Shown here: positions 1 through 64,000 of the stretch, piece by piece
Layout of the letters: every line of letters begins with the position of its first letter
How positions within the stretch are numbered: the first letter of the stretch is position 1
Sequence record: PV419677.1
Reading direction: 5' to 3' (one strand)
From: a phage
Length of the DNA stretch: 64,000 nt
Translations under genes and position numbers: made by a program
The notes under the pieces: generated by a model
What the model was told of the DNA's origin: nothing
What the model saw: the letters and a program-made list of their open reading frames with translations, nothing else
Databases searched by the model: none

Positions 1-115
1 CTTCTTTATCAGCAAAGAATTTCGGGTCCAAGTCACAGTCATGGAAGTACCATTCATCACCGAACTTGTCCCACGCGGTCCAATTAGTAGCTACATATTC
101 TTCAAAACGTTTCAT
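1..115 (-). CDS. hypothetical protein, N-terminal part (gene runs off window start)
   Basis: ATG at 115..113 overlaps the stop of the upstream ORF; reads MKRFEEYVATNWTAWDKFGDEWYFHDCDLDPKFFADKE to position 1. Confidence 0.4.
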   Translation of the reverse strand, partial: MKRFEEYVATNWTAWDKFGDEWYFHDCDLDPKFFADKE

Positions 116-351
116 TCTTTCACCTTCATCATTTTTGCAATGGTACTATGAATAGTCTGGATTCTTTTGTTGAATTCAGAGCTTTCGAGGCCAGGATTGG
201 TGCTTAACCAACCGATAATAACAAACAGTAAACCAAACGGGATAGCCAGAATAAGCAGACAAACGATGAACAACACAAGCATTATGTTTGCCAGAATATC
301 TGCTGTAGCATTACGAAATTTATTCATATTTACCCTTAATTGATTAACCAA
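112..351 (-). CDS. small hydrophobic membrane protein (TTG start at 351 or ATG at 327)
   Basis: ORF track; hydrophobic core LVLFIVCLLILAIPFGLLFVIIGWL. Confidence 0.45.
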   Translation of the reverse strand: MVNQLRVNMNKFRNATADILANIMLVLFIVCLLILAIPFGLLFVIIGWLSTNPGLESSEFNKRIQTIHSTIAKMMKVKE

Positions 352-441
352 GCATTGATAAACACTAAACTATACTGCGAATAAAATTCTGGACCAAAAT
401 GAAAAATCATATCATTTATAGTATCCATAATGTAATTCAAT

Positions 442-912
442 TTAATCATGTTTCCACACCCCATCGGTATTTGACCAAAGTCGCTGATTATCTGACCCTC
501 GCCACAGTTTTTTGGTCGGAAGATTTTTCTCATACTTCCCATCAATAATAACATCAACATATTTAAGCATTTCTAGTTGTTTAATATCTTCAAACTTATA
601 TCCTGTCCACAACCAAATGCTTTTATTGGGATAAAGATTTTTAATAGTTTGAACCACAGAGTGAATAACATCTCGGTTATCAGGATAGAGAGGGTCTCCT
701 CCGGTTATAGTTAATCCTTCTATATAATCATTATTCAAACATTCAATTAATTGTTCTAGTGTTTCGCCAGTGAATGGAATACCATTTCTAGCGTTCCATG
801 TTGATTTATTATAACACCCTTCGCATTTATGCAAACAACCTGTAACGAAAAGAACGACCCTGCATCCAGGGCCATTCACAAAATCGCAAGGATAAAATCT
901 ATCATAATTCAT
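442..912 (-). CDS. nrdG: anaerobic ribonucleotide reductase activase (radical SAM)
   Basis: 156 aa; CLHKCEGC Cys cluster; sits downstream of nrdD as in T4. Confidence 0.9.
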   Translation of the reverse strand: MNYDRFYPCDFVNGPGCRVVLFVTGCLHKCEGCYNKSTWNARNGIPFTGETLEQLIECLNNDYIEGLTITGGDPLYPDNRDVIHSVVQTIKNLYPNKSIWLWTGYKFEDIKQLEMLKYVDVIIDGKYEKNLPTKKLWRGSDNQRLWSNTDGVWKHD

Positions 913-2726
913 TGGTGTTTAACCCTATGCATGATTTCTTTATTTTTGCCGAGATTAAATCCGCGTTCGTTCGGATTTCCCAAATAACCACAAGTTCTTC
1001 TTATTGTGTTCATCTTTTTAGGATCAGTTTCTCCACAAATAGAACAAACAAATCCGTTTTCAGTAGGAGTCATTTCATGGGTACTTCCACACGTAAAACA
1101 TTTATCTACTGGCATATTAACACCAAAATAATCTAAATGTTGTGCAGCATAATCCCATACAGCCTCAAGACCTTTTAAGTTATTTTTCATATCAGGAAGT
1201 TCAACATAAGAAATGTGACCACCTGTTGCAATGAAATGATATGGTGCTTCGCGAGAAATCTTTTCAAACGGGGTGATATTTTCTTCTACTGAAATATGGA
1301 AACTATTAGTGTACCAGCCTTTATCAGTAACATCCTTTACATTTCCATATTTTTCAGTATCAAGTTTACAGAAGCGATAACAAAGGTTTTCAGCAGGTGT
1401 AGAATACAAACTAAAAGCAAAACCGGTTCTTTCAGTCCACTGCTTAAGACGAGCATTCATTTTAGTTAAAATTTCTTGCCCAATATCACGACCGGCAAGA
1501 ATATTCAATTCGTGAATACCAATGTATCCCAAAGACACTGAACTTCTACCGTTTTTAAATAACTCAATTATATCATCATCAGGTTTAAGACGAACCCCGA
1601 ACGCACCTTCTTGGTAAAGAATAGGAGCAACAGTCGCTTTAACTCCTTTTAAAGAACTAATTCTACACATCAAAGCTTCAAAACATAAATCCATTCGCTC
1701 ATTGAACAATTCGATAAATTTCTGTTCATTGAACTGTGTTCCAATATAAGAATCTAATGCAATACGAGGAAGATTCAGTGTTACAACACCAAGATTATTA
1801 CGTCCATCAAGAATTTCATTACCAGTCGAATCTTTCCATACGCCCAAGAAACTACGACAACCCATTGGAGAAACAGGAATAGATGAACCGGTGATAGCTT
1901 TATTATTCTTAACTGAAATAATATCAGGATACATTCTTTTGCTTGCACACTCTAGAGCAAGCTGCTTAATATCATAGTTCGGGTCGTCTTTATAAAGATT
2001 AACACCTTCTTCAACGAACATAACAAGTTTAGGGAAAATAGGAGTTATCCCATCGCGACCAAGACCTTTGATACGATTTTTCAGAATTGCTTTCTGAATC
2101 ATTCGTTCAGTCCAGTCAGTTCCCGTACCAAATGTAATGGTTACAAAAGGCGTTTGTCCGTTTGAACTAAAGAGAGTATTTACTTCGTATTCATAAGCTT
2201 GGAATGCATCGTATACGTCTTTTTCTGTTTTAGATTGGGCATAATTCAATGCATCAGTGATTTGCCATTTTTCTGCGTCTTCAATATGTTTTGCGTATGT
2301 ACGTTTAACATAAGGAGAAAATACTTTATCTACATTCGCAAAAGTCGTTCCGCCATATTGATGGGAAGCAACCTGTGCAGTAATTTGTGCCATAATTGCA
2401 GTAGCAACACTGATTGATTTAGGAGTTTCAATCTGTGCATTACCGAGCTTAAACCCGTTCTCAAGCATTCCTTTTAAATCTACTAAACAACAATTAGTAA
2501 ATGGAAGAGCAGGGGAATAATCAATATCATGGAAATGGATAATTCCGCTTTCATGCGCTTTCATAATAAAAGATGGGACCATATTTTTGGCAATGTGTTT
2601 AGACACAATACCAGCCATAAGGTCACGTTGAGTTGGAAAAACACGAGAATCTTTATTAGCATTCTCGTTTAAAAGGTCTTTATTAGTTTTATGAATCAAT
2701 CCTTCAATTTCGTTTTCAATTGTCAT
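909..2726 (-). CDS. nrdD: anaerobic ribonucleoside-triphosphate reductase
   Basis: 605 aa; C-terminal glycyl-radical motif RRTCGYLG and Cys-rich zinc site; uninterrupted ORF. Confidence 0.95.
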   Translation of the reverse strand: MTIENEIEGLIHKTNKDLLNENANKDSRVFPTQRDLMAGIVSKHIAKNMVPSFIMKAHESGIIHFHDIDYSPALPFTNCCLVDLKGMLENGFKLGNAQIETPKSISVATAIMAQITAQVASHQYGGTTFANVDKVFSPYVKRTYAKHIEDAEKWQITDALNYAQSKTEKDVYDAFQAYEYEVNTLFSSNGQTPFVTITFGTGTDWTERMIQKAILKNRIKGLGRDGITPIFPKLVMFVEEGVNLYKDDPNYDIKQLALECASKRMYPDIISVKNNKAITGSSIPVSPMGCRSFLGVWKDSTGNEILDGRNNLGVVTLNLPRIALDSYIGTQFNEQKFIELFNERMDLCFEALMCRISSLKGVKATVAPILYQEGAFGVRLKPDDDIIELFKNGRSSVSLGYIGIHELNILAGRDIGQEILTKMNARLKQWTERTGFAFSLYSTPAENLCYRFCKLDTEKYGNVKDVTDKGWYTNSFHISVEENITPFEKISREAPYHFIATGGHISYVELPDMKNNLKGLEAVWDYAAQHLDYFGVNMPVDKCFTCGSTHEMTPTENGFVCSICGETDPKKMNTIRRTCGYLGNPNERGFNLGKNKEIMHRVKHQ

Positions 2727-3196
2727 TTTAAACTCTTTCTAAGCTGCTTCTTAAATGAAGCCATTAATTGTGTTTTGGTGTCAGATTCATTATAAGTCAT
2801 ACCATTCAAAAGCATTTCCCGAATCATTTCTTCTTTTCCCAGACGACCGAACTCTTTGGCTTTGTCTGTTACAAAATTGGGGTGAATATTGTTTTCGGTA
2901 TAATCAGATTTCAGATAGACAAGCAAACTCTCTAACCATTCCAGGTAGTCAACATCACGACCTTTCAGACCCGAGCGGCTGAACTTATGCTTCATTTGCC
3001 CTTCTGTCCCATTGCACAGATTGCATAGTAACCCGCGAACCTTACCAGCTTTTGGCCCGTTCAATTCGTGGTCATGGTCAAGATGATTGGCCTGAACATC
3101 GGAGTCCAAATCACGGTGGCAAATTGGACACTTACCAGCTTGTGCATCATAAAGTTTTTGTTTTTCTTCTTTGTATAATTTGCCAGTCAACAACAT
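2723..3196 (-). CDS. 49: endonuclease VII (Holliday junction resolvase)
   Basis: 157 aa; MLLTGKLYKEEKQK N-terminus and CPICHRDL..HLDHDHELNGPKAGKVRGLLCNLCN match T4 gp49 as recalled. Confidence 0.9.
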   Translation of the reverse strand: MLLTGKLYKEEKQKLYDAQAGKCPICHRDLDSDVQANHLDHDHELNGPKAGKVRGLLCNLCNGTEGQMKHKFSRSGLKGRDVDYLEWLESLLVYLKSDYTENNIHPNFVTDKAKEFGRLGKEEMIREMLLNGMTYNESDTKTQLMASFKKQLRKSLK

Positions 3197-3231
3197 AATA
3201 AACCCTTACCATTATTAGATAAGGGTATTTA
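3197..3231 (-). promoter_or_regulatory. hairpin covering the gene 49 ribosome-binding site
   Basis: inverted repeat cccttac..ataaggg immediately 5' of the gene 49 ATG. Confidence 0.4.
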
Positions 3232-3465
3232 TTATTTTTCGAATGTACTATAAAACGAGCGATGCAATCGTTTAAATTGACGAATCATCTTTTTGGTAGG
3301 TCGAGTATACAATCCTACACAGGTGGCCATAAACTGGTCGGTAGGACTTCCTTTGATAAGAAGTTTCCAGACCTTAGTGCCATTTAGTTTTTCAGTATAA
3401 ATCAGTTCAGTTTTCATAGTAAAACCCAAACTCCATATCGATGAAATCATTGTTTGAAGGTTCAT
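3232..3465 (-). CDS. hypothetical protein
   Basis: ORF track, 77 aa, basic; between nrdC-side genes and gene 49. Confidence 0.4.
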   Translation of the reverse strand: MNLQTMISSIWSLGFTMKTELIYTEKLNGTKVWKLLIKGSPTDQFMATCVGLYTRPTKKMIRQFKRLHRSFYSTFEK

Positions 3466-3539
3466 TATACTCTATTTCGGAATCGTTGTAAACAGGTTCC
3501 TCTGGCTCGGTAGTTTTCCACCGAGCGACATACCATGGC

Positions 3540-3848
3540 TTAACGGTCACACCACCAACTACTTACTTCAAAATCAGGTTCACCGTGTTCCCAGTACCAA
3601 GGACCGACTGGGTGCCAATCGCCATGTTCATCTTCTTCGTATTCTTCAGATTCGAGCCCAACGTATTGCCATTGGACTTCATAAGCAGTGCCACCGATTA
3701 CAACAGTGTTCTCGCCATATGGATGGGCTACAGCAAAGTCTATACCTTCTGCTTTGGCTAACCAAACCATATATTCGTATAGCTTATATTCCAGGTCATC
3801 TTCGGTGCCATCACCTAGAAAAATGGTTTGTTCGTTTAATTCAATCAT
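3540..3848 (-). CDS. hypothetical acidic protein
   Basis: ORF track, 102 aa, Trp/Glu-rich. Confidence 0.5.
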   Translation of the reverse strand: MIELNEQTIFLGDGTEDDLEYKLYEYMVWLAKAEGIDFAVAHPYGENTVVIGGTAYEVQWQYVGLESEEYEEDEHGDWHPVGPWYWEHGEPDFEVSSWWCDR

Positions 3849-4033
3849 AATTCCACCATAAATTCAAATAGCTGGTCACGTACACAAGTATCAGTCCAAC
3901 CCCATTTGTTGGCTTCTTCTTTTAACCAATCCGGGAGATTTGTCAATACGGTTTCTTTACTAGGCGCGGGAGTATCAAACTCTCTCGTCAACTCTCTTGC
4001 GCAGGTTTTATAGGCCATATCAAATTCAGTCAT
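3845..4033 (-). CDS. hypothetical protein
   Basis: ORF track, 62 aa, start overlaps downstream gene. Confidence 0.4.
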   Translation of the reverse strand: MTEFDMAYKTCARELTREFDTPAPSKETVLTNLPDWLKEEANKWGWTDTCVRDQLFEFMVEL

Positions 4034-4187
4034 TTAAAGTTCCAGAATGAAGCACCAACCAGAAATAAAGGCCAACAAATCATAGATGTCAGCCACCAAC
4101 AAAAGTCACCGGAGTCATCCAATTTAGCTAGGGTCTTAGCATAACCAATACCGATGATAAGATACAAAACAACCAACGATAATTCAA

Positions 4188-4451
4188 TCATTTGAAGTAT
4201 GCTCGCAGTTGGTCGAAGCCACCAATATGACTTCCGTCGGGGGCAAATACTTGCGGCATGGTCAAACCAATTTGGGATTCGCGGCCAAGCGCAGCCAGGA
4301 GTTGGGCAATCTTCTCATCATCAAACACACCTTTTTCTGGCATAACGTTGATGAACTCGTAAGGTTGTTTTTTAACATCCAAAAAACGTTTTGCATTATC
4401 GCAGAATACACAGCGATGAATAGATGAATCATAACCATATACTTTAAACAT
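4188..4451 (-). CDS. nrdC: glutaredoxin/thioredoxin
   Basis: 87 aa; MFKVYGYDS..CVFC active site..GLTMPQVFAPDGSHIGGFDQL match T4 NrdC as recalled. Confidence 0.9.
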   Translation of the reverse strand: MFKVYGYDSSIHRCVFCDNAKRFLDVKKQPYEFINVMPEKGVFDDEKIAQLLAALGRESQIGLTMPQVFAPDGSHIGGFDQLRAYFK

Positions 4452-4452
4452 A

Positions 4453-4710
4453 TTATTCCTTAATTCCTAATACTTGTTTGAAGGTCTCAGTATAATCGGG
4501 GTATTGACCGGTTTGTTCTTTATGTTTGACCATAATACCATAAACTCCTGAACGCATATTATTATATGAACGAGTTAAAGCAGATTTCAATACTGAATAA
4601 CTATCCGGAAGTTTACCGTGTTCTTTATAATAGGCCAGAGTTAATTCACGGACCGCCTTATCAGCAGTCTCAAGATATTCTTTACGCTTTGCCATTTTCG
4701 TCTCGCTCAA
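4453..4710 (-). CDS. hypothetical protein
   Basis: ORF track, 85 aa. Confidence 0.5.
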
Positions 4711-5026
4711 ATTTGTGTTTACAATGTCTGCATTTGTAACGAAGAGTACTAGTCTGCCAATGGACTAACTGGACCTGTTCAGTTCCGCATTCTGGACAGT
4801 TAGGAACGCTCTTAGAAGCACGTTCACGGCGGCGAACCATAGCCATTACCATATCCCAATCAGGAACCTGACTATAATCATCACAGCCATGAATCTTTCC
4901 TAACTGCACAAGGTCAACGCCCTCAGCGTTTTCAATAAATTTTAAAAGACCTTTATTAAACCCCGCCCCGGGTGTCCATTCTGGAAATGCAGTTTCTGCA
5001 ATATCTTCAGCTAAACGTTGTTTCAT
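4682..5026 (-). CDS. zinc-ribbon protein
   Basis: 114 aa; [13 protein letters not shown] four-Cys pattern. Confidence 0.5.
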
Positions 5027-6012
5027 TTCAGCAGCTCCAGAGCCTGTTCCAGTTTATCCAGACGATTAGTTGATTCTTCCCAAAATCGCTTGGCTTTGGT
5101 ATAGTCTTCAGTTGCCTTTTTATTAACAGCAAGAGCTTTATTATACGCTGTTTCCAGGGCAACAATTTCAGGCGCTTTTTGTTCCACTGACTCATTATTC
5201 AGATTATCAATCAGGTCTTCAAGGGTGGTTTCTTGCGGAGCGTTCATAATTTCCTCACTTTTCTTTTTATGGATTTCTGCAATAGTTGGTTGCTTTGCAC
5301 ATTTAACTTCACGCAATGTCACCACAATTTTCCAACCTTTCCAACCATGAGTACTGGTGATAGGGTCTACTTTAATTTTTTCAACAGTGCGCATATAATT
5401 AAGGGCACACTGCAGCTGATGAACAAGAACACATGCAACATCAAGATACTTTTTGACATTTTCTGGGGTAGCCACCGGCGTAAAGAATTCATACTTAACT
5501 GCAATAATTACCTGGTTTTCACCAGACTCTTTAACATTTATCATGTGCTCAGCCAAATGGGAGATAGTGCGAAAATCACCGCCCATCAATTTTGTCGCTG
5601 ATTTTATGATAGACATTTTGTTATCTCTGAATTCACGAGCCCAACAATTTGCGAATTCAGAAACAGTATAGCCTTGCTTATCAAGGTAGTATTTTTCAAC
5701 ATCACCAAACCAATGATATCCAATTGTACCTTTACCGCGTCTGGATTCAACGCCAAACTTATTAAGAAGGTCTTTATTAACCAGGTATGCCAGGACTCGG
5801 GAACCTTTAAAAGTTTTCTTGATATCATCATTACCGGCACGACTCGCAATAGTTGCAATGTCTTTCTTGAAGCGACCAGATGCAACAATCGTCGAGTCAA
5901 TCTGATTTAACCAGTAATTGATAATTAAAAGGATAGCCGATTCGCCTATCAATGGTTTTACTTTTGTGTCGATAGTTGCGTTAAAGGCCTGGATATATTC
6001 ATTACGTGTCAT
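5023..6012 (-). CDS. hypothetical protein with C-terminal coiled coil
   Basis: ORF track, 329 aa. Confidence 0.6.
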   Translation of the reverse strand: MTRNEYIQAFNATIDTKVKPLIGESAILLIINYWLNQIDSTIVASGRFKKDIATIASRAGNDDIKKTFKGSRVLAYLVNKDLLNKFGVESRRGKGTIGYHWFGDVEKYYLDKQGYTVSEFANCWAREFRDNKMSIIKSATKLMGGDFRTISHLAEHMINVKESGENQVIIAVKYEFFTPVATPENVKKYLDVACVLVHQLQCALNYMRTVEKIKVDPITSTHGWKGWKIVVTLREVKCAKQPTIAEIHKKKSEEIMNAPQETTLEDLIDNLNNESVEQKAPEIVALETAYNKALAVNKKATEDYTKAKRFWEESTNRLDKLEQALELLK

Positions 6013-6070
6013 AGTGTTCTCCTCATAAAGTAGGAATTCATTATACTCCCTCCATCCTTGGAAGTAAACA

Positions 6071-6976
6071 TTATTTTAATGCTAAAATCGCCGCCTGCAA
6101 TTTATTGCGTTGCGTTTCCATATTCTTGATGCGATTCAGAACATCCTGAATACCCTTTTTCTCATCTTCAATCAGACCGTTTAAGCGGTTGACTGATTCC
6201 TGGATAGCATCAGCATGATAACTCTCAATAGGCTTCATTGGTGGGTTAAAGATTTCAAGAGAGCTATCCGGTTGGACTTTCCATTTGTACATGTTTTTAA
6301 CGTCCACTGGCGAAATTTTAGCCTGGTCGTAAGATTTAAACTGACCTGTAACTGCTGGGTTATATGTCGCAGTAGGGATATGTTCTGCCATTTCTGGTTC
6401 CTTTTTCTCTTGATAAGGTGCATAAGACAAAAGATATTCTTTAGTTAATTTAATATCAATGACTATAGTTTTAAGGAATTTTTCCGTTTGGTGGATATAA
6501 TTTGTATCTTCTTCAAACGTGTATGCTTCAACAGCATGGCGCATATAAAACAGCGCGATACCCATAACCTCTTTAAAGGTATCACAAAGAACAACGTCGC
6601 CCTTGGTGGTTGGTTTGAACTTAATCTGTATACCATCATTCTTGATATTGATAATCAAGTTACTGGAGTTAAAATTATAGTTCTTGATGTTAACCGGAGC
6701 TTTACGAATACGAAGTCCAGCTGCCAGGATTTCCTTGATGCTCTTACGAACTGTGGCACCAAACAAAAACGCCGGGCGGCGGCAGTAATCATTCAGAGAG
6801 TTAATTCTTACAATACGTTGTCCATACCCCTGGGTGGCAGAACCTGATTTGATTTTGCCAAAGTTGACCAGAGAATTCATCGCGATAAGACGGGTTGCAC
6901 GTCCTTCACGCTGTTCAAATCGAGAATATTCTTTACGTGTTTTAATGTTCATATCAAAGTCCAAATAATTTTTCAT
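6071..6976 (-). CDS. hypothetical protein
   Basis: ORF track, 301 aa. Confidence 0.6.
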   Translation of the reverse strand: MKNYLDFDMNIKTRKEYSRFEQREGRATRLIAMNSLVNFGKIKSGSATQGYGQRIVRINSLNDYCRRPAFLFGATVRKSIKEILAAGLRIRKAPVNIKNYNFNSSNLIINIKNDGIQIKFKPTTKGDVVLCDTFKEVMGIALFYMRHAVEAYTFEEDTNYIHQTEKFLKTIVIDIKLTKEYLLSYAPYQEKKEPEMAEHIPTATYNPAVTGQFKSYDQAKISPVDVKNMYKWKVQPDSSLEIFNPPMKPIESYHADAIQESVNRLNGLIEDEKKGIQDVLNRIKNMETQRNKLQAAILALK

Positions 6977-7154
6977 AGAGTTTAGCTAAAGGCCAAGTCA
7001 CAATAGAAACTATTCCAAATAAAGCAAGCACCGGCCAAATAAAGGTAGCGAATACTGCTTCGCCACCTGAGCTAATTTCCATATGATTTCGACCAATCAG
7101 AACAGTAATAAATCCTATCACGAGATAAGCAAGAATAAAACCAATAATTTCCAT
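6954..7154 (-). CDS. small two-helix membrane protein
   Basis: 66 aa, two hydrophobic segments. Confidence 0.5.
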   Translation of the reverse strand: MEIIGFILAYLVIGFITVLIGRNHMEISSGGEAVFATFIWPVLALFGIVSIVTWPLAKLYEKLFGL

Positions 7155-7156
7155 GA

Positions 7157-8002
7157 TTAATCCTTAAGAAGATTTAAGATATCGATATATTTCTGACGTT
7201 CAGCCTTGGCCTTAGCATTCAGACCAGAGAGTCGGAAAATCTCATCATCTTGTTGTTGAATTGTAACATTCAAGCAAGTAAGCAAATTGCTAAAATACTC
7301 GATTTGAGCTTGATGTTTCTCATTGCTGCGCACTGGAACAGGTTCCATTTTAGGAGCTTGCTCTGAAGGCTCCTCAGCCTGGTCTTTAATTTTATAAAGT
7401 TTAATACGCTGACCCACTCCAGTTTCGGCATCACCAAAACTAAGAACGCCGTGCTGTTCTAATTCAGACAGGGCCAAGCGGAGATGGAACTTCCAGTTGT
7501 CATATTGACAACCACTAAAAGTTGAAATGGTATACTCATTTTCATTTCCGGGGTGGTTAACAATATTAAAGATAATCCAATCACCTGAACCGTTAGTCTT
7601 AAATGTCATTTGTTTATCAAGACCTTTTGCAAGACGAGCACCAAGGGCCAGTAGACGACGTTGATTAGTATTAAGGTCTTTAACAACTTCGCCAAATGAC
7701 ATCGCCGGGATTAAACGACCATAAAGGTCGTAGCCTTTGTTATAATTTTTAAGAATAATTTTGGCATTAGCACGAGACAACATACCTGTTTTACGAAGAG
7801 TTTTCATGACTCGGTCTTCTAAGGTAAACGAACCTTTAGTCTTGTCAAAGATTTTAGTGAAGTCATCTTTAACAGTACAAACATTGAACTTGTCCCACAT
7901 CATATATAGGACCTTTTCAACCACTTCTTTAGTGCTTGGAATACTGTTAAATTTAACAACTTTTTTAACTTCAGAACGAATTTCATTAATTGCTTGTGAC
8001 AT
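7157..8002 (-). CDS. hypothetical protein
   Basis: ORF track, 281 aa. Confidence 0.6.
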   Translation of the reverse strand: MSQAINEIRSEVKKVVKFNSIPSTKEVVEKVLYMMWDKFNVCTVKDDFTKIFDKTKGSFTLEDRVMKTLRKTGMLSRANAKIILKNYNKGYDLYGRLIPAMSFGEVVKDLNTNQRRLLALGARLAKGLDKQMTFKTNGSGDWIIFNIVNHPGNENEYTISTFSGCQYDNWKFHLRLALSELEQHGVLSFGDAETGVGQRIKLYKIKDQAEEPSEQAPKMEPVPVRSNEKHQAQIEYFSNLLTCLNVTIQQQDDEIFRLSGLNAKAKAERQKYIDILNLLKD

Positions 8003-8065
8003 AATAATTTCCTCAATAGATTAATCAAAGGTCAGAACCATTATACCATCCTTGGTATAAAGCGT

Positions 8066-8590
8066 TTATGCGAGAACCGTCTTTAAACGCTCTTCAAACT
8101 TCTGAAGGAGTACCTGGCGCTCTGCTCTTTGTTTGGTATAGGTTTCAATACGCTCTGAAGTGAGATTGTATTGTTCATTAACTGATTCCCTCATGAATTC
8201 AGGAATCTCTTTACATGCTTTGATTTCATTGAACTTATCAAGCACCGCTTGTTGTTCAGCAATCAGACCATCATAATATTGGATATCTGATTTGATGTTT
8301 TGTACATCAGATTCAGTTGGCATGTTTTTCTTCGCTCTTGCTGCTTGATACTCAGCATTAGTCTCTCTTGACCAGAATAAAGAACGGTTTTTATTGGTGT
8401 TTTTATACACATCAACAATACCAACTGAATCAACAGTCACAATCCAGTTCCAGGCGTTTTTATAAGTTTGACCACCTGATACTGTAATCTCACCAGCACA
8501 AGCAACATCATTAAAGAACTTGCTTTGTGCTTCTGATTTAAAATTACCATTATTGTAATTAATCAGGTTAAAGATTGATTTGGCTTCCAT
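8066..8590 (-). CDS. hypothetical protein (start MEAKS at 8590)
   Basis: the longer track ORF reads through the promoter/leader repeat; ATG at 8590 follows it. Confidence 0.55.
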   Translation of the reverse strand: MEAKSIFNLINYNNGNFKSEAQSKFFNDVACAGEITVSGGQTYKNAWNWIVTVDSVGIVDVYKNTNKNRSLFWSRETNAEYQAARAKKNMPTESDVQNIKSDIQYYDGLIAEQQAVLDKFNEIKACKEIPEFMRESVNEQYNLTSERIETYTKQRAERQVLLQKFEERLKTVLA

Positions 8591-8626
8591 TTTATTCTCC
8601 AGTATTTGGTAACTCAGTATGGGAAC

Positions 8627-8656
8627 ATTATACGCCCATCCCCATACCATGTACAC
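8627..8656 (-). promoter_or_regulatory. sigma70-like early promoter (-35 GTGTAC, -10 GTATAAT)
   Basis: plus-strand gtacac and attatac about 17 bp apart, followed by the conserved CCATACTGAGTTACC leader. Confidence 0.45.
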
Positions 8657-8658
8657 AT

Positions 8659-8961
8659 TTAATTAAAAGTTCTTTCAGTATTTTCACCACTGAACCAGAC
8701 GCTCTTAACGGCTTGCTGGGCGCGATGGAGCTGCTCTGCCATATAAACACCAAGGGCCTCAGCTTTACGCGTTCTGTGAGCTTCTGCGGCGACCATTTGC
8801 AGCTTATCCATCATGATAAGAGCTTTGCATTTCTCCTTCAGAGCATATCGCTTCTTCTCTTCTGGAGTTTTGACCATTCCTCTTAACTTGTGCATTTTCA
8901 ACTTAAAATGGTCAGCAGATTTCAGACATGCCTCAATCATGTCAAGTTCATACTTTTTCAT
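8659..8961 (-). CDS. hypothetical protein
   Basis: ORF track, 100 aa, basic. Confidence 0.5.
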   Translation of the reverse strand: MKKYELDMIEACLKSADHFKLKMHKLRGMVKTPEEKKRYALKEKCKALIMMDKLQMVAAEAHRTRKAEALGVYMAEQLHRAQQAVKSVWFSGENTERTFN

Positions 8962-8967
8962 AATTCC

Positions 8968-9174
8968 TCACTTGCGACGACGTTTTGGTAATGGTTTAGG
9001 GAAGAACATTGCTTTACCGGCAGGGGTCAAAGTCACACGCAAAGCATTACCAATACCAAGGGATGCTTTAACCAGACCTTTGGCTTTTAACTCACCAAAT
9101 GCTTGACGTTGTTCAGGGTCACGAGTGTTAACCATCAGACCTTTTTCACCAGCAGCTTTGATTAATTCTAACAT
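8968..9174 (-). CDS. small basic protein
   Basis: 68 aa, KR-rich C-terminal tail; preceded by repeat promoter/leader. Confidence 0.5.
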   Translation of the reverse strand: MLELIKAAGEKGLMVNTRDPEQRQAFGELKAKGLVKASLGIGNALRVTLTPAGKAMFFPKPLPKRRRK

Positions 9175-9215
9175 TTTATTCTCCGTTTGTTTATTTGGTA
9201 ACTCAGTATGGAATC

Positions 9216-9245
9216 ATTATGCATCATGACCATCTGGTTGTACAC
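9216..9245 (-). promoter_or_regulatory. sigma70-like early promoter (-35 GTGTAC, -10 CATAAT)
   Basis: repeat cassette; followed by CCATACTGAGTTACC leader. Confidence 0.45.
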
Positions 9246-9254
9246 TACTTTTTA

Positions 9255-9280
9255 AAATAAAAAAGGACCCCGAAGGGTCC
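9255..9280 (-). terminator. intrinsic terminator
   Basis: GGACCC-TTCG-GGGTCC hairpin followed by a U-run on the minus strand, just 3' of the ORF ending at 9288. Confidence 0.6.
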
Positions 9281-9287
9281 TTAGAAT

Positions 9288-10298
9288 TTAACGATAATAG
9301 GAATTGTGGTTGTCAAGATATACCTCCTCAACAAACTTGTCCCAGAACTTCATGTCCACCTTCGCAGGCATACCATTCTTAGCAGCCTGGATGGCCAGAA
9401 CTTCAACTAAATCGACAGTATCTTCAAGAAGTTCTTGAACTTCTTTAAATGGTAATTCACCAGCTTTAATCAGCTTAATGATAGAGGCTTCACGCAATGG
9501 GAATACCAAGTCACCTGTTTGGTAGATTTCCATCAATTGATACCCTGCACGATATGCATGGCTCAGTGCTTTCCAGTCAATACCTTCATTAGCTTCAGCC
9601 TTACGAGCACGTTCACCATATTCGGCGTCGAGTTTATCCAGAGATTGCTTGAGCTCGATTAATGATAGAGTAGTTTGGTATTTACGACCGAGGACAGTAT
9701 AGAACGTTTGAGGACCTGTTTTCTCATGGTTATGAAATACCCATTCGCAGAACTCGTTTTCAGGGAGTCGATGTTTGATATCTTCTACCTTAGTGCGACG
9801 TTGCTTAGTCGAACCGTCTTCTTGATAATCAACCCACTGTTCAGGAATCTGATTAACGATTGCCAGTACACCACGCAGTGCAGCCAATCGAGAACCTTTA
9901 ACACCATATTTGGAAGCTTGCTTACGGACATACCCCAAATAGGCTTTCATGTTAGTTGTATAGAACCGCGAACGGTTGTCTTGAATAAACTTCCATACAT
10001 CTGGTAAATCGGATTTGACTACCAGGTCAGCCGGTGTGTGAATCATATCCAGAGCAACGGTTTCGCCTTCAGCAGCCAGTTTAAAGAAATATTTCAGACT
10101 ATAAAGTTCATGGTCAACATCATCTTTTGTATTTTTGGTAGCCGTGTTATTCGTGTTCAGGTTGGTATGGTTCATCGCGGTTCCGAGCAGGATATCTCGC
10201 GGATGAGGAACAAAGATTTCTTTAAAATCGACATCAGATTCCGGAGTACTTGTTCCATAAAGGTGGGAGCCAAAATATCCCTTCATAACAGTTCTCAT
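9288..10298 (-). CDS. nucleotidyltransferase-fold protein
   Basis: N-terminal GSHLYGTSTPESDVDFKEIFV (GS..DxD signature); ATG at 10298 overlaps the upstream stop; ~336 aa. Confidence 0.6.
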   Translation of the reverse strand: MRTVMKGYFGSHLYGTSTPESDVDFKEIFVPHPRDILLGTAMNHTNLNTNNTATKNTKDDVDHELYSLKYFFKLAAEGETVALDMIHTPADLVVKSDLPDVWKFIQDNRSRFYTTNMKAYLGYVRKQASKYGVKGSRLAALRGVLAIVNQIPEQWVDYQEDGSTKQRRTKVEDIKHRLPENEFCEWVFHNHEKTGPQTFYTVLGRKYQTTLSLIELKQSLDKLDAEYGERARKAEANEGIDWKALSHAYRAGYQLMEIYQTGDLVFPLREASIIKLIKAGELPFKEVQELLEDTVDLVEVLAIQAAKNGMPAKVDMKFWDKFVEEVYLDNHNSYYR

Positions 10299-10747
10299 TT
10301 TTTGTCCTCGAAGTGGATTACAGGGCACATCTTAGATTTACGAGCTTTAATGTATTGAATAACGATGTTTTCTTTAGTTTCCTTTCCTTCACGTTTGGCT
10401 AGAATACGTTGCCATTCCTTTTCTTCTTTACGTAAATCATACCAGGACCATAAATTCATTAGACCATACATTAAACCAAATGCTACCGCCAGAATAAGAG
10501 CCAGTGTAGCTAGTCCTAAAATAAACCCTAAACCTAAACCAACCGGGGTACTTAATACAAAGAAATGCTCTAATACACCAGCCCCCGCGACAGTGAATCC
10601 AAAAACCACACTACCGATAAAAATGGCACAAACAAAACAGGCCCAAACCATTTTCCAAAAGTAAGCACACAATGAGTGTGGACGAGAATGGCGGTCATAA
10701 AATTTATCGTGGAAACGAGCATGCCAAGAGTTTGCATTGATAATCAT
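10295..10747 (-). CDS. membrane protein
   Basis: 150 aa, three hydrophobic segments, charged C-terminus. Confidence 0.6.
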   Translation of the reverse strand: MIINANSWHARFHDKFYDRHSRPHSLCAYFWKMVWACFVCAIFIGSVVFGFTVAGAGVLEHFFVLSTPVGLGLGFILGLATLALILAVAFGLMYGLMNLWSWYDLRKEEKEWQRILAKREGKETKENIVIQYIKARKSKMCPVIHFEDKK

Positions 10748-10757
10748 AATATTTTCC

Positions 10758-11318
10758 TTAAGAGTTCATAGTTGGGATAACAGAGTTCAGATAAGAGACT
10801 AAAACTTTTAGCTCGTCTTTAGTAAATACGACTTCACTTTCACCGTCATGTCTTTGGACAATGGACAACAAGTCACGACCGTTATGTTGAACAACAGTCA
10901 GTTCAGTATTATAATTCAATTCCTCTTCATCGCCTTCAAACGTTTCACTAGAACGAATCAGTGCATCTTGACCTGGGACTTTCCATTCAACTTCTGGTTT
11001 ACATTCTTCCTGGAAGAGTTTGAAAATACAATCAAAGAATTTATCAGAATCGCTAATGCTCAGGCATTCTATACCATTTTCCAGATTAAACCCATTTTCA
11101 TTTTTATAGATATAAGCGTATAGCTCATCGTTAATATCGACAGGAGCACTATGACGACCGTTAAGATATTCATCTTTATCCAAAACCATTAAATCATAAA
11201 GTGGTTTAATATCAGCGATAGTCAGTACGATTTTATCGTCTTCTTGACAAAGCTCAATTGCGTTATTAACTACTTCAGCGGTCAGTTCGCCAAACAATTC
11301 AGTTGTTTCAATAATCAT
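10758..11318 (-). CDS. hypothetical acidic protein
   Basis: ORF track, 186 aa. Confidence 0.6.
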   Translation of the reverse strand: MIIETTELFGELTAEVVNNAIELCQEDDKIVLTIADIKPLYDLMVLDKDEYLNGRHSAPVDINDELYAYIYKNENGFNLENGIECLSISDSDKFFDCIFKLFQEECKPEVEWKVPGQDALIRSSETFEGDEEELNYNTELTVVQHNGRDLLSIVQRHDGESEVVFTKDELKVLVSYLNSVIPTMNS

Positions 11319-11328
11319 TTTCTGTTCC

Positions 11329-11601
11329 TCAACGGTTATGTTTTAAAATACTATAAAGCTCTTCGACTTGGTCTGCATTCAGACAAATCATATCATTTTC
11401 TTGCTGGATTGTGATTCCACCTTTTTCTTCCCAATCTTTAACAAAGATGTCATCGTCGGATTCTTCATCATCTGCTAAAAGGACAATAATACCATCTTCA
11501 GAATTACCACTCGGGTCATATAACATTACAGTTTCCTCGCTAACCATGAAAAGAATAAACCAATTAAAACAGGTCCTACAGCCATTGTTAACCAAGCCCA
11601 A
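11329..11601 (-). CDS. hypothetical acidic protein
   Basis: ORF track, 90 aa. Confidence 0.4.
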   Translation of the reverse strand: MGLVNNGCRTCFNWFILFMVSEETVMLYDPSGNSEDGIIVLLADDEESDDDIFVKDWEEKGGITIQQENDMICLNADQVEELYSILKHNR

Positions 11602-11617
11602 GGTTCAAGATAGTAAA

Positions 11618-11875
11618 TCATCTCATGCTCCTGTGCCAACAATTTCGTGGCTCACGTTTAAAAATTTCATCATGCATTGATTGACAACCAACACAATATA
11701 TCACACCTTTAATCGCTTGTCTCCGCGCTTCAGGAATTTTTTCGTCGCAGTCAAAACAGAATTCAGCAGACTCCCTTTCAACTGCAACTTGTGCTCTCGC
11801 ATGGGTGATAGCGGCTTGGACAACCGCTTCCATCTCTAACTGTTCAGCACCATCTTTTGCAAATCCAACAGCCAT
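11618..11875 (-). CDS. TraR/DksA-family C4 zinc-finger protein
   Basis: CFDCDEKIPEARRQAIKGVIYCVGCQ matches the TraR/DksA CxxC-x17-CxxC finger. Confidence 0.65.
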   Translation of the reverse strand: MAVGFAKDGAEQLEMEAVVQAAITHARAQVAVERESAEFCFDCDEKIPEARRQAIKGVIYCVGCQSMHDEIFKREPRNCWHRSMR

Positions 11876-12057
11876 TATTCTTTCAACTCATTAAGATACT
11901 CAACCAATGCTGCTTTAGAATTCGCTAAATCTCGTTTACACTGCTCTATTCCGGAATATGAATAGCCTTCACAATGTTCAACAGCCAATTCATAAGAGTT
12001 AATTTCAACATCACGAGCGAGTTTGATAATTTTTTCAATCTGTTCAGTAGTTAACAT
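11875..12057 (-). CDS. hypothetical protein
   Basis: ORF track, 60 aa. Confidence 0.4.
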   Translation of the reverse strand: MLTTEQIEKIIKLARDVEINSYELAVEHCEGYSYSGIEQCKRDLANSKAALVEYLNELKE

Positions 12058-12061
12058 AATA

Positions 12062-12298
12062 TCACCAGTATTTTTTGATGGTAGAAATTAATTCTTGGAT
12101 TTGAGTGGTCTTCAGCTTACACCCACACCCCCTTAAGGTGTCTTTAAGGAGCCATGGCTCCTTGAGCTCGTCCTTTTCCATGCGGATTCTATATCCGCGG
12201 TAATCAGCAAATATGCTTCCGTCATCAAATATCTTAATTTCAAGAATATGATTATTGGTTTCATATTCCAATGAAACCATGGTATTTGTAAGTTTCAT
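12062..12298 (-). CDS. hypothetical protein
   Basis: ORF track, 78 aa. Confidence 0.45.
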   Translation of the reverse strand: MKLTNTMVSLEYETNNHILEIKIFDDGSIFADYRGYRIRMEKDELKEPWLLKDTLRGCGCKLKTTQIQELISTIKKYW

Positions 12299-12501
12299 TA
12301 TTCCACCACATATGATAATGAGAAAATTGCTGATGAAAGATGAGTAGCATCTTCTTCACACAGTTCAAATGGAGCTTTCTGTAAGAGTTCAACCACTTCT
12401 TCATCAGTGGCACTGTCCATAAAGATTGCATAATCATTAAGATAGATAACAACCTCATCACCAGTATTAACTGCATTAATCTTGATATTTTTAATTCTCA
12501 T
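12298..12501 (-). CDS. hypothetical acidic protein
   Basis: ORF track, 67 aa; preceded by promoter cassette. Confidence 0.45.
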   Translation of the reverse strand: MRIKNIKINAVNTGDEVVIYLNDYAIFMDSATDEEVVELLQKAPFELCEEDATHLSSAIFSLSYVVE

Positions 12502-12572
12502 TGTGTTCTCCTCAGTAGTTGATGGGATAATAGTACACCCTTTTTATGAGGATGTAAACCCCTTAATGAAAA

Positions 12573-12598
12573 AAGGTCCACCCGAAGGCAGACCTTTT
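12573..12598. terminator. symmetric hairpin flanked by A-run and T-run (possible bidirectional terminator)
   Basis: aaaaGGTCcacccgaaggcaGACCtttt. Confidence 0.4.
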
Positions 12599-12601
12599 GA
12601 A

Positions 12602-12985
12602 TTACTCTAATGTTAACAGATACTTAGTCTGAAAGAAAACTCCAACGATATCGTCCAGAGTCGATTGAATAGCCTTAGGTACAACTTTATAGACTCTTTC
12701 CGAGCTTTTAATCATTTCATCTAAAAACAAAATTGTATCTTTCGGCAAGTCCGAGGCGGACGGTAATGCAGCTTTGTATTGTTTCCCGCTGTAACCTAAC
12801 CATTGCTCACTGAACTGGTCGAGTGGACCTTGGATTTCTGTGAAGTAGAAATCATAAGCTTTATGGCGGGCGTAACTTTTGGTTTCAAGATGGGCGGACT
12901 TAAAATAAGCCAAAGAGACTAACAACCACCCAATATATGAATCCACCTCAGACCCACGACCCGTTACGAAATCATCAAATTTCAT
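12602..12985 (-). CDS. hypothetical protein (rI.-1 position)
   Basis: ORF track, 127 aa; downstream of rI. Confidence 0.5.
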   Translation of the reverse strand: MKFDDFVTGRGSEVDSYIGWLLVSLAYFKSAHLETKSYARHKAYDFYFTEIQGPLDQFSEQWLGYSGKQYKAALPSASDLPKDTILFLDEMIKSSERVYKVVPKAIQSTLDDIVGVFFQTKYLLTLE

Positions 12986-13268
12986 CTTCCAATTTTACCT
13001 TCATTAATTTAGCGTACTCGACTGCAGCAGCCCGGCCATCAATTTGACATGTGATTTCATTTACACATTGACTCTTATTGTTCCATTCAGTTTTAATAAA
13101 AGCCCAAAATTGTTCGGACTGCTCGACGCTGGGTTCTTTGAATTGCGAATAGATTTGCATCGCACTATCTGCATACTGGGTAAATTTACCATCTGTAGCA
13201 GAGGACATATTTGGGCCTAAACAGCCCATTAGTAATAGACTTAGAGAAAGTCCTCGAATAAGGTCCAT
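12975..13268 (-). CDS. rI: lysis inhibition regulator, periplasmic
   Basis: 97 aa; signal-anchor N-terminus; SEQF and Cys-x-Cys pattern resemble T4 RI as recalled; lies next to tk. Confidence 0.65.
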   Translation of the reverse strand: MDLIRGLSLSLLLMGCLGPNMSSATDGKFTQYADSAMQIYSQFKEPSVEQSEQFWAFIKTEWNNKSQCVNEITCQIDGRAAAVEYAKLMKVKLEDEI

Positions 13269-13337
13269 AAGGACTCCTATTGTTGGTCATGATTACGCTT
13301 TGCAGCCTTAACATAGCGGAATACTAGTTAGTAACTG

Positions 13338-13345
13338 TATTTATA
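13338..13345 (-). promoter_or_regulatory. late promoter octamer TATAAATA (minus strand)
   Basis: exact octamer about 70 bp 5' of the rI start. Confidence 0.4.
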
Positions 13346-13616
13346 GACGTTTAAAATTAAAGCAGTACTCTGAAAATAAACCTGCAAAATTACGTTCAAC
13401 CCAGACCCGTTGTTTTGGGCTAGTGACCATTGACAAATAGTATGCTTGTTGCAGGCTTATTCCATTTTTATTAGGACACTCTTTGTTGAACGAGTGATAG
13501 GTACTTGCAACGATTTCGACTTCGCGCTCATACCTTTCCTGGTCCTGCTGCATAGGAACAAAAACCAAAACCAGGAATATCAAAATAGAGATATACGTCC
13601 AAACCTTGTATACCAT
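13341..13616 (-). CDS. small membrane-anchored protein (rI.1 position)
   Basis: 91 aa; hydrophobic N-terminal helix. Confidence 0.5.
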   Translation of the reverse strand: MVYKVWTYISILIFLVLVFVPMQQDQERYEREVEIVASTYHSFNKECPNKNGISLQQAYYLSMVTSPKQRVWVERNFAGLFSEYCFNFKRL

Positions 13617-13623
13617 GCGAACC

Positions 13624-14196
13624 TCAGCTTGTTAATTCGAGCCAATGTTTTCTGCACAAAGATACGTACGATTCATTCCCACCGACCAATACTTGCTCGC
13701 CGTCCTTTACAGCAGCACCGTCGATTACTCGAGCGGTCATGGTTGCTTTCCGGCCGCAATGGCAGACGCCCTTTAATTCAACCAGTTTATCCGAAATAGC
13801 CAGAAGTCTGGCTGAACCGGGAAATAATTGACCCCGAAAATCTGTTCTTAACCCGTAACACATAACGGGGATATTGTAATTATCGACCACTTGAGCTAAC
13901 TGGTCAATTTGCTCTGGTAACAAAAATTGAGCTTCATCGACCAGGACACAATGGATATCCTTTTGAGACTCGGCCCATTTATAGAATTCAAACAGGTTCA
14001 TGTCGGCCGTTACCAGGTTTGCTTCCTGGCTAATACCGATGCGTGATTTAATTTCAGATTCCGAGTCCCGATTATCAATAACAGGTTTTAGCAAAAGCAC
14101 ACTCATTCCACGCTCTTTATAGGAATAAGCTGCAGTCAGCAATGAAGCTGTTTTGCCTGCATTCATTGCTGCGTAATGATAAATTAAACTCGCCAT
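13624..14196 (-). CDS. tk: thymidine kinase
   Basis: 190 aa; P-loop MNAGKTASLL; C-terminal Cys pairs typical of TK. Confidence 0.9.
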   Translation of the reverse strand: MASLIYHYAAMNAGKTASLLTAAYSYKERGMSVLLLKPVIDNRDSESEIKSRIGISQEANLVTADMNLFEFYKWAESQKDIHCVLVDEAQFLLPEQIDQLAQVVDNYNIPVMCYGLRTDFRGQLFPGSARLLAISDKLVELKGVCHCGRKATMTARVIDGAAVKDGEQVLVGGNESYVSLCRKHWLELTS

Positions 14197-14205
14197 ATCA
14201 CCTTC

Positions 14206-14391
14206 TTAAAGCGTATTCACATAAGCTATTAATTCGTTTTCTTTCTCGTCAAATCGACTAGCAAATTCTTCCAGATGGTCGGCATCTATTGGGCCATATT
14301 CATCGTAAAAAGCGTTTGCTTCGGCATGCTCTTCCAAAAGCTCATGGATGAGCTCAAACAATCTACTTTTCTGACTAATACTTAAACTCAT
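14206..14391 (-). CDS. hypothetical acidic protein
   Basis: ORF track, 61 aa. Confidence 0.45.
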   Translation of the reverse strand: MSLSISQKSRLFELIHELLEEHAEANAFYDEYGPIDADHLEEFASRFDEKENELIAYVNTL

Positions 14392-14594
14392 TTCGGTTCA
14401 CCATATCGCACAAATTTAGGATGTTCGCAATAACCAGAATGAAAACCTTCACCCTTATGATTAGAACATCCTTTATTAGAACAGTACCACCAGTAATCAT
14501 ATTCGCAATTCATTTCATCATTGCATAAAGCTGCGATTACTGGCCATTCGCATTTTTCACATTTGGCCGTTTTAAGAATTCGGGCTTGGCTCAT
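14388..14594 (-). CDS. Cys/Trp-rich small protein
   Basis: 68 aa with 9 Cys. Confidence 0.5.
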   Translation of the reverse strand: MSQARILKTAKCEKCEWPVIAALCNDEMNCEYDYWWYCSNKGCSNHKGEGFHSGYCEHPKFVRYGEPK

Positions 14595-15045
14595 AATCCA
14601 CCACTATTAAATCAATGTCAGGAGTAAACATATCAATTAATTTAGAAACCTTTTCCCAATCTCCACCTGCAATACCACAACCAATACGCGGAATATAAAT
14701 TACCGGTTTAAACAAAAGGGTTTCTGCTTGTAGATTTAATTCTATCATACAATTTACTAAAGCACCATAATCAAGATTAGGGCCCGGTTCATATTGGGTG
14801 TACAAATTATAACACATACCAAACCCATTGGGCTTATGTTTAAAAACAATAGACATATCACCGAGTTTTTCTCTGGAACCGTATTCAGTAGTGGTTTTAT
14901 CTATTTCTAAAACTTTTGGATAAGCCTTCGCCAACTGTCCGGCAACACCAGAACCCATTGTGTGGAAGCAGTTACAACCATGGGCAATAATATTACCTTG
15001 AAGAAAGAGGGCGACGATATCGCCCTTAATATACTGGGTAATCAT
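14572..15045 (-). CDS. macrodomain protein (ADP-ribose binding/hydrolase fold)
   Basis: GDIV..NIIAHGCNC..MGSGVAGQL and PRIGCGIAGGDW match macrodomain signatures (compare E. coli YmdB). Confidence 0.7.
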   Translation of the reverse strand: MITQYIKGDIVALFLQGNIIAHGCNCFHTMGSGVAGQLAKAYPKVLEIDKTTTEYGSREKLGDMSIVFKHKPNGFGMCYNLYTQYEPGPNLDYGALVNCMIELNLQAETLLFKPVIYIPRIGCGIAGGDWEKVSKLIDMFTPDIDLIVVDYEPSPNS

Positions 15046-15401
15046 TTAGAGTTCAATCCTCTATTATATGAATCCACTAACCTGTCAACCATACTGGTGC
15101 AGGCCGCCTTATATTTTGCACTTGACAGAATGCAATCCATTTCAAATAATTTCTTTTCATATTTGTTGGATAATACATTCTTTTTCAAAAGCGTATGTTC
15201 AACATCATTTTGGCCATCTTTATAGGCTGCAGTGAGCTTGGCACTGAACTGGATTACACAATCCACATTGCTTGCTGCGCAATAATCTTTGGCCGTCCTC
15301 GTTGCATATTCTATGATGCTGTTGTTGTCGTCGCTCTGTACTGAAGCTATTCCTCCCATGCTGAATACTAACCCTATGGCTAAAGTGATAACTCTTACCA
15401 T
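15042..15401 (-). CDS. secreted/periplasmic protein
   Basis: 119 aa; signal peptide MVRVITLAIGLVFSMGGIASV; four Cys. Confidence 0.55.
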   Translation of the reverse strand: MVRVITLAIGLVFSMGGIASVQSDDNNSIIEYATRTAKDYCAASNVDCVIQFSAKLTAAYKDGQNDVEHTLLKKNVLSNKYEKKLFEMDCILSSAKYKAACTSMVDRLVDSYNRGLNSK

Positions 15402-15403
15402 TT

Positions 15404-15946
15404 TTAATCCACCGTTTTTAATAGGCCTCGTGATTTCAAGTAGTTAGCTTTTTCTAGGACCTGTGAAGCATACGTATTACCAGCTTTCACATTCCACCCT
15501 GCGTTATATGATGATAGTGTTTTTCTTATATCCCCCTTATGAATATTCAACCAGTATGAAAGCTCAATATAAGCCCAGCGTGCACTGTTCTCTCTCTTGC
15601 TTATCATCTTGATTATTTCTTTATCTGTCATTGTCCACCCAACCTGTTTCACTCGTTCGCGTACGGTTGGAAGATAATTTTGGAATATACCATATGCATG
15701 ATGCTTATCTTTATTTAATCCAGTATTAATCCCAGCAGAACTCTCCTGCCAGGTTAAACCAGCCATGATATATCCCAAACCATTATGTTGGTGCGGATTT
15801 TCTTTGTACTTACCATTTTTCTGGAATTGTTCTCCAAACGCATAAGCATATTGGAGGTTTTCCATTTGTTCATTACTGAAAGTAGGCTCTACGCTATGGG
15901 CAGACATACTAACTGTCAATAGTAAGGTGGCGATTACTTTTTTCAT
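15404..15946 (-). CDS. periplasmic lytic-transglycosylase-like protein
   Basis: signal peptide MKKVIATLLLTVSMSAHS; QESS..AYGIFQ..SYNAG resembles family-1 lytic transglycosylase motifs. Confidence 0.6.
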   Translation of the reverse strand: MKKVIATLLLTVSMSAHSVEPTFSNEQMENLQYAYAFGEQFQKNGKYKENPHQHNGLGYIMAGLTWQESSAGINTGLNKDKHHAYGIFQNYLPTVRERVKQVGWTMTDKEIIKMISKRENSARWAYIELSYWLNIHKGDIRKTLSSYNAGWNVKAGNTYASQVLEKANYLKSRGLLKTVD

Positions 15947-15956
15947 GAATTCCCCA

Positions 15957-16415
15957 TTAGATATAAATCACTTTTGTGCTAATTTTTCCTTCCAGACGAT
16001 TAGAGTTAACAAACGCCATACGACAACACATGGTCGGAGACTTCCCAGGAATAGCGGGGTTAACTGTCATTCCTAACCACAGGTTCTTGTCTGTGATTTC
16101 CAGACGAAGTGGACGGTAGTTCACATTCGGGTCAATTTGTGCTTCAACTTCCGGGAGTGGTTTCATTTCCAGGAATTCAACGATTTCTTTTACATGTGGT
16201 GTGATTTTTCCAAACAAGTCAAAAACATATTGTTCATCAATTTCACGTTGGATTGCACGGTCCAACAGGTGCGGACTGTACTTAATGAAGAATGCTTCAA
16301 GGCCTGCTTCTTTACAAGCCTTGTTGATAGCATTATTAATTTTGAGGAACTCCGTTTCAAAAATGCGACGAAGTTTATTGCGGCGAATGTAAACACTTGA
16401 ATCGATAGTAGTCAT
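15957..16415 (-). CDS. regB: RegB site-specific endoribonuclease
   Basis: from MTTIDSS: VYIRRNKLRR..HLLDRAIQREIDEQYVFDLF matches T4 RegB as recalled; 152 aa. Confidence 0.8.
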   Translation of the reverse strand: MTTIDSSVYIRRNKLRRIFETEFLKINNAINKACKEAGLEAFFIKYSPHLLDRAIQREIDEQYVFDLFGKITPHVKEIVEFLEMKPLPEVEAQIDPNVNYRPLRLEITDKNLWLGMTVNPAIPGKSPTMCCRMAFVNSNRLEGKISTKVIYI

Positions 16416-16471
16416 GATTATCTCCTTTTGTTTGATGGGATAATCATAACTCATTTCAATCTGCTTGTACA

Positions 16472-17051
<580 letters not shown>

Positions 17052-17055
<4 letters not shown>

Positions 17056-17285
17056 TTCACTTCCTCGCCAGTTGCGATATCATATTCCACCAAACGAATG
17101 CCGTCAGTCCAACCTTGCACGGAGATATAAGTAGTTGGATAAATCATTTCTTTACCATTCCACTGACCGCCATTCCAGACTTCCAGAAAGTCTTGTTCAC
17201 CGGGTCCATTAAACCATTCAACAAATCTTTTCAGAGCTGCGTCAGAACCTTCAATAGTCAATTTAGACATATTTTTTCCAGTCAC
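17052..17285 (-). CDS. hypothetical protein
   Basis: ORF track, 77 aa. Confidence 0.5.
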
Positions 17286-17562
17286 TAATTAATCGCACAT
17301 CCTGGTCATAGGTCAGGAGGCTACGAGTTATAATACCCTTACACGGTCCAGAAATAAATTCCAGAGTAAAGTAAGGAACCAACTTCATCAAGCGAATACT
17401 CGGAGCAGTGCAACGAAATCTGGACCCAATAAAAGGTCCAGACAAAAACACATACTCAAAGAAATTAGCTTTATTAAAGATTTCATAATTCTTTACGAAA
17501 TCCTCAGACCGAACCTTTGGGCTAAAATAGATTTGGTCAAAAAGCTCTTCATGGGTCATCAT
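17263..17562 (-). CDS. hypothetical protein
   Basis: ORF track, 99 aa. Confidence 0.5.
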   Translation of the reverse strand: MMTHEELFDQIYFSPKVRSEDFVKNYEIFNKANFFEYVFLSGPFIGSRFRCTAPSIRLMKLVPYFTLEFISGPCKGIITRSLLTYDQDVRLISDWKKYV

Positions 17563-18101
17563 TGCATTCCTATCACAAAGAACAGAGGACGTGTGGTTTG
17601 ATTGGTTTCTTCACATGATGCACGACAACAATGTTGCACTACCTTTATATGAGCATCATAAATCTTATCCATATCAGGCGTTTTAACAGGCTCATCAATT
17701 ATATACAGAACCCGTGAAAGTGATAATCCACGGAATTTGCATGCAGTGTTACCAATAAAACTACGAACAGAATCAGTGTACAAACGGTACTTAATACTTT
17801 CTGTATGGTTATTAAAATATTCCTTTCGGATTGCAGTAGCCGAAACATTAGCATACGCGGCGCAATTAGACAAAATAATTACAGTCCCACCACCTGCGAG
17901 CCAATCAGACGCAAAAATGGATACTGCCCTTGTTTTACCAGATTGGCGTCCACCATCAAGTTTTAGGGTGCAGTATTCTTTAAACAGGGTTTGTGAATCG
18001 GGTACATAAAACCCACTATTACAAATGTGTTCTACTCTAGCATCAGAATGGTTTGCAAAAGCATTCATCAGGGATAGATAACTACCGGTTAAAAATTTCA
18101 T
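17559..18101 (-). CDS. small P-loop NTPase
   Basis: Walker A GGRQSGKT and Walker B-like LYIIDEP. Confidence 0.55.
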   Translation of the reverse strand: MKFLTGSYLSLMNAFANHSDARVEHICNSGFYVPDSQTLFKEYCTLKLDGGRQSGKTRAVSIFASDWLAGGGTVIILSNCAAYANVSATAIRKEYFNNHTESIKYRLYTDSVRSFIGNTACKFRGLSLSRVLYIIDEPVKTPDMDKIYDAHIKVVQHCCRASCEETNQTTRPLFFVIGMQ

Positions 18102-18244
18102 AGTTGTCTCTTAGTTGTGGGGCCGTTCCTTGGCGCATCATTCATCCCTTCCTGCATTTACCCATTACCGCACTCGGGCTCGACCTTATTACAGGTTGGC
18201 GGGAGTCCCTCAGGATTGAGGTCCAGGTTGCTCCCATTTAATTA
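18102..18244 (-). other. GC-rich structured non-coding spacer
   Basis: 143 nt with no ORF-track ORF on the minus strand; nested inverted repeats GGGAG..CTCCC and CCTCA..TGAGG; visibly GC-richer than flanks. Confidence 0.35.
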
Positions 18245-18508
18245 TTACGCTTTACCGCCAGAAACAATACCAAAGGTATCAAAATCCCATTCAATATTGT
18301 CAACATCAACTTTCTTACCAGCAACCACGAATGCGATTTCGCGGCGTTTTGCATAGGTAACAATTTCTTTACCATCGCCGCCAAAGAAAGAATAACCATT
18401 GCGCTTCATGGTGCCAAAGTCTTCAGCATCACCAGCGAAGGCGCGGACTTTAAAAGCACCGGTAGGAGCTTTAGCAGATTCAGTAATAAATTCTTGATAA
18501 GTTTTCAT
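18245..18508 (-). CDS. internal-protein-like (capsid-targeting N-terminus)
   Basis: from MKTYQEFITES: matches the T4 internal-protein N-terminal targeting sequence with an I-T-E cleavage motif. Confidence 0.6.
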   Translation of the reverse strand: MKTYQEFITESAKAPTGAFKVRAFAGDAEDFGTMKRNGYSFFGGDGKEIVTYAKRREIAFVVAGKKVDVDNIEWDFDTFGIVSGGKA

Positions 18509-18556
18509 TTTATATTCCATTGTTTGGTTGATAAAATCATTATACAACCTTTTTAG

Positions 18557-18973
18557 TTAAGCGTACACAGCTTTCCCATAGTATTTGTACCAGGTAGGCT
18601 TTTGAGAAATTTTCTCATTCAGTCTGGCTTGACTGATTTCAATTGACCAGATTGATGGTTGATAATCATTTTTCCATTCATCAGGAATATCACTTAAATC
18701 TTGGGTAGAAATATCTTTTATGTTAAACCCTCGCTTTAAACATTCTGCAATAAGTTCTTGATGACGGTTTTTAAGGAACAAAAGTTTATCATAAAAGAAG
18801 GTAACATGACCAGTCCCTAAAAGAAAAGATGATGGAATTTTAAAGTCAGAAACCTTTTTACCATTTTGCACATGCTTACGAACAGCGCCAAAAACGCGAG
18901 GAAGTTCACGATATTCAGCCATAAGATGTTGGTCAGCAAGTTCAGATACCAGGGTTAAATTAATGCGAGTCAT
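18557..18973 (-). CDS. denV: endonuclease V (pyrimidine dimer glycosylase)
   Basis: 138 aa; [35 protein letters not shown] matches T4 DenV as recalled. Confidence 0.85.
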
Positions 18974-18999
18974 GTTTGTTCTCCGTAGTTGATAGGGTC

Positions 19000-19029
19000 A
19001 TTATAACCCTATCATTTGGAGATGTACAC
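19000..19029 (-). promoter_or_regulatory. early promoter with -10 TATAAT inside a perfect inverted repeat
   Basis: gatagggt-tataat-gaccctatc on the minus strand with GTGTAC about 17 bp 5'. Confidence 0.45.
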
Positions 19030-19517
19030 TAATATGCGTCAAAAGTTCCGGTACGGAACGTTTCTATAACTCGTTTGGCTCGGTTCGGAGTCTGGACTTT
19101 ATACCATCTTGAGTCCGCCAGTTCCTTAGCAGCCGCTTCCCATGATTTAGCCTTCAGAAGTCGCATACCCTTAGGAAAACCAGCAACACCAGCAACACCC
19201 ATCTGGAATACCATATTAATGAGTGCACAACGACGAACTTCATCAAGTACATCATAAACAGGTTTTAAGACAGGGTGTCTCAAGATTCCGGCTTTAGCTT
19301 TTTCGACCGAACGATTAAACAATGTTTCAGCTTCGTGTTGGGTTATACGGCCATTACAGACACGACCCATGAGCTTGTCGAGCTCGGCGCGAGCGACATC
19401 TTTAGATGGGTTCTTAGTTATCAGTTGCCCGATACCAATGGTCCAATAGCCTTCAGTATCTTTATACAAATCCAACTTACAACCTTCATCTATGCGTAAC
19501 ATTTCGAATATATTCAT
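19029..19517 (-). CDS. e: lysozyme (endolysin)
   Basis: 162 aa; [37 protein letters not shown] matches T4 lysozyme. Confidence 0.95.
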
Positions 19518-19550
19518 AATACCCCCTTATATAGGGGTATTTATTATCCG
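19518..19550 (-). promoter_or_regulatory. hairpin covering the e ribosome-binding site
   Basis: ccccttatatagggg inverted repeat immediately 5' of the e ATG. Confidence 0.45.
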
Positions 19551-20002
19551 AAAATTTGAGTCATTACCTTGTACATCGATTTACCCATCACATACTGCCA
19601 TTGACTCGGTTTAATCAAAGCAAATGCATCGAACTCTGGAACCGAACTACCATCCGGAAAGGTATGATAGGCAGAGCATTTACTATGTCTGAACTGCTCA
19701 TGCTCGACCGGAACCGTGTACAAAAACAGGTGAAGGTTTTTATTATCTGAATAACGGAACTCACCCAGGTCCTTTAAGAATGCTGGGTCATATTGGGTAA
19801 ACCCAGTTTCTTCTTCGCATTCACGGATAGCAGCTTCAATCGGGGATTCACATGCTTCAACATGACCCTTAGGGATGTCCCATTTGTGCGCAGGCATACC
19901 TGGTTTACGAGAACCGGTAACACGACCCATGAACAACTCTTTATCTTCAGTCATGAAAATAATGCCAGCAGATAATTCTTTCACCTTGTTTTTCTTACTC
20001 AT
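19544..20002 (-). CDS. nudE: Nudix hydrolase
   Basis: Nudix box GHVEACESPIEAAIRECEEETG; ATG at 20002 chosen (152 aa). Confidence 0.8.
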   Translation of the reverse strand: MSKKNKVKELSAGIIFMTEDKELFMGRVTGSRKPGMPAHKWDIPKGHVEACESPIEAAIRECEEETGFTQYDPAFLKDLGEFRYSDNKNLHLFLYTVPVEHEQFRHSKCSAYHTFPDGSSVPEFDAFALIKPSQWQYVMGKSMYKVMTQIFG

Positions 20003-20231
20003 CGTCGCGCTTCCAAGATTTTTTAAAGATTTCGGCCATAATAGTTTCAACGCATGTTTCTGTTGATGGGCTTTCACTATCAGTTATTCGAACCATATAG
20101 TCGGAAATTGGTCGGAACATATCCAAGTCAGTTTCTAAATCATCTTTGATTTTCTCTTCTGATGTACCTGTATCATAGGAATACAGATAAGAATCACACG
20201 ACTCTGATTTAATATAAATTGCAATACTCAT
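19995..20231 (-). CDS. hypothetical acidic protein
   Basis: ORF track, 78 aa. Confidence 0.5.
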   Translation of the reverse strand: MSIAIYIKSESCDSYLYSYDTGTSEEKIKDDLETDLDMFRPISDYMVRITDSESPSTETCVETIMAEIFKKSWKRDDE

Positions 20232-20815
20232 TTACGGCATTCCTCAATAAAAGAGTTCAATGTATTTTTCTTGGCGATATCGTCGTATACCTTTTTAACT
20301 TTAGAAATACGAAAAGGTACTTCAATAACCATAGTCCATAAAAGTGATGCAATAAGTCCAACAGCAGCAGAAGAAACGCACGCGCCCATTACAGCTACAG
20401 GTGCTTCATTTTTACCTGTCAGGAAAAACCACAGGATTGGTAAAAATAAGATTCCAGCCCATGCATAAAATCTGGAACAAATTAACTTATCAAATTCATC
20501 TTTCCAGGTACGAAATCCATATTTCTTGCTATAAGAAATTAATGGGTCTGGTGTCTGTTCTTTGAGTGGTTCTGGTTGATGCCCATTAATGATGTATCCC
20601 ATTTTATATTCCTTAATTAAAAGCTCTTTCATATGACGATTGCATCGCGACCAATCAACATTTTCAACCTTGATTCCTTCATCACCATCATCAAGGTTTG
20701 CCCAATATTTTTTGGTAATCATAAATTCATCTCTTGATACAATTATACCTGCATTTTCTGCCCGCCGGATGAAGTTTACATCAACACCCATACAGCCAGG
20801 TTCATAAAGGGCCAT
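20228..20815 (-). CDS. membrane protein with FIEECRK tail
   Basis: 195 aa; two hydrophobic helices near the C-terminus. Confidence 0.55.
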   Translation of the reverse strand: MALYEPGCMGVDVNFIRRAENAGIIVSRDEFMITKKYWANLDDGDEGIKVENVDWSRCNRHMKELLIKEYKMGYIINGHQPEPLKEQTPDPLISYSKKYGFRTWKDEFDKLICSRFYAWAGILFLPILWFFLTGKNEAPVAVMGACVSSAAVGLIASLLWTMVIEVPFRISKVKKVYDDIAKKNTLNSFIEECRK

Positions 20816-21558
20816 TACCAGCCCTCCATGGGGAATTCCAGATATACTTGAGCATTAACGCGGATTTCATTTGTAATCTTTTTAACACGGTCGGTATTAC
20901 GAGACACACGACCAAACCAGCGCCAGCCGTTACTTACTGCGCGGGAACCTGTATGCCATGTCTGCCAATCAAACTGGAGCAACGTGCGGTCAGGAGCATC
21001 CCACTTAGTTAATTCATTGGACTCAATTTTTTCCAGAACTTCTTTATGCCACTGTCGATAGATAAGTTCACCATCAGGAATCTGACTAAATTGCGCAGTT
21101 CCTGTTGCAAAATAAGTAGGACACACATCAGCGTTAACAAGACCAAGAATATGTTCAGAATGGTAACGAGGATTATCATAATCAGGTTGTCCTGCGGTAA
21201 TAAAGTGTCGACCAACCGGAATATCTGGGCGTGGTACATCATCATGGTGATAACCTGGGATAGCAGGATACCAACCAGGCATCAGCATATGAACCCGGGA
21301 ATCAAATACAACCTGGTCAGTGTTCCAATCATCCGGCAGACTCATGATAAAGCTACGAGTAATAGGACCGCCATTGTCAAAAGCGAAAGCCAATGAGCTG
21401 TTGAAGAACATAGTTTCGTTTTTGATTTTATCATTAGAAATTTTACCAGCGAAACTACCTACTGCATGAGCTTGGGAATTAAAAGTTTTTGGACCGTTCA
21501 TAATATTTTCCTCATTGATTGTGGGACCATTGTGTCGTAGTCCCACTTGGATATACAC
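20815..21558 (-). CDS. hypothetical protein
   Basis: ORF track, 247 aa. Confidence 0.5.
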   Translation of the reverse strand: MYIQVGLRHNGPTINEENIMNGPKTFNSQAHAVGSFAGKISNDKIKNETMFFNSSLAFAFDNGGPITRSFIMSLPDDWNTDQVVFDSRVHMLMPGWYPAIPGYHHDDVPRPDIPVGRHFITAGQPDYDNPRYHSEHILGLVNADVCPTYFATGTAQFSQIPDGELIYRQWHKEVLEKIESNELTKWDAPDRTLLQFDWQTWHTGSRAVSNGWRWFGRVSRNTDRVKKITNEIRVNAQVYLEFPMEGW

Positions 21559-21560
21559 AA

Positions 21561-22541
21561 TTATTTTTCGAAAGGACGAATTAAATGTTGGTTAGCCTTG
21601 AAACGTTTAACATAGTCTTCGTGACCCAGGGTGTTGTACATATTAACCACTTCCTGGTAATGTTCCCAGGCATACTCGCGGAACCATCCAGAAGTAATGG
21701 AGGTACAGACTTTTTCTAGTGCAATATGGAAGCTCACGGATGGAGAAATATTGAACTCATTAGGAACCTGCGAACGCTCCAGAGCAAGTACACATGCTTC
21801 TTCATAAACCCCAGCCAGTTTAATAATCTCAGGGAGTGCTTCAAATTTTTCACGCGAGGTCATAACTTCTGAATTATCCTTCATATAGAACTTATATGCA
21901 GGCTTATCAGCAAGCGCCACGGCCTCGTGGATGGAGTCATGGTCAAGGGTATAGATTGTATCATTAAAGAAAGCTTTCTTATCCACGTCTAGTTTAGGGT
22001 GGCTATATGACAATGTTTCTGCCTGGCGCTGCAGCATGATTTTATGCAGTTCGTCATTAAGAACAACCCCCTTATTGCGAAGGTAATTAATATGACTCAT
22101 GGTCTTCAGGAAGAATGGATTGTTCTTCAGGTAACGATGAGACAATTTAATTGCCAGACAAATATCAGGAGTCGCCCAATAGAAACCAGATAGACGGTCT
22201 TTCTGAATATTTGCCTTCGCATATTTGAGTAAACGATAACTGGAGGTAAAATCTTCCTCTTGTAGCTCATCAGTCAGCTCACGAACACTTGTCAATGCGC
22301 GGACGATGTACGCTTCAAAATAGGTTTCTTTACCATTGTGCATACATTTAAAAGCTTGAACATCTGGGTTATCCACATGCACATGTTGTCCCATCATCTG
22401 GGTTTTAAAGCTATTCCAGGAGCCCTGGTCAGCGATAAAGTCCCAATCAGAGTTTTCAATTTTCTGACTTTCAATCAGACCAGCGTTATGTAATGCACGA
22501 GAACCAATAACTAACATCATAATATTTTCCTCAAATAACAC
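21561..22541 (-). CDS. hypothetical protein, possible nucleotidyltransferase-like N-terminus
   Basis: VIGSRALHNAGLIESQKIENSDWDFIA (GS..DxD-like, atypical spacing). Confidence 0.5.
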   Translation of the reverse strand: MLFEENIMMLVIGSRALHNAGLIESQKIENSDWDFIADQGSWNSFKTQMMGQHVHVDNPDVQAFKCMHNGKETYFEAYIVRALTSVRELTDELQEEDFTSSYRLLKYAKANIQKDRLSGFYWATPDICLAIKLSHRYLKNNPFFLKTMSHINYLRNKGVVLNDELHKIMLQRQAETLSYSHPKLDVDKKAFFNDTIYTLDHDSIHEAVALADKPAYKFYMKDNSEVMTSREKFEALPEIIKLAGVYEEACVLALERSQVPNEFNISPSVSFHIALEKVCTSITSGWFREYAWEHYQEVVNMYNTLGHEDYVKRFKANQHLIRPFEK

Positions 22542-22772
22542 TTAAATTTCAGCAGCAGAGATATTAGATTCATCTATCATCTCAGAGGCGGACCCCTTAA
22601 CGATAGGAACCAATTTGCCATAGAGGTCTTCATTGTAAGGGTCGTTGATACAGTGTGCATCTTCAAAACAAACACCGTAATCAGACTTCTTATAAACGAG
22701 ACCGTAAATCTTTGTAAACTTAGCACGACTAATTTTTACAGGCTCATCAGTCATTGGGGCGTAATACCACAT
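22542..22772 (-). CDS. hypothetical protein
   Basis: ORF track, 76 aa. Confidence 0.5.
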   Translation of the reverse strand: MWYYAPMTDEPVKISRAKFTKIYGLVYKKSDYGVCFEDAHCINDPYNEDLYGKLVPIVKGSASEMIDESNISAAEI

Positions 22773-22875
22773 AATGTTTTCCTCATTAGTTGACGAAATA
22801 ATGATACTACATTTCTTTAGGCTTGTACACTAAATTTCTGCACATAAGTCCTCCTACCACATCCGTGTGGCTAAA

Positions 22876-23103
22876 TTATTTTCCCAACGAAATACGAGTA
22901 GGTTTTTTGCCAAAATATTCTTCATAAGAACCATCTAAACGACCTGCTTTAGACCGACAATATGAATCATACTTTTTATAATAGGTCAACTCGGTATTAT
23001 AACGTGGGTGTCTATCAGCCATAATAATACTTAACGGCCAACCTTTGGCATAATCGCGAAGACCATTTATTTTACGAATGTATCTTTTCTTTAATTTTAG
23101 CAT
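22876..23103 (-). CDS. small basic protein
   Basis: ORF track, 75 aa. Confidence 0.45.
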   Translation of the reverse strand: MLKLKKRYIRKINGLRDYAKGWPLSIIMADRHPRYNTELTYYKKYDSYCRSKAGRLDGSYEEYFGKKPTRISLGK

Positions 23104-23321
23104 GAGCTCGGGTACCAGATTTTACCATCGGAGCGAGCAACGAAGGTACGACCAGCTTCTTCACCATAACAAGAGCTATTCAGCCAATCTTCAAGACGAA
23201 CTTCACCGTCGTAATCATCTAGCTCAACACCAAAATCTTGAGCGTTAGCCATATCTTTTACTTTCTTATACAGCGCAGCCAGTTCAAGAGCTGCTTTTTC
23301 CAATTCATTAATATTAGACAT
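23097..23321 (-). CDS. small acidic protein, W-x-S-S-C tail family, member 1
   Basis: 74 aa; ends GKIWYPSSC. Confidence 0.6.
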   Translation of the reverse strand: MSNINELEKAALELAALYKKVKDMANAQDFGVELDDYDGEVRLEDWLNSSCYGEEAGRTFVARSDGKIWYPSSC

Positions 23322-23330
23322 TTTTATTCC

Positions 23331-23561
23331 TTAGCAAGACATAGAGGAGTTAAACCAGAAACCCTGGCCATCATTGATGCCATAATCACTGCGAATCCAG
23401 TCATATTCTTCATATTCTTCGCTAGAAGCCGGAATATAACGTTGGAAACGGTCTGCGGCGTGTAAATTAAAAATTTCACCGGTTTTATCGGCTAACTGCT
23501 CACCTTCACAGATTAGTGCACGGATTTGGTCTTCAATTTCTTTAACAGTTTTAGTAGTCAT
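23331..23561 (-). CDS. small acidic protein, W-x-S-S-C tail family, member 2
   Basis: 76 aa; ends GFWFNSSMSC. Confidence 0.6.
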   Translation of the reverse strand: MTTKTVKEIEDQIRALICEGEQLADKTGEIFNLHAADRFQRYIPASSEEYEEYDWIRSDYGINDGQGFWFNSSMSC

Positions 23562-23570
23562 TTTATAACC

Positions 23571-23768
23571 TTAGCATTCATAAGAGGAGGACACCCAAGA
23601 GGTACCGCTAATAGTAATACAACCATTATAAAGCGTAATATGTTGTTCCAGATTACGCTGACCGTCAATATAGATATCAGCTTCTTCGCGTTCTTCTTTG
23701 CAAATCTGGATAACGTTTTCAATAGCTGCCGCGGCAGTACGGATTGCACAATCTAATTCACGAGACAT
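23571..23768 (-). CDS. small acidic protein, W-x-S-S-C tail family, member 3
   Basis: from MSRELD; ends TSWVSSSYEC. Confidence 0.6.
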   Translation of the reverse strand: MSRELDCAIRTAAAAIENVIQICKEEREEADIYIDGQRNLEQHITLYNGCITISGTSWVSSSYEC

Positions 23769-23776
23769 ATAATTCC

Positions 23777-24058
23777 TTAACATTCAGAAGAGGAGGACAC
23801 CCAACCGCCATTTTCTAGGTCGGTTGTGTAGTCATGAGTATTAACAATAGCCCATTCAGGATGACCATCTTCTTCCCAATGAGCAAGGTCAGCTTTCAAG
23901 GCGCCAGGAGAATAATAGTCACCGCCCATACCGCGAGCAGGGTATATATTAAAATGAGTCTCATATTTGTCTGCAATTTCCTCAGCACGGCGAATGGCTT
24001 CATGGATTTCTTTTACTGCGGCCAGAAGCTCTGGTTGGTTATGGTTATCATTCATCAT
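23777..24058 (-). CDS. small acidic protein, W-x-S-S-C tail family, member 4
   Basis: from MMNDNH; ends GGWVSSSSEC. Confidence 0.6.
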   Translation of the reverse strand: MMNDNHNQPELLAAVKEIHEAIRRAEEIADKYETHFNIYPARGMGGDYYSPGALKADLAHWEEDGHPEWAIVNTHDYTTDLENGGWVSSSSEC

Positions 24059-24059
24059 A

Positions 24060-24350
24060 TTAGCACACCTCAGAAGAGGAAACCCATGCACCAACAGTAA
24101 CAACACCGTTTTCAACTCGCCCGCCGTTGTTTTCAATATGGTGAGCAAACCATTCAGAACATTCATAACCAACTGGATGATATGTACGGCCGGTGCCATA
24201 ATCGCCAGTGCTGAATTCAATACCGTACTTGTCGGCAATTTCTTCACATTTGGATTCGATGGTGTCTACTTTACTCAACAGGTCATAGATGGCTTTTTCT
24301 GCAGATTTCTCGTCGGTGTATCCAGGGATTTCAATTTCAATTTTATTCAT
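24060..24350 (-). CDS. small acidic protein, W-x-S-S-C tail family, member 5
   Basis: 96 aa; ends GAWVSSSEVC. Confidence 0.6.
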   Translation of the reverse strand: MNKIEIEIPGYTDEKSAEKAIYDLLSKVDTIESKCEEIADKYGIEFSTGDYGTGRTYHPVGYECSEWFAHHIENNGGRVENGVVTVGAWVSSSEVC

Positions 24351-24700
24351 GATTTACATTCCTTAATAAAGGTTTCAAGGTCATTACGTTTTGTTTTGTC
24401 TAGGAACTTATTATACTCAGCCATTGCCAAAGCGTATCTCTTCCGGCTAGGAGCATTCACGGCGTTTGTATGACAGATATCATACACAACAGGGATAAAA
24501 TAAGCCACAACAGCCGGAGCGATTATCATAAAGAACCCCATCTCAATAGGCATGACTCCCTCGATTGCAGCCATAACCGTGGTCATTACCAGACCAACCA
24601 AACCACCGAGCATGGCGGTGACAATTCCCAATAATAAATTGCCGCCAATATCATATTCAGCCAATTGATAAACATGTGATGCAAGACTAGGCCGTTCCAT
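24347..24700 (-). CDS. membrane protein with FIKECKS tail
   Basis: from MERPSL; two hydrophobic helices. Confidence 0.5.
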   Translation of the reverse strand: MERPSLASHVYQLAEYDIGGNLLLGIVTAMLGGLVGLVMTTVMAAIEGVMPIEMGFFMIIAPAVVAYFIPVVYDICHTNAVNAPSRKRYALAMAEYNKFLDKTKRNDLETFIKECKS

Positions 24701-25082
24701 TACGAACCTCCTTAATAAATTCTTCGGCACATTTAATTTTGTGCTCTTCTTGTAGGGAAACACATTTTTGTTCCCACTCTTTAACTCGCCCACGATATCC
24801 TTTATTCATATGATTTTGATGCCACGCATTTATCAATATCATACTCAGGACCGTAATAAAAGGAGCTGCGATTATTAGCGCCCAGGCAACTCCAACACTA
24901 ATGATATCCATATCCCCACAAAGCACCATCATTATAACCCCAACGATGCACATGGACAAAGCTCCAAATGGAGGCATAAGGTCTTTATCAATCTTGTCTG
25001 CGTATACAAATTTTTCTGGTTTACTTGGCAGATATAACGTTCGCATTTTGAACCCCTTTAGCATATTCACGACATTCAGCAA
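24687..25082 (-). CDS. membrane protein with EEFIKEV tail
   Basis: hydrophobic helices; start uncertain (25082 or 25046). Confidence 0.45.
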   Translation of the reverse strand: MLNVVNMLKGFKMRTLYLPSKPEKFVYADKIDKDLMPPFGALSMCIVGVIMMVLCGDMDIISVGVAWALIIAAPFITVLSMILINAWHQNHMNKGYRGRVKEWEQKCVSLQEEHKIKCAEEFIKEVRNGTA

Positions 25083-25593
25083 TAAAACGATTAAGCTTAC
25101 GTTTCCGTTTACGACTCTCTAATGTATACTCAGCCGCCAAATCAAGAAGCTCATCTTTATCATAATTTTTAATATCAGTATAAGCTGGGCGGCGGTCAAC
25201 CATTCCAAATACATCGCCATTCTCTAGCGCCACATAACATACTAAATGGTAATCATCATCGGCCACATTAAGAAGTACGCAATCGTTGCTCTCGTTTAAA
25301 GCATACACTGAATAACGTAGTCCAGCGAATTCTGCTTGTTGGATACTCAGATTTACATCAATAATTTCCAAGGCATCTGCAAAAGAAAGGTCTTCAGCTA
25401 AAGCAAAAATAAAAGGCAATTTTGTAGTATCGCCGCGGCTAGTTGTTCTTCTTAAGAAATCATTGGAATAACCCAGGTCACCACGGATTCTATAAAGAAC
25501 TGTGTTAGTTTCAGTGGCAAGACCGCTCCCACCAAACCAATCTACATTTGATATAAGGTCAGTATATAAGCTCATAATATTCTCCTCTCCCAA
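25021..25593 (-). CDS. hypothetical protein with NRFIAECRE near C-terminus
   Basis: ORF track, 190 aa. Confidence 0.55.
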   Translation of the reverse strand: MGEENIMSLYTDLISNVDWFGGSGLATETNTVLYRIRGDLGYSNDFLRRTTSRGDTTKLPFIFALAEDLSFADALEIIDVNLSIQQAEFAGLRYSVYALNESNDCVLLNVADDDYHLVCYVALENGDVFGMVDRRPAYTDIKNYDKDELLDLAAEYTLESRKRKRKLNRFIAECREYAKGVQNANVISAK

Positions 25594-25617
25594 TTAGGGG
25601 GCAAAGCCCCCTTTATC

Positions 25618-26211
25618 TTACTTAAGTGAATTGATGTATTCTTCAATGTCAGCGGACGTGGTATCCACACCAACCTGTGGGCCTTTGAAGGTTTCAACAC
25701 GCATCAGGGTGTCTTCAATATCAATCTTAGTCAATGCAGCGATTTCAACAACATCATCTGCAGTCGCAATACCCAGGGCAGATACCTTACGGGTTTCGCG
25801 GATGTATTCCAGTTTAACAGCTAGTTCCTGACGAGAATCATCCAGCTCTTTAACTTTCAATTTAATTTCATTACGCATTTCAACATAATCATCGGCCTTC
25901 TTACGAAGTTGTTTAGCAGTGCGGCGATACAGGAGACCCAGTTTAGCATGGACCTGGACATCCGCACCATCAGCAATCAGTTTGCGGATTTCACGCTCTT
26001 TTGAAGCGGCGAGTTGGTCTTTTTCATCGGCCAACGCACGAATGCGTTTTTCTTCATTAACAGACTTAACGTGGGCGGTCTGGAGCTCAGTAATCTTGTC
26101 AATCAGGGTAGAAGCCGCTTGAGTATATTGGTCTTCAATAGACAGGTTTTTTGCCATTGCAGTACCCAGTTTGGAGCGGATGAATTCAACAAGTTTCTTT
26201 AAAGTATTCAT
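25618..26211 (-). CDS. coiled-coil protein (tentatively PspA/IM30-like)
   Basis: 197 aa, heptad-rich charged sequence; similarity to PspA is only an impression. Confidence 0.5.
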
Positions 26212-26286
26212 GGTATTTCCTTCAGTTGGTTAATGTTTTATTATCCAGGGAACATACTATCATGTTCCCAGAGGTATGTAAACATT

Positions 26287-26685
26287 TTATTTCATTTTTG
26301 CGAGGCAGATTTCATTGGCTTCCCATTGAGCTTGCTTAATAATAGCTTTTGATACAGGAACCTTTTGGCCATAAGTTTTTGACGTTGAGAGAACAATATA
26401 TTTGTTTGTCTCATTATGACAACCCCATGATTTTTCGCCATGAGTACCTTTAACTACAGCTGACACCTCAACAGAACAACCATCAGCTCCAATCTTGGTA
26501 TCCACAATCCATTCATTTCGCTTAATTGCTTCTTCCAATGTTGCCGCTTCCGCCATCCAGTGCGTTTCAGGGTCTATTTGTTCAATCTCACGAGTTAACG
26601 CAACTCCCAAGTCTTTTGCATATTTTTGTTGTTCAGGAGTTAATGAGTCATATAACTTTTTCATTTCTTTATCTTCAATATTCAT
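26287..26685 (-). CDS. hypothetical protein
   Basis: from MNIEDKEM (ATG at 26685). Confidence 0.5.
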   Translation of the reverse strand: MNIEDKEMKKLYDSLTPEQQKYAKDLGVALTREIEQIDPETHWMAEAATLEEAIKRNEWIVDTKIGADGCSVEVSAVVKGTHGEKSWGCHNETNKYIVLSTSKTYGQKVPVSKAIIKQAQWEANEICLAKMK

Positions 26686-26719
26686 AATATTTTCCTCAAG
26701 GGGCTTTCGCCCCATTCAT

Positions 26720-27052
26720 TTAGATTTTGTTTTCCTGCACACCATAATAAAGTTCATCAGACACAATATCCAGGATGCGGCGAACATATTCATCATGGTA
26801 TTGGCAGTCAAAATCAAATGCAACAGTAGTTTCCGCTTTGCGAGTGAATTTAACTTGCACATTCAGGTGATTAACAACGTTAGTTAATTTATCAGTAAAG
26901 AACTCTTTTGCTACCGCCTGTTGGACTTGCACTTTAAACTTGGTGTTACGAATCATATTTTCAGCAGATGCGAAATTACCAGTTTTATCAAAGTCAACAA
27001 GTGCCAGGTTGATGATGAATTTCATTTTATTCTCCAGTGTTTTATTGTGCAA
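26720..27052 (-). CDS. hypothetical protein
   Basis: ORF track, 110 aa; preceded by repeat promoter/leader. Confidence 0.5.
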   Translation of the reverse strand: MHNKTLENKMKFIINLALVDFDKTGNFASAENMIRNTKFKVQVQQAVAKEFFTDKLTNVVNHLNVQVKFTRKAETTVAFDFDCQYHDEYVRRILDIVSDELYYGVQENKI

Positions 27053-27066
27053 CTCAGTATGGAATC

Positions 27067-27096
27067 ATTATGCCTTAAAGCAGGGGGCTTGTATAC
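27067..27096 (-). promoter_or_regulatory. sigma70-like early promoter (-35 GTATAC, -10 CATAAT)
   Basis: repeat cassette with CCATACTGAGTTGC leader; GGGGG..CCCCC hairpin just 5'. Confidence 0.4.
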
Positions 27097-27107
27097 CCCC
27101 TTTTTAA

Positions 27108-27551
27108 TTAAATTTCAAATTCTTTGCGGAAGTTGGAAGCATAAGACTGAACTGATGCTTTGTTGAATCCAAACTCACGCACAATCATATCAATAACAGC
27201 TCTGCGAGCAGCACCATTAGACATATTAACAGTTTTGAACATATCATAGCATAAATCTTTGTTGCTCATACCGGAGCGTTTAGGTGCCTTACGTTCAGCT
27301 TTTGGTTCAGTCTTAGGAGTAGGTTTAACTTCTGGTTTAACCTGTCCATCATTCAGACCTTTAAAAATTTTACCTGCCAGTGTTGCCAGTTTAGCAGCTT
27401 CGCCACGAGTGATACCAAATACTGCCGGGTTAAATGAAATACCTTCAGCTGTCAGACGTTTGAAGAACATACGTGCAGCGGATTGTGCTTCAGCTTCAGA
27501 AGAGTTGTTTAATGCCAGTTTAACATACTTAACCAATTTTGAAGTTTTCAT
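27108..27551 (-). CDS. hypothetical protein, paralog A (VQSYASNFRK C-terminus)
   Basis: from MKTSKL; C-terminal GAARRAVIDMIV..VQSYASNFRK shared with the next gene. Confidence 0.55.
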   Translation of the reverse strand: MKTSKLVKYVKLALNNSSEAEAQSAARMFFKRLTAEGISFNPAVFGITRGEAAKLATLAGKIFKGLNDGQVKPEVKPTPKTEPKAERKAPKRSGMSNKDLCYDMFKTVNMSNGAARRAVIDMIVREFGFNKASVQSYASNFRKEFEI

Positions 27552-27593
27552 TTTATTATCCCGTTTGTTTATTTGGTAACTCAGTATGGGATA

Positions 27594-27623
27594 ATTATAC
27601 ACTATCCCACCTGGAAGTAAAAC
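27594..27623 (-). promoter_or_regulatory. sigma70-like early promoter (-35 GTTTTAC, -10 GTATAAT)
   Basis: repeat cassette; -10 flanked by GGGATA/TATCCC. Confidence 0.45.
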
Positions 27624-27634
27624 ACTTTTCTCAA

Positions 27635-28060
27635 TTATTTTTGAGCTTTGCGGAAGTTGGAAGCATAAGACTGAACAACAGTCTTTTTGATATCATGGGT
27701 GTTAACCAGAACATCAATCAGAGCGCGACGAGCTGCACCATCTGCCATATCAATTTCTGCAAATGCCTGGAAGCAAATGTCACGAGCATTACCAGATTTG
27801 GACCGGATTTTTTCTTCTTTAACTTCTTCAATTGGGAATTCAATCATTTCAGCTTGGATTAATTCAATGATAGATTCTTTTGACTGTTTGGTGTTTACCT
27901 TCAGTTCAGAATTAAGGGACTTGGCAATGGCAACAATCTGGGTTGAAGTCAGATGAATAAGTGCATCTTCACGAATGCAGATTTCACATACTTCGTCAGC
28001 AACCATTTTGTTGGTGATGCGGGTAACAGAGAATGCAGAGGTCAGGGTCAGGAAGTTCAT
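27635..28060 (-). CDS. hypothetical protein, paralog B (VQSYASNFRK C-terminus)
   Basis: from MNFLTL; C-terminal GAARRALIDVLV..VQSYASNFRK. Confidence 0.55.
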   Translation of the reverse strand: MNFLTLTSAFSVTRITNKMVADEVCEICIREDALIHLTSTQIVAIAKSLNSELKVNTKQSKESIIELIQAEMIEFPIEEVKEEKIRSKSGNARDICFQAFAEIDMADGAARRALIDVLVNTHDIKKTVVQSYASNFRKAQK

Positions 28061-28111
28061 TTTATTTCTCCAAAGTTTTGTTTGATTCAGTGTGTAACTC
28101 AGTATGGAATC

Positions 28112-28141
28112 ATTATGCACCCGGTCAATTCGGATGTACAC
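28112..28141 (-). promoter_or_regulatory. sigma70-like early promoter (-35 GTGTAC, -10 CATAAT)
   Basis: repeat cassette with CCATACTGAGTTAC leader. Confidence 0.45.
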
Positions 28142-28171
28142 TACTTTTTGAAGAAAATTTCAAATTTATTC

Positions 28172-28206
28172 GGGGTATAAAAAAGCCCCAACCTTTCGGA
28201 AGGGGC
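28172..28206 (-). terminator. intrinsic terminator 3' of the tRNA/stable-RNA cluster
   Basis: GCCCC..GGGGC hairpin followed by a six-U run on the minus strand. Confidence 0.55.
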
Positions 28207-28215
28207 TATGCCTTG

Positions 28216-28589
28216 CGGCAACCTTGTCGGGGTTCCACCTGCTAAGGCAAGTGTTTGTACGAAACGCCGGGATTTGAACCCGGTTATTAAGTAGTTGACG
28301 CTACTCAATATTTTTAAAAGGCCATATCTCGACCATATCCGAACGTTCCGTCAAAAACGCTGCTCGGCTTACGGCAAAGATATTCCCTCGAATCGATAAT
28401 TCTGTGCGCCGTTTCAGCTGTGATATAAGGGGACATCAACAAATCGTAAAGATTTATTAATGCCAGTCCTTAAACAGGGAACTTCAGTCCGACGACTTAC
28501 CGGTAGCGACCCGGTTTCTTGTTTGTTGCGCCGGTGAATGCTGATAATCAGTCTTCATACGACGGCTTGACTATATAATAGTCTTCATT
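28216..28589 (-). ncRNA. non-coding region 3' of tRNA-Arg, putative stable small RNAs
   Basis: ~375 nt with no ORF-track ORF; hairpins GACTAT-TA-ATAGTC and CTGAT-T-ATCAG; tRNA-like T-arm CCGGGTTCAAATCCCGG at 28266-28282. Confidence 0.4.
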
Positions 28590-28664
28590 TGGTATCCCGC
28601 CCTGGGATCGAACCAGGACCGCAAACTTAGAAGGATCGTATGCTATCCATTACACCAGCGGGAC
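28590..28664 (-). tRNA. tRNA-Arg (anticodon UCU)
   Basis: 75 nt hand-folded cloverleaf: acceptor GTCCCGC/GCGGGAT, T-arm CCTGG-TTCGATC-CCAGG, anticodon loop CTTCTAA, encoded CCA. Confidence 0.7.
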
Positions 28665-28669
28665 ATAGT

Positions 28670-28746
28670 TGGTGACCCAGACCAGATTTGAACTGGTAAC
28701 CTTTCCCTTATGAGGGGACTGCTGCTAACCATTGAGCTACAGGGCC
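28670..28746 (-). tRNA. tRNA with CAU anticodon (Met or Ile2-type)
   Basis: 77 nt: T-arm ACCAG-TTCAAAT-CTGGT, anticodon loop CTCATAA, encoded CCA; D-arm pairing imperfect in my hand fold. Confidence 0.6.
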
Positions 28747-28845
28747 TTAATTCTATTATGAAAGGTTCTTTGAGGGAAGAACCTTTGGTAATAGAGGGTA
28801 CTTAATAATGATATAGTAATAATATCACATAATTCTTAAAGCATA

Positions 28846-29226
28846 TCAACCTTCATCAACAATAGTATGTGTATTGGCATTGACAATCTGCCACCAGTCA
28901 AAACGGTTGAAACCATAACAAGGCTTATTCTCGTTTTCTTTAATGATAACACGCAGTTCATCTTCGGTCGCAGCCTTTGCGATTAAGTCAGCATAACCGC
29001 CGCGAGGATAATAGTTATCACCTGCAAAAAGCAAAAAATTTGTTTTGATATTCTTGAATTCTTCAAGAGTAATAACTGTTCCACCAGGTTGAACAATATC
29101 TACATAACTATACCCTAATTTTTGAGCTTCATCTACCGCTTCAAGCAGGGTGTCATGTGCCCGCCCAATTTGACAATCTGGTTTTTCAGATGGATTTGCC
29201 TGATAATCCGCATACACTTTATACAT
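28846..29226 (-). CDS. hypothetical protein
   Basis: from MYKVYADYQ (ATG at 29226). Confidence 0.5.
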   Translation of the reverse strand: MYKVYADYQANPSEKPDCQIGRAHDTLLEAVDEAQKLGYSYVDIVQPGGTVITLEEFKNIKTNFLLFAGDNYYPRGGYADLIAKAATEDELRVIIKENENKPCYGFNRFDWWQIVNANTHTIVDEG

Positions 29227-29227
29227 T

Positions 29228-29413
29228 TTACTCACCTTTAGAGATTTTATCCATAACGAAAGAGATTGAACCAATTAAAAATGCAACTACTAAAGAGATT
29301 ATATTCTCAGAAGTTGAAAGCATATTCAACATAAAGCCAGCAAACATGCTAAAACCAAAAGCGGTAACAGCAACAAGGGCAGTAACATTTCTAATTAATT
29401 CACAACGTTTCAT
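29228..29413 (-). CDS. small two-helix membrane protein
   Basis: 61 aa, hydrophobic. Confidence 0.45.
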   Translation of the reverse strand: MKRCELIRNVTALVAVTAFGFSMFAGFMLNMLSTSENIISLVVAFLIGSISFVMDKISKGE

Positions 29414-29441
29414 TTTATTCTCCTCAGTAGTTGATGGGATA

Positions 29442-29471
29442 ATTATAATGCAGTTATCCCATCACGTACAC
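29442..29471 (-). promoter_or_regulatory. early promoter with -10 TATAAT inside inverted repeat GATGGGATA/TATCCCATC
   Basis: -35 GTGTAC; arms flank the -10. Confidence 0.45.
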
Positions 29472-29749
29472 TAAATTTTTGTATATTGTCCAGCTTTAAC
29501 TTTTTTCAGTTCACGAGGGCTTACCGCATAAGTGAATGGAGCATTCCAGGAAGAACTGACTTTGTAACCTTTAGTCAACATCATTGCTGAAACTTTCTTG
29601 TTATCAGGACCGTTTTCGCCTTTAACAAGAAACAACTCAAATGCGCCACCATCAACCGGTTTGGCCTTAACCATCAGATGTCCTTTCAGGTCTTCCAGCA
29701 TGTCCGGGTGACTAATTGATTCGTTAATAAATTCTTGATAAGTTTTCAT
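29471..29749 (-). CDS. internal-protein-like (capsid-targeting N-terminus)
   Basis: MKTYQEFINES; 92 aa, basic. Confidence 0.65.
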   Translation of the reverse strand: MKTYQEFINESISHPDMLEDLKGHLMVKAKPVDGGAFELFLVKGENGPDNKKVSAMMLTKGYKVSSSWNAPFTYAVSPRELKKVKAGQYTKI

Positions 29750-29775
29750 TAGTAGCTCCAGTAGTTGATGGGATA

Positions 29776-29805
29776 ATTATACTGCAACTATCCCATCACG
29801 TACAT
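29776..29805 (-). promoter_or_regulatory. early promoter with -10 TATAAT inside inverted repeat GATGGGATA/TATCCCATC
   Basis: -35 ATGTAC; near-identical to the cassette at 29442-29471. Confidence 0.45.
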
Positions 29806-30104
29806 TACATTTTTGAACCACGAATTACGCCATAAGCGGCGAAGTCGTCAGTGATATTTTTAGGAGTGTTTTTACCCGTTTCAATGAAAGCAATGCTTGA
29901 TTTCTGACTAAAAGAGGTAATTTTGTTATAGTTAGAGTCAAGGAAGGTATAACCATTTTTACGCAGCTGGTCAAAGTCTTCAGCATCGCCTTTACCTTTG
30001 AAGTCAACCCATTTGTAGGTGTTTTTCTTCTGAAGGCCCAGAGGCCAGGTTTTTGCTTCCGCCAGGTAATTGTTTTCTACCAAAAATTCATGGAGCGTTT
30101 GCAT
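29805..30104 (-). CDS. internal-protein-like (capsid-targeting N-terminus)
   Basis: MQTLHEFLVEN; 99 aa; shares GKGDAEDF..KNGY block with the ORF at 18245. Confidence 0.6.
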   Translation of the reverse strand: MQTLHEFLVENNYLAEAKTWPLGLQKKNTYKWVDFKGKGDAEDFDQLRKNGYTFLDSNYNKITSFSQKSSIAFIETGKNTPKNITDDFAAYGVIRGSKM

Positions 30105-30112
30105 TTGAAATC

Positions 30113-30385
30113 CTATTTTAGATAAATTGCGTATTTTTTATAACCAGCTGTCTCATGACGGAGACCCTTGTCATTGGCAAAACGCTCAATGTTATTAATT
30201 TGGTTCTGGTCAAGTTCTGAAATGTCAAACGCGAAAAAGTTGCGTTTGTTGCCAATTGTTATATGGTCAGTTAAGTCAATGCTATACAGGTGATTGATAT
30301 TGTCAATCATAGCTTTGACTGCTTTACTAATTTTTACTTCTTCATTCAGTTGTGACTCGTTGAAAAATTCATTGAAAGTTTTCAT
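30113..30385 (-). CDS. internal-protein-like (capsid-targeting N-terminus)
   Basis: MKTFNEFFNES; 90 aa. Confidence 0.6.
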   Translation of the reverse strand: MKTFNEFFNESQLNEEVKISKAVKAMIDNINHLYSIDLTDHITIGNKRNFFAFDISELDQNQINNIERFANDKGLRHETAGYKKYAIYLK

Positions 30386-30393
30386 AAGAAACC

Positions 30394-30726
30394 TTATTTA
30401 TAAAGTTTTGCCAGTTCTTTACGTCCGCGAGCAGACATAATAAATTGTTCATCGCCAATTTTAAAATAAGCCATACCGCCGTCAACAGCGATACCAATTT
30501 CTTTAGTACCTTCTTTGCCTTTCCACTTGCCACCAGATTTCAGGACAGCTTCAACTGCAGCTTTGGAATATTTGGACGTTTGAAAACGTTCATTACCAAT
30601 CTGAAAGAAAACACCATCTGCATTTTTGGTTAAACCAAATTTCAGAGAGCCTTCACTATCATCAATTGATTTGGTCTCATTGATGGCGGATTCGGCTAAA
30701 AACTCGTTGTAAGTTTTGATGTTCAT
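30394..30726 (-). CDS. internal-protein-like (capsid-targeting N-terminus)
   Basis: MNIKTYNEFLAES from ATG at 30726; 110 aa. Confidence 0.6.
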   Translation of the reverse strand: MNIKTYNEFLAESAINETKSIDDSEGSLKFGLTKNADGVFFQIGNERFQTSKYSKAAVEAVLKSGGKWKGKEGTKEIGIAVDGGMAYFKIGDEQFIMSARGRKELAKLYK

Positions 30727-30789
30727 ATTAACTCCATTGTTCATTCGTTGGTGTAGGAACATAATACTGCACCTACACTTATTTGTACA

Positions 30790-31480
<691 letters not shown>

Positions 31481-31481
<1 letters not shown>

Positions 31482-32158
31482 TATATTACCTTATTAATTT
31501 TATCAAAAAGTTCTTCGAGTGTGCCATTGTTTTTAATAACAATGTCACTAGCTAGTGGTGGAAGTCCAGCTTCCGTAATGTGTGTATCAGTAGAATGATT
31601 TGCTTCATCGCGTTCTACAAAGATTATTGTAGCACCCATCGCCCGAAGCGAATCAAGTTCGTTCTTTTGACGAACATCTGGGACAACGTAATATTTATAT
31701 CCAGAATAGAGGTTGTCAAGATAATCGCACGCAAAAGTTTTAATCCAAAACATGCTGTCGAACTCTGTACAAACGATGTCAGTTCCAAGGGTCTGCATGA
31801 AACGTCTAACTGTCCAGGGCTCAACATTATTTAGTGTGTGAAATTCAATGATTTTACGAACCATATCTGGATTCGGAAGGTCAAGATTGTATTGTTGTTT
31901 CAACCATTCAAGAGCATCAACCAGAAGAATATAAGCTTCGGTGTTGTTCATTATCAAGGTTTTTTCACGGTCATAACCTTGTCCATCAAAATTTTCCAGG
32001 GTCAAATTGTGTGGCAGGTCTTGACGAATCCACGCTTTATAAAGCGCTTCTTTAATCGGACCTGCAAGCTGCCACTTTGTTCCGTTTTGACTAATAACAT
32101 AATCAGCAGTCGTATCTTTACCACTGCGTTTTTTACCCACAATCGCAATTAATTTCAT
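31481..32158 (-). CDS. 1: deoxynucleoside monophosphate kinase
   Basis: MKLIAIVGKKRSGKDTTADYV P-loop and overall match to T4 gp1 as recalled. Confidence 0.85.
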
Positions 32159-32754
32159 ACGTTTCTCATAGATGGATGCATTGACTTAGACCTGATTTCC
32201 TGTTGCATTGCTGCATTACTATCAATCTGTGGTCTACCTTCTATTATTATACCATCAATTTCTACAGCAAAAGACTTAAAGTTAAAAGTTGCTGTTGCAT
32301 TGATAGCCGGGTCAGAATCTTCTTTATATGAGTACTGAATCTCTGACAGGTCGGACGGCCATGCTCCATAGTAATGGATTGACATGACAATTTTGTCCTT
32401 GTTGTTATCTAAGATATGAAGCGTGACCGCTTCGGGGCGACCCTTCGGATGCCATGCTTTTGATTCGTGTGTGATGTAGTTGTTGAGCGAGAGCATCCAT
32501 TTATAGATGTCAAGCCATGCTCTTAAGTCTTTGTCACACAGAAAGTTAACAATCAGTGGGTCGAATTCTATTGTACTACCAGGAAGGCTGGAGCGATTTA
32601 TACCTTGTGTTCCGCCCGGAACATCCGTCACAGGAATGTGAACTCCAGGGAGGGTAACATCTTGAACGTTGAGTTTAAAGGTCTGTGTGAGGTTTGAATC
32701 GCTTACCTCTAATATAAAGTTAGTCGTGTTAGTTTGATTATATAAACCTGACAT
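32155..32754 (-). CDS. 3: tail completion / tube terminator protein gp3
   Basis: 199 aa at the T4 gene 3 position (order 1-3-2-4); assigned by synteny. Confidence 0.55.
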   Translation of the reverse strand: MSGLYNQTNTTNFILEVSDSNLTQTFKLNVQDVTLPGVHIPVTDVPGGTQGINRSSLPGSTIEFDPLIVNFLCDKDLRAWLDIYKWMLSLNNYITHESKAWHPKGRPEAVTLHILDNNKDKIVMSIHYYGAWPSDLSEIQYSYKEDSDPAINATATFNFKSFAVEIDGIIIEGRPQIDSNAAMQQEIRSKSMHPSMRNV

Positions 32755-32839
32755 AATGCACCTTGTTTGCTTTAAAACAATCAGTGTTATAATGGTTCTA
32801 GACCTTTTGTCCTTACCAATAACACTGACCGATAATAGA

Positions 32840-33514
32840 TTATTTTATTAATGTGTTAAGTCTTAGCTTAGTCATAAACGGATAACGTTCCAACATTGGC
32901 TTTACCCAGTATCGAGGATGCAATTCCTTTTTATATGCTAGGACCAACTCTCGAGCTTGCTCGACGGTATCAACTCCGAAGTTTTTACACATTTCTTGCC
33001 TATCTTTTTCCCACCGGCGCTTTCTCAATTCATCCTGAATCTCTTTATTTTTAAAATGTTCATTATTGCGAGAATGTTTTGTACCCTTGGTTGGACTGTA
33101 ATGTCTTCCTTTGACAAACCCATCCGGAACATCTTCCCATGGAAATAGTTTTATCGATTTGACACCATTATTAAAGTAAACTTTACCGGTTTGACTTTTA
33201 GAAATATTGTCAGCGTGCCTACGTCTTAACCAACCAAATAATTTATTATTGCGTTTCAAATACTTGCTTGACTGACTCATAGATGTGGCGGCAAAACTTA
33301 AACCTGGATTTGTATGATATATTTTAACCAATAGTTGATGGGCTACATAATGTTCCTCTGGAGTCAAATCGACCAGATTATCTGGGTCATTGGAACCGCC
33401 CATACATTTTGGAATGATGTGATGAGATTCTTTATATGAAATCAGGACCCTATTACGGGCCCTTTCAATTAACGATAAATATATAAACTGATAATTCAAA
33501 GTGAATTTCTCCAT
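32840..33514 (-). CDS. HNH homing endonuclease
   Basis: [29 protein letters not shown]; inserted between genes 3 and 2, overlaps gene 2 3' end. Confidence 0.7.
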
Positions 33515-34332
33515 ACTTTCTGTGAAGAAAATCTTTTGCCTTTTGAAAAAAACTGCTGAAGGGGGAGTAATACAACGTTTGCCCAGTCGCTGGGCTTGAT
33601 TTCAGTGATAGTACCTTTTATATTGCCAGGTATATATGCTTTAATCATCTGGTCAGCCCCTTTAAATCCCTTCACCTTTGACCAATCAATCTTCAGATGA
33701 GTCTTGTTTGTAATCGTAGGAGTATTGGCATATTGTTTAAGAAGTTCCTCAAGGAACTCTTGACGTGCCTTCGGTGGAATATAGTGCAAGTTCAAACCAT
33801 ACATCAAATTGTGCTTACCTAGCCCAAGATAAATGATTAACGGATATTTGTCCCAGTATGGAAGAGTATCCTTATGCTTTGCATCATAGATATAAGCATA
33901 AAGTTTGCCCGGTTGAGGTTTAGCCGTTACGTGCCCACGAACTGATTTCTTAATTGTCTCTGCGAACCATCTGGCAGATTTGGTGTTGCTTGCAGCACCT
34001 TCGTTAGCAATCTTATCTCTTATGCTCTTTCTAAAGCTATTCACCATTATCAGCTGGCGTTCTGCCTTCGTAAGTTTACCAGCAGGTTTCTTTTTGAGTT
34101 TAGATACTTTATAAGCAGTCTGAATTCTTGAATTGTATCTTGACATGCTTTTGGTAAAGGTCGAATAGTTGATTCCTTTCTCTTCAGCAAACTTCTTCGA
34201 GGTCATTCCCTTTTCTTTTGCTGTATAAAATTCAACCCCTATCTCAACCCATTGTTGTTCGGATTTACTGGGTTTCGGACCTGGTTTATCTGCAGATTCA
34301 TTGATAAATGTAAAAATACTCATCCTTTCCAT
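33496..34332 (-). CDS. 2: DNA end-protector protein gp2
   Basis: 278 aa basic protein at the T4 gene 2 position; by synteny and size. Confidence 0.6.
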
Positions 34333-35048
34333 CCTTCTATAAAATTAATCAAATCATTTTTTAAATAGTATGGTAAGGTTTCTGTATAGCCATCGACCAT
34401 AATATCTTTATTCAAATAACCTCTGTCTTTTATATATAATACAGATATTGCGGATTCTAACATTTTGGCTTGTGCACCCAGTTCAAATTCTCGATAATAT
34501 AATTTGGAACTAATGCATTTGGAAAAATGATTTTGCTGCCACAATCTAAAATCATGATTGGAAGTTATACCATACTTTAAAGCAGTTCCGCCCGGATATT
34601 CTATTTTATTAACATAAACAATAGCAGGTTTCTTTGCGTTAAATCCTTTGTGACAACAGTTTGGACATCCTTTGTTTTTTGTTGTAAAGTTGTTTAGATT
34701 TGTAATCCAACTGGTTGAACATGTAGAACACTTTATATAGGCTTTTGATTTTGTAAAAGTTGAATATGTGGTATCCCATTTATCAAAACTATACAATGGA
34801 TTCACGGAATTTATTCTTGTGATTGCATCTAATTCAGATATTAATTTGCTTTCACCATAAGAACGTTTTAAATTACAATTAGAACACCAACTTTTTGTTT
34901 TTAACTTATGCTTTAAAACAGTTGCTTTGTATTTGCATGTTTCTTCACATATAAAGCACTTTACAAATATCAAAGTTTTTGATTTATTAAAATCGCCTTG
35001 TCCCACTATCTCGCCATTTGTGATGTTAAAATCTGAACAATCGTACAT
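34320..35048 (-). CDS. zinc-finger protein with C-terminal GIY-YIG-like motif (putative endonuclease)
   Basis: N-terminal Cys clusters; [21 protein letters not shown] followed by a conserved Arg; inserted between genes 2 and 4. Confidence 0.45.
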
Positions 35049-35500
35049 TATAAACCCTTATATCCCATTTTTCTAAGCGCATCTTCAGTAATCAATCTAA
35101 ACTGGATGCCCATTTTATCGGCTACGGCCTGCGCTGCTTTCCACTTATCCTTGTTGACGGCCCAAGTGTACATTTCGTTCATGAATCTCTTCTTGCTCGC
35201 GGCAGTCGTATTAACTGGTTTTGCTGGAGGCCTTGTTTCCTTTTTGGGTTTGACCTCAAAGAAAAACTGTTGTCCATTTGAGAATTTCACCCACATATCC
35301 ATGTAATATCTGCGTTTTTTACCATCCGCATTACTGAAATATGGAATAATTACGGTCTCTGACCCCCATTGCACCACATCTGGATGATTATCCAACCAGT
35401 TAAATACAAATTTTTCCCAGTTTGACCTGTATGTGATTTTCTTCCAGTCTCCTTTGTACTTGGCAACGTTTTTTGGCTGCCACTTCCCGGAGTATGCCAT
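35048..35500 (-). CDS. 4: head completion protein gp4
   Basis: 150 aa; MAYSGKW N-terminus; T4 gene 4 position and size. Confidence 0.75.
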   Translation of the reverse strand: MAYSGKWQPKNVAKYKGDWKKITYRSNWEKFVFNWLDNHPDVVQWGSETVIIPYFSNADGKKRRYYMDMWVKFSNGQQFFFEVKPKKETRPPAKPVNTTAASKKRFMNEMYTWAVNKDKWKAAQAVADKMGIQFRLITEDALRKMGYKGL

Positions 35501-35528
35501 ATAGCCTCCTAATAAATATTGATATACT

Positions 35529-35536
35529 TATTTATA
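35529..35536 (-). promoter_or_regulatory. late promoter octamer TATAAATA for gene 4 (minus strand)
   Basis: exact octamer ~30 bp 5' of the gene 4 ATG; plus-strand TATAAATG near-consensus faces gene 53. Confidence 0.5.
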
Positions 35537-35548
35537 AATGGAGGCTTT

Positions 35549-36151
35549 ATGCTTTTTTCATTTTTTAACCCAATTGATTATGATGCTAAAACAATCAGAA
35601 AAAACTCGGCATCATTAACGAAAGAAGACGTCTTAAGCATCCCAATGACTGACATCTTCAGAAACTATCGTGCATATTTTGATAAGGTTGCGGTTAATTA
35701 TACACCGAAAACATATTACATCGCTGGAGCTCCAAGACCTGAAGAACTTGCATATCAGCTCTATGGTAATACTCAACTCTATTGGGTTCTCCTTATGCTT
35801 AATGATATCTATGACCCGTATTATGGTTGGATATGTTCACAAGAATCATCATATCAGGCATCAATTCAACGCTATTCGAATATAGGTGGTAATCAGGTTC
35901 TTTATCATGTAAATGAAGATGGTGAAAAATTCTGGAATCTTGTTTCTTATCCTGATAATCCATACACATGGTATGATAAAGGTGATAAGAACAAATTATA
36001 CCCACAGTATGAAGGCCCATTAGCTGCAGTGGATATCTACGAAGATGCTATTCGCAAAAATGAATATAAACGAGAAATAAAGATAATCGACCCTAATGAT
36101 ATCGAATCATTTATTTCGGCATTAATCCGCGAGATGGAGAAGGCGCTATGA
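35549..36151 (+). CDS. 53: baseplate wedge protein gp53
   Basis: from MLFSFFNPIDYDAKT; ~200 aa; matches T4 gp53 as recalled. Confidence 0.8.
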   Translation: MLFSFFNPIDYDAKTIRKNSASLTKEDVLSIPMTDIFRNYRAYFDKVAVNYTPKTYYIAGAPRPEELAYQLYGNTQLYWVLLMLNDIYDPYYGWICSQESSYQASIQRYSNIGGNQVLYHVNEDGEKFWNLVSYPDNPYTWYDKGDKNKLYPQYEGPLAAVDIYEDAIRKNEYKREIKIIDPNDIESFISALIREMEKAL

Positions 36152-37890
36152 TTAATATGTCAGATAGTGTAAGTTGGTTCGTCGGTGTTGTCGAAGACCG
36201 AATGGACCCACTTCAACAAGGTCGTGTTCGTGTTCGTGTATGGGGTATGCATCCATATGAGAAATCGCAAGGGCCTGTAAAAGGTATCAGAACTGAAGAC
36301 CTGCCCTGGATGTCTGTATTGATGCCAACATCATCTGCATCGGTTTCCGGTATTCAAACTGCCATGACTGGTATGGTCCCGGGTACTCAAGTATATGGTC
36401 ACTTTTTGGACAAATGGAAGCTCAATGGATTAGTCCTTGGTACATATGGCTCAGCATCAAGACAGAAGGCAAACACAACAGAAGGTTTTAGTGACCCCAC
36501 AGGGCAATATCCGCTTTATGTGGGCAATGATGCTGCTGCGCTTAACCGAGGCGGTGAGGTCGGTTATGATGACACTTCAAACGTAATTCAGGATGCAAAC
36601 CTTGATTTGGGTATTAACCCTGATGGCCTTGATTTGAGTCAAGTTAAGCCAGATGATAATCCTAATTTCACAATTGAAAATATGCTTCACCGCGATGAAG
36701 GTCTTCGTCTGAAAGTATATTGGGACACTGAAGGTTATCCTACTATAGGTATAGGACACTTAATTACACCACAACCTATTAGAGATATGAATCAGATAAA
36801 CAAAATATTATCCAATCAAATAGGCCGTGAAGTTAAAGGTAACCCTGGTGCAATATCAATGGACGAGGCTTCTAAGTTATTCCAAGAAGACCTTAAAAAA
36901 GTCCAAAATGATATAGGTAGACATAGTGTTGTAGGTCCGGTTTACAATAAAGAAAACCGTTCAAGACAAATGGCTCTTGAAAACATGGCTTTCCAAATGG
37001 GATTAGGTGGACTTGCTAAATTCCGTGGAATGCTTAGTGCAATGTTAATAGGCGATTATAAAAAGGCATTTGAAGAAGCTCGCAATTCAGTATGGTTTAA
37101 CCAAACTAAAGGACGTGCATCAAGGGTATCAATGATTATCCTTACTGGTAATATGGAATCATATGGTATTATGGCCCCTAAAGAAATGGAATTTAAAGGG
37201 CGTTCATATAGGATGATTCAAACCTTTGCGGCCCCTACAAATTCTGACCCGGCCGACCCGTGGACTCCAGAAGATACGAGGATTCTATTTAAAGAGCCAG
37301 AATCAAGTTACAAGGGCGAATATCCTTATGTACAGACAATGCAAACCGAAGGCGGACATATTCAGGAATTCGATAACACTCCAGGACAAGAACGTTATCG
37401 ACTGATTCATCCGACCGGTTCCTATGAGGAAGTTGCACCAGATGGTCGTAAGACTTCGAAGACGGTAGCCGATGGCTATTATATGACCCAGGGTGATTCA
37501 AGCACTTATGTTGGCGGGAATAATAAAGTCAACGTTGGCGGTGATGAAACCTATTACAATATGGCTAACGTTCGTCGTCAGACTGATGGAAACGAAAGTA
37601 TTCATATCAGAGGGAATGAAACCAAAACTATCGAAGGTGATGGTACAATTATCGTCAAAGGTAATGTAAGTATTCTTGTCGAAGGTAATGCTGAAATAAC
37701 TGTCAAAGGCGATGCAAAAACTCTTGTCGAAGGTGACCATGATTATACGGTAAATGGTAATGTCAAATGGTCCGTTAATGGAAACGTTGATATGACCGTG
37801 GCTGGCAATTGGTCCGAAACAATGTCAACAATGAGTTCTATTGCATCTGGTCAATATACTATTGATGGTTCGAGGATTGACATTGGCTAA
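36148..37890 (+). CDS. 5: baseplate hub/tail lysozyme gp5
   Basis: 580 aa; OB-fold N-terminus, lysozyme segment HRDEGLRLKVYWDTEGYPTIGIGHL, C-terminal VxGxxxxx beta-helix repeats. Confidence 0.9.
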   Translation: MINMSDSVSWFVGVVEDRMDPLQQGRVRVRVWGMHPYEKSQGPVKGIRTEDLPWMSVLMPTSSASVSGIQTAMTGMVPGTQVYGHFLDKWKLNGLVLGTYGSASRQKANTTEGFSDPTGQYPLYVGNDAAALNRGGEVGYDDTSNVIQDANLDLGINPDGLDLSQVKPDDNPNFTIENMLHRDEGLRLKVYWDTEGYPTIGIGHLITPQPIRDMNQINKILSNQIGREVKGNPGAISMDEASKLFQEDLKKVQNDIGRHSVVGPVYNKENRSRQMALENMAFQMGLGGLAKFRGMLSAMLIGDYKKAFEEARNSVWFNQTKGRASRVSMIILTGNMESYGIMAPKEMEFKGRSYRMIQTFAAPTNSDPADPWTPEDTRILFKEPESSYKGEYPYVQTMQTEGGHIQEFDNTPGQERYRLIHPTGSYEEVAPDGRKTSKTVADGYYMTQGDSSTYVGGNNKVNVGGDETYYNMANVRRQTDGNESIHIRGNETKTIEGDGTIIVKGNVSILVEGNAEITVKGDAKTLVEGDHDYTVNGNVKWSVNGNVDMTVAGNWSETMSTMSSIASGQYTIDGSRIDIG

Positions 37891-37900
37891 TATACTTCCA

Positions 37901-38422
37901 ATGAGCACTGACCTAGGAGACTCCATGGAAGGAGCCTCAATCGATGTTACGTTTACAGCTCAATTAGAAACAAACGAAACATTAGTCGAAATAAATATAA
38001 CTGAATATGAGGCCACCCCTGGCGTTAATGTTGAGGGTAATCATCTTTATGGTGTTTATGAATCCGTGTTCGGATTTGCGGATGATGCACTTAAATATCG
38101 GCTTAATGACGAATTTAAAACTGCTGGTTCATGGGAAGACCTTCCTACCGATAAGAGTACTCAATTGTATCTCTGGAGGGCCCCATCGAGCCTCCAGAAG
38201 GTCTTTTCATACACGGTAACCCTAACCTATGACTTTCAAGAAGAGAGCTCTGGCGGAGACACAGGGAACTCTGGTGGCAGTAATAGCCGTGCAGTTAATG
38301 AGACCGACCCACCTCCTGCGCCAGTAAGAAAGACAATGACAAAAGTTTACACAAAAACTATCGTTGGCAACTGGTCAAGATGGGCAGATAAATTGCGTTC
38401 ATACGTATACGCGAGGGATTAA
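37901..38422 (+). CDS. hypothetical protein at the gene 5.1 position
   Basis: ATG at 37901 after gp5 stop. Confidence 0.5.
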
Positions 38423-38715
38423 TGGCTGGATTAAGTTTTAATCAATGTGTTACAGCAGGCCACGAAGCATGGCCGCCGACTGTAATTAATGCAACTCAAG
38501 GTAAAGTATTCACCGGGGGAATTCCAGTATTAGTTGCCGGAGACCCTATTACCGAGCATACCGAAATTAAAAAACCATATGAAACCCATGGCGGAGTAAC
38601 ACAACCAAGAACTTCAAAGGTATTCGTCACCGGTAAGAAAGCTGTTCAAATGGCAGACCCGATTTCATGTGGTGATACTGTGGCTCAAGCCTCGGGGAAG
38701 GTGTTCATAAAATGA
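38422..38715 (+). CDS. 5.4: PAAR-repeat spike-tip protein gp5.4
   Basis: 97 aa; the T4 gp5.4 size and Gly-rich PAAR-like pattern. Confidence 0.7.
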
Positions 38716-39389
38716 ATAAAGAATTTAATTTTGTGTATATAACCACAAACCTTAAAAATGGTAAAAAGTATATAGGTAAACATTCCACGGATGATATGTT
38801 TGATGGATATTATGGTACAGGAGAGCTTATCAAAAAAGCTTATAAAAAATATGGAAAGGATTTGTTTGAGACAAAAATAATAAAATTTTTTGATACTGAA
38901 GATGAGGCTTACGACTACGAAGAATTTTTAGTAGACGAATCTATAATTTATGATGATAGATATTATAATATAGATTTGGGTGGCAAAGGAAGTATGCGAG
39001 GAAGAAAACATAAGGAATCTTCAAAGAAGCAAATATCAGACAAAATGAAGGGTAGGTCAAAGCCACCACGAAGTAAAGAATATATTGAAAATTTTGAAAA
39101 AGCTATGGCCAAAAGGAGAAAGCCTAAACCACCTCCTAAGCCGAGGGTTTTTGTTAGAGGAGAAGAACATCCTTTATATAAAAGATCAAGACCGCAATCT
39201 GTTATTGACCTATGTAAACTTAATAATAGAAAACACCCCATATGGCAATCATATGATATTTTATTCAAATTATGGAAAGAAAATGATAAGCCAGGTTGGA
39301 GAAAAATGACCAGATTAGCCATTGAAAACGGATTTCCAAATACGGCTTATGATAAAATGATAAAACAATTTAAACAGGATTCAGAATAA
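38712..39389 (+). CDS. GIY-YIG homing endonuclease (Seg-like)
   Basis: [27 protein letters not shown] motif; basic C-terminal DNA-binding region; inserted between 5.4 and 6. Confidence 0.75.
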
Positions 39390-41335
39390 TGGCTACTCCT
39401 ACGAATTACCAATTAACAAGAACCGTTAACGCTATCCCAAAAGTATTTGTGGGAGCTACGTTTGAAGAAATTAAAAAGAATATCATCGACTGGTTATCAA
39501 GCCAGGATGAATTTAAGGATTATGATTTCGTAGGTTCGCGAATGAATATCCTGATTGACATGCTTGCATATAATACATTGTATATGCAGCAGTTTGCTAA
39601 TACAGCGGTTTATGAATCATTTATCGGAACTGCAAACTTAAGGTCTTCAGTTGTTCAGGCTGCGCAGGATAATGGATATCTTCCATCTTCTCGCTCGGCT
39701 GCAAAGACTTCGGTTATGTTGACATGTTCTCATGCTCTGCAGCCATCGAATATTGAAATCCCACGAGGAACTAAATTCCTGGCTTATGCTCGTGATACAT
39801 CAGCCGACCCTTATGTTTTTGTTACCACGGAAAACGTTATCGCGGTTAAAGATATTAACAACCAATACCTTCCGATTGTATCTCTGGCACAGGGTCGTAT
39901 TATTCGTACGGAACTTTTATATGACCCGAAACAACCTATTCTTATCCGCGACCCGGATATTGACCGCAAAGAAGTTAAGTTATATGTGAATGGTGTTGAG
40001 TGGGATGACTGGACGAATAAATCAATGGTTCACGCTGGTTCGACTTCCACCATATTTTATATGCGTGAAACAATCGATGGCTATACCGAATTTTTCTTCG
40101 GTGAAGGCGAATCCACCAAATCTGTGGCCGGTGGCGTTATGGAAGCCAACTATATTGGCGGTCTTAAACCTGTGCAAGATTCAACAATTGTTATTGAGTA
40201 TCTTCGTACTTCCGGGGCAGATGCAAACGGCGCTGTCGATTTCAGTTATGCTGATACGTTGTCTTATATCACAGTGGATAAGATTACCGAAAACTATAAT
40301 AACGACCCTGATTATGTCGGTGCCGATGGCGGTGGTGACCCAGAAGATATCGAACGTATCCGTGAACTGGCTGTTGTTAAACGTGAAGCGCAGATGCGTG
40401 CTGTCACCGGAACGGATTATGATACCTTCGTATCCGAAAGATTTGGCTCAATCGTGCAAGCCGTACAGACGTTTACAGACGCTAATAAACCAGGGTATGC
40501 GTTTATATCAGTTAAGCCTAAATCGGGCTTGTATCTCACTGCAGTGCAGCGTGAGGACATCCAGAACTACCTTAGCGAGTTCAACGTATCAACAATTACA
40601 CCATCGGTAATTTCTCCGGATTATTTGTTCCTTAAACATAATATCAAAGTGTCTTATGCGCTGAACAAATTGCAAGAATCTGAACAATGGTTGCAAGCAC
40701 AAATCATTAATCAGATTGACCGTTATTATATTGATGAAGTTGAAATCTTTAACAGAAGTTTTGCTAAGTCAAAAATGCTTACATACGTGGATAATACCGA
40801 CCATAGTATTCTTGGTTCGTCTGCAACCATTTCGATGGTGCGTGAGGTCCTGAACTTCTTTAAGACTCCGGAATCCGGCATTAAATACTATAACCAGTAT
40901 GGCAACCGTTCAGTCGAATCAAGCGAATTTGAATTTGTTCCGACTACAGGTGAAGCCTATAACGTTCGCATTGTTGCAACTGATAAAGATTCTCGCGGTG
41001 ATGGCAAAATGGTAATTGGTCCATTCCGTCCGGGTGATGTTATCGAAAACGTAAACATCCAGCCTTACCTGCAAGATGACTTTAATAAAATGGAAGCTCC
41101 GGCTGACCAAACAGTTTATTACGCAATTGGCGAAATTGACTATTACTCTGATTATATTTTTTGGGATATCGCTGCGATTGGATTGACCTCCGACCGCTTT
41201 GAAGTTCAATCAATCGAACTTTATGCAAGTCCCAACCAAGATAATATATACACGCAAGATGGTTCACTGATTGTATTTGAGAATGACCTTCGTCCACAAT
41301 ATACAAAGATTGACCTTGAACCGATTACACTATAA
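39389..41335 (+). CDS. 6: baseplate wedge protein gp6
   Basis: 648 aa; size and synteny. Confidence 0.8.
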   Translation: MATPTNYQLTRTVNAIPKVFVGATFEEIKKNIIDWLSSQDEFKDYDFVGSRMNILIDMLAYNTLYMQQFANTAVYESFIGTANLRSSVVQAAQDNGYLPSSRSAAKTSVMLTCSHALQPSNIEIPRGTKFLAYARDTSADPYVFVTTENVIAVKDINNQYLPIVSLAQGRIIRTELLYDPKQPILIRDPDIDRKEVKLYVNGVEWDDWTNKSMVHAGSTSTIFYMRETIDGYTEFFFGEGESTKSVAGGVMEANYIGGLKPVQDSTIVIEYLRTSGADANGAVDFSYADTLSYITVDKITENYNNDPDYVGADGGGDPEDIERIRELAVVKREAQMRAVTGTDYDTFVSERFGSIVQAVQTFTDANKPGYAFISVKPKSGLYLTAVQREDIQNYLSEFNVSTITPSVISPDYLFLKHNIKVSYALNKLQESEQWLQAQIINQIDRYYIDEVEIFNRSFAKSKMLTYVDNTDHSILGSSATISMVREVLNFFKTPESGIKYYNQYGNRSVESSEFEFVPTTGEAYNVRIVATDKDSRGDGKMVIGPFRPGDVIENVNIQPYLQDDFNKMEAPADQTVYYAIGEIDYYSDYIFWDIAAIGLTSDRFEVQSIELYASPNQDNIYTQDGSLIVFENDLRPQYTKIDLEPITL

Positions 41336-41354
41336 GCCTCTTCGGAGGCTTTTT
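41336..41354 (+). terminator. intrinsic terminator after gene 6
   Basis: GCCTC-TTCG-GAGGC hairpin plus T-run. Confidence 0.55.
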
Positions 41355-41363
41355 AAGGAAACC

Positions 41364-44300
41364 ATGATGAGTGTTAAAGCCCCTTATGTAACCAGCTTAC
41401 GGATTGATAAACTATCTGCTAACCAGGTTAGCATAAAATGGGATAATGTTGGCGCCAACTTTTATTATTTTGTTGAGATTGCTACGACAAAAGAAAATGG
41501 TGTTGCTATTCCAGAAGAAAATCTGTTATGGAGGAATTTAGGTTATACTCCAGACAATGAATGGTTCGAACAAGATTTTATTCGTCCAGTATCATTTTAC
41601 AAAATGCGTGTTGCTGTTGCAGCAATGGGTTTTGAACAATCTGATTGGGTTTATACCGAAGAATTTGAAACCTTTGCAACTAACGCATACACATTTGAGC
41701 ACATGCGTGAATTTACATTAACAAATAAATTCATCGAAGAAAAATTCACAAACAATAACCAAGCTTATATCAACTTTAATAATGATGCAATTATGGCATC
41801 GCTGATGTCTGAAGATTTTAGCTTTACTCCTGCGTATTCTCATTTGTCTTCAATTTCAAACTATGTATTAAAAGAAGACCAATATCATGAAATTCAGGGT
41901 AACATTCAGCCGGTATGTAACGATGTTAATCGTACAATGATTGCTGAACTTGGTGGCGTACTGTATTTGTTTGAACGATTCCAGACAACTGTCAAAGTCT
42001 CCAATGATAAAGGGCAGAACTGGTATTATGTAAAATTGTTTAATGACCGTATCGGTAACCCAGTATCGCGCACAATTTATTATCAATCAGATACAACAAC
42101 TTACGTACTCGGGTATGACCGAATTTTTTACGGCCGCAAATCAAGTGACATAAGATGGTCTGCTGATGATGTTCGATTCAGTTCCCAGGATATAACATTT
42201 GCAAAAATTGGTTCGGATATCAATCTTGGATTTGATATTGAAATATTTGGCACATACGCAAGACTTCCTGCTTATATCTCGACAATTGCTGAAGCAATCA
42301 CTACGACCGATTCCATGATTTACGTTGCCGGGCGCGACCGCGTGTACAAAGCTAAATCTTCTGATGCTCCAATTGATAACGACCCCAACTCCCCAACATT
42401 CGGTGAAAAATTATTTGAAGCTGGATATAGCACAATAAGTGGTAACCCCAAAGCTGTTTGTTACAAGATGGATTCAATTGACGGTGAAGTGTTTGCATTA
42501 ATCACGGGTGAAGTAAAAGAAGAGCGACAAGACCCGACTAAACCTGAAAACGTTGTCGATTCGTTATCTAAGGGCGTTTATAAATTAAATGCTGACACCG
42601 ATACATGGACACGAGTTTTTGGTAACACAGAGGATGAACGTCGACGTATTGAACATGGTTACACAAGCATGTCAACCGACGGAATTGAACTTTTTATCAG
42701 TTCAAGTAACTTCCGTTATTCCGTAGAGCCGGATACTGAACTCCCTGCTAAGTATCCTGAAGAAGTTAATGAAGCAGTCAAATATGTGTATGATGAACAA
42801 TGGATACATGACAAGCATTATTTGATGATGAGTTTTAGGTCGAATAAAGATTCAGGTTGGGAAGAGTTTAAACCTGGCCGTATGTCATATTACGCTGAAC
42901 CGTTCTTTAACTGGTCTCGTCGTGATGATACTCGTTGTTGGATTACTACGTCAGACAGAGCTCTGGTTGTATATAATGACATGCTATATCAAAAGATTAT
43001 CGATACCTTTGGTGGTTCATCCCCTGAACGTATTGTACACGAATACTGGAATAAAGGTCAAGTAAAAGTTACTTCGCCTAACATCGAATTCAATGGCTTT
43101 AAAAAATACGCCTCGGGTATTATGTTACACAAAAATACTGGAGAGCTTATTGGCTATTTTGAATTTGACTATCGTAGACGTGATGAAGTTAGATTAATCT
43201 GGAAACCGAAAGAAGTTATGTTCACTGCAGAATTACAGAACCAGGAACATGATATTCCATGGACACCAGATAATGACGAACAAGAGAAAGACCCAGACTT
43301 GCGTCCTCTTTTAACAAAGATGGTTCCGGATAGTTATTTGCTCCAGGATAGCAACTTTGAAAAATTCTGTGAATATTATTTGCAGTTTATCAGTGATGGC
43401 TCTGGTACCTATTATAACAACCTTTTGAACTTGATTCGCAACCAGTACCCGCGCGAGGAAGATGCATGGGAATACCTTTGGAGCGAAATGTACAAAAGAA
43501 ATATATATTTGTCAAAGACCAAGCGTGACGAAGTAGTTCGTTTCTTTGAAGCAAGACAGTCTGATTTTTGGGCCACTAAGGGTACTGAAGCATCCTATAA
43601 GTTTTTGTTCAAATTGTTATATAATGAAGACGTTGAAATCGATATTGAATCCAAGAACGGAACCGAGTATGACATAATCGTCGAATCTGATAACATCAGC
43701 GAAGATATTGTTGGACAAACAATTTACACACCAACTGGTCGCAGTAACGTTACTTATATGGAACGTGACTACAAACAGGGTAAATTGAGATGGCGTATCA
43801 CGATTCATAACTTACTTGGTCGCTTTATTGTTGGGCAAGAAATTAAATCCGAAAGGACTTCCTTTGAAGGTATGATTGTTCAGGGTGTTCGTGGGAAAGA
43901 ATTACTTAGCAACAACATCGATTATATCAACCGAAATCGTTCTTACTATGTAATGACCATTAAATCAAGTCTCCCAACATCTCGTTATCGTAATGACGTA
44001 TTGCGATTTGTTCATCCGGTTGGATTTGGATTCGTTGGAATTACATTATTGACAATGTTTGTTAATGCTGGTCTGTCATTAAAACATACAGAAACTATTA
44101 TCAATAAACTGAACAACTATCGTTGGTCGTCTGGTATTCCGTCAGAATGGTGCGACCGTATCGCAGTTATTGGGGCCGATGGAAACATTGAGCATAGTCC
44201 TGTTACAGGTGAAGCAGTATATAATATTGCTCCTAATGCAGGTTTACCATTCCCATTACCAGCAGATTACGATGCCGAAAACGATTTTTCGGATTTTCAT

Positions 44301-44462
44301 GGGACTCTCCCGTCTGAACGTCGTAAAAAATACAGTCCATTGTTTGACCAGTCTGCCGTGACTTTTGCTAACTGGCGCAATTTGGTTAATCAACGTCTTA
44401 AGGATGATATTGGTAATCCACGCGACCCGAAAGACCCCACACAGGTAAAGGTAAATGAATAA
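41364..44462 (+). CDS. 7: baseplate wedge protein gp7
   Basis: ~1032 aa from ATG at 41364 (RBS aagga); size and synteny. Confidence 0.8.
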   Translation: MMSVKAPYVTSLRIDKLSANQVSIKWDNVGANFYYFVEIATTKENGVAIPEENLLWRNLGYTPDNEWFEQDFIRPVSFYKMRVAVAAMGFEQSDWVYTEEFETFATNAYTFEHMREFTLTNKFIEEKFTNNNQAYINFNNDAIMASLMSEDFSFTPAYSHLSSISNYVLKEDQYHEIQGNIQPVCNDVNRTMIAELGGVLYLFERFQTTVKVSNDKGQNWYYVKLFNDRIGNPVSRTIYYQSDTTTYVLGYDRIFYGRKSSDIRWSADDVRFSSQDITFAKIGSDINLGFDIEIFGTYARLPAYISTIAEAITTTDSMIYVAGRDRVYKAKSSDAPIDNDPNSPTFGEKLFEAGYSTISGNPKAVCYKMDSIDGEVFALITGEVKEERQDPTKPENVVDSLSKGVYKLNADTDTWTRVFGNTEDERRRIEHGYTSMSTDGIELFISSSNFRYSVEPDTELPAKYPEEVNEAVKYVYDEQWIHDKHYLMMSFRSNKDSGWEEFKPGRMSYYAEPFFNWSRRDDTRCWITTSDRALVVYNDMLYQKIIDTFGGSSPERIVHEYWNKGQVKVTSPNIEFNGFKKYASGIMLHKNTGELIGYFEFDYRRRDEVRLIWKPKEVMFTAELQNQEHDIPWTPDNDEQEKDPDLRPLLTKMVPDSYLLQDSNFEKFCEYYLQFISDGSGTYYNNLLNLIRNQYPREEDAWEYLWSEMYKRNIYLSKTKRDEVVRFFEARQSDFWATKGTEASYKFLFKLLYNEDVEIDIESKNGTEYDIIVESDNISEDIVGQTIYTPTGRSNVTYMERDYKQGKLRWRITIHNLLGRFIVGQEIKSERTSFEGMIVQGVRGKELLSNNIDYINRNRSYYVMTIKSSLPTSRYRNDVLRFVHPVGFGFVGITLLTMFVNAGLSLKHTETIINKLNNYRWSSGIPSEWCDRIAVIGADGNIEHSPVTGEAVYNIAPNAGLPFPLPADYDAENDFSDFHGTLPSERRKKYSPLFDQSAVTFANWRNLVNQRLKDDIGNPRDPKDPTQVKVNE

Positions 44463-45459
44463 TTCATCTGTAGTTTATCGTTCGATAATTACCTCGAAAT
44501 TTCGAACTGAAAAAATGTATAACTTTTATAAAATGATTGGTAATGAGCCCGACCAGAATACGATGTATGTAACATTCGGTCGTGCTGAACCCTGGGCTTC
44601 GAATGAGAATGACCCGGGGTTCGCCCCTCCTTATCCGGTTGATACAGCACAAGGTGTTGAAGATACTTGGACCAATATGATGGGGGCAGTCAAAGTTTAT
44701 AAATCAATGCTTGATTGTGTTGTCCCACGTAAAGACTGGGGCGATATCAGATATCCTAATCCGCTTAACTTCCAGGTAGGGGAAATTGTTGTAGCTAACA
44801 GTGCTCCATATAACCGAACTGATGTTGGTAAAGGTTGGATGGTTTATCGTTGTGTAGATGTTCCTGATGTTGGGACTTGCTCCATTTATTCCATTATCAA
44901 TAAAGAAGAGTGCTTAAAACTCGGTGGTAAATGGACGGCGGAATATAACTCGACGAGAGCTCCAGCAGGGACTGGCGACACTGAAGGACGAGTTGATATG
45001 GGCGATGGTTATCTCTGGGAATATTTGTATGAGATTCCGCCTGATGTATCCATCAACCGTTGTACTAACGAATATATTGTTGTTCCATGGCCTGAAGAAA
45101 TCGAAGAAGACCCGTCACGCTGGGGTTACAAAGATAATATCAGCTGGCAACAAGATGATTTCGGTTTAATATATAGAATCAAAGGATATACAATCAGATT
45201 TAAAGCATTTATGGATTCCATTTACTTCCCAGAATTCAGTCTCCCGGGAAACAAAGGCTTCCGACAGCTGTCGATTATATCCAACCCACTTGAAGTTAAA
45301 GTACATCCTAATGACCCAAATATCAAAGCAATCAAAGAATACTACGATGCAATTGATTTGGACCGTCATTCTGGGGAAATGATTTATATGGAAAACCGCC
45401 CACCAATTATTCGTGCAATGGACCAGACAGAAGAAGTTAACATTATTTTTGAATTCTAA
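44455..45459 (+). CDS. 8: baseplate wedge protein gp8
   Basis: 334 aa, same as T4 gp8; synteny. Confidence 0.8.
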   Translation: MNNSSVVYRSIITSKFRTEKMYNFYKMIGNEPDQNTMYVTFGRAEPWASNENDPGFAPPYPVDTAQGVEDTWTNMMGAVKVYKSMLDCVVPRKDWGDIRYPNPLNFQVGEIVVANSAPYNRTDVGKGWMVYRCVDVPDVGTCSIYSIINKEECLKLGGKWTAEYNSTRAPAGTGDTEGRVDMGDGYLWEYLYEIPPDVSINRCTNEYIVVPWPEEIEEDPSRWGYKDNISWQQDDFGLIYRIKGYTIRFKAFMDSIYFPEFSLPGNKGFRQLSIISNPLEVKVHPNDPNIKAIKEYYDAIDLDRHSGEMIYMENRPPIIRAMDQTEEVNIIFEF

Positions 45460-45462
45460 CTA

Positions 45463-45484
45463 GGGACCTTCGGGTCCCTTTTTT
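45463..45484 (+). terminator. intrinsic terminator after gene 8
   Basis: GGGACC-TTCG-GGTCCC hairpin plus T-run. Confidence 0.6.
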
Positions 45485-45488
45485 ATTC

Positions 45489-45496
45489 TATAAATA
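45489..45496 (+). promoter_or_regulatory. late promoter octamer TATAAATA for gene 9
   Basis: exact octamer 28 bp 5' of the gene 9 ATG. Confidence 0.55.
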
Positions 45497-45523
45497 TAGC
45501 TATATCAATAACGAGGCTTACCT

Positions 45524-46393
45524 ATGATTAATCAAACCCCAAAATTATTAGTAGACATCGGCGAGATTGGTAACGCCAGCACCGGTGATATTCTATATGA
45601 AGGCGGTCGTAAACTGAACGTGGATTTAGACAGTTTGTATAATACATTTGGCGACCAGCGTCTATACTCCGTGAACAATGGAGAAAACACCCAGGTCCTT
45701 CATGCGACTGGATACTATCAAAAAGCTACAAATATCATCGAATGGAACTCAACTGTTGCTCTCGGTTCTATGCGTGATGTCAATACTGCCGAAGGTGTTA
45801 TCACCGCAAGAATTGCAAAAGGTAAAGCAGGCGAAGGTGTTATCTTTATTAACTCCAATGGTTCATTATCCACCTCGATGCCTCTGGAAGTTGAACTACA
45901 AGGCACGGATTCATTCCTGACCGCTGCAACGAACAAAATGAAATTTACTCAGCCTTATACAAAAATTACATTGTGGTGTATTGACGATGCTAACGGCGTA
46001 GGGACCTGGGACTACAAAATTGAAAGTATGTTTGGTAACCAATCTGTATTGCTCGACAAAACATACAATATGAGCTCGGTTGTTCGTGATATTCCAATCG
46101 CTTACCGCGCAGATTATAAAACTATCAAATTGATGCTTACGGCTATTTCAACAGACGAAACTAAATACAAAGCATCAGAAATGTTACTTTACATCGACCT
46201 TAAGGACCGCAAGGTATATAGCACAGAATACGCTGTAATCAGACGTGGACAAGCTAACGACGATGATGAGATATATGCCATCGATTTTAGAATTGATAAC
46301 CAGGACATCATACAGGCGGCTATAAGCTCACCCACTGCCATGAAGCTCGCTATTAAAGTAATTTCCGCCCAAACAATCGGAGTACCGGTATAA
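45524..46393 (+). CDS. 9: baseplate protein gp9 (long tail fibre socket)
   Basis: 289 aa; size and synteny. Confidence 0.8.
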   Translation: MINQTPKLLVDIGEIGNASTGDILYEGGRKLNVDLDSLYNTFGDQRLYSVNNGENTQVLHATGYYQKATNIIEWNSTVALGSMRDVNTAEGVITARIAKGKAGEGVIFINSNGSLSTSMPLEVELQGTDSFLTAATNKMKFTQPYTKITLWCIDDANGVGTWDYKIESMFGNQSVLLDKTYNMSSVVRDIPIAYRADYKTIKLMLTAISTDETKYKASEMLLYIDLKDRKVYSTEYAVIRRGQANDDDEIYAIDFRIDNQDIIQAAISSPTAMKLAIKVISAQTIGVPV

Positions 46394-48204
46394 TGAAACA
46401 GAATTTAAAAATTGGCAATATGGTTGATGATGGTACTGGTGATTACCTTCGTCTCGGCGGTCAAAAAATAAATAATAACTTTGATGACCTTTATTATCAG
46501 CTAGGGGACGGTGAAAATCCCCATGCAGCTGGTGCATGGAAAACTTGGACTACGCAAGAAGGCACCGAGTTGTCCGCTGTTATGGGTCGAAGCTATACCA
46601 TCGATACATCAGCCGGCGCAGTTCGAGTTATCCTTCCAAAAGGAACAACTCAAGAATACAATTATGTAATTCGCTTGCGTGATGTGTTTGCTACCTGGCA
46701 AATCAACCCGGTGACAATTGTTCCTGCAGTTGGGGATACGATTAAAGGCTCACCGAATCCAGTAGAAATTAAACGCAACTTAGCTGACCTTGAACTTGTA
46801 TATTGTTCACCAGGTCGTTGGGAATATATCGATAATAAACAAGTCGATAAAATTTCAAATAACGACGTTGCCACAGTTGCATCCCAACAGTTTATTGCCA
46901 CCGAAGGACAAACTGACTTTATCAATGTGTTTGGTGCTATTCCATATAGCATATCGAACTTAGAAGTCAAACATCGTGGTAACGACCTGTTTTATGGTAA
47001 AGATGATATTTTCGACCCGGTGAATGCTGAATTTGGTTCCCCTGGTGCAAACCCTGGTGAAATCGTTGCGCTTGATGGTAAAAGCATCCGTCTGAAAATG
47101 CCATGTGCTGAAGGTGATACTGTTATCATCCGAACATTTAATGATGGTATTGCTCAATGGCGTAGTTCGTATAATCGTCGTGATATACTTGTTCGTAGTC
47201 AAGACAGGACCAAAGAAACAACAATTAATGGCTCTTTGATTGTTACGGATTTGACAACCAAACACACCTTTACAATTGAAGAACTTGGTATTTCTCCGGG
47301 TAGCCCAATTAACCCAAACGCATGTCAGGTATTCATTAACAGTATTTTACAACACCAAGCCGGGACCGCAGGAACTCCAGTATTTTATTGCGAAGGTGCA
47401 CAAGGTTCTACTGCTGCAGAATGTAGTGCAAATGGTGGTAGCTGGTCTGAATCAAACCAGGATTATTTGCTGCAATTTGATGATGATAACCGTATCGAAG
47501 GCATTAGCATTTACCGTGAATTTGAAGACGGTGATATTCTGTCGGTCATTTGGTACAATAACGATATCGGCACAACTATGACCATGGATGAAATCCGTGA
47601 TGAGACTGATACTCTTTATGTTTCTCAGGGAAATACGTTGAGCCTAACCGGTCGTGTGCGTATTACAGATTTTGATAATCCGTTTGCACCAAACGTTGAA
47701 CCAGTCGGTCTTCAGGAAGTTGTTCCATCTTCTGTTGGCGCTATCTTTGAATTATTCTATCCGGTCGGTACAATTTACGAAAATACGGTTAACCCAAATA
47801 ACCCGGTTACTTATATGGGATTTGGTTCATGGAAACGTTTGAAAGAACGTGTAATTGTTGCCTGGTCAGACGACCCTGCCTCAAACTTCCATACAAACAA
47901 TAATGACCTGGATTCTGGTGGTAACCCACAAGCGACAGCAGGTGGTACAGGTGGTAGCGTTGAAGTTCATATTAAAGATATAAACGTACCTAAACTTGAA
48001 ACTGATGAGAAGGTTTTAGTTGTTGATGATAATGGTCCGATTGTTGTCGGTGGTTGTCAGGTAGACCCAGATGCACAAGGTCCAGCCTATACCAAATACA
48101 GAGAAGACAAAGCCACCATTAATCAGGCGCAAGACCCTCAAGCTCAACCAGTTTATACAATGCCTCCATATTTGATTGCTCATCGCTGGGTAAGGATTGC
48201 TTAA
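46393..48204 (+). CDS. 10: baseplate wedge protein gp10
   Basis: 603 aa; size and synteny. Confidence 0.8.
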   Translation: MKQNLKIGNMVDDGTGDYLRLGGQKINNNFDDLYYQLGDGENPHAAGAWKTWTTQEGTELSAVMGRSYTIDTSAGAVRVILPKGTTQEYNYVIRLRDVFATWQINPVTIVPAVGDTIKGSPNPVEIKRNLADLELVYCSPGRWEYIDNKQVDKISNNDVATVASQQFIATEGQTDFINVFGAIPYSISNLEVKHRGNDLFYGKDDIFDPVNAEFGSPGANPGEIVALDGKSIRLKMPCAEGDTVIIRTFNDGIAQWRSSYNRRDILVRSQDRTKETTINGSLIVTDLTTKHTFTIEELGISPGSPINPNACQVFINSILQHQAGTAGTPVFYCEGAQGSTAAECSANGGSWSESNQDYLLQFDDDNRIEGISIYREFEDGDILSVIWYNNDIGTTMTMDEIRDETDTLYVSQGNTLSLTGRVRITDFDNPFAPNVEPVGLQEVVPSSVGAIFELFYPVGTIYENTVNPNNPVTYMGFGSWKRLKERVIVAWSDDPASNFHTNNNDLDSGGNPQATAGGTGGSVEVHIKDINVPKLETDEKVLVVDDNGPIVVGGCQVDPDAQGPAYTKYREDKATINQAQDPQAQPVYTMPPYLIAHRWVRIA

Positions 48205-48869
48205 TGAAAACATTAACGAATAAAAAGGCTGGAGTAATTTCCCGCCTTGCTAGTTGCTTAGAATTTCAAAATACATCAAAAAATATTACGGCTGTCATGG
48301 GTCAACGAGCAATCGGCGGCCCATCTGCAACACAAACAACCGAGGGTATTTTTTATCCAACAGTTCAGAGCGCAATAGATGATATTGCGTTTCGATATGA
48401 GCTTCCGGTTGGCAGTGTAATTACTAATACGAATAACCTTTCTCCTGCGGCAATCAGTCAGTCGGATAAAATTAAATTTACCGGGTCTATTTCTGGTGCT
48501 GGAGTTGGTGATACTGTTTTATTTTTCATTTTTGGTATTCCAGTTGAGGTTATTGTCGGGGATTCGGCTGTATTAGTTGCTTCCAAGGTTAACGATGCTT
48601 TGCTGGCGGCTGTTGCTGATAGTTTAATTGTATCAAGCTCTGCAATTGATAGTGTAGACCAGTCTATATTAAATATTACATATAACGACTATCAAAACCA
48701 TAATTTTGCACCTTTTACTCAATATGGTTGTACGCTTAGCCAGACTATTATACAGCAACCGCGCGGTGGTTATGGTTCCTGGGAATATCTTGGAACTTCA
48801 ACCCAGACATTATCAGGTGGCACAGCAGATGGCGCAATTTCACTTTACCATTATAAGCGAGTATCGTAA
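48204..48869 (+). CDS. 11: baseplate wedge protein gp11
   Basis: 221 aa; size and synteny. Confidence 0.8.
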   Translation: MKTLTNKKAGVISRLASCLEFQNTSKNITAVMGQRAIGGPSATQTTEGIFYPTVQSAIDDIAFRYELPVGSVITNTNNLSPAAISQSDKIKFTGSISGAGVGDTVLFFIFGIPVEVIVGDSAVLVASKVNDALLAAVADSLIVSSSAIDSVDQSILNITYNDYQNHNFAPFTQYGCTLSQTIIQQPRGGYGSWEYLGTSTQTLSGGTADGAISLYHYKRVS

Positions 48870-50419
48870 TGACAACGACTAACACGCTAAAACACATTAG
48901 CGATAAATCCGAATATAAAACATTCGACCCGACGGGAACAGCTTTCCCGTCGACTGTTACCAACGTACAAGAGGCTTTAGGGTCTCTTAATAAAATTGCG
49001 TTAGATGGATATATCCCAGCCTCATCCGAAACGACCGCAGGACTCATCAGGCTAGCCACCACACAAGAAGTTATTGATGGTATTAGTCCAGACTCTGCAG
49101 TTACTCCAGCGACCTTAAAAGCTCGTTTAGACATTCCTACGCAAGCTACAGAAACTTATGTAGGTATTACCCGTTATGCAACCAATGCCGAAGCAATTGC
49201 CGGGACAGTAACCGATGCAGCTATTGTTCCATCTTCATTAAAAGCAACAATTGATAATGTTTTTACTGTTCGTGTTGGTACTGAAAATAACCTGGGTGTT
49301 CTTCGTATTAGTACCGAGGATGCAGCTTTAGCTGGCACAGATGACACAACCGCTATGTCTCCGTTGAAAGTTGCTCTGGCAATTGGCAAAGCAACAGCGG
49401 CGCTTCCAACTTATTCAACTGCCACACAAACTGTTTCTGGTTTAGTACGAATTGCTACAAATGCTGAAGTGCAAGCAGGAACCCTGGGTGACGGTGTAGC
49501 AATTTCTCCAGCAGGTTTAAATGCTCGTACAGCAACACAAGACCGCGCTGGGATTATTCGTCTTGGTAATCAGTCAGAGATTAATAACAGTGCTGATGGT
49601 GTTGCGGTAACTGGCGCAACTCTTAATGGTCGTGGAGCCACAACCGATAATCGCGGCGTCGTTAGATTAACTACTCAGGCTGGGGTTGCTCCTGGTGGTG
49701 ATGGTGCCGGTGCACTGGCTTGGAATGCTGATGTAATCAACACTCGCGGTGGTCAACGAATTAATGGAAGTCTTTCTTTAGATTATATTTCCACCGGCAA
49801 TTTTGATTCCAATACAGCTCATATGGGCGGTCAATTACTTTCTACACAGCGTTATGCTTCTGAACGGGTTCCAGTTGGAACGGTGATGATGTTCGCAGGT
49901 GATAGTGCTCCTCCTGGCTGGATTATGTGTCACGGCGGCACCGTTAATGGGGACCAATTCCCCGACTATCGAAATACTGTTGGAACTCGTTTCGGTGGCG
50001 ATTGGACCAACGTCGGTATTCCTGATATGCGTGGTTTGTTTGTTCGTGGTGCTGGTACCGGTGGACATATTCTGAATAACCGCGGTCAAGATGGTTATGG
50101 CAAAGACCGTTTGGGTGTTGGTTGTGATGGTTCATGGGTCGGTGGTGTACAAGCTCAGCAAATGTCATATCATAAACACGCGGGTGGTTGGGGTGAATAC
50201 CAACGTAACGAAGCTCCATTTGGTGCATCAGTTTATCAAGGTTATCTGGGTACAAGAAAATATGCAGACTGGGATAACGCTTCATATTTTACTAACGATG
50301 GATTTGAACTCGGTGGCGGCAGAGATGCTTTAGGTACGTTAAACCGTGAAGGTCTTATTGGTTATGAAACTCGCCCATGGAATATGTCTTTAAACTATAT
50401 TATCAAAATTCATTACTAA
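48869..50419 (+). CDS. 12: short tail fibre protein gp12
   Basis: 516 aa; Ala/Thr/Gly-rich repeats; size and synteny. Confidence 0.8.
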   Translation: MTTTNTLKHISDKSEYKTFDPTGTAFPSTVTNVQEALGSLNKIALDGYIPASSETTAGLIRLATTQEVIDGISPDSAVTPATLKARLDIPTQATETYVGITRYATNAEAIAGTVTDAAIVPSSLKATIDNVFTVRVGTENNLGVLRISTEDAALAGTDDTTAMSPLKVALAIGKATAALPTYSTATQTVSGLVRIATNAEVQAGTLGDGVAISPAGLNARTATQDRAGIIRLGNQSEINNSADGVAVTGATLNGRGATTDNRGVVRLTTQAGVAPGGDGAGALAWNADVINTRGGQRINGSLSLDYISTGNFDSNTAHMGGQLLSTQRYASERVPVGTVMMFAGDSAPPGWIMCHGGTVNGDQFPDYRNTVGTRFGGDWTNVGIPDMRGLFVRGAGTGGHILNNRGQDGYGKDRLGVGCDGSWVGGVQAQQMSYHKHAGGWGEYQRNEAPFGASVYQGYLGTRKYADWDNASYFTNDGFELGGGRDALGTLNREGLIGYETRPWNMSLNYIIKIHY

Positions 50420-50427
50420 GGACCAAA

Positions 50428-52053
50428 ATGATTAATAAACTCAGTCTCAAAGAACTGCCGTATAGCATCGGTATTCCAGACGAAGGTCAACAGAGAATTC
50501 GTTGGATACAAAACGGCGATTGTATGACTGCGGCCAGTACCAAATATGGTCATGATGGTAATTTGAACGCCGCTGCAGTTGGCGTTCAAACAAACGTAGA
50601 TACACTCGACGACAACTCAAATGCATCTAAAGAAAAAATAAACGAAATTATTGATAACGTCAATAATATTCAGGAAGCTTTGAATATAACAACTAACACG
50701 GAAGTTGTTAAACAAATTGAAAAAAACCGTACAGATATTCTTGACCTTGATGAACGTCAATTTAATACCGAATTGTTATCAAGCGAAACATCTGAAGACC
50801 TTAAAAAGTTAAAAGAAGATGTTGGTGTTTATGACCCGTTAACCGATTCATATTATCGCACAGTTCGTAATGACCTCGTATGGATTAAAAATGAATTAGG
50901 CCAGTATGTTGACCAAGATATAAATGGTCTCCAGGTTATCGGCAATCCGTCAAAAGGCATGAAACGCCGCATCATCGATAACAGTTCGGCTATTGTTGCT
51001 CATGGAGTTCGTATTAAGACTCTTGAAGATAACTATCATGATTCTGATGTTGGTTCTCTTAACGTAAAAGTAATTAAAATTCGTGAAGAATTAGGTGAGT
51101 CTACTTTAGCAACAGGTAAACCGGCTGTATTTGTTCGACTGAATACTCTTGATGGTAAAGCAGTTGAAATTGACGAAGATATTGCCAACATTCAAGAAGC
51201 TATTGGTTTTGGTACCGGACTTGCAATTACAACTCGCGTTGAAAATCTTGGTGGACGTGTTTCGGTCAATGAAACAGATATTGCGGATATCAAACCAAGA
51301 CTTGCTAAGGTTGAAGCTGATATCGGCACCGCTCTGGAACCGTTAACAATTAATGGTCGAATCAGTGCTTTGCGTTCGGATGTTAATGGCTTACAGGTTG
51401 TTGTTGGCCAGGATTCAAGCTCTGGTTTACGTGGTACCACTGCATGGCTTTCTCAGAGAATCGGTACAGAGCAATCTCCGGAGCCAAACACTATCACGTA
51501 TAAGTTGAATGCGACCACTACACTGGCTAACGAAACTGCATCAGGCCTTCAGGATGTACAGGCCGAAATCGGTACAAATAACACTGGTATGAAAGGCTCT
51601 ATTTTGACTTTAACTAGCCAGATGAATGGTACAAACCCTAACGGTGCTACCGTGGCTGAACGTGGTGTTCTTCCAGTTGTAATTAACTTGGATATGCTGA
51701 TGGCGTCCAAGCTGAACGACGCACCATTGGACAATAAGTTATATGGTCGCAAGCAAGGAAACTGGACTGAAATTATCGATACCAGAACCGAGATTGATGC
51801 AATTAAACTCGATACTGCAAAAATTGCACCATTAACCACTCGCGTGACAACCCTTGAAGGTACAGTAACTCCGCTCCCTGGTCGCCTGGATGCGGCCGAG
51901 GCGAAGATAACTACTTTAGAAGGTAAAGTATCAGCCTTAGAAACAGAGCTCGCCAAAAGGCCTCCTGTCGCTCCTGCAGCTGATGGTCTCCCTTATGTGC
52001 TCGTTGATAATGCATGGGTTCTTTTGTCTACATTCGTGACTGTTGGACCATAA
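50428..52053 (+). CDS. wac: fibritin (whisker)
   Basis: coiled-coil heptads; C-terminal foldon-like GLPYVLVDNAWVLLSTF; ATG at 50428 after gp12 stop. Confidence 0.8.
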   Translation: MINKLSLKELPYSIGIPDEGQQRIRWIQNGDCMTAASTKYGHDGNLNAAAVGVQTNVDTLDDNSNASKEKINEIIDNVNNIQEALNITTNTEVVKQIEKNRTDILDLDERQFNTELLSSETSEDLKKLKEDVGVYDPLTDSYYRTVRNDLVWIKNELGQYVDQDINGLQVIGNPSKGMKRRIIDNSSAIVAHGVRIKTLEDNYHDSDVGSLNVKVIKIREELGESTLATGKPAVFVRLNTLDGKAVEIDEDIANIQEAIGFGTGLAITTRVENLGGRVSVNETDIADIKPRLAKVEADIGTALEPLTINGRISALRSDVNGLQVVVGQDSSSGLRGTTAWLSQRIGTEQSPEPNTITYKLNATTTLANETASGLQDVQAEIGTNNTGMKGSILTLTSQMNGTNPNGATVAERGVLPVVINLDMLMASKLNDAPLDNKLYGRKQGNWTEIIDTRTEIDAIKLDTAKIAPLTTRVTTLEGTVTPLPGRLDAAEAKITTLEGKVSALETELAKRPPVAPAADGLPYVLVDNAWVLLSTFVTVGP

Positions 52054-52058
52054 CAAAA

Positions 52059-52076
52059 GGGCTTCGGCCCTTTTTT
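52059..52076 (+). terminator. intrinsic terminator after wac
   Basis: GGGC-TTCG-GCCC hairpin plus six Ts. Confidence 0.6.
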
Positions 52077-52078
52077 CG

Positions 52079-52086
52079 TATAAATA
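52079..52086 (+). promoter_or_regulatory. late promoter octamer TATAAATA for gene 13
   Basis: exact octamer 19 bp 5' of the gene 13 ATG. Confidence 0.55.
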
Positions 52087-52104
52087 CAGTAAAGAGGAAA
52101 ACAT

Positions 52105-53043
52105 ATGGCAACTGAATCATACAACCCGAAACAATTAAAAGATGCAATCCTTCGACGTCTTGGTGCTCCAATTACGAATATCGAAGTTACGACCGAACAG
52201 GTCTATGATTGCATCCAGCGTGCATTAGAATTATATGGCGAATATCATTATAATGGTTATAACAAAGGTTATCAGGCTTTTTATATCGGTCATGATGACG
52301 TTTCACAACAGAAATTTCGCGATGGTGTTTTCGATTTAAAAGGCCGTAATATTTTTGCAGTAACGCAGATTATTCGTACTAACGTCGGTTCATTAACTTC
52401 GATGGATGGTCAAGCTACATATCCATGGTTCACAGATTTTGTTCTGGGACTGGCCGGGATTAACGGTGGAATGGGTAGCTCATGTAACAGCTTTGGTCCA
52501 AATGCTTTTGGTGCAGACCTTGGTTATTTTACACAGCTTATGCAATATCGTTCAATGATGCAAGACCTGATGGTTCCGCTTCCGGATTACTGGTATAATG
52601 ACGATACTGAACAACTTAAAATTATGGGCAACTTCCGTCAGGGAGATGTGATTGTAATTGAAGTTTATACCAAATCGTATAACGGCGTGGATTCAATGGT
52701 AGGTAATACAGCTGGATATGGTTTTGCTTCGGCCGATTGTGATAATCCGTGGAATGCTGGCGCACAGTGGGATAACCCGGCACGCAGAATAAGCGGCATG
52801 AGAGCAGGTGAGGACCTTGGACTTCAAGATGGCGCATACAACAACCGTTGGGTGAAAGACTATGCCACGGCGCTCGTTAAGGAAGTTAACGGCAACGTAT
52901 TGGCTAAACACCAGGGGATGATGATGCCAGGTGGTACCACGGTTGATGGTGTTCGTTTAATTGAAGAAGCTCGTATGGAAAAAGAACGTCTCCGCGAAGA
53001 ACTTGACCTGCTGGATGCACCGACTCCTATATTGGTGGGCTAA
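52105..53043 (+). CDS. 13: neck protein gp13
   Basis: 312 aa; size and synteny. Confidence 0.8.
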
Positions 53044-53828
53044 TGGCTACTTATGACGCAAGATTATTCGCCCGGCTCGAAGACGGGACCGGGTATGACA
53101 ATACCAATGCTACAGAGATATTGAACCCTTATGTAAACTTTATGCATCATGAAAATACTCAGACTTTAGCCGATGCTATTGTTGCTGAAAGTATTCAAAT
53201 GCGCGGAATGTCTCTTTATTATATCCCAAGACAATTCGTTAAACCGGATTTATTATTCGGTGAAGACCTCCAGAGTAAATTTGATAAAGCATGGAAATTT
53301 GCTGGATATCTGGATACGTTCGATGCATATCAGGGTGATGGTTCTATCTTTAGTAAATTCGGTATGACTGTGAACGATGAAATTACAATATCCATTAACC
53401 CTAATCTGTTTAAACACCAATGTAACGGAACTGAACCTATTGCCGGGGATTTGATTTATTTCCCTCTTGATAACAGCCTGTTCGAAATTACATGGGTGCA
53501 ACCTTATGACCCATTCTATCAGGTAGGTCAAAATGCTATCCGTAAAATCACCGCGAGCAAATACATTTACTCCGGAGAAGAGCTTAAACCCGAATTGCAA
53601 CGGAATGAAGGTATTAATATTCCAGAATTCAGTGAGCTCGATTTACAACCAATCCACAATATCGATGGTCTTACAGATATCAGCGATATCCCTTATGCTG
53701 AATCCAATGAGATTAACGCAGAAGCAGCTGAATATGTTAAACCATATTTTGTGCAGAATGGTCGTGGACTTGAGGCTCCTCCGAAGGCAAAACAGGATAG
53801 CTTTGACGATAGTTTCTTTGATGAATAA
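53043..53828 (+). CDS. 14: neck protein gp14
   Basis: 261 aa; size and synteny. Confidence 0.8.
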
Positions 53829-53871
53829 ATACATTTATTAATGCGCCCGAACTGGGCGCCTGGAGGTTACT

Positions 53872-54743
53872 TTGTTTGGGCATTTTTATAATTCGTCTCT
53901 GCGTCGCTATATCGTTTTAATGGGCGATTTATTTTCCCATGTACAAGTGGCCAGAACCAGAGAAGACACTGGACTTAAATATATTAAGGTCCCTATTTCT
54001 TATGCTTCAAAAGAAAAATTCATGATGCAGCTTGGAAAATGGACCGCTATTCAGAATACACCGACTCCTGACATGTCACCACAAGAACGTGCTGCTCAGA
54101 AGGCTAAAATCGAGACCGTATTGCCCCGTATGAACCTGCATATGGTTGACTTGATGTATAACGGGCAATATAAAACGGCTCTCCAGAATCACACACAGGC
54201 GCGATTTGCTAATAACGACCCCCGCAAGCAGATATCTCAATATTCTCCTGTACCGGTCAAAATGATTTTCGAGCTTGGAATATATACAAGGCATCAAGAT
54301 GATATGTTCCAGATTATCGAACAAATCATGCCTTACTTCCAGCCACATTTTAATACAACTATCACAGAACTTTATACGAATGAAATTACGTTCGAACGTG
54401 ATATAAGAATCGTATTGCAGTCCATAGCAATGGATGAGCAAATTGAAGGTGATGCAATGACTCGTCGTAGACTCGAATGGTCCATTATGTTCGAAGTTAA
54501 CGGTTGGTTATATCCACCGGTCAAGGAAGTAGCCGGGGAAATCCGTACTATCTATCTTGACTTCTTTGCAAATTCCAGAGAGCTTGCACCGGAAGGTAAT
54601 TTCGAATCTGTTGACTCGGAAGCCGTTCCACGAGACGTCGACCAAGAAGACTGGCAAGGCGAATCTGTTCAAACCTATTCGCAGGATATTCCTGTACCGG
54701 TTGACCCAGCACCTCCAGCTCCAAGAAAAAATAGGGTACCATT

Positions 54744-54747
<4 letters not shown>
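53872..54747 (+). CDS. 15: tail sheath stabiliser/completion protein gp15
   Basis: [13 protein letters not shown] matches T4 gp15 as recalled; apparent TTG start with RBS ggagg. Confidence 0.8.
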
Positions 54748-57054
<2,307 letters not shown>

Positions 57055-57083
57055 AAGTAAAGCAAACTATTAGAGGACTCAAA

Positions 57084-59063
57084 ATGGCTTTATTATCCCC
57101 GGGCATTGAGCTCAAAGAAACAACGGTACAAAGCACTGTTGTTCGTAACGCGACGGGTCGTGCGGCGCTGGTTGGTAAATTCCAGTGGGGCCCAGCTTTC
57201 CAGGTAACTCAAATTACAAACGAAGTTGAACTTGTTGATTTGTTTGGTGGTCCGAATAATGAAACAGCAGATTACTTTATGAGTGGGATGAACTTCCTGC
57301 AATATGGTAATGACCTCCGTACTGTACGTGTTGTTAACCGTGACGAAGCTAAAAACGCATCCCCTATTGCTGGCAATATTGAAACTACCATCGTAACTGC
57401 TGGTACAAACTATGCTGTCGGTGATGTTATTCAGGTTAAACACAACCAGACTGTTGTTGAACCGGCTGGCCGTGTGACCAAGGTCGACGTTGATGGTAAA
57501 ATTCTGGCAATCTTTATTCCTACAAATAAGATTATTGCATTTGCCAAAACTATTAACCAGTATCCTAATTTAGGTAGTGCATGGACCGCGGAAGTTACAA
57601 CCACTTCTTCTGGTGTATCTGGTACCATCACCGTTGGGAAAATTGTTACCGATTCTGGCATTCTGTTGACTGAAGCAGAAAACAGTGAAGAAGCAATTAC
57701 TTCTCTGGAATTCCAGGCATCACTAGCAAAATATGCAATGCCAGGTGTTGTTGCTCTTTATCCAGGTGAAATCGGTTCGACTTTGGAAGTTGAAATCGTA
57801 TCTAAAGCTGACTTTGAAAAAGGCGCAGCTGCAAATCTGAATATTTTCCCAGGCGGCGGAACGCGTGCTTCTGTGGCTCGTGCCGTGTTTAACTATGGCC
57901 CGCAGTCTGAAAACCAATATGCAATTATCGTTCGCCGCGATGGCGCAATCGTCGAAAACGTTGTTTTGTCTACCAAACAGGGCGAAAAAGATGTTTACGG
58001 TAATAACATTTACTTGGATGACTACTTTGCAAAAGGTACTTCCAACTACATCTATGCAACATCTCGCAACTGGCCTGCAGGCTTCAGTGGTATCATCAAT
58101 CTGTCTGGTGGTATTTCTGCAAACGATAAGATTACCGCTGGTGATTTGATGCAAGGTTGGGACCTGTTTGCTGACCGTGAAGCACTGCATATTAACCTGC
58201 TTATCGCTGGTGCTGTTGCCGGTGAAGGTGATGCGACTGCTTCCACTGTTCAGAAACACGTGGTTTCTATTGCTGACGAACGTCAGGATTGTCTGGCATT
58301 TATTTCCCCGCCGAAAGGTCTGTTGGTTAACGTTCCTCTGACCCGTGCAGTGGATAACCTGATTGACTGGCGTACAGGTGCTGGCGCATTTGATACTGAT
58401 AACATGAATATCAGCACGACTTATGCAGCGATTGATGGCAACTATAAATATCAGTATGATAAATATAATGACGTTAACCGTTGGGTTCCTCTGGCAGCTG
58501 ATATGGCTGGTCTGTGTGCTCGTACTGATGATGTTTCTCAGCCTTGGATGTCTCCGGCTGGTTATAACCGCGGTCAGATTCTGAACGTTCTGAAATTGGC
58601 TGTTGAACCACGTCAGACCCAACGTGACCGCATGTATCAAGAAGCTATCAACCCGGTTGTTGGTTTCGCAGGTGGTGATGGTTTTGTTCTGTATGGTGAT
58701 AAGACTGCAACTAAAGTTCCATCTCCGATGGACCATATTAACGTTCGTCGTCTTACGAATATGCTGAAGAAAAATATCGGTGATGCATCCAAATATAAAC
58801 TGTTTGAGCTTAACGATAACTTCACTCGTGCATCATTCCGTATGGAAACTTCTCAATACTTGGATGGTATTCGTGCACTTGGTGGCATTTATGAAGGTCG
58901 TGTAGTTTGTGATACTACTAACAACACCCCGGCGGTTATAGACCGAAATGAGTTTGTTGCTAGCATATATTTTAAACCAGCAAGGTCGATAAATTTTATC
59001 ACGCTTAATTTCGTAGCAACAAGCACGGGCGCTGATTTTGATGAGTTGATTGGAGCGAACTAA
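57084..59063 (+). CDS. 18: tail sheath protein gp18
   Basis: 659 aa, same as T4 gp18; synteny. Confidence 0.9.
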   Translation: MALLSPGIELKETTVQSTVVRNATGRAALVGKFQWGPAFQVTQITNEVELVDLFGGPNNETADYFMSGMNFLQYGNDLRTVRVVNRDEAKNASPIAGNIETTIVTAGTNYAVGDVIQVKHNQTVVEPAGRVTKVDVDGKILAIFIPTNKIIAFAKTINQYPNLGSAWTAEVTTTSSGVSGTITVGKIVTDSGILLTEAENSEEAITSLEFQASLAKYAMPGVVALYPGEIGSTLEVEIVSKADFEKGAAANLNIFPGGGTRASVARAVFNYGPQSENQYAIIVRRDGAIVENVVLSTKQGEKDVYGNNIYLDDYFAKGTSNYIYATSRNWPAGFSGIINLSGGISANDKITAGDLMQGWDLFADREALHINLLIAGAVAGEGDATASTVQKHVVSIADERQDCLAFISPPKGLLVNVPLTRAVDNLIDWRTGAGAFDTDNMNISTTYAAIDGNYKYQYDKYNDVNRWVPLAADMAGLCARTDDVSQPWMSPAGYNRGQILNVLKLAVEPRQTQRDRMYQEAINPVVGFAGGDGFVLYGDKTATKVPSPMDHINVRRLTNMLKKNIGDASKYKLFELNDNFTRASFRMETSQYLDGIRALGGIYEGRVVCDTTNNTPAVIDRNEFVASIYFKPARSINFITLNFVATSTGADFDELIGAN

Positions 59064-59105
59064 GACTTTACTTCTGATTTAACTTGGGTTATAATGCGCG
59101 TATAA

Positions 59106-59113
59106 TATAAATA
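59106..59113 (+). promoter_or_regulatory. late promoter octamer TATAAATA inside GCGCG/CGCGC inverted repeat
   Basis: gcgcgTATAATATAAATAcgcgc, 18 bp 5' of the HNH ORF. Confidence 0.45.
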
Positions 59114-59130
59114 CGCGCAAGGATTTACAA

Positions 59131-59736
59131 GTGATTATTTCTAAATTTGTTGAAGTTCAAATACGAAATCATGCAAAGTGGTGGAGCGAATACTTAGGTA
59201 AAACTCTAACATATCATGATGTGATTTCTGTACCAGTTGAACAAATGCCAGATAATAGTAATAAAAAGATTGAATGTTCCTGTGATGAATGTGGTGCACA
59301 TTTTGAACGTGGTATTCAGTTGCTTCGGCGCGTTGATAAACATTTATGTAAGACCTGCGCAAGAAAAGATGTGGGTGCAAAAGTTTCTGTAAAAATGGCT
59401 GGAGTATCAAGATTTGATTTACGAGGAGAAAACCACCCTAGATGGAAAGGTAATCGCAAAGAATATGATTTGTATGCCCAGCGCATTCATGCATTAACTC
59501 GTGGAAAACATCTAAAGAATATTTGGTCAACATGGGAAAATGCAGATAAGATAGGAAAATGTGGAGAAGAAGGTGCATATCAGCTTGACCATAAAGTTTC
59601 TATTGCATATGGATTTTATAATCATATACCAGAGACAGTTATCGCTTCGCTCAACAATTTAGAAATAGTCACTTGGGAATCTAATAGGTCCAAAGGAAAA
59701 TCAAATAGTATTGACTTATGGGATATATTATCCTGA
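59131..59736 (+). CDS. HNH endonuclease with N-terminal zinc finger
   Basis: YQLDHKVSIAYGF..NLEIVTWESNRSKG HNH motif; CSCDECG..CKTCARK; GTG start; inserted between genes 18 and 19. Confidence 0.65.
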   Translation: MIISKFVEVQIRNHAKWWSEYLGKTLTYHDVISVPVEQMPDNSNKKIECSCDECGAHFERGIQLLRRVDKHLCKTCARKDVGAKVSVKMAGVSRFDLRGENHPRWKGNRKEYDLYAQRIHALTRGKHLKNIWSTWENADKIGKCGEEGAYQLDHKVSIAYGFYNHIPETVIASLNNLEIVTWESNRSKGKSNSIDLWDILS

Positions 59737-59871
59737 CAGTAAATGTAATTAAGCAGTAAACCGTAGAACCATTATACAATGCTATAAATAAAAGCATATC
59801 ATCGGTTCTACGGACTCCTCAGAGCTCCTCCAGCGACCTAAATACATTTATTGATGAATCATATTACCTAG

Positions 59872-59879
59872 TATAAATA
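59872..59879 (+). promoter_or_regulatory. late promoter octamer TATAAATA for gene 19
   Basis: exact octamer 52 bp 5' of the gene 19 ATG. Confidence 0.55.
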
Positions 59880-59931
59880 CATGCATCAGGGACGCGTACG
59901 CGCGACCTGTGTCTATAAAGAGGATTCCTTA

Positions 59932-60423
59932 ATGGAACTTACTGATATATCCAGAGCCTTCGAATCCGGCGACTTTGCTCGTCCTAACCTGTTCGAAGTC
60001 GAAATCCCATTCCTGGGTAAAAACTTTGCTTTCCATTGTAAAGCAGCCCCGATGCCAGCAGGCATTGTAGAAAAAGTTCCTGTCGGTTACATGAACCGTA
60101 AAATCAACGTTGCGGGCGACCGTACATTTGATGACTGGACTATTACGATTTATAACGACGATGCTCATAAAGTTCGTCAAGCAATTGTTGATTGGCAAAA
60201 CCTGTGTCACGGTATGACTAACGAAATCACCGGTGCAGCTCCTGCTGATTATAAGAAAACCGCTACTGTCCGCCAGTTCCATCGTGATGGCAAGACCGTT
60301 ACGAAAGAAGTTGTTATTACCGGCATGTGGCCAACCAACGTTGGGGAAGTCCAGATGGATTGGGATTCGAACAACGAAATTGAAACGTTCGAAGCAACGT
60401 TCGCAATTGACTGGTGGGAATAA
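59932..60423 (+). CDS. 19: tail tube protein gp19
   Basis: from MELTD: ISRAFESGDFARPNLFEVEI..GIVEKVPVGYMNRKINVAGDRTFDDWT matches T4 gp19 as recalled. Confidence 0.9.
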   Translation: MELTDISRAFESGDFARPNLFEVEIPFLGKNFAFHCKAAPMPAGIVEKVPVGYMNRKINVAGDRTFDDWTITIYNDDAHKVRQAIVDWQNLCHGMTNEITGAAPADYKKTATVRQFHRDGKTVTKEVVITGMWPTNVGEVQMDWDSNNEIETFEATFAIDWWE

Positions 60424-60424
60424 G

Positions 60425-60432
60425 TATAAATA
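60425..60432 (+). promoter_or_regulatory. late promoter octamer TATAAATA for gene 20
   Basis: exact octamer 48 bp 5' of the gene 20 ATG, followed by GAGGC-TTCG-GCCTC hairpin. Confidence 0.5.
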
Positions 60433-60480
60433 AAGTTATTATGAGGCTTCGGCCTCATTTCCCAAACTTCGGAGACTCTA

Positions 60481-62055
60481 ATGGCAGGTTTTAACACAAT
60501 ACTAAATTTTCTTAAGCCTTGGGCTAAAGAAGATGAACAAGAATATAAGCAACAAGAAAAAAATAATTTAGAGTCAATGACCGGGCCGAAGTTTGACGAT
60601 GGGGCTCGCGAAATTGAGTCACAAGAACAAAACGTCCCGTATAATGCATTGATGCAACAGATGTTCGGGAGTAATGAACCTGAAGTAAAAAATACCAGGG
60701 AATTAATTGACACCTACCGCAACTTACTAAATAATTATGAAGTTGATAACGCGGTGCAAGAAATTGTGTCTGATGCTATCGTTTTTGAAGACGGTAAAGA
60801 TGTTGTAGCTCTTAACCTTGATGCTACCGAATTTAGTCAGAAAATTAAAGACCGAATCCTTGAAGAATTTTTGGAAGTTAATAACCTCCTTAATTTCGAG
60901 CGTAAAGGTTCTGACCATTTTAAACGTTGGTATGTGGATTCTCGAATTTTCTTCCACAAAATTATCAACCCAGCAAAACTTAAAGATGGAGTTCAAGAAC
61001 TTCGTCGCCTTGACCCAAGACAAATCCAGTTCATTCGTGAAATCGTTACACGCATGGAAAATGGTACAAAAATTGTCGACGGTTACAGAGAATATTTTGT
61101 ATACGATACTGGCCATGAAAGTTATTGTGCCGATGGTCGTATATATGAAGCAGGTACTAAAATAAAAATTCCTCGTGCGGCAATTGTATATGCACATTCT
61201 GGATTACTTGATTGCTGTGGTAAGAATATCATCGGATACTTGCAACGAGCAATTAAACCTGCAAACCAATTAAAACTATTAGAAGATGCTTTAGTCATTT
61301 ATCGTATAACTCGTGCCCCAGACCGCCGAGTCTTTTATATCGATACCGGGAATATGCCGTCTCGTAAAGCAGCAGCACATATGCAACATATTATGAACAC
61401 GATGAAAAACCGTGTCGTATATGATGCAACCACGGGTAAAATCAAAAACCAACAGCACAACATGTCTATGACAGAAGACTATTGGTTGCAACGTCGTGAT
61501 GGTAAAGCTGTCACCGAAGTTGATACTCTTCCGGGAGCGCAAGGCATGTCGGATATGGACGATGTTCGCTGGTTTAAGAACAACCTATATCAGGCTCTCC
61601 GAATTCCATTATCTCGTATCCCTAATGACCAAAACAGCGGCGTTATGTTTGATGCGGGCGCGACAATTACTCGCGATGAATTGAATTTCTCTAAATGGAT
61701 TAGGCAGCTACAGAATAAATTTGAAGAAGTTTTCCTCGACCCGCTTAAAACCAACCTTATCCTGAAAAAAATTATTTCAGAAGAGGAATGGGAAAAGGAA
61801 CTAAATAATATTAAAGTTACGTTCAACCGTGATAGCTATTTCACCGAAATGAAAGACGCAGAAATCATGGAACGCAGAATCAATATGCTAACGATGGCTG
61901 AACCGTTTATCGGTAAATATATTTCGCATCAAACGGCTATGAAGGACTTCCTCCAGATGTCTGATGAAGAAATTAATCAAGAAGCTAAGCAAATTGAATT
62001 GGAGTCCAAAGAGGCTCGTTTCCAAAACCCTGAAGAAGAAGAAGAGGATTTCTAA
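60481..62055 (+). CDS. 20: portal protein gp20
   Basis: 524 aa, same as T4 gp20; synteny. Confidence 0.9.
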
Positions 62056-62303
62056 TGGATGATTTATTTGAAGCCATTAAATCAAACGACCTCGTAGCCG
62101 TTCGCAAATATTTTGCTGAAAACATTGGCCCAGTATGCGGTAGTTTGATTGAAGAACGTAAGATTGAAATTGCACGTTCCATCATGATTGAAGGCGAAGA
62201 GCCTAAAGAAGATGATGAAGACGGTAAAGCAGAAAAGAAAGACAAAAAAGAATCTGATGACGCTGACGAAGGCGACGATGATGAAGATGAGGACGATGAA
62301 TAA
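62055..62303 (+). CDS. 67: prohead core protein gp67
   Basis: 82 aa with poly-acidic C-terminus. Confidence 0.8.
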
Positions 62304-62731
62304 TGTTTATTATCCCTGATGATTACGAATTAACTCTTGAAAACATTGAAAGTGTTTCCGAAGAAGCTCAGGGACAATTTGATTCATTATCTGAAGCCTT
62401 AGAAAAAGACGATATAAATATTATTGTAGAAAACATGTTTGCAGCCGGTGAATATGAAAAAGCAACGGTTATCGGCGCGCTGAATGAAGGTGTTCAGCTT
62501 AACGAATTTATCGTTAAACATGTATCGTCTCGCGGTGAGTTAACCCGCACAAAAGACCTAGCTACTCGTAAGCGTAATGCTTTCCAAACAACTGGTCTTT
62601 CTAAAGCTAAACGTCGTCAAATTGCCCGTCTGGCTACTAAAACAAAAAGAGCAAACCCATCTACGCAAATCAGAGCAGAGCGCAAGCGCAAAAAAGCTCG
62701 AGCTAAGCGTAAAGCATTCGGACTTGATTAA
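62303..62731 (+). CDS. 68: prohead core protein gp68
   Basis: 142 aa, basic C-terminus; synteny. Confidence 0.8.
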
Positions 62732-63369
62732 TGGAACAGAAACCAGAGTTACTAATTGAACACTGGGGTCAACCGGGCGAAATTAAAGATGGTGTACCGA
62801 TGTTGGAATCTCATGACGGTTCCAGCAGCGGTTTAAAGCCAGGACTTTATATTGAAGGTATTTTCCTACAAGCTGAAGTTGTTAACCGTAATAAACGACT
62901 TTATCCTAAACATATTTTGGAAAAAGCCGTTGCTGATTATATGACAGAACAGGTTGCTACTAAACAAGCTTTAGGAGAATTAAATCATCCGCCCCGTGCT
63001 AACGTCGACCCTATGCAAGCCGCTATTATTATTGAAGATATGTGGTGGAAAGGTAATGATGTATATGGCCGCGCACGTATTATCGAAGGCGACCATGGCC
63101 CAGGTGATAAACTTGCTGCAAATATAAGAGCAGGTTGGATTCCAGGTGTATCTAGTCGTGGACTTGGTTCCTTGACTAAATCAGCAAAAGGTTATAGCAT
63201 CGTTAATGAAGGTTTTAAATTGACGGTTGGAGTAGATGCAGTATGGGGGCCAAGTGCTCCGGACGCTTGGGTCAAACCAAAGCAGATTACAGAATCACAA
63301 ACGGCAGTTGCCGATACCAGTGCCGATGACGCCTTTATGGCTCTCGCAGAGGCTTTAAAGACGTTATAA
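62731..63369 (+). CDS. 21: prohead core protease gp21
   Basis: 212 aa, same as T4 gp21; synteny. Confidence 0.85.
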   Translation: MEQKPELLIEHWGQPGEIKDGVPMLESHDGSSSGLKPGLYIEGIFLQAEVVNRNKRLYPKHILEKAVADYMTEQVATKQALGELNHPPRANVDPMQAAIIIEDMWWKGNDVYGRARIIEGDHGPGDKLAANIRAGWIPGVSSRGLGSLTKSAKGYSIVNEGFKLTVGVDAVWGPSAPDAWVKPKQITESQTAVADTSADDAFMALAEALKTL

Positions 63370-63372
63370 ATA
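63365..63372 (+). promoter_or_regulatory. late promoter octamer TATAAATA for gene 22
   Basis: exact octamer overlapping the gene 21 stop. Confidence 0.55.
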
Positions 63373-63401
63373 AATGTATATCTTAACAACAGGACTACAA
63401 A

Positions 63402-64000
63402 ATGCTTAAAGAACAACTCATTTCTGAAGCTCAGAATATCGATGCTTCCGTTGCTCTCGATAGTATTTTCGAATCAGTTAATTTGTCCCCGGAAGCGAAA
63501 GCTACCTTCGGCACTGTATTCGAAGCTACCGTCAAGCAACACGCCATCAAACTGGCAGAATCTCACATTCACGCCATCGCTGAAAAAGCTGAAGAAGAAG
63601 TCGAAAAGAATAAAGAAGAAGCCGACGAAAAAGCAGAGAAAAAACTGAAAGAATCTGCAGCTAAATTCCTGGACCACGTTGCTAAAGAATGGCTCGCTGA
63701 AAATAAACTGGCTGTCGACCGTGGCATTAAAGCTGACCTGTTCGAATCCATGTTCACCGGCATGAAAGAACTGTTCGTTGAGCACAACGTTGTTGTTCCA
63801 GAAGAATCTGTCGATGTTGTTGCAGAAATGCAGGAAGAACTGGCTGAACAGAAAGAAGAAACCGCTAATCTGTTCGAAGAAGTTGCTAAGCGTGATGCTT
63901 ATATCAATTATGTCCAACGTGAAGTTGCGTTGACTGAAGCGACTAAAGACCTGACTGAATCTCAAAAAGAAAAAGTTGGTTCTCTGGTAGAAGGCATGGA
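63402..64000 (+). CDS. 22: prohead core scaffold protein gp22 (C-terminus beyond window)
   Basis: MLKEQLISEAQNIDASVALDSIFESVNLSPEAKATFGTVFEATVKQHAIKLAES matches T4 gp22 as recalled. Confidence 0.85.
   Translation, partial: MLKEQLISEAQNIDASVALDSIFESVNLSPEAKATFGTVFEATVKQHAIKLAESHIHAIAEKAEEEVEKNKEEADEKAEKKLKESAAKFLDHVAKEWLAENKLAVDRGIKADLFESMFTGMKELFVEHNVVVPEESVDVVAEMQEELAEQKEETANLFEEVAKRDAYINYVQREVALTEATKDLTESQKEKVGSLVEGM

Follow-up and report, generated by a model that had tools for sequence, protein, structure and literature searches.

The five copies of a short repeat in this T4-type myovirus are very probably the conserved centers of PeSL cassettes that drive early genes and serve as homology for recombination. 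PeSLs (promoter-early stem-loops) are a known kind of element that comprises a terminator stem-loop, a strong early promoter, a short leader, and a ribosome site; T4-like phages have them upstream of small accessory genes, and they double as recombination points. The unusual feature here is the invariance of the first ten transcribed bases. The source phage belongs to the genus Gaprivervirus (VR7/VR20/SP18 group), and the 64-kb window, i.e., the whole stretch of DNA that we analyzed, harbors five plus-strand matches to GGTAACTCAGTATGGRAWCATTATRC at positions 8608-8633, 9197-9222, 27048-27073, 27575-27600, and 28093-28118 (with 0, 0, 2, 1, and 1 mismatches, respectively); 100 dinucleotide-preserving shuffles of the window gave none, and no antisense copy was found in it. 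A preliminary description had already placed five copies at these sites and 5' of minus-strand gene starts, which is borne out (ATGs at 8590, 9174, 27025, 27551, and 28060) except that the last copy starts at 28093 instead of 28094. Across around 44 Gaprivervirus records, the motif occurs at 10 to 14 places per genome. VR20 carries 13 copies before unrelated early genes, each 25 to 45 nt upstream of a minus-strand early gene, and no motif was found in T4 itself at detectable similarity.

Each 26-mer is the center of a cassette of ca. 85 to 130 bp, and the conserved unit extends beyond the 26 bp from an A-tract and the -35 element to the translation start GGAGAATAAAATG. In order, the cassettes comprise a stem-loop (whose position varies between copies), the A-tract, a -35-like GTGTAC(A), a 17-bp spacer, the -10 hexamer (C/T)ATAAT, a C-rich stretch at -3 to -1, the predicted +1 A, an unstructured A-rich leader of 30 to 45 nt, a Shine-Dalgarno (SD) sequence, and the ATG. 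The 26-mer includes the -10 hexamer as first proposed. With the usual 7-nt spacing, the conserved block would also be transcribed as a leader. Transcription is predicted to begin at the A of CCATAC, however, so that the first two C's of the leader as first proposed are probably not part of the transcript.

All five cassettes lie on the minus strand. Cassette 1 (8588-8677) precedes an NrdC.8-like gene (8066-8590) and contains an A/T-rich tract, a -35 TGTACA (8650-8655), a -10 TATAAT (8627-8632), the core CATACTGAGTT (8611-8621; predicted +1 A at 8620), and the SD/RegB-type sequence GGAGAATAAAA (8590-8600) before the ATG (8588-8590). Cassette 2 (9172-9262), located before a 68-aa ORF (8968-9174; VR7 gp098-like) and then an NrdC.9-like gene, has the A-tract AAAAAGTAG, a -35 TGTACA (9239-9244), a -10 CATAAT (9216-9221), the core at 9200-9210 (+1 A predicted at 9209), GGAGAATAAAA at 9174-9184, and the ATG at 9172-9174. 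The remaining three are clustered. Cassette 3 (27023-27117; -35 TATACA at 27090-27095, -10 CATAAT at 27067-27072, core at 27051-27061 with predicted +1 A at 27060, GGAGAATAAAA at 27025-27035, ATG at 27023-27025) serves a 101-aa ORF (26720-27025; VR20 gp140-like). Cassette 4 (27549-27644; -35 TTTTAC/TTTACT at 27616-27622, -10 TATAAT at 27594-27599, core at 27578-27588 with predicted +1 A at 27587, ATG at 27549-27551) stands before a 147-aa ORF (27108-27551; VR20 gp141-like), and its SD GGATAATAAAA (27551-27561) is a GGAU variant. Cassette 5 (28058-28162) is followed by a 141-aa ORF (27635-28060; VR20 gp143-like) that is a paralog of the gene behind cassette 4. It comprises an A-tract, a -35 TGTACA (28135-28140), a -10 CATAAT (28112-28117), the core at 28096-28106 (predicted +1 A at 28105), a longer leader of 45 nt, and the SD GGAGAAATAAA (28061-28071; one A more than the RegB consensus) ahead of the ATG (28058-28060). 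These elements match T4-type early promoters in the A-tract at -44 to -40, GT(G/T)TAC at -36 to -31 (T4-like GTTTAC), T or C at -12, and C's at -3 to -1. In contrast, the canonical extended -10 of T4 early promoters (TG at -15/-14) is absent, with a TG one base closer in three copies.

Every copy in the window has a stem-loop with a folding energy of -12.4 kcal/mol or lower. Of the five stem-loop positions by which PeSL subclasses are distinguished, three occur here. In cassette 1, GTATGGG... pairs with ...CCCATAC around the -10 in the loop (8612-8652; -14.7 kcal/mol; subclass "overlapping -10"), and the fold is better than that of shuffled sequences (observed -16.0, shuffled -9.6, fraction 0.008). 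Cassette 4 similarly holds its -10 in the loop of GTGGGATA / TATCCCAT (27582-27613; -14.6 kcal/mol; fraction of shuffles 0.012). The stem-loop AGGGGGTATACAAGCCCCCT of cassette 3 (27082-27101; -12.4 kcal/mol) lies across the -35 (subclass "overlapping -35") and has a G5/C5 stem, just as polyG/polyC stems are typical of PeSLs. Directly upstream of cassette 2, a putative intrinsic terminator consists of AAGGACCCTTCGGGGTCCTT and a T-run (9263-9282; -13.3 kcal/mol). For cassette 5, a predicted terminator formed by AGCCCCTTCCGAAAGGTTGGGGCT and T5 (28184-28207; -15.5 kcal/mol) marks the end of the tRNA/rnaC/rnaD unit ca. 40 nt upstream of the -35. All these stem-loops are likewise on the minus strand.

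Among the 13 VR20 paralogs, conservation amounts to 69% at the -35, 38% in the near-random spacer, 92% at the -10, and 100% in the 11-nt core from -1 to +10, with sharp edges at both ends. Morganella phage MP1 of another genus keeps the core before an orthologous protein of only 52% identity. This pattern makes it most unlikely that the repeats are functionless residue of recent tandem gene duplications. Three copies are indeed spaced by just 518 and 527 bp, and the notion of unrelated downstream genes does not apply to those after copies 28093 and 27575 (34% identity with a common C-terminal VQSYASNFRK encoded beside the cassette). However, the copies are dispersed genome-wide before unrelated genes, their core persists in another genus, and a variable spacer next to an identical core is the opposite of what recent wholesale duplication would leave. 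A role of the core as DNA operator for a phage-encoded start-site factor (e.g., in early-promoter shut-off, with the core-bearing promoters as its regulon) also seems improbable. T4 early-promoter shut-off lacks an explanation, the conservation edges are sharp, and some spacers contain the core in inverted orientation, resembling a palindromic operator centered on the -10. But this inverted repeat is present in only about a third of the copies, and its variable arm spacing (center to center, ~23 bp in VR20 gp152 and ~28 bp in MP1) fits a hairpin with free loop length and not a dimeric DNA-binding protein; stem-loops across the -10 are moreover already a PeSL subclass, and T4 has no detectable motif.

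It had further been suggested that the conserved leader is a target for a common regulator, RNase, or small RNA. An RNase is plausible, but at the GGAG outside of the 26-mer: T4 RegB is an endoribonuclease that cuts GG*AG in early SD regions (PMC3014915), and the strong RegB/S1 sites of T4 early mRNAs are given as GG*AGRAYARAA (Durand et al. 2006, via Uzan and Miller 2010, PMC3014915). The SD GGAGAATAAAA matches this 11-nt consensus: three of the five cassettes have an exact 11/11 match that overlaps the SD as well as the first base of the ATG, and one has a GGAU variant. Four occurrences of GGAGRAYARAA in the 64 kb, all at early-gene starts, compare with 0.39 expected. The trans-acting partner of this SD is likely the product of a regB homolog located outside the repeat (15957-16472, minus strand; phrog_1323, E 5.8e-72, residues 22-171), a gene annotated as regB in ECML-359. 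That the 15-nt leader itself is an RNA-level operator, a shared 5' UTR site through which a protein, RNase, or small RNA co-regulates otherwise unrelated early genes, we consider possible but unlikely. The core is predicted at the extreme mRNA 5' end, is invariant in 13 paralogs and kept in MP1 while its flanks are free to vary, and sequence-specific RNA control of early messages has T4 precedents in RegB and RegA. Conversely, the leaders have no Rfam match, show no structure (they fold worse than shuffles), and pair neither with rRNA nor with the phage stable RNAs of the tRNA/rnaC/rnaD block beyond chance; the motif has no antisense copy in the window, the GGAG documented as an RNase site lies 15 to 30 nt downstream of the core, and a DNA-level constraint as initial transcribed sequence accounts for the same pattern. 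What keeps -1 to +10 invariant is most likely selection, either on the initial transcribed sequence, by way of promoter escape or initial pausing, or on the 5' end of the mRNA; this is the least certain step of our explanation. With T+5 G+6, the core contains a Y-G step, which has been reported to delay escape in vitro, so that "optimized for fast escape" would be too simple.

Comparative data show that the repeats serve as recombination points. The copies are mosaics on both sides of the core, and upstream and downstream similarity are uncorrelated (r = -0.18 across 78 paralog pairs). Cassette 4 (copy 27575) combines the halves of two VR20 cassettes in a chimera, with 100% identity to that of gp142 upstream and to that of gp141 downstream of the core, which is just what loss or gain of the intervening gene by cassette-to-cassette recombination predicts. 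This gp142-like gene is found in VR20 and PSD2001 but missing from the window, P479, and phage 212, with a gap that runs from core to core. Gene-plus-cassette units that are neighbors in MP1 lie 77 kb apart in VR20. The free reassortment of the two halves and an indel junction exactly in the core might suggest a dedicated, integron-like site-specific recombination that moves gene cassettes, and Arbiol et al. left a targeted recombinase as a possibility. Yet we consider this very improbable: The clusters have no associated recombinase or integrase, T4-type recombination needs only short homology, and published mini-circle junctions occur at various points from the -10 to the ATG. Furthermore, a 600-bp insertion in P479 is bounded by a copy of the 28184-28207 terminator instead. 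The single junction in the core is also no proof that crossovers usually take place there in homologous recombination.

Taken together, we favor PeSL cassettes as self-contained expression units, each for the small early gene downstream of it; promoter activity, the transcript start, termination, and cleavage by RegB are predicted for this phage from the literature. The stem-loop upstream of the -35, or across the -35 or -10, would attenuate or terminate incoming transcription. Host sigma-70 RNA polymerase would then recognize the strong early promoter of T4 type and begin the transcript with the A of CCATAC. The resulting leader would be short, unstructured, and A-rich, and its SD would lie within an 11-nt sequence like those that RegB cleaves together with ribosomal protein S1; a strong promoter and such a site together suggest immediate strong expression followed by post-transcriptional shut-off. 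Since the same ~26 to 30 bp recur so often in one genome (13 times in VR20), the cassettes would also provide homology patches through which the phage recombination system removes, adds, and rearranges the intervening genes. The earlier reading is partly supported: the promoter plus leader stands, but it overlooked the PeSL family, the stem-loop part, and the role in recombination.

PeSLs are known from the T4-type phages RB49/phi1 (Arbiol et al. 2010, PMC2839356) as well as PST/T4 and nt-1/KVP40 (Comeau et al. 2014, PMC4122927), and our cassettes fit the published definition including the variable stem-loop position (Arbiol 2010; Comeau 2014). Both share the order of an AT-rich tract, variable stem-loop, sigma-70-like promoter with 17-bp spacing, SD, and ATG, many copies per genome before small genes of unknown function, and copies at indel junctions between close relatives with chimeric cassettes left after loss of intervening genes. 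The PST/T4 consensus TTTACW-N17-TAYWAT is close to T[G/T]TACA ... (C/T)ATAAT here. Unlike in published PeSLs, we find the invariant 11-nt block and a near-fixed GGAGAATAAAATG translation start, neither of which is pointed out in the PeSL papers (PMC2839356, PMC4122927); these report conservation spread across ~100 bp without an invariant initial transcribed block, so that PeSL membership alone leaves the core unexplained. Several cassettes precede conserved T4 genes instead of ORFans (srd, 30.8, frd.1, and nrdC.8 in VR20). Together with one core-bearing VR20 cassette within the late head-gene block, this makes the association with hyperplastic regions and ORFans only partial. We found no description of this sub-family for Gaprivervirus in the searchable literature. 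As to RegB/S1 sites, our cassettes share with T4 the consensus, the unpaired leaders, and a regB homolog (here in the window), but cleavage is predicted here and the site lies outside the flagged 26-mer.

Repoila and colleagues reportedly described in 1994 repeats of ~70 bp with early promoters and terminators that flank the internal-protein (IP) genes of T-even phages. Those are likewise promoter-plus-stem-loop units bracketing small swappable early genes near tRNA/ipI and ipII/ipIII, and our cluster at 26 to 28 kb sits in the exact neighborhood of these loci, but the five copies here precede non-IP genes. The IP-type genes of the window (MKTYQEF... N-termini) have a second cassette family with the leader ATCAACTAC-GGAG and -10 hexamers at 29781, 29447, 19005, and 18544. 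Strong coliphage promoters like the T5 early promoters and N25 have conserved initial transcribed sequences as well (Kammerer et al. 1986, cited in PMC5961368); Gentz and Bujard reportedly described this in 1985. Initial transcribed sequences are known to alter promoter output more than 10-fold. These very strong sigma-70 phage promoters share with ours a common sequence downstream of +1, but the analogy is functional without any sequence relationship, and the block is strictly invariant here with a Y-G step at +5/+6. By this analogy, the core may work like the initial transcribed sequences of T5 and N25.

A search of the window with the degenerate 26-mer recovered the five plus-strand copies of the preliminary description, starting at 8608, 9197, 27048, 27575 and 28093 with 0 to 2 mismatches (no match in 100 dinucleotide-preserving shuffles); four of these positions agree with those first given, but that of the last copy had to be corrected to 28093. 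As proposed, each copy lies 5' of a minus-strand gene start, with ATGs at 8590, 9174, 27025, 27551 and 28060 and a distance of 30 to 45 nt. The 26 bp are conserved but do not represent the full extent of the repeat, as the conserved unit is much longer, and its reading as promoter plus leader is broadly right and leads to an already described class, the promoter-early stem-loop (PeSL) cassettes of T4-type phages. An NrdC.8-like gene follows copy 8608, and copy 9197 is followed by a 68-aa ORF and then NrdC.9. The remaining copies, 27048, 27575 and 28093, are arrayed in tandem a short way downstream of the tRNA genes. The downstream genes had been taken as unrelated, which fails for two of the five: these are paralogs with 34% identity and a common C-terminal VQSYASNFRK. 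These small early genes lie in tandem on the minus strand (27108-27551, phrog_18416, and 27635-28060, phrog_9997), and the C-terminal module that ends in this motif is kept in Morganella phage MP1 as VQSYASNYRK (172-603 of locus L011, listed with the paralog pair). The last ~31 nt of the paralogs' coding sequence are repeated before the next cassette, which provides longer homology for recombination.

According to annotation transferred from ECML-359 and VR20, the minus-strand gene order of the window is nrdD ... nrdC.x, mobD.x, rI, tk, vs, regB, denV, e, nudE, e.x, tRNAs, ip genes, 57B/57A, 1, 3, 2, followed by plus-strand baseplate genes. The window comes from a T4-type myovirus. Its segment at 26 to 30 kb matches a partial record of Shigella phage fPSFA at 100% identity and, in several pieces, aligns with VR20, SP18, P479 and other Gaprivervirus phages at ~95% identity. 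Directly after tRNA-Arg and tRNA-Met, the minus strand carries an ORF-free block of ~400 nt (28180-28595) with 92% to 95% identity to Tequatrovirus genomes; it is labelled rnaC/rnaD (T4 stable RNAs) in RB59 and "hypothetical protein" in the annotation of many relatives (e.g., VR20 gp146), and it holds a tRNA-like T-arm (CCGGGTTCAAATCCCGG) with no matching Rfam family. The tRNA sets themselves vary among close relatives, with Arg, Asn and Met in SP18 (3831-4064 of locus L007) and only Arg and Met in VR20 and the window (28590-28746).

To describe the cassettes, we aligned the five window copies with 13 copies from the complete VR20 genome (n = 18), the latter located with pattern searches and alignments. 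They share a plan in which an A-tract (typically AAAAAGTAG) is followed by GTGTAC(A) or GTTTACA/TATACA, a 17-bp spacer and (C/T)ATAAT, and then by G(A/T)T(T/C)C, an invariant 11-nt core (CATACTGAGTT), A(C/A)(C/A) with an A-rich stretch and usually GGAGAATAAAATG. All five window copies have a sigma-70-like early promoter (TGTACA/TATACA/TTTTAC, 17 bp, (C/T)ATAAT), a pattern kept in the 18 aligned copies. In the alignment the -35 is immediately preceded by an A-tract such as TTAAAAAGTAG, and GGAG or GGAT stands 6 to 7 nt before the ATG in 5/5. When the A of CCATAC is assigned as +1 by usual promoter spacing, the core spans -1 to +10, AAAAA falls at -44 to -40, G at -36 and GT(G/T)TAC at -36 to -31; the ATAAT of the -10 is invariant, and TCC or CCC occupies -3 to -1. 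T4-type early promoters are characterized by an A-rich UP-like tract at -40 to -44, G-36, GTTTAC at -36 to -31, A-11, T-7 and a preference for C at -3 to -1, and the cassettes share these features in the A-tract, the -36 to -31 region, the -10 and the C residues. A scan of the five copies found no extended -10 (TGn, with TG at -15/-14); three of them carry TG at -14/-13, one base too close. T4 middle promoters, in which a MotA box centred at -30 ((a/t)(a/t)(a/t)TGCTTtA) replaces the -35, can be set aside, as TGCTT is absent from -30 in all 18 aligned copies, which read T(G/T/A)TAC.

A second family of early-promoter cassettes occurs on the minus strand of the window, with -10 hexamers at 29781, 29447, 19005 and 18544, TGTAC(G/A) at the -35 and a 9-bp stem that brackets the -10 (e.g., GATGGGATA...TATCCCATC). 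Its short leader, ATCAACTAC-GGAG, differs from that of the five repeats, and its copies 29781 and 18544 precede genes starting with MKTYQEFI, a leader peptide of the T4 internal-protein type.

The cassettes that carry the core are concentrated in one genus. A 91-nt cassette query matched 49 phage records, among them ~44 Gaprivervirus genomes with 10 to 14 places each, and found none or one place in other T4-like genera. VR20 has 13 core-bearing copies; one of them (TCATACTGAGTT, together with the small minus-strand gene gp246 at VR20 105466-105779, or 5466-5779 of locus L005) lies between the late head genes 23 and 24 as an early unit within a late structural block. Among isolate genomes in IMG/VR, an exact-motif scan returned only VR20, VR25, VR26, IME341 and Morganella phage MP1. 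The latter belongs to a different genus, Gualtarvirus, and has at least three tandem cassettes with an identical core directly after its tRNA cluster. The genes behind these cassettes are gp141-like (52% amino-acid identity) and Frd.1-like (44% identity). In MP1 the two are neighbours, but in VR20 ~77 kb separates them, so gene-plus-cassette units have changed position between the two phages.

Conservation along the cassette is very uneven. Across the 13 VR20 paralogs, mean pairwise identity is 55% in the 14 nt upstream of the -35, 69% in the -35, 38% in the spacer, 92% in the -10, 78% in the discriminator, 100% in the 11-nt core and 66% in the 9 nt after it; in sequences from six phages, promoter-linked cores are exact in 26 of 27 cases and differ by a single base in the other. 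A one-mismatch core without promoter context (CCATACTGAATT; 37084-37095, minus strand) within the gene-5 homolog of the window, also found in VR20, looks like a chance match. Recent duplication as the only cause of the likeness between copies is contradicted by 38% identity in the spacer versus 100% in the core, and gene conversion is less likely as the cause of core invariance because it would have homogenized the spacer too. Membership in the PeSL class alone does not explain the invariant block either. Its sharp edges instead point to a constraint on positions -1 to +10 themselves, and the identical core in MP1 implies selection since unconstrained DNA would be randomized at this divergence.

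The initial transcribed sequence can shift promoter output more than 10-fold, with the first ~10 nt mattering most, and selection on this sequence is the most likely reason for core invariance in our analysis, matching the length of the block. A Y-G-type step like T+5 G+6 is associated with initial pausing and slower escape in vitro; the core carries T+5 G+6, and a sequence simply optimized for fast escape would therefore be too simple a view. A role at the 5' end of the mRNA or as a DNA operator is also conceivable. We regard it as rather improbable that CATACTGAGTT is the dedicated control element of an immediate-early regulon of ~13 genes across Gaprivervirus and Gualtarvirus and not a by-product of cassette copying; as such an element, it might be a programmed pause/escape signal in initial transcription or the target of a T4-type early-promoter shut-off factor.

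A stable hairpin of -12.4 to -15.5 kcal/mol accompanies each of the five window copies, all on the minus strand but in different positions. Upstream of the 9197 and 28093 cassettes, the hairpins at 9282-9263 (-13.3 kcal/mol, followed by a T-run) and 28207-28184 (-15.5 kcal/mol, followed by T5) are predicted intrinsic terminators, and at 27101-27082 a G5/C5 stem (-12.4 kcal/mol) lies across the -35 of the 27048 cassette. For the 8608 and 27575 cassettes, the spacer pairs with discriminator and core such that the -10 sits in the loop (8652-8612, -14.7 kcal/mol, and 27613-27582, -14.6 kcal/mol). In 500 spacer shuffles, stems that bracket the -10 were significant for the nrdC.8, 27575/gp142, frd.1 and gp152 copies (fractions 0.000 to 0.022) and not for the remaining ones; being significant in only about a third of copies, the hairpin with the -10 in its loop is not a family-wide feature, and we reinterpret it as one among several PeSL stem-loop positions. 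The spacer varies along with the discriminator (variants GTTCC, TATCC, GGTCC and GATTC), which indicates that pairing around the -10 is maintained by different sequences. A palindromic operator for a dimeric protein is disfavoured, as the distance between the arms varies, in better agreement with a hairpin.

The proposal that the leader is a target for a common RNase appears reasonable, as a RegB-type consensus site occurs in cassettes of a phage with regB, though this predicted site lies outside the 26-mer to which attention had been drawn. RegB cuts the Shine-Dalgarno sequence of early mRNAs and thereby inactivates the message; its strong RegB/S1 site is GG*AGRAYARAA, of which the GGA must be unpaired (PMC3014915). 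The sequence GGAGAATAAAA occurs four times in the 64-kb window (0.39 expected), always at minus-strand early-gene starts and three times inside the cassettes studied here; the fourth perfect site (29413-29423) belongs to copy 29447 of the second family. Copies 8608, 9197 and 27048 match the RegB/S1 consensus at 11/11 positions, in copy 27575 the site takes the GGAU form, and in copy 28093 a 1-nt insertion interrupts it. Together with unstructured leaders and a regB homolog at 15957-16472, these matches predict cleavage. The five predicted 5'UTRs fold at only -0.4 to -3.7 kcal/mol, all more weakly than the shuffle mean (z = +0.6 to +1.9), and covariance models of Rfam 15 (E <= 1; window 26000-29500) matched two tRNAs and no leader, riboswitch or sRNA family; both results speak against a structured RNA leader or riboswitch. 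Translational enhancement by rRNA pairing was likewise rejected, with two matches of the leader complement at <=3 mismatches in the rrnB operon versus 0.94 expected. The suggested small-RNA target found no support: the duplex with the tRNA/rnaC/rnaD block (-10.4 kcal/mol) is like that of shuffled leaders (-9.4 ± 1.8 kcal/mol; p ≈ 0.29), and the window holds no antisense copy of the motif.

Comparison of close relatives links the cassettes to gene gain and loss. A gp142-like gene is present between the gp143-like and gp141-like genes in VR20 and PSD2001 and absent from the window, P479 and phage 212, and in a three-way alignment the gap extends core-to-core, from ...GTATAATTATC|CCATACTGAGTTA in one cassette to this core in the following one. 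Upstream of the core, window copy 27575 shares 100% identity with the VR20 gp142 cassette; downstream of the core, it shares 100% identity with the gp141 cassette. It is a chimeric PeSL of the kind that the published model predicts, at an indel between close relatives that is bounded by cassettes. Upstream and downstream similarity around the core are uncorrelated among the 13 VR20 paralogs (r = -0.18), so that the halves reassort: the discordant pair gp094/gp161 has the terminator/-35 half in common and not the leader half, and gp140/30.8 only the leader half. The core is not the sole crossover patch, since in P479 copies of the GGGCTTTTTTATA terminator flank a 600-bp ORF that forms a second indel. 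The gp139-like gene (26287-26715, minus strand, phrog_8232), which the window, VR20, P479 and phage 212 have and PSD2001 and SP18 lack, is a further indel of this sort, with one edge of the gap at the GGGGCGAAAGCCCC stem-loop. PSD2001 (locus L010; alignment A4, columns 1-700) has an extra ORF of ~230 codons (MSICKHCNKEFDTS...) beside the tRNA genes that is absent from the other relatives and the window and may be a homing-endonuclease-type insertion.

These results establish no new principle; they add a further genus of T4-like coliphages to those with PeSLs. They are of interest chiefly for the frozen initial transcribed block and for the comparative evidence that cassettes mediate gene gain and loss. 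A clean natural example is provided by the chimeric cassette left by the gain or loss of one gene, together with gene-plus-cassette units at different genome positions in two genera. Ten initially transcribed bases that are frozen while the promoter spacer drifts are relevant to research on promoter escape or early-gene shut-off. In practice, the cassettes are useful for annotating and engineering these therapy-relevant phages, as they show where genes truly start, where strong early promoters lie, which messages are likely under RegB control and where accessory genes are exchanged.

PeSLs have been described as composites of ~100 bp with an AT-rich tract, a stem-loop (often polyG/polyC), a sigma-70-like early promoter, a Shine-Dalgarno sequence and a start codon; five subclasses differ in whether the stem-loop falls within the AT-rich region upstream, overlaps the -35, lies between the two boxes, overlaps the -10 or directly precedes the start site (Arbiol 2010, PMC2839356; Comeau 2014, PMC4122927). 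As the origin of the concept, these authors name a 1994 report of ~70-bp promoter/terminator repeats that surround internal-protein genes. Promoter and terminator activity have been demonstrated for PeSLs of RB49/phi1, as has recombination into mini-circles whose crossovers fall between the -10 and the ATG (PMC2839356; PMC4122927), and this published evidence concerns RB49/phi1 only. A literature search returned no specific description of the present cassettes in VR7-like phages or Gaprivervirus, and the MP1 paper states only that MEME found 12 promoters. A genome carries ~50 PeSLs; most of them precede ORFans in hyperplastic regions, and they occur where relatives differ by an indel or a replacement (PMC2839356; PMC4122927). 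The window genes after the cassettes are of unknown function by annotation, whereas several core-bearing copies of VR20 precede the conserved T4 genes srd, 30.8, frd.1 and nrdC.8. Judged by their sequences, the window elements agree with PeSLs in every feature compared at this level, and the five are best recorded as members of a Gaprivervirus (and Gualtarvirus) sub-family of PeSL cassettes.

Follow-up and report, generated by a model that had tools for sequence, protein, structure and literature searches.

The use of RNA repair by phages as a counter-defense has its founding example in T4 polynucleotide kinase (Pnk) and RNA ligase 1 (Rnl1), and RloC-type nucleases have been proposed to beat Pnk/Rnl1 repair through excision of the wobble nucleotide. 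Proteins of the RlaP family (RNA-ligase-associated Pol-beta, PF10127) have been linked to the same conflict: Iyer et al. (2021) predicted that phage RlaPs replace the nucleotides cut out by RloC-like nucleases prior to ligation (PMC7824862). The same repair idea appeared earlier in Burroughs and Aravind (2016), as cited in PMC7824862, and it is also found in Carruthers et al. (2025).

Two Pseudomonas members of the family, PfRlaP and PaRlaP, were described in a December 2025 preprint (10.64898/2025.12.29.696909). Both enzymes extended RNA 3′-OH ends by one or two NMPs or dNMPs, with a preference for Mn2+, and had no activity on DNA or protein. Of the two halves of a cleaved tRNA, they favored the 5′ one, and they partially rescued the aminoacylation of a tRNA lacking one anticodon-loop nucleotide (10.64898/2025.12.29.696909). 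The repair role was called "potential" by the authors, on the basis of in vitro aminoacylation and with unspecific nucleotide choice; in total E. coli RNA, RlaP labeled rRNA, full-length tRNA, and tRNA fragments with little NTP specificity. The fold was described as a nucleotidyltransferase (NTase) domain plus a helical domain, and T4 NrdC.11 was put in PF10127 network cluster 5, labeled as function unknown (10.64898/2025.12.29.696909).

The window analyzed in this study is a 64,000-nt stretch of phage DNA (PV419677.1) and is a Gaprivervirus-like T4 relative. The DNA of the region was 91–95% identical to that of Gaprivervirus/Dhakavirus-type T4 relatives (TH55, UPEC07, VR20, and SP18), and the T4-like gene order nrdC ... 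nrdC.9, nrdC.11, mobD.1 ... rI, tk was found. The features of the locus are as follows.

9288..10298, minus strand: nrdC.11 ortholog, encoding a 336-aa long-form RlaP-family (PF10127) NTase (identity, Pfam, phrog_388, and AF2)
10305..10309, minus strand: GAGGA Shine-Dalgarno sequence for nrdC.11, within the 3′ end of the membrane protein gene (direct sequence reading)
10295..10747, minus strand: gene for a 150-aa membrane protein (phrog_944), occupant of a variable slot upstream of nrdC.11 (phrog match, hydrophobicity, and AF2)
10295..10298, minus strand: ATGA start/stop overlap between the membrane protein gene and nrdC.11 (direct sequence reading)
9253..9282, minus strand: intrinsic terminator, with a GC-rich stem of 8 bp that is capped by a UUCG loop and followed by a T-run (RNA folding and a terminator scan)
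10227..10271, minus strand: codons for G10-S11...D22-x-D24, the NTase metal- and NTP-binding motif (G10, S11, D22, and D24 invariant in 84 homologs)
10047..10049, minus strand: codon for D84, the third catalytic carboxylate (conservation in alignments A2 and A3)
9663..9896, minus strand: helix and beta-rich insert, residues ~135–212, specific to the long (NrdC.11) form (AF2 secondary structure)
9549..9572, minus strand: codons for K243-x3-H247-x2-R250 in the C-terminal helical domain (invariant in A2 and A3)

An earlier note on this sequence had reported the NTase ORF, its ATGA junction with the membrane protein ORF, and an intrinsic terminator behind the pair. All three were reproduced, and the strand, unstated there, is minus for both ORFs. 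The NTase ORF (336 aa) runs from 10298 to 9288 on the minus strand, with the N-terminus MRTVMKGYFGSHLYGTSTPESDVDFKEIFV. The start codon is the ATG at 10298, which is preceded by the GAGGA sequence, and the N-terminus agrees with those of T4 NrdC.11 and 84 homologs; a longer, GTG-started version of the ORF was unsupported. The TGA of the membrane protein gene (10297–10295) overlaps this ATG (10298–10296). Just beyond the NTase stop codon, the terminator stem (9282–9263) forms eight pairs around the UUCG loop, ahead of the T-run; the folding energy was calculated to be −16.1 kcal/mol (z = −3.1). The NTase and membrane protein genes are the last two of at least eight tightly packed minus-strand genes, with at least six more minus-strand ORFs upstream of the pair that are separated by gaps of no more than 16 nt or overlap, and the pair is no discrete bicistron.

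Comparison with known phage proteins revealed that the NTase was 81.8% identical in amino acid sequence to T4 NrdC.11 over all 336 residues and 99% identical to the proteins of phages TH55 and UPEC07; 1522 phage records contained it in a tblastn search. The Pfam RlaP model (PF10127) matched with 48.2 bits, above its gathering score, which is 23 (E = 1.5e-12), the match being limited to model positions 25–142 of 249, and phrog_388 matched with E = 4e-131. All 84 diverse homologs in the alignment (34–82% identity) exceeded the PF10127 gathering score, and 827 proteins matched the NrdC.11 family at E ≤ 1e-30 in a library of 50%-identity cluster representatives. The NTase is thus, with high confidence, the ortholog of T4 NrdC.11 and a member of the RlaP (PF10127) family. 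The gene is already known, in that it has a T4 ortholog and belongs to a family with a characterized activity and a published functional prediction.

T4 NrdC.11, annotated as "nucleotidyltransferase" and encoded between nrdC.10 and mobD, has the same length, synteny, and catalytic residues as the protein in the window. On the other hand, the flanking genes differ: the upstream slot holds the homing endonuclease gene mobD in T4 and the 150-aa membrane protein gene here, and nrdC.10 lies downstream in T4, whereas a 68-aa ORF does so here. T4 NrdC.10 was considered as a second NTase, comparable to the tandem short RlaP of bacteria, and was rejected as a weak AAA/STAND-like P-loop protein that is, moreover, missing from the window. 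The earlier note had allowed for a match to a well-characterized T4 ortholog with a non-enzymatic function. The T4 ortholog is NrdC.11, and this objection does not apply because NrdC.11 is uncharacterized. In many database records, NrdC.11-type proteins carry the label "thioredoxin," which is wrong.

The N-terminal motif F9-G10-S11-x10-D22-V-D24-F fits the Pol-beta consensus hG[GS]x9-13Dh[DE]h. It had previously been read as GS-x9-DxD; the NTase motif itself holds, and the spacer is x10 instead of x9. D84 was nearly invariant in alignment A2 and invariant in A3, and hhalign placed it on the conserved E of short RlaP. Pol-beta enzymes are further characterized by the minimal NTase alpha/beta fold and by a third catalytic carboxylate that is carried by a later strand, and both features were present. 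Residues invariant in the family are G10, S11, G15, S21, D22, D24, Y131, K243, H247, R250, P267, and G280. The two-metal active site (G10-S11, D22, D24, and D84) is intact, and the earlier assignment to a nucleotidyltransferase fold, here a Pol-beta fold with an intact predicted active site, was confirmed.

The AF2 model of the NTase, generated from a 63-sequence alignment, had a pLDDT of 87.6 and was divided into an NTase core (residues ~1–130), a helix plus beta-rich insert (~135–212) with strands at 154–158, 164–168, 184–191, 195–202, and 205–208, and a helical C-terminal domain (213–335). The description of the region behind the motif as about 300 residues of unknown function was accordingly overstated, given the insert and the helical domain and the biochemically characterized activity of PF10127. 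For the C-terminal part, HEPN had been named as a candidate in the earlier note; the domain architecture includes a HEPN-like or KNTase-like helical domain, but the HEPN Rx4-6H motif was absent from the domain, in which the invariant residues run K243-x3-H247-x2-R250. A PDB sequence search with the single protein and with the 84-sequence profile detected no relative in a copy of the database that does not contain the PfRlaP structure, and Foldseek gave only weak matches in PDB (E ≥ 4e-3, TM ≤ 0.40). Against BFVD, Foldseek yielded full-length alignments with viral NTases, including a protein of Klebsiella phage Eowyn; the short viral NTases in BFVD had target-normalized TM scores of 0.5–0.6 to the NrdC.11-type model. 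The Eowyn genome was also matched by canonical short RlaP in a tblastn search.

Some Pol-beta-type NTases act on targets other than RNA: MntA antitoxins AMPylate HEPN-type RNase toxins, and KNTase, ANT, and LinB modify small molecules. The protein in the window might likewise AMPylate a host HEPN-type RNase toxin in an MntA-like manner or modify a small molecule as KNTase-, ANT-, or LinB-like enzymes do, and weak, sub-threshold motif matches to MntA (NCBIfam, 15.8 bits) and to PADLOC PDC-S09 are consistent with such a role. The MntA score, however, is far from the cut-off of 60 and covers the GS...D motif only, and an NCBIfam scan of the NTase gave nothing above threshold. Kanamycin nucleotidyltransferase/ANT(4′) and the structural-genomics protein 3c18 shared 9–12% identity with the NTase at a whole-chain TM of no more than 0.40, and the genomic context here has no tie to antibiotic resistance. 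The K243-x3-H247-x2-R250 residues in place of HEPN Rx4-6H, the sequence-based assignment to RlaP, and the RNA-repair context of the cellular homologs described below further argue against a non-RNA target, and both proteins and DNA were tried for RlaP and were not substrates (10.64898/2025.12.29.696909). We therefore regard this explanation as improbable.

The NrdC.11-type protein shares with PfRlaP and PaRlaP the PF10127 match, the GS...DxD...[D/E] active site, and the order of domains, with the NTase domain ahead of the helical one. It is ~80–90 residues longer than these enzymes because of the beta-rich insert; short RlaPs are 254–277 aa in length and have no counterpart to residues ~135–212. 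In the similarity network, NrdC.11 belongs to cluster 5, whereas PfRlaP and PaRlaP belong to cluster 1a. hhalign against canonical short RlaP gave a probability of 93.7% over the NTase core only (about 90 columns), and the identity of ~19% likewise refers to this core only. The C-terminal halves of the long and short forms did not align significantly (E = 0.23); the best alignment of these halves, at this non-significant level, placed K-x3-H-x2-R (KALSHAYR) on K-x3-Y-x2-R of short RlaP (KxYCYALR). Canonical short RlaP is present in jumbo phages and absent from T4-like phages.

The genomic neighborhood of the long form was analyzed in 80 cellular loci, which were obtained by an NrdC.11-family profile scan with one genome per species and encode full-length homologs of 30–52% identity. 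A gene for a Pnkp-like protein, Hen1, RtcB, or RtcA was located within 6 kb in 16 of these loci. Canonical short RlaP, scoring up to 272 bits to PF10127, was encoded in 17 loci, and in 15 of the 17 its gene was immediately downstream of that of the long form, often overlapping it. Pfam-confirmed arrangements included Pnkp, long form, and short RlaP (L046); Hen1, Pnkp, long form, and short RlaP (L080); RtcB, RtcA, long form, short RlaP, and Hen1 (L031); and the long-form gene directly preceded by one for a kinase-phosphatase-Rnl1-type ligase (L049). These neighborhoods indicate that the long-form clade is itself RNA-ligase-associated. The association with RNA ligase is thus common to bacterial RlaP, encoded in the rtcB-rlaP-rtcA operon, and to the cellular long-form homologs. 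Unlike in this operon, the phage nrdC.11 gene lies apart from ligase and kinase genes: in the genome of the close relative VR20, pseT and rnlA are present but distant from nrdC.11. In T4, the nrdC.11–mobD.3 segment was lost in a viable genome-reduced phage (PMC9825161), and such dispensability fits a conditional counter-defense role.

An RNA 3′-end nucleotidyltransferase could also serve other purposes, such as repair or tailing of tRNA 3′-CCA ends, tagging of host RNA for decay, or blocking of RNA 3′ ends. The broad labeling of rRNA, full-length tRNA, and tRNA fragments by RlaP with little NTP specificity (10.64898/2025.12.29.696909) would accommodate such functions; the beta-rich insert could give the long form a different RNA specificity, and the co-occurrence of the long and short forms in bacteria implies non-redundant activities. 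Nevertheless, linkage to Pnkp, Hen1, and RtcB indicates healing and sealing, RlaP favors the 5′ half of cleaved tRNA (10.64898/2025.12.29.696909), and no CCA-adding or poly(A) polymerase Pfam family matched the NTase, including the PolyA_pol head domain at E ≤ 1. Purposes other than anticodon-loop repair therefore appear unlikely.

That the long form usually lies beside a short RlaP in bacteria, the tandem being part of Pnkp/Hen1 or RtcB/RtcA operons, suggests that functional equivalence of the two forms is doubtful. Tentatively, and at clearly less than even odds, the long-form (NrdC.11-type) RlaP may be a functionally distinct enzyme that acts with short RlaP in a two-enzyme pathway or heteromer, or divides RNA substrates with it. 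T4-like phages would then have retained the long form only, as the missing third enzyme beside Pnk and Rnl1 against wobble-excising RloC-type anticodon nucleases.

The product of the upstream gene matched phrog_944 (E = 7e-57), and a Pfam scan of it found no family above threshold. It had been described as a 150-aa three-helix membrane protein; the length is correct, but the number of helices was not supported. The hydrophobic region spans residues 27–102, and the AF2 model (pLDDT 70) contained two long helices at 26–62 and 67–119. Since basic residues occur at both termini, the best, though uncertain, reading is a hairpin of two transmembrane helices whose ends both lie in the cytoplasm, and a two-helix hairpin is more likely than three helices. 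The N-terminus (NSWH...RPxxLCxYFW) and the C-terminus (KARKxKxCP) are conserved in Gaprivervirus/Dhakavirus phages, in Mosigvirus (RB69), and in some members of Tequatrovirus (teqsoen).

Defense systems that combine an NTase with a membrane protein are known, and Hailong consists of the NTase HalB and the membrane effector HalA. The two genes in the window could similarly form a module in which a nucleotide signal or target modification controls a membrane effector for superinfection exclusion, toxicity, or signaling; the earlier note had found the pairing reminiscent of signaling or toxin modules. The genes are adjacent and ATGA-joined, the pair is kept in three Tevenvirinae genera, and the strongly conserved, probably cytoplasmic termini of the membrane protein contain conserved Cys and His residues. 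However, of 80 viral loci from IMG/VR, only 12 had a gene of the membrane protein family upstream of the NTase gene, and at least eight other unrelated families and singletons occupy the slot. Phage records with a detectable homolog numbered 312 for the membrane protein and 1522 for the NTase. In T4, the slot holds mobD. The membrane protein homologs of Aeromonas phage avDM6 and Yersinia phage MHG19 had no NrdC.11-like gene among the neighboring genes examined, and the cellular NTase homologs pair with RNA-repair enzymes and not with membrane proteins. HalB matches only within the generic NTase core, where the identity is 14%; in addition, Hailong is encoded by the host and not by a phage, and the co-occurrence of the two genes is inconsistent here. 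A search of PADLOC-DB v2.0.0, which may lack Hailong models, gave no defense-model match to the membrane protein and only sub-significant motif matches to the NTase (best E 0.004). MobD.1, considered as a common upstream gene in phages without the membrane protein gene, had no homology to any upstream ORF.

The junction between the two genes also did not distinguish them. Among the 78 IMG/VR loci with a same-strand ORF upstream of the NTase gene, the NTase start overlapped the upstream stop in 54, whatever the upstream gene: 36 overlaps measured 4 nt, 13 measured 1 nt, and 5 had other lengths. At least eight unrelated upstream families were represented at these overlapping junctions. Within the window, 4-nt and 1-nt overlaps were found at 17 and 12 of 93 same-strand junctions, respectively, and the ATGA junction is therefore ordinary, such overlaps making up 29 of the 93. 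The overlap is best explained by the compact packing of T4-type early operons and not by a two-component system, and the membrane protein gene is best explained as an early gene in its own right, which is lineage-restricted and occupies a hypervariable slot. The 12 of 80 loci, the variable slot, mobD in T4, and the lack of a significant PADLOC match leave a signaling or toxin module very improbable, and the apparent NTase and membrane protein "module" should not be carried on as a system.

Taken together, we favor, with a probability of roughly 0.6, the reading that the nrdC.11 product is a long-form RlaP that restores nucleotides for tRNA repair together with Pnk and Rnl1, and that the membrane protein gene is an unrelated neighbor. 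The in vivo role in nucleotide restoration is proposed with moderate confidence, from family membership and genomic context. In this scheme, PseT, the polynucleotide kinase/phosphatase, would first produce 3′-OH and 5′-P ends. The NrdC.11-type enzyme would act after PseT and before RNA ligase 1, and, like bacterial RlaPs, may extend the 3′-OH of the broken RNA by one or two untemplated NMPs. It would thereby replace the tRNA anticodon-loop nucleotides lost to cut-then-trim nucleases such as RloC, and this step would extend the classical T4 tRNA-repair counter-defense.

Since the repair idea is already in the literature, the window contains no new kind of system. The presence of nrdC.11 in more than 1500 sequenced T4-like phages makes the hypothesis directly testable with existing genetics. 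If NrdC.11 restores the excised nucleotide, the arms-race loop between RloC and Pnk/Rnl1 would be closed.

Besides nrdC.11, which encodes the long-form RlaP-family nucleotidyltransferase, and the membrane protein gene, the following features are of note (coordinates refer to the window).
10758–11318, minus strand: MobD.1 orthologue (186 aa), upstream of the membrane protein gene, with Pfam domains T4_y05I_N and T4_y05I_C
8968–9174, minus strand: 68-aa ORF at the nrdC.10 position
28590–28746, minus strand: two adjacent phage tRNA genes, tRNA-Arg(UCU) and tRNA-Met/Ile(CAU)

The MobD.1 orthologue matched T4_y05I_N (E = 1.6e-36) and T4_y05I_C (E = 1.6e-19), described in Pfam as "putative transcription factor". 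In T4 and RB69, nrdC.11 is followed downstream by nrdC.10 (phage loci L002:4126–5094 and L003:4381–5319), whose product of about 320 aa showed weak AAA/STAND-like P-loop matches, whereas the window and VR20 carry only the 68-aa ORF at this position, and this ORF yielded no family match. Regarding the tRNA genes, T4 has eight.

Comparison of the membrane protein (10295–10747, minus strand) across three phage genera revealed that its transmembrane helices evolve fast and that its termini are strongly conserved, including W8-H9, C27, and the C-terminal KARKxK-x-C141-P. A possible role for these termini is that of a cytoplasmic binding site or metal site. In Yersinia phage MHG19, a 355-aa protein (L168:3226–4293) is encoded two genes downstream of a homologue of this membrane family. 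This protein, which begins with a GRFQPFHNGH (HIGH-type) motif, resembles enzymes of the NadR/NMN-adenylyltransferase type and is not NrdC.11.

Many GenBank and UniRef entries for NrdC.11 orthologues are labeled "thioredoxin", and one database entry is labeled "HNH homing endonuclease". These labels are annotation errors, probably transferred from the adjoining genes nrdC and mobD.

In bacterial genomes, a canonical short RlaP paralogue was very often encoded directly downstream of the NrdC.11-like long-form gene, as in L015, L016, L031, L041, L046, L051, L069, L070, L074, L080, and L083 (cellular loci with the nucleotidyltransferase gene at about 6001–6980). At several such loci, both genes lie within Pnkp/Hen1 or RtcB/RtcA operons. 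The tandem gene order suggests that the long-form and short RlaP proteins are not redundant.

Follow-up and report, generated by a model that had tools for sequence, protein, structure and literature searches.

A YbiI-type zinc-finger protein of the TraR/DksA family in a T4-like phage genome

A small minus-strand gene in a 64,000-nucleotide stretch of phage DNA (sequence record PV419677.1; hereafter the window) encodes a member of the TraR/DksA family of C4 zinc-finger proteins, from the YbiI-type branch. Regulation of RNA polymerase (RNAP) in the manner of TraR appears to be the best explanation of the evidence taken as a whole, with a probability of roughly 0.6, and binding in the secondary channel of the polymerase would most likely be the mechanism. 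The DNA around the gene is 86–94% identical to Gaprivervirus genomes, for example those of SP18, VR7, TH44 and P479. Judged by this similarity, the window is an SP18/VR7-like Gaprivervirus genome, that is, a T4-like genome of the Tevenvirinae.

In the ORF listing of the window, the 85-aa reading frame starts with ATG and occupies 11618..11875 on the minus strand, stop codon included; its product is MAVGFAKDGAEQLEMEAVVQAAITHARAQVAVERESAEFCFDCDEKIPEARRQAIKGVIYCVGCQSMHDEIFKREPRNCWHRSMR. The initial annotation had placed the ORF at exactly these coordinates and had left the strand unnamed. The gene is present in a single copy within the window. Within the mobD-rI region, it falls between a mobD.3-like gene and one for a DUF7189 protein (which carries a DUF2283 annotation in EAWsc9); rI, tk, vs and nrdC.11 are close by. 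The features referred to below are:

11618..11875, minus strand: TraR/DksA-family (YbiI-type) C4 zinc-finger gene, 85 aa, from the ORF, PF01258, PHROG 54, the YbiI and TraR matches in the PDB, the 6n57_M fold match and dN/dS
11846..11866, minus strand: predicted secondary-channel tip motif, codons 4–10, with near-invariant or invariant positions in 57 homologues
11681..11758, minus strand: C4 zinc finger (C40, C43, C61, C64), codons 40–65, from invariant columns
11621..11662, minus strand: C-terminal tail FKREPRNCWHRSMR, codons 72–85, kept in all phage homologues
11875..12057, minus strand: upstream mobD.3-like gene (DUF7438), whose stop overlaps the start of the TraR-like gene (TAATG)
11526..11621, minus strand: downstream 31-aa hydrophobic ORF, whose ATG overlaps the stop of the TraR-like gene (ATGA)
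12530..12559, minus strand: T4-early-type promoter candidate (GTTTAC, spacer, TACTAT), from a pattern match and synteny with SA79RD
12565..12598, minus strand: hairpin followed by a T run, likely the terminator of the preceding unit, from RNA fold energy

Profile searches place the protein in the TraR/DksA family. Pfam PF01258 (zf-dskA_traR) matched residues 38–66 with 36.3 bits (E = 5.8e-9), above its gathering score of 24.9 bits, and PHROG 54, 'DksA-like zinc-finger protein', matched residues 12–77 (E = 2e-20). The top NCBIfam model was NF008243, the YbiI equivalog, which aligned positions 1–70 of its 88 with residues 1–71 of the protein and scored 76.4 bits, short of its cutoff of 96. TIGR02419 (phage/conjugal plasmid C4 zinc-finger, TraR family) reached 52.9 bits where its cutoff is 59.7, and the NCBIfam equivalog for F-plasmid TraR 30.3 bits. 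By these scores the protein resembles both YbiI and TraR and passes as neither. The initial annotation had proposed the TraR/DksA family and had named the lack of any profile hit as a reason to give that idea up; PF01258 passed its curated threshold, and the proposal is further upheld by the structural matches described next.

Among solved structures, the best sequence match was Escherichia coli YbiI (2kgo; NF008243 / PRK11019), with E = 1.2e-9 over residues 1–69; TraR (5w1s/6n57) matched at about 1e-4. An AlphaFold2 model built from 57 homologues (mean pLDDT 77) contains an N-terminal helix (residues 6–29), a zinc ribbon, a short helix (62–68) and a low-confidence tail with a further short helix (80–83). 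Foldseek searches of the PDB with this model returned YbiI first and then RNAP-bound TraR. For 6n57_M the probability was 1.00, with a TM score of 0.62 and an rmsd of 2.8 Å over 62 columns, as calculated on a predicted model with a pLDDT of 77; 5w1s_M was similar. DksA (7khi, 5vsw) shares the PF01258 zinc finger and has D74 and A76 at its coiled-coil tip in the equivalent positions. However, DksA is a protein of 151 aa with a two-helix coiled coil that needs ppGpp, the NCBIfam DksA model gave 13 bits on the window protein, and the Foldseek match was weak (E = 0.6).

A search of 1.84 billion cluster representatives found 404 relatives at E <= 0.001, and their N-termini are of two types: a TraR-type M-x-D-x-x-D-x-A and a YbiI-type M-A-x-G-[FW]-A-x-D-G-A. 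The window protein has both features of the second type, the N-terminal M-A-x-G-[FW]-A-x-D-x-A and a conserved basic C-terminal tail, the latter as a divergent variant, and on sequence criteria it is YbiI-type and not canonical TraR-type. It also shares the IPxARR zinc finger with YbiI. The two proteins are nevertheless only about 35% identical, the equivalog cutoff is not reached, and YbiI is chromosomal whereas the window protein is phage-borne. Their tails differ as well. The phage tail, RNCWHRSMR, is a divergent homologue of the bacterial YbiI tail, NRRGSKDSQLR, and an intermediate form, NRKVWHRSMR (homologue P0069), links the two; TraR has no such tail.

At the N-terminal tip, the window protein carries G-F-A-K-D-G-A in place of the DxxDxA motif, which is critical in TraR (PMC9239242). 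A conserved Asp stands 31 residues ahead of the first Cys in TraR-type and YbiI-type representatives alike, and this equal spacing puts YbiI-type D8 and A10 at the positions of TraR D6 and A8, with an aromatic residue at TraR D3. The spacing is 32 in the window protein and 31 and 33 in its 84-aa and 86-aa relatives, respectively, the length variation being located in the poorly conserved loop 30–39. We infer that D8 corresponds to TraR D6 and that the extra residue belongs in this loop. A MAFFT alignment and the ungapped HMMER register, neither of which puts D8 on TraR D6, were set aside for the register given by the Asp-to-Cys spacing. In the register adopted, the tip would retain D6 and A8 of TraR and have D3 replaced by Phe (F5), and the first Asp of DxxDxA is Phe or Trp throughout the YbiI-type branch.

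Conservation across the 57 homologues follows the residues that matter in TraR. C40, C43, I47, P48, R51, R52, G57, C61, C64 and Q65 are invariant, and D8 and A10 of the tip, as well as E49, are at least 90% conserved. The initial annotation had quoted the peptide CFDCDEKIPEARRQAIKGVIYCVGCQ (residues 40–65, a CxxC-17-CxxC arrangement) as a C4 finger with a conserved Arg-rich stretch. Both elements hold up: all four Cys are invariant, and so is the Arg pair, which is equivalent to TraR R48/R49 within a segment where I47-P48-E49-A50-R51-R52 corresponds to TraR I44-P45-E46-A47-R48-R49. In TraR, R48 and R49 contact the β' rim helices and β'Si3 (PMC9239242), and roles have been described for R48, R49 and E46 (PMC9239242, PMC6970531). 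F-plasmid TraR (5w1s, 6n57; TIGR02419 / NF010268) and the window protein share the overall arrangement of N-terminal helix, C4 zinc-finger globule and C-terminal segment, with TraR R48/R49, E46, D6 and A8 matched by R51/R52, E49, D8 and A10. The differences are an identity of 25–31%, the Phe at the D3 position, two extra residues at the N-terminus, about 12 extra residues in the tail, and a C-terminal helix that is predicted to be shorter (62–68 in the AlphaFold2 model, compared to 58–73 in TraR; PMC6970531). It should also be noted that H25 (HAR; RAR in bacterial YbiI) co-occurs across homologues with the phage-type C-W-H of the tail (C79, W80, H81), and that the intermediate P0069 has H25 together with V-W-H. 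This co-occurrence may reflect packing of the tail on the N-terminal helix, or a second metal site; confidence in the tail of the AlphaFold2 model is too low to judge such packing.

The ORF is a real gene under strong purifying selection. In codon alignments with the orthologues from PBECO4, Marfa, Entb_45 and PEi26, dN/dS was 0.05–0.13 where dS could be estimated, with synonymous sites close to saturation. Over residues 1–12 (MAVGFAKDGAEQ), each pair showed no nonsynonymous differences and 3–8 synonymous ones. Plus-strand ORFs that overlap the gene are short, and the codon-position substitution pattern tracks the minus-strand frame. By tblastn, 776 phage records contain a match, and in about 167 the identity is at least 60%; among the latter are other genera of the Tevenvirinae (Kanagawavirus), Marfavirus as a further T4-like genus, and the jumbo-phage Asteriusvirus (PBECO4) group. 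In PBECO4 itself, the intact ORF (1201–1458, 65% identity) is unannotated and lies between two annotated hypothetical genes.

Two observations could be taken as signs that the frame arose by chance or is a pseudogene in decay, without function: the gene is missing from T4 (PMC4319498), and it is truncated in Mosigvirus SA79RD. They do show that the gene is dispensable in evolutionary terms. However, low dN/dS values across genera and phage families, a full-length frame that is intact in hundreds of phage records, a score above the curated Pfam threshold and translational coupling to both neighbours all speak against a chance or decaying frame, and the conservation analysis refutes it; we regard its probability as negligible.

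The coupling is visible at both ends of the gene, within an unbroken minus-strand gene array. Besides the overlapping start and stop codons listed above, the Shine-Dalgarno sequence of the 31-aa ORF, AGGAG, lies inside codons 81–83 of the TraR-like gene. This small ORF (MIYYLEPWAWLTMAVGPVLIGLFFSWLARKL) overlaps the start of the next gene with its own 3' end too (TAATG). It is near-identical in SA79RD, is annotated in phages P8 and UPEC01 and is absent from the annotation of some other records; no family match was found for it.

Since AGGAG and ATGA both fall in codons 81–86, we considered whether conservation of the tail is a mere by-product of the overlapping downstream ORF. This is a partial answer. 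The nearest annotated CDS beyond the gene in PBECO4 begins about 75 nt further on, with no annotated overlap, and the tail is kept with synonymous changes, so the constraint on the tail acts on the protein. For example, the window phage and PBECO4 code Ser83 differently, one of them using AGC and the other TCT. We also considered an independent function of the tail. Some T4-like phages have, at the syntenic position, a 54-aa ORF (phrog_25948; SA79RD 1459–1623; also P0048, P0050, P0058, P0060 and P0063) in which the tail is perfectly conserved. Its last 28 residues are the TraR-like C-terminus, its first ~26 look like those at the beginning of the DUF7189 gene, which lies two genes further down, and it has lost two of the four Cys. 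From codon 58 on, the SA79RD DNA and the window agree at about 97% identity; before that point they are unrelated, and the breakpoint falls at ~11704 in the window. This alignment takes away the argument for an independent function: the 54-aa ORFs are recent truncation chimeras and give no evidence of selection on the tail.

On the coding strand, the sequence ahead of the gene has a single sizeable intergenic gap, at 12502–12601. Within it, GTTTACATCC...TACTAT at 12559–12530 is the sole exact match to GTTTAC...TAnnnT on this strand in 9200–14300, and the TraR-like gene is the fourth gene in a packed unit behind this, the only nearby T4-early-type promoter candidate. The hairpin at 12565..12598 has a fold energy of -16.7 kcal/mol (z = -3.3), and none of 200 shuffled sequences folds as well. 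Read along the minus strand, the order in 12530–12598 is hairpin, then promoter candidate, followed by a strong Shine-Dalgarno sequence before a mobD.5-like gene. In SA79RD, the syntenic position carries annotations for a terminator and an early promoter. A T4-specific pattern search found no MotA box (middle) and no late TATAAATA motif directly upstream of the TraR-like gene. A generic σ70 promoter scan was set aside because it did no better than on shuffled sequence (20 promoters found, 16.6 expected). Given the early-type promoter candidate, the synteny with SA79RD and the lack of a MotA or late motif at that position, early transcription of the TraR-like gene is a reasonable inference, in line with the early-infection role suggested in the initial annotation.

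At the other end, a strong intrinsic-terminator-like hairpin (9263–9282, minus strand; AAGGACCC TTCG GGGTCCTT, with a run of T behind it) comes immediately after an nrdC.11-like nucleotidyltransferase gene and is probably the end of the transcription unit. The predicted unit also holds a 186-aa mobD.1-like neighbour (10758–11318, minus strand) with matches to Pfam T4_y05I_N (1.6e-36) and T4_y05I_C (1.6e-19), 'y05I-like putative transcription factor', which would make it a second putative transcription-related protein there. Rfam searches of the window matched two tRNAs only and no RNA near the TraR-like gene; ARAGORN and Rfam agree on these adjacent tRNA-Arg(tct) and tRNA-Met(cat) genes at 28590–28746 (minus strand), far fewer than the eight tRNAs of T4.

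The annotation itself is not new. Phage UPEC01 encodes a 100% identical protein whose annotation reads 'TraR family zinc finger protein'; the names used in other records are 'TraR family C-4 type zinc finger protein' and 'dksA: DksA C4-type domain-containing protein'. A table published in 2006 lists a Pfam dksA/traR match for a T4-like phage (PMC1524935), and DksA/TraR proteins in T4-like phages are on record from both 2006 and 2015. As the identical protein is already so annotated in GenBank, the family assignment is an ordinary finding. Other names in the region evidently have been mis-propagated and are untrustworthy: in the P8 and UPEC01 records, small mobD.x ORFs are named 'molybdopterin-guanine dinucleotide biosynthesis protein MobD', a y05I-like gene 'thymidine kinase' and a 78-aa ORF 'valyl-tRNA synthetase modifier'.

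If the protein acts like TraR, host σ70 RNA polymerase would transcribe the gene early, from the promoter candidate at about 12559–12530, as the fourth in a translationally coupled string of small genes. The product would bind host RNA polymerase with no need of either DNA or ppGpp, as TraR and lambda Orf73 do. Its N-terminal helix (residues 6–29) would enter the secondary channel, bringing D8 and A10 of the tip near the active site, while the zinc-finger globule would sit on the β' rim helices and β'Si3 through R51, R52 and E49, and the C-terminal segment would point toward the β lobe and Si1. Promoter-specific, ppGpp-independent effects on initiation would follow, and the outcome may be that polymerase and resources are freed for the phage.

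Work on phage homologues indirectly favors this TraR-like reading. All five phage TraR homologues that have been tested bound RNAP, inhibited rRNA and ribosomal protein promoters and complemented a dksA deletion (PMC9239242). Lambda Orf73, P2 Orf82, VHML Orf8 and VP882 Orf61 (PMC9239242) are, like the window protein, small phage-encoded members of the TraR family found among small early or regulatory genes. They are TraR-type proteins of about 73 aa from temperate phages, whereas the window protein is YbiI-type and comes from a strictly lytic T4-like phage. An incomplete tip need not abolish activity: two of the five active homologues had an incomplete DxxDxA and inhibited rRNA promoters more weakly, and P2 Orf82, which lacks the full motif as the window protein does, binds RNAP (PMC9239242). 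For the bacterial branch, overexpressed E. coli YbiI has been reported, as data not shown, to rescue dksA auxotrophy (PMC2613031). A literature search for functional work on YbiI and on the DksA/TraR proteins of T4-like phages returned nothing beyond that study.

Alternatively, the protein could be a YbiI-type zinc-finger protein whose role does not involve RNAP at all, for instance having a metal- or stress-related function of the kind proposed for chromosomal ybiI, or reaching another host or phage partner through its conserved tail. YbiI, not TraR, is its closest characterised relative by sequence, and the authors of the YbiI study favor iron metabolism for that protein (PMC2613031). A C4 finger alone is no guarantee of DksA-like function if DxxDxA or the C-terminal helix is missing, and not every C4 'TraR/DksA homologue' works like DksA (PMC9239242); here the tip is non-canonical, and the tail, whether RNCWHRSMR or the bacterial NRRGSKDSQLR, has no counterpart in TraR. 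However, the strongest constraint falls exactly on D8/A10 and R51/R52, which matter in TraR, and the predicted fold superposes on RNAP-bound TraR. The reported rescue of a dksA deletion by overexpressed YbiI (PMC2613031) also fits poorly with an RNAP-independent role, and an iron-regulon accessory protein would be of no evident use to a lytic phage. We consider this alternative unlikely.

The protein could also bind the secondary channel and act there in a way unlike TraR, for instance by simply blocking the channel, so that DksA/ppGpp or Gre factors are excluded, or by tuning early and middle promoters of the phage instead of inhibiting those for rRNA. T4-like phages remodel host RNAP with other factors, which we count in favor of such an action, as we do the aromatic residue in place of the first Asp and the two extra N-terminal residues. 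The C-terminal helix, which rotates the β lobe and Si1 in TraR (PMC6970531), appears shortened in the model, and in Rnk there is already a protein that binds in the secondary channel and does nothing there except compete with other factors (PMC9239242). On the other hand, the homologues with an incomplete DxxDxA still inhibited rRNA promoters, albeit more weakly (PMC9239242), and we think it very unlikely that the protein departs from TraR in this way.

A broader version of this idea concerns the YbiI-type branch as a whole. The TraR N-terminus already comes within 4.3 Å of the catalytic Mg (PMC6970531), and the tip of the window protein has two more N-terminal residues than TraR. The longer, invariant Gly-aromatic tip and a tail under protein-level selection suggest a possible action on RNAP unlike that of TraR or DksA, for example by extending to the active site or by closing off the channel. 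The YbiI-type branch might then be a distinct class of secondary-channel factor, with another mode of action on RNAP or a tail that recruits a second partner, and its users would be strictly lytic phages instead of temperate phages and plasmids. We regard such a distinct class as improbable, and TraR-like regulation of RNAP remains the reading we prefer.

The practical value of the result is small, since the call is correct and repeats an existing annotation. The non-canonical tip and conserved tail of the YbiI-type branch are mildly interesting. The phage TraR homologues studied so far are all TraR-type proteins of temperate phages, and the YbiI-type proteins that lytic T4-like and jumbo coliphages encode apparently lie outside that set. 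Should these proteins prove to act on RNA polymerase, the already elaborate takeover of host transcription by T4-like phages would gain a further layer, and the uncharacterised bacterial YbiI family would be given a function too.

What the first reader, a model, noticed from the sequence alone, without database searches (positions are those of the whole stretch)
14572..15045. Phage-encoded macrodomain protein between tk and the secreted-protein genes
The 157 aa product has the macrodomain signatures GDIV..NxxAHGCNC..MGSGVAGQL and PRIGCGIAGGDW, comparable to E. coli YmdB or MacroD. Macrodomains bind or remove ADP-ribose. In a T-even phage this could reverse ADP-ribosylation-based host defences, or tune the ADP-ribosylation that T4-type phages impose on host proteins with Alt, ModA and ModB. 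I do not recall a macrodomain at this position in T4.
Basis: partly seen in the sequence, partly recalled or inferred. Interest (0 to 1): 0.65.

Follow-up and report, generated by a model that had tools for sequence, protein, structure and literature searches.

The report
T-even phage Tk.4/AdfM macrodomain gene
This is the ordinary, widely conserved T-even phage gene tk.4 (recently named adfM), a small macrodomain enzyme that most likely strips ADP-ribose off phage DNA to defeat the bacterial DarTG2 defence; T4 has the same gene in the same place.

Summary
A 157-aa ORF lies at 14572..15045 (-), carries every quoted motif, and passes Pfam's Macro threshold (35 bits against a cut-off of 22).

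T4 has tk.4 in the same gene order (tk ... tk.4-vs-vs.1-regB), annotated "A1pp phosphatase motif", and it is 56% identical. Homologues occur in 2,765 phage records. An identical protein is already deposited (Shigella phage fPSFA).

The window is an SP18-like (Gaprivervirus-type) T-even phage.

By sequence profile and by an AlphaFold model (pLDDT 94), the protein belongs to the TARG1/DarG/SCO6735/Poa1p-like macrodomain class.

The anti-DarT idea is right but already published:
- A 2025 preprint shows that deleting T4 tk.4 ("adfM") sensitises T4 to DarTG2.
- A 2026 paper shows that a distant PhiKZ AdfM removes DarT2 ADP-ribose from DNA in vitro.

One nuance: the T-even family has an invariant Gln where DarG and TARG1 have the catalytic Lys, as SCO6735 does. 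It also lacks SCO6735's DNA-positioning lysines and its longer mobile loop.

Verdict: a real gene that is already known, of low interest.

The parts
14572..15045 (-). tk.4 / adfM orthologue: 157-aa single-domain macrodomain protein (stop codon included)
   Evidence: ORF. Pfam Macro 35 bits > 22. PHROG 335 9.5e-71. 56% identity to T4 Tk.4. AF2 model pLDDT 94.3 with a macro fold.
14968..14994 (-). N18-C26 'NIIAHGCNC'. It contains H22 and N25, invariant in the family and equivalent to SCO6735 H24 and N27. N27 positions the catalytic-site Gln in SCO6735. The equivalent Asn mutated in PhiKZ AdfM (N23A) lowers activity.
   Evidence: Invariant columns. Alignments to 5e3b. PMC9411070. PMC13309987. Coordinates.
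14932..14958 (-). M30-L38 'MGSGVAGQL': the GxG substrate-binding loop of the macro fold. S32 replaces SCO6735 Lys34, a DNA-positioning residue.
   Evidence: Role of Lys34 from PMC9411070.
14794..14808 (-). N80-Q84 'NLYTQ'. Q84 is invariant and aligns with SCO6735 Gln85 and TARG1 Lys84 (= DarG Lys80 according to PMC9411070).
   Evidence: HMMER profile alignments to 5e3b and 4j5r. hhalign to SCO6735. Invariance. Q85A inactive in SCO6735.
14656..14691 (-). P119-W130 'PRIGCGIAGGDW': phosphate-binding loop. G122 and G124 are invariant and equal SCO6735 G126 and G128. A126 occupies the position of TARG1 Asp125.
   Evidence: G128E reduces SCO6735 activity.
15042..15045 (-). ATGA overlap: the tk.4 start codon (15045-15043) overlaps the vs stop codon TGA (15044-15042). 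This suggests co-transcription and translational coupling with vs.
   Evidence: Sequence.
15057..15061 (-). GAGGA Shine-Dalgarno-like motif 11 nt upstream of the tk.4 ATG, inside the end of vs
   Evidence: Sequence. Function inferred.
14572..14594 (-). 23-nt overlap of the tk.4 3' end with the start of the next ORF (14388..14594, 68 aa, Cys-rich, PHROG 2306). This is also the junction of a 210-bp deletion that removed tk.3 relative to SP18.

Best explanation
The ORF is the orthologue of T4 tk.4, recently renamed adfM (anti-DarT factor, macrodomain). It is a free-standing macrodomain ADP-ribosyl glycohydrolase, made with the neighbouring vs/regB-region genes. It most likely binds the ADP-ribose that the host toxin DarT2 attaches to thymidines in single-stranded phage DNA and hydrolyses the ribose-base bond. 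That restores replicable DNA and neutralises DarTG2 abortive defence. In effect it is an orphan copy of the macro half of the antitoxin DarG, carried by the phage. The active site is of the SCO6735 type. An invariant Gln (Q84), held by an invariant Asn (N25), sits where DarG and TARG1 have the catalytic Lys, so catalysis is probably by substrate positioning plus an activated water, not by a Lys nucleophile. Shown here: domain identity, fold class, synteny and orthology with T4 tk.4, and conservation of active-site residues. Shown by others for homologues: T4 tk.4 is needed to resist DarTG2 (genetics); SCO6735 and PhiKZ AdfM remove T-linked ADP-ribose from DNA in vitro. Inferred: that this 56%-identical protein has the same substrate and role, and the catalytic mechanism.
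For: Pfam Macro above threshold. The only PADLOC and NCBIfam hit of note is DarG, over its macro half. Same gene order as T4 (tk ... tk.4-vs-vs.1-regB), and 56% identity to T4 Tk.4, which is typical of the neighbouring genes at 35-71%. T4 tk.4 was the single hit in a transposon screen on a DarTG2 host, and a clean knockout sensitised T4 to DarTG2 (10.1101/2025.11.20.689424). Profile search of PDB gives BT1257 3.5e-21, SCO6735 4e-17, TARG1 5.5e-17, Poa1p 5e-15 and DarG 3e-12. The AF2 model (pLDDT 94.3) matches TARG1, BT1257, Poa1p and the Taq and Mtb DarG macrodomains best. H22, N25, Q84, G122 and G124 are invariant in 47 family members including T4 and align to SCO6735 H24, N27, Q85, G126 and G128. 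SCO6735 cleaves thymidine-linked ADPr-DNA, and Q85A, N27S and G128E impair it (PMC9411070). A distant phage macrodomain, PhiKZ AdfM, removes DarT2 marks from DNA in vitro (PMC13309987).
Against: No biochemical data exist for this protein or, in what I read, for T4 Tk.4. The preprint infers hydrolysis from genetics and structural similarity. The two lysines that position DNA in SCO6735 are not conserved: K34 aligns with S32, and K89 lies in a 5-residue loop insertion that the phage family lacks. DNA binding must therefore differ. Macrodomains of this class are promiscuous (protein Glu/Asp-ADPr, U-ADPr RNA, ADP-ribose-1''-phosphate), so DarT2 marks need not be the only substrate. The residue equivalences rest on sequence and profile alignments, not on superposed coordinates.
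Confidence: 0.8

Rival explanations
1. It is an ADP-ribose-1''-phosphate (Appr1p) phosphatase like yeast Poa1p, clearing a small-molecule by-product of RNA repair or splicing. This is the origin of the 'phosphatase' label carried by T4 tk.4 and most database records.
For: T4 tk.4 is annotated 'phosphatase; contains A1pp phosphatase motif', and PHROG 335 is named 'phosphatase'. Poa1p structures are significant sequence and fold matches. The HSCNC/HGCNC motif is shared with Poa1p (alignment).
Against: The label comes from homology only. The T4 phenotype found is DarTG2 sensitivity. BT1257/SCO6735 and TARG1 match at least as well as Poa1p. From general knowledge, T4's own RNA repair pathway (Pnk/Rnl) does not generate Appr1p. 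Many macrodomains show weak Appr1p phosphatase activity in vitro without that being their role.
Confidence: 0.07
2. It is a broader eraser. It removes ADP-ribose from RNA bases (uracil) or from proteins, countering other ADP-ribosyltransferase defences, or editing the phage's own Alt/ModA/ModB marks.
For: SCO6735, TARG1 and DarG also reverse uracil-linked ADPr on RNA (PMC13036486). SCO6735 also acts on Glu-linked PARP1 automodification. Macro domains are very common in myoviruses, 41% by one survey (PMC9503650), which suggests broader utility.
Against: Only DarTG2 dependence has been shown for the T4 orthologue. From general knowledge, Alt/ModA/ModB make arginine-linked marks, which this macrodomain class is not known to cleave.
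Confidence: 0.1
3. It acts mainly as a non-catalytic binder: an ADP-ribose/NAD-derived signal sponge, or a direct inhibitor of DarT2 by protein-protein contact.
For: Catalytically dead SCO6735 still inhibits DarT in vitro. Phages do use sponges against NAD-derived signals (general knowledge).
Against: Residues needed for catalysis in SCO6735 (N27, Q85, G126, G128) are invariant in the phage family. That is the pattern expected of an enzyme. The protein lacks the C-terminal DarT-binding domain of DarG.
Confidence: 0.03

Closest known systems
T4 Tk.4 = AdfM (anti-DarT factor, macrodomain), NP_049723.1
   Same: Same syntenic slot immediately downstream of vs (ATGA overlap here), similar length (157 vs 155 aa), 56% identity over 153 residues, and the same invariant H/N/Q/G residues.
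   Different: Different genus (SP18-like Gaprivervirus type vs Tequatrovirus). The loop reads PRIGCGIAGGDW here and PRIGAGIGKGNW in T4. This phage lacks tk.1 and tk.3 and has a 68-aa Cys-rich ORF instead. Function was tested only in T4.
Streptomyces coelicolor SCO6735 / Bacteroides BT1257 (Gln-type ALC1/TARG1-like macrodomains)
   Same: Best PDB sequence matches. Gln at the catalytic-Lys position, the Asn that positions it, and the GCG phosphate loop are all conserved. SCO6735 hydrolyses thymidine-linked ADPr-DNA and protects against DarT.
   Different: About 26-27% identity. The phage family lacks the 5-residue longer 'mobile loop' (KTGSK, containing K89) and K34 (S32 here). SCO6735 and BT1257 are cellular proteins, not phage proteins.
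DarG antitoxin of DarTG2 (T. aquaticus, M. tuberculosis)
   Same: Same macro fold class (Foldseek prob 1.0, TM about 0.72). The DarG models of NCBIfam and PADLOC are the best or only hits. Same predicted substrate.
   Different: Covers only the N-terminal macro half of DarG (about 146 of 329-338 model positions) and scores far below the family cut-off (31.5 vs 250 bits). There is no DarT-binding C-terminal domain, no adjacent darT, and Gln replaces the catalytic Lys80.
PhiKZ gp104 AdfM (chimallivirus)
   Same: A phage-encoded orphan macrodomain that counters DarTG2. Conserved Asn in the active site. hhalign probability 95.8%.
   Different: Only about 24% identity. It carries a DarG-like 'PTK' lysine rather than 'YTQ', and it is imported into a phage nucleus. 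It is probably an independent acquisition (inference).
Human TARG1 (OARD1)
   Same: Top structural match of the model (TM 0.72-0.74). It shares the PRIGCG loop and the following Trp.
   Different: Neither residue of the TARG1 catalytic dyad is present: Lys84 aligns with Q84 and Asp125 with A126.
MacroD / E. coli YmdB
   Same: Macro fold superfamily only.
   Different: The YmdB-type equivalog model scores 13 bits against a cut-off of 291. MacroD-type and viral Mac1 structures rank well below the TARG1/DarG class.

Membership tests
Macro domain superfamily (Pfam PF01661) | Profile match above Pfam's gathering score over the whole domain | tested here: met
   35 bits vs 22; profile positions 2-117 of 118.
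Macro domain superfamily (Pfam PF01661) | Three-layer alpha/beta macro fold | tested here: met
   AF2 model pLDDT 94.3, pTM 0.89. 181 PDB matches at E<=1e-3; every match shown in the top-50 listing is a macrodomain or a designed protein built on a macro scaffold.
T-even Tk.4 / AdfM orthologous group | Sequence similarity to T4 Tk.4 over the full length | tested here: met
   56% identity, E=1e-68, 153 of 157 residues. Same PHROG 335.
T-even Tk.4 / AdfM orthologous group | Conserved genomic position next to vs, in the tk-regB block | tested here: met
   Window order rI.-1, rI, tk, tk.2-like, 68-aa ORF, tk.4, vs, vs.1, regB, against the T4 annotation and SP18.
T-even Tk.4 / AdfM orthologous group | Required for phage growth on DarTG2-carrying hosts | not testable with these tools
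   Shown only for T4. Needs a knockout or complementation with this allele.
Gln-type TARG1-like hydrolases (SCO6735/BT1257 subclass) | Gln at the position of the DarG/TARG1 catalytic Lys, with the Asn that positions it | tested here: met
   Q84 aligns with Q85 and N25 with N27. Both are invariant in the family.
Gln-type TARG1-like hydrolases (SCO6735/BT1257 subclass) | Mobile loop five residues longer than in DarG/TARG1 (stated as characteristic of the subclass in PMC9411070) | tested here: not met
   hhalign and HMMER place a 5-6 residue insertion in SCO6735 and BT1257 relative to the phage family.
Gln-type TARG1-like hydrolases (SCO6735/BT1257 subclass) | Lys34 and Lys89 positioning DNA | tested here: not met
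   S32 aligns with K34. K89 lies in the missing insertion.
DarG antitoxin (type II TA, DarTG2) | Two-domain protein (macro plus C-terminal DarT-binding domain) reaching the family score | tested here: not met
   NCBIfam NF048014: 31.5 bits vs cut-off 250, model positions 3-149 of 338. PADLOC DarG: positions 4-146 of 329. The protein is 157 aa.
DarG antitoxin (type II TA, DarTG2) | Encoded next to a darT toxin gene | tested here: not met
   The neighbours are vs and a 68-aa PHROG 2306 ORF.
DarG antitoxin (type II TA, DarTG2) | Catalytic Lys (Taq K80) | tested here: not met
   Gln at the equivalent position. The link runs through TARG1 K84 and SCO6735 Q85 and the equivalence stated in PMC9411070. 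DarG itself was not aligned residue by residue here.
TARG1 (OARD1) | Lys84/Asp125 catalytic dyad | tested here: not met
   Q84 and A126 at the aligned positions.
MacroD / YmdB O-acetyl-ADP-ribose deacetylases | Match to the family model at its cut-off | tested here: not met
   NF001661: 13.3 bits vs 291. MacroD-type folds rank below the TARG1-like class.
Poa1p-like ADP-ribose-1''-phosphate phosphatase | Appr1p phosphatase activity and Poa1p catalytic residues | not tested
   Sequence and fold similarity only. The Poa1p structure paper was not in the library. H22 matches Poa1p H23 in the alignment. Activity needs an assay.

The most novel reading that the evidence does not exclude
The T-even Tk.4/AdfM group has the Gln-type active site of SCO6735 but lacks both its mobile-loop insertion and its DNA-positioning lysines, so it could be a mechanistically distinct third solution among thymidine-ADPr hydrolases. 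If so, its substrate range might be wider than DarT2 marks (for example uracil-linked ADPr on RNA, or marks from other ADP-ribosyltransferase defences), and this 56%-divergent allele might differ in specificity from T4's.
Probability: 0.15. Interest if true: 0.4.

Novelty: already known. Interest (0 to 1): 0.15.

Why it matters
It matters little as a discovery. The gene is a standard component of T-even genomes, has been annotated as a macro/A1pp protein in T4 for two decades, and was functionally assigned as anti-DarTG2 (adfM) in 2025-2026. The practical value is in annotation: the widespread 'phosphatase' or 'hypothetical protein' labels on this gene in SP18-like phages should read 'anti-DarT2 macrodomain ADP-ribosylglycohydrolase AdfM (Tk.4)'. 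The small mechanistic point may help enzymologists comparing thymidine-ADPr hydrolases: the family has a Gln-type active site like SCO6735, not a Lys-type site like DarG or PhiKZ AdfM, and it lacks SCO6735's DNA-binding lysines and long loop.

Tried and rejected
1. Rejected on the NCBIfam score (13 vs 291 bits) and the fold ranking.

2. Full DarG membership. Rejected: only the macro half matches, there is no darT neighbour, and Gln replaces the Lys.

3. 'Unusual position or recent acquisition'. Rejected: T4 and SP18 have the gene in the same slot. Divergence from T4 (56%) is typical of the neighbours at 35-71%. GC content is 37% against 40% for the window.

4. MAFFT alignment of six distant macrodomains. 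It mis-registered SCO6735 and BT1257 around the catalytic strand by placing the loop insertion before NMIGQ rather than after it. I relied instead on the HMMER profile and hhalign alignments, which agree with each other and with the published structure-based statement.

5. hhalign of the family against PhiKZ gp104. It gave a low-confidence register around the 'PTK' lysine, two residues off Q84, so the exact K/Q equivalence for PhiKZ AdfM is unresolved.

6. tblastn against plasmids to obtain a bona fide DarG for residue-level alignment. It returned only orphan macro proteins and no annotated DarG.

7. Literature search for the Poa1p structure paper. The paper is not in the library, so the Poa1p catalytic residues were not checked.

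8. The promoter/terminator scan of 13300-17300 found no more sites than shuffled sequence. Nothing was concluded about transcription signals.

It was re-run without that row.

Full report
**Observation.** All four quoted motifs are present, and I mapped them to nucleotides: GDIV (aa 8-11), NIIAHGCNC (aa 18-26), MGSGVAGQL (aa 30-38) and PRIGCGIAGGDW (aa 119-130). The gene's ATG overlaps the TGA stop of the upstream gene in an ATGA arrangement (15042-15045). A GAGGA motif lies 11 nt upstream. The 3' end overlaps the next ORF by 23 nt. This compact layout is typical of a co-transcribed phage gene block. A simple promoter/terminator scan of the region found no more sites than in shuffled sequence, so I conclude nothing about transcription signals.

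**Is it a macrodomain?** Yes.
- Pfam Macro (PF01661) matches at 35 bits against a gathering score of 22, over positions 2-117 of 118.
- PHROG 335 ('phosphatase') matches at 9.5e-71.
- An AlphaFold2 model built on a 46-sequence alignment has mean pLDDT 94.3 and pTM 0.89.
- Its best Foldseek matches in the PDB are TARG1, BT1257, Poa1p, and the DarG macrodomains of T. aquaticus and M. tuberculosis, with TM about 0.72-0.74 normalised to the query.
- A profile of the family against PDB sequences gives the same set: BT1257 3.5e-21, SCO6735 4e-17, TARG1 5.5e-17, Poa1p 5e-15, DarG 3e-12.

The YmdB-type equivalog model scores 13 bits against a cut-off of 291, and MacroD-like and viral Mac1 folds rank clearly lower. 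The protein belongs to the ALC1/TARG1-like class.

**What phage, and is the position unusual?** The surrounding 3 kb is 97% identical to Escherichia phage MN01, Shigella phage SP18 and relatives. SP18 is classified as Gaprivervirus, Tevenvirinae. PHROG scans identify the neighbours as rI.-1, rI, tk, a tk.2-like ORF, a 68-aa Cys-rich ORF, then this gene, vs, vs.1 and regB.

The T4 reference record has the same order: tk, tk.1, tk.2, tk.3, tk.4, vs, vs.1, regB. There tk.4 is annotated 'phosphatase; contains A1pp phosphatase motif'. The window protein is 56% identical to T4 Tk.4 over 153 residues (E=1e-68). That is in line with the divergence of the flanking genes, 35-71%.

Homologues are found by tblastn in 2,765 phage records. 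One protein is 100% identical (Shigella phage fPSFA), and about 320 records are at 90% identity or more. Existing annotations include 'tk.4', 'phosphatase', 'macro domain-containing protein', 'Appr-1-p processing domain protein' and 'Poa1p-like family protein'. A published survey reports Macro domains in 41% of myoviruses (PMC9503650).

**What it does.** The literature already answers this for the T4 orthologue. In a transposon-insertion screen of T4 (HIDEN-SEQ), tk.4 was the single significant hit on a host expressing DarTG2. A clean knockout sensitised T4 to DarTG2, and the authors renamed the gene adfM, 'anti-DarT factor Macrodomain'. They proposed that it removes ADP-ribose from DNA (bioRxiv 10.1101/2025.11.20.689424).

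A Cell Reports 2026 paper independently used the name AdfM for the PhiKZ macrodomain gp104. It showed in vitro removal of DarT2-made ADP-ribose from a TNTC oligonucleotide, with reduced activity in an Asn mutant (PMC13309987). That protein is only a distant relative of the one here (hhalign probability 95.8%, 24% identity).

**Active site.** In a 47-sequence family alignment that includes T4, the invariant residues are G8, H22, G23, N25, C26, G33, A35, G62, N80, Y82, Q84, G88, P119, G122, G124 and W130.

The HMMER profile alignments to PDB chains and the hhalign comparison with SCO6735 give these equivalences, using SCO6735 and TARG1 native numbering:

| Window residue | Equivalent |
|---|---|
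| H22 | SCO6735 H24 |
| N25 | SCO6735 N27 |
| Q84 | SCO6735 Q85 and TARG1 K84 |
| G122, G124 | SCO6735 G126, G128 |
| A126 | TARG1 D125 |

I checked the chain-to-native offsets by counting against the mutants named in the paper. The SCO6735 paper states that Gln85 is structurally equivalent to DarG Lys80 and TARG1 Lys84. It also reports that Q85A abolishes activity, that N27S and G128E strongly reduce it, and that SCO6735 cleaves thymidine-linked ADPr-DNA and protects against DarT (PMC9411070).

So the T-even Tk.4 family has the Gln-type site of SCO6735. It does not have the Lys-type site of DarG or TARG1, nor the DarG-like 'PTK' lysine motif seen in the PhiKZ gp104 sequence. It is not a plain SCO6735-type protein either:
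- It lacks the 5-residue longer 'mobile loop' that the paper calls characteristic of that subclass (KTGSK in SCO6735, which holds K89).
- It has Ser where SCO6735 has the DNA-positioning K34.

How it grips DNA is therefore open.

**Not a DarG.** The DarG models of NCBIfam and PADLOC match only over their macro half (model positions 3-149 of 338 and 4-146 of 329). The NCBIfam score is far below the family cut-off, 31.5 against 250 bits. There is no C-terminal DarT-binding domain and no darT neighbour. It works like the hydrolase half of DarG as an orphan, phage-borne antitoxin-like enzyme. This parallels the NADAR protein AdfN of T4 against DarTG1 (PMC11825919).

**Rivals.**
- The historical 'phosphatase' (Appr1p, Poa1p-like) label rests on homology only. 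I could not test it, and the Poa1p structure paper was not available.
- A broader eraser role is conceivable, because SCO6735, TARG1 and DarG also reverse uracil-linked ADPr on RNA (PMC13036486) and SCO6735 acts on Glu-linked ADPr.
- Editing of Alt/ModA/ModB arginine marks has no support.
- A purely non-catalytic role is unlikely given the invariant catalytic-site residues.

**Verdict.** This is a real gene, correctly recognised as a macrodomain, with a correct functional guess. It is the ordinary T-even tk.4/adfM gene, present in T4 itself and in thousands of phage genomes, and its anti-DarTG2 role is already published. Novelty: already known. Interest: low.

Noticed in passing
window 14572-14600 (compare L002:2560-2850): Relative to Shigella phage SP18, the window lacks tk.3. 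A clean 210-bp deletion runs from the tk.3 start-codon context (GGATTATGAA) to the next gene's start-codon context (GGTTATGAG), a short direct repeat. It changes the last residues of Tk.4 from ...DYESTLPTSV to ...DYEPSPNS without touching the macro fold. In one search, some close relatives match in one piece (e.g. MN01, TH44, vB_EcoM_RZ) and others in two (SP18, phage 212, P479), which suggests a presence/absence polymorphism.
   Followed up: partly
window 14388-14594 (-): A 68-aa Cys-rich ORF (several Cys/His clusters such as CEKCEW, CSNKGCSNH and CEH; PHROG 2306, unknown function) lies between the tk.2-like ORF and tk.4. It has no BLASTP match to T4 tk.1, tk.2 or tk.3. It may be a small zinc-binding protein.
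   Followed up: no
window 15957-16472 (-): The mechanical ORF for regB starts at a GTG and is 171 aa, but the PHROG endoribonuclease profile matches only residues 22-171. T4 RegB is 153 aa, so the true start is probably an internal ATG near 16415.
   Followed up: partly
Some database records annotate Vs.1 as an SLT/lytic transglycosylase domain protein. The HIDEN-SEQ preprint reports that T4 vs becomes important in minimal medium.
   Followed up: no
window 28590-28746 (-): ARAGORN finds only two tRNA genes (Arg-TCT and Met-CAT) in the whole 64-kb window. From general knowledge, T4 has eight tRNA genes in the equivalent region.
   Followed up: no
phage records: The Tk.4 allele of this window (90% identity or more) also occurs in phages named as Tequatrovirus-like (e.g. 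teqhad, Shinka, about 92-94%), whereas T4's own allele is only 56% identical. This suggests allele exchange of tk.4 between T-even genera.
   Followed up: no

Follow-up and report, generated by a model that had tools for sequence, protein, structure and literature searches.

The window, the whole 64,000-nucleotide stretch of sequence record PV419677.1 analysed here, comes from a T4-like phage (Straboviridae). Two genes on its minus strand, one of 180 aa plus stop (15404..15946) and one of 119 aa plus stop (15042..15401), were identified from the ORF list and by sequence matching as the known T4 genes vs.1 and vs, respectively. The vs.1 product matches phrog_600 (E=2e-67) over residues 1-178 of 180, and the vs product matches phrog_1256, a family labelled 'valyl tRNA synthetase modifier' (E=1.4e-32). 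A total of 89 Vs.1 homologs were found at E<=6e-31, and PF26829 is carried by all Vs homologs in precomputed annotation. The window proteins are 65% (Vs.1) and 46% (Vs) identical to their T4 orthologs, and in related phages the 180-aa gene is named vs.1 or SLT-domain protein. Over the 2 kb around the gene pair, the DNA is 100% identical to that of Shigella phage fPSFA; Shigella phage SP18, Escherichia phage vB_EcoM_RZ and related records match it at about 97%.

The gene order regB - vs.1 - vs - tk.4 ... tk ... rI is the same in the window and in T4. The gene next to vs.1 is regB (15957..16472 as listed), and the macro-domain gene tk.4 (14572..15045) neighbours vs; tk (13624..14196) lies in the neighbourhood of the pair. 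A preliminary description of this DNA had called rI a neighbour. The gene (12975..13268; Pfam Antiholin, E=2.6e-30) is indeed nearby, but it lies about 1.8 kb from the pair and does not adjoin it. A promoter scan gave scores no higher than background.

A lysozyme-like (GH23/SLT) catalytic domain is predicted in Vs.1 at residues about 58-173 (15428..15775, minus strand). It holds motif I, W-Q-E-S-S, at residues 66-70 (15737..15751), in which the codon of the predicted catalytic Glu68 occupies 15743..15745; motif II, A-Y-G-I-F-Q, at residues 84-89 (15680..15697), the counterpart of the family-1 transglycosylase GLMQ; and motif III, S-Y-N-A-G, at residues 146-150 (15497..15511), with motif IV represented by Tyr159 further on; all three motifs are likewise on the minus strand. 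These are the places of the QESS, AYGIFQ and SYNAG signatures that had been pointed out in the 180-aa ORF. Alignment of 32 Vs.1 homologs reveals that E68, S69, G86, Q89, Y147, N148, G150 and Y159 are invariant, together with E128 as a second invariant acid. A wider alignment of 44 sequences, with identity down to 22%, keeps Gln27, Glu68, Trp132, Tyr147, Gly150 and Tyr159 invariant and Ser69 and Gly86 nearly so. The glutamate earlier proposed as catalytic is therefore without exception in both alignments.

An exhaustive profile search extended the Vs.1 family to 482 representative clusters. Among 128 full-length representatives, the ES dipeptide is present in 120 and a signal-like N-terminus in 107, and by sequence the wider family consists of small SLT-type proteins that are predicted to be exported. 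One matched protein (P0131, 2679 aa, with 19 matched stretches) is repetitive and was discarded as a false positive. One distant relative of Vs.1 (P0158) is encoded on an unrelated phage-like contig, where it has no vs-like neighbour.

The assignment of Vs.1 to an enzyme family rests on several searches of different depth. Against Pfam SLT (PF01464), the window protein scores 14.4 bits (E=0.029), under the 21.3-bit gathering cut-off; 28 of the 44 wider-family members match this model at E<=0.01, the best at 2.2e-10, and a PF01464 match is listed in the precomputed annotation of several close homologs. Searches of PDB chains with the Vs.1 sequence or a close-homolog profile returned no solved transglycosylase and nothing meaningful, and an NCBIfam search gave only noise. 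With the widened profile, the transglycosylase EtgA was matched in the PDB at E=4e-6, followed by goose-type lysozyme, and Glu68-Ser69 aligned with the ES of the EtgA WNES motif. Structure prediction and fold search gave a goose-lysozyme-like alpha-helical fold, with g-type lysozymes among the top structural matches, at Foldseek E-values of only about 0.08. The model also displays an extra N-terminal helix that bears the invariant Gln27. Taken together, the motifs and the model support Vs.1 as a lytic-transglycosylase-type (family-1, GH23) protein and putative enzyme; the earlier remark on its likeness to lytic transglycosylases is borne out by the structure prediction, the fold search and the family profile that matches EtgA.

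Part of these results could also be read to mean that Vs.1 is a transglycosylase remnant that binds peptidoglycan but no longer cuts it, or that it is a hydrolytic lysozyme instead of a lytic transglycosylase. The Pfam score under threshold and the second invariant acid E128 would fit such a protein, and GH23 spans both hydrolytic g-type lysozymes and transglycosylases, the former being among the structural matches. However, the catalytic Glu and the four family-1 motifs stay invariant although the family has diverged widely, as is typical of an active enzyme, and the motif set is of the family-1 transglycosylase type and not that of g-type lysozymes. In the classification of Blackburn and Clarke, ES, GxxQ and (A/S)YNxG are reportedly the marks of family-1 transglycosylases and not of g-type lysozymes. 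We consider a remnant or a lysozyme very unlikely, and Vs.1 is treated below as a putative transglycosylase.

The SLT likeness of vs.1 was already known; it was published in 2003 and 2006 and is present in database annotation. Nolan et al. found that six of six vs.1 orthologs match SLT marginally, with E 0.012-0.74, and stated that this corroborates earlier T4 PSI-BLAST results (2006; PMC1524935). Several deposited genomes and UniRef already name this protein 'SLT domain-containing'. The call of an enzyme in the window is a re-discovery, and the window copies are almost identical to those in deposited phage genomes. In our literature search, we found no paper characterising Vs.1, and none reporting measured enzyme activity, export or binding between Vs and Vs.1.

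Both proteins begin with a predicted Sec signal peptide, recognised by a heuristic and by conservation. In Vs.1 it comprises residues 1-18, MKKVIATLLLTVSMSAHS (15893..15946, minus strand), with the predicted cut before V19; the n-region carries a charge of +2, the core has 13 uncharged residues, A-H-S occupies positions -3 to -1, and the mature protein would start with VEPT. The structure model has low pLDDT across this region. In Vs the signal peptide comprises residues 1-20, MVRVITLAIGLVFSMGGIAS (15342..15401, minus strand), followed by VQSD, with the predicted cut after IAS and before V. Common to the two proteins are thus a positive start, a stretch of 13-18 residues without charge and, at -3 and -1, small residues. 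One fixed heuristic was run on every non-overlapping ORF of the window with 60 aa or more (103 in total), and only two of them passed, which are the mutually adjacent vs.1 and vs products. Signal-peptide character is found in all 32 Vs.1 homologs, even as the letters themselves drift; 28 of the 29 Vs homologs have it as well, and the remaining one is N-terminally truncated. In the Vs orthologs of four loci (L031-L033 and L050), a lipobox signal (LSGC) stands in place of the Sec peptide. Export of both Vs.1 and Vs to the periplasm is predicted on these grounds. Consequently, the preliminary description had seen the signal peptides of both ORFs correctly, and of its 'two secreted proteins' the predicted export stands, while the known T4 genes vs.1 and vs had gone unrecognised.

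Four cysteines of Vs, spanning 15099..15281 on the minus strand (C41 15279..15281, C48 15258..15260, C90 15132..15134, C101 15099..15101), are invariant across the family together with Gly63 and Gly115, at identities down to about 20%; the codons of C41 and C48 were confirmed in the window DNA. The AF2 model of Vs consists of four helices (pLDDT 82.6). In this model the turns between helices 1 and 2 and between helices 3 and 4 hold the cysteines, which show no metal-site pattern and probably form two disulfides. The Vs sequence and a close-homolog profile found nothing meaningful among PDB chains, and no solved inhibitor was matched. From the signal peptide, the four cysteines and the four-helix model, a periplasmic Vs is predicted. 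This location is in conflict with the role of a 'valyl-tRNA synthetase modifier', which would be cytoplasmic; this label is universal for vs among T4-like relatives. The term 'secreted', as it had been used for the 119-aa ORF, contradicts the textbook name of the gene in the same way.

In classical genetics, the locus named vs is linked to a cytoplasmic effect on valyl-tRNA synthetase (ValRS). If the ORF described here is that classical locus, the periplasmic model of Vs is wrong or incomplete. Vs would then be the true cytoplasmic tau that binds host ValRS, only Vs.1 would be periplasmic, the two proteins would have unrelated jobs, and their adjacency would reflect T4 synteny. Tau has a reported size of roughly 10 kDa, with which the calculated mass of mature Vs, about 10.9 kDa, is compatible. 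The universal annotation also speaks for this identity, as do the strong regional synteny, with regB next to vs.1 in 53 of 70 loci, the classical literature cited in PMC8076793, and the interpretation of the minimal-medium (M9) defect of a vs knockout as a translation effect by its authors (bioRxiv 10.1101/2025.11.20.689424). On the other hand, a canonical signal peptide is kept in character while identity within the family falls to about 20%, versions of Vs with a lipobox exist, and the four invariant cysteines sit at helix turns without the pattern of a metal site. Moreover, the stop-start coupling of vs to a gene for a predicted exported enzyme persists where flanking genes are lost, and the vs phenotype is shared by vs.1 insertions. 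We found no paper that ties this ORF, and not merely the genetic locus, to tau, with the older ValRS papers out of reach. Full-length T4 Vs with an N-terminal His tag was insoluble in the E. coli cytoplasm (PMC8076793). On balance, we regard a cytoplasmic tau encoded by this ORF as unlikely.

The junction of the two genes (15399..15415, minus strand) is very tight. The vs.1 stop codon TAA (15404..15406) is separated by a 2-nt spacer from the vs start codon ATG (15399..15401), and a Shine-Dalgarno-like GGTGGA for vs lies within the 3' end of vs.1. This layout, with its 2-nt gap and internal SD-like sequence, suggests translational coupling.

We surveyed 71 loci that hold vs.1, comprising 70 viral contigs and T4. 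A Vs homolog is encoded downstream on the same strand in 65 of the 71, and in 56 of those 65 the two genes abut or overlap (gap -8 to +7 nt). In loci L061-L068, vs is located 0.5-1.2 kb downstream of vs.1, and in L035 a frameshift divides vs, whose match therefore begins 141 nt downstream. Six loci (L054, L056, L057, L069, L070 and L071) have vs.1 but no detectable vs, and vs is damaged in L005 and L035. The loci with a missing or damaged vs imply that Vs.1 is not strictly dependent on Vs. Gene order is generally conserved in T4-like phages, and adjacency alone is therefore weak evidence of a functional link. The flanking genes are less constant in part: regB adjoins vs.1 in 53 of 70 loci, but tk.4 is the gene immediately after vs in only 28 of these 70. 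In seven loci (L051-L053, L055 and L058-L060), regB, tk.4 and tk are absent, the vs.1-vs pair is undamaged, with rI about 700 nt beyond it; the Vs orthologs of these loci match those named from Acinetobacter phages. In L012 and L014, Vs.1 is 77% identical to that of the window and Vs only about 25%.

Published data on T4 place the pair in time and give it a phenotype. Both genes are transcribed as early mRNAs, and both proteins were detected by mass spectrometry and placed in the middle class (PMC9697503). Such timing argues against a pure role in lysis at the end of the cycle. In the T4 HIDEN-SEQ study (bioRxiv 10.1101/2025.11.20.689424), vs was the most depleted gene in M9-glucose relative to LB, and a clean vs knockout plaqued poorly in M9-glucose, a defect that the authors took as an effect on translation. 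Both vs and vs.1 are listed as 'non-essential' in its tables. The mean insertion counts after competition in LB were 26.6 for vs and 22.6 for vs.1, and those of the neighbours were 179 (regB), 290 (tk.4), 652 (vs.3) and 767 (tk.3) (bioRxiv 10.1101/2025.11.20.689424). From LB to M9, the log2 fold change was -2.19 for vs (q=0) and -0.87 for vs.1 (p=0.0055, q=0.16); from K-12 to the clinical strain CFE299, it was -1.20 for vs.1 (q=0.015) and -1.04 for vs (bioRxiv 10.1101/2025.11.20.689424). The phenotypes of the two genes track each other, which is compatible with a common function or with a polar effect of vs.1 insertions on vs.

These data bear directly on the possibility that Vs is a periplasmic inhibitor of the immunity type, which silences the transglycosylase Vs.1 until a trigger is given. 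Such an arrangement is known from Tsi3, which blocks Tse3. T4 itself offers a precedent in Spackle and gp5 (PMC7650644). Both Vs and Vs.1 are predicted to be periplasmic and co-translated, a muralytic enzyme present in the periplasm from mid-infection without lysis would seem to need restraint, and the loss in M9 is worse for vs than for vs.1. However, insertions in vs.1 remove the enzyme, and probably Vs with it, and should be neutral if Vs only held Vs.1 in check; instead, they are as scarce as vs insertions in LB, and on CFE299 their depletion is significant. A Vs that merely neutralises a harmful Vs.1 does not fit this result and was down-weighted. Several phages also keep vs.1 with vs missing or broken, Vs resembles neither Spackle (hhalign probability 2.4%) nor any solved inhibitor, and no obvious co-variation was seen, as the values for L012 and L014 illustrate. 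A simple inhibitor appears quite unlikely.

The reading we favour, and hold to be rather probable, is that an early-made periplasmic transglycosylase, Vs.1, and a co-exported partner, Vs, remodel the cell wall. Early mRNA would give rise to Vs.1 with its cleavable Sec signal peptide; the protein would reach the periplasm in soluble form, be cleaved after about residue 18, and, as far as sequence and model tell, fold as a single lysozyme-like GH23 domain with Glu68-Ser69, GxxQ, SYNAG and Tyr159. With Glu68 as its only acid/base catalyst, it may then cut peptidoglycan at the MurNAc-GlcNAc bond, in which case the ends left would probably be 1,6-anhydroMurNAc. Vs would be translated off the same message, coupled directly to the vs.1 stop codon, exported by its own signal peptide, and fold into a small four-helix protein with two putative disulfides. 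In the periplasm it would work in one pathway with Vs.1, most likely binding the enzyme to target or tune it and not acting as a simple antidote. T4 that lacks the endolysin e fails to lyse, which means that Vs.1 on its own cannot serve as a lysis enzyme. For this reason, and because the pair is made long before lysis, its job may be to remodel or pre-weaken the sacculus in a controlled way while infection proceeds, and not to lyse the cell. The pair might matter most on slow-growing or on non-laboratory, wild hosts.

A further step concerns the name of vs, and we propose it tentatively, with more doubt than confidence. In T4 and all its relatives, the vs ORF would not be the ValRS modifier, or its role with ValRS would be a second, unrelated activity. 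The protein would be an exported, disulfide-stapled four-helix protein, lipid-anchored in some phages, that belongs with Vs.1 to a two-gene periplasmic module. This module, and not tRNA charging, would explain the poor growth of vs mutants in minimal medium, and the true tau would be another small ORF in the tk-regB interval.

What deserves follow-up is the conflict between the export predicted for Vs and the long-standing name of the gene. If the pair forms a periplasmic wall-remodelling module, a decades-old annotation would be corrected. T4 would also gain a third muralytic activity encoded by the phage, and the new conditional phenotype, the defect of vs in M9, would have a testable explanation.

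Among known systems, the closest is T4 Vs.1 itself (NP_049725; UniProt P13311 / Y06E_BPT4; phrog_600), which shares with the window protein the length class, the signal peptide, the motifs and the position between regB and vs. There is no substantive difference between the two, and the window copy is the variant that fPSFA, SP18 and vB_EcoM_RZ carry. Compared with the family-1 lytic transglycosylases of GH23 (E. coli Slt70, MltE and MltC; P. aeruginosa Slt, MltF and MltD), Vs.1 consists of one domain of about 160 residues, lacks a lipid anchor and accessory domains, and has the extra N-terminal helix with Gln27. Its sequence similarity to them is too low for the Pfam cut-off; moreover, it is encoded by a phage and made early in infection. 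The transglycosylases of secretion systems (EtgA of the EPEC T3SS; the VirB1, IpgF and P19 type) differ in genetic context, as the neighbours of vs.1 are phage early genes and not a secretion machine, and any partner of Vs.1 would be Vs instead of a rod or needle protein. The second catalytic Asp of EtgA has no reliable mapping onto Vs.1.

T4 Vs (NP_049724; UniProt P13310; PF26829; phrog_1256) shares with the window protein the four cysteines, the signal peptide and the position. Its named function needs the cytoplasm, whereas its sequence features predict an exported, disulfide-bonded protein. T4 Spackle (gp61.3) is likewise small and helical, has a cleaved signal peptide, and acts in the periplasm on the phage lysozyme gp5 (PMC7650644); Spackle and gp5 thus provide a functional analogy for a possible role of Vs.

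Comparison of the 71 loci holding vs.1 (handles beginning with L) shows that the vs.1-vs pair is retained in L051-L053, L055 and L058-L060 despite the loss of regB, tk.4 and tk, which are all absent at the locus in these divergent phages. The Vs orthologs encoded there match ones named from Acinetobacter phages, and the antiholin gene rI lies only about 700 nt downstream of the pair. The retention of vs.1-vs and the proximity of rI thus yield a cluster of three predicted periplasmic proteins.

Damaged copies of vs were found in two loci, and vs.1 is intact in both of them. An in-frame deletion form of 85 aa, annotated in Escherichia phage vB_EcoM_005 (L005, 4541..4798), has lost the first cysteine pair, and the copy at 4549..4876 of L035 is frameshifted. 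No vs was detectable near the vs.1 homolog in six other loci, four of them 161-174 kb T4-like contigs (L054, L056, L057 and L069) and two contigs of about 310 kb (L070 and L071), which indicates that the enzyme can exist without its partner. Vs orthologs from L031-L033 and L050 (about 4549..4875; in L032, 2495..2821) possess a fifth cysteine and the N-terminus MKKLFVLLVVFALSGC, a lipoprotein signal with lipobox. Judged from this sequence, they are probably lipid-anchored rather than soluble. In the search of representative protein clusters with the Vs.1 profile, the highly repetitive protein P0131 of 2679 aa scored E=1.6e-41; it was rejected as a false positive caused by its repeats, 19 of which match the YWL...GWN segment weakly and produce this score.

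In the window, the gene next downstream of vs is tk.4 (14572..15045, minus strand; phrog_335), whose start overlaps the end of vs by ATGA. Its product is a macro-domain protein, with a match to Pfam Macro at E=1.5e-8. T4 tk.4 is AdfM, an anti-DarTG2 factor, according to a 2025 HIDEN-SEQ preprint (bioRxiv 10.1101/2025.11.20.689424). A terminator-like hairpin on the minus strand (15008..15026), with an 8-bp stem including five G-C pairs and followed by CTTTCTTC, is located 16-34 nt past the vs stop codon, within the first tk.4 codons, and could be an attenuator between vs and tk.4 or a chance occurrence. Two other small ORFs were found on the minus strand. The one between tk and rI (13341..13616; phrog_6298) carries at its N-terminus a strongly hydrophobic segment, WTYISILIFLVLVFVP, which looks like a membrane anchor, and the cysteine-rich ORF of 68 aa at 14388..14594, with the motifs CEKC, CxxxxxC and CSNKGC, may encode a zinc-binding protein.

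The regB ORF is listed with a GTG start (15957..16472, minus strand, 171 aa), and the Pfam RegB match starts only at residue 23 of this product. Translation probably begins instead at an ATG at 16415, which gives a protein of about 152 aa, compared with 153 aa for T4 RegB.
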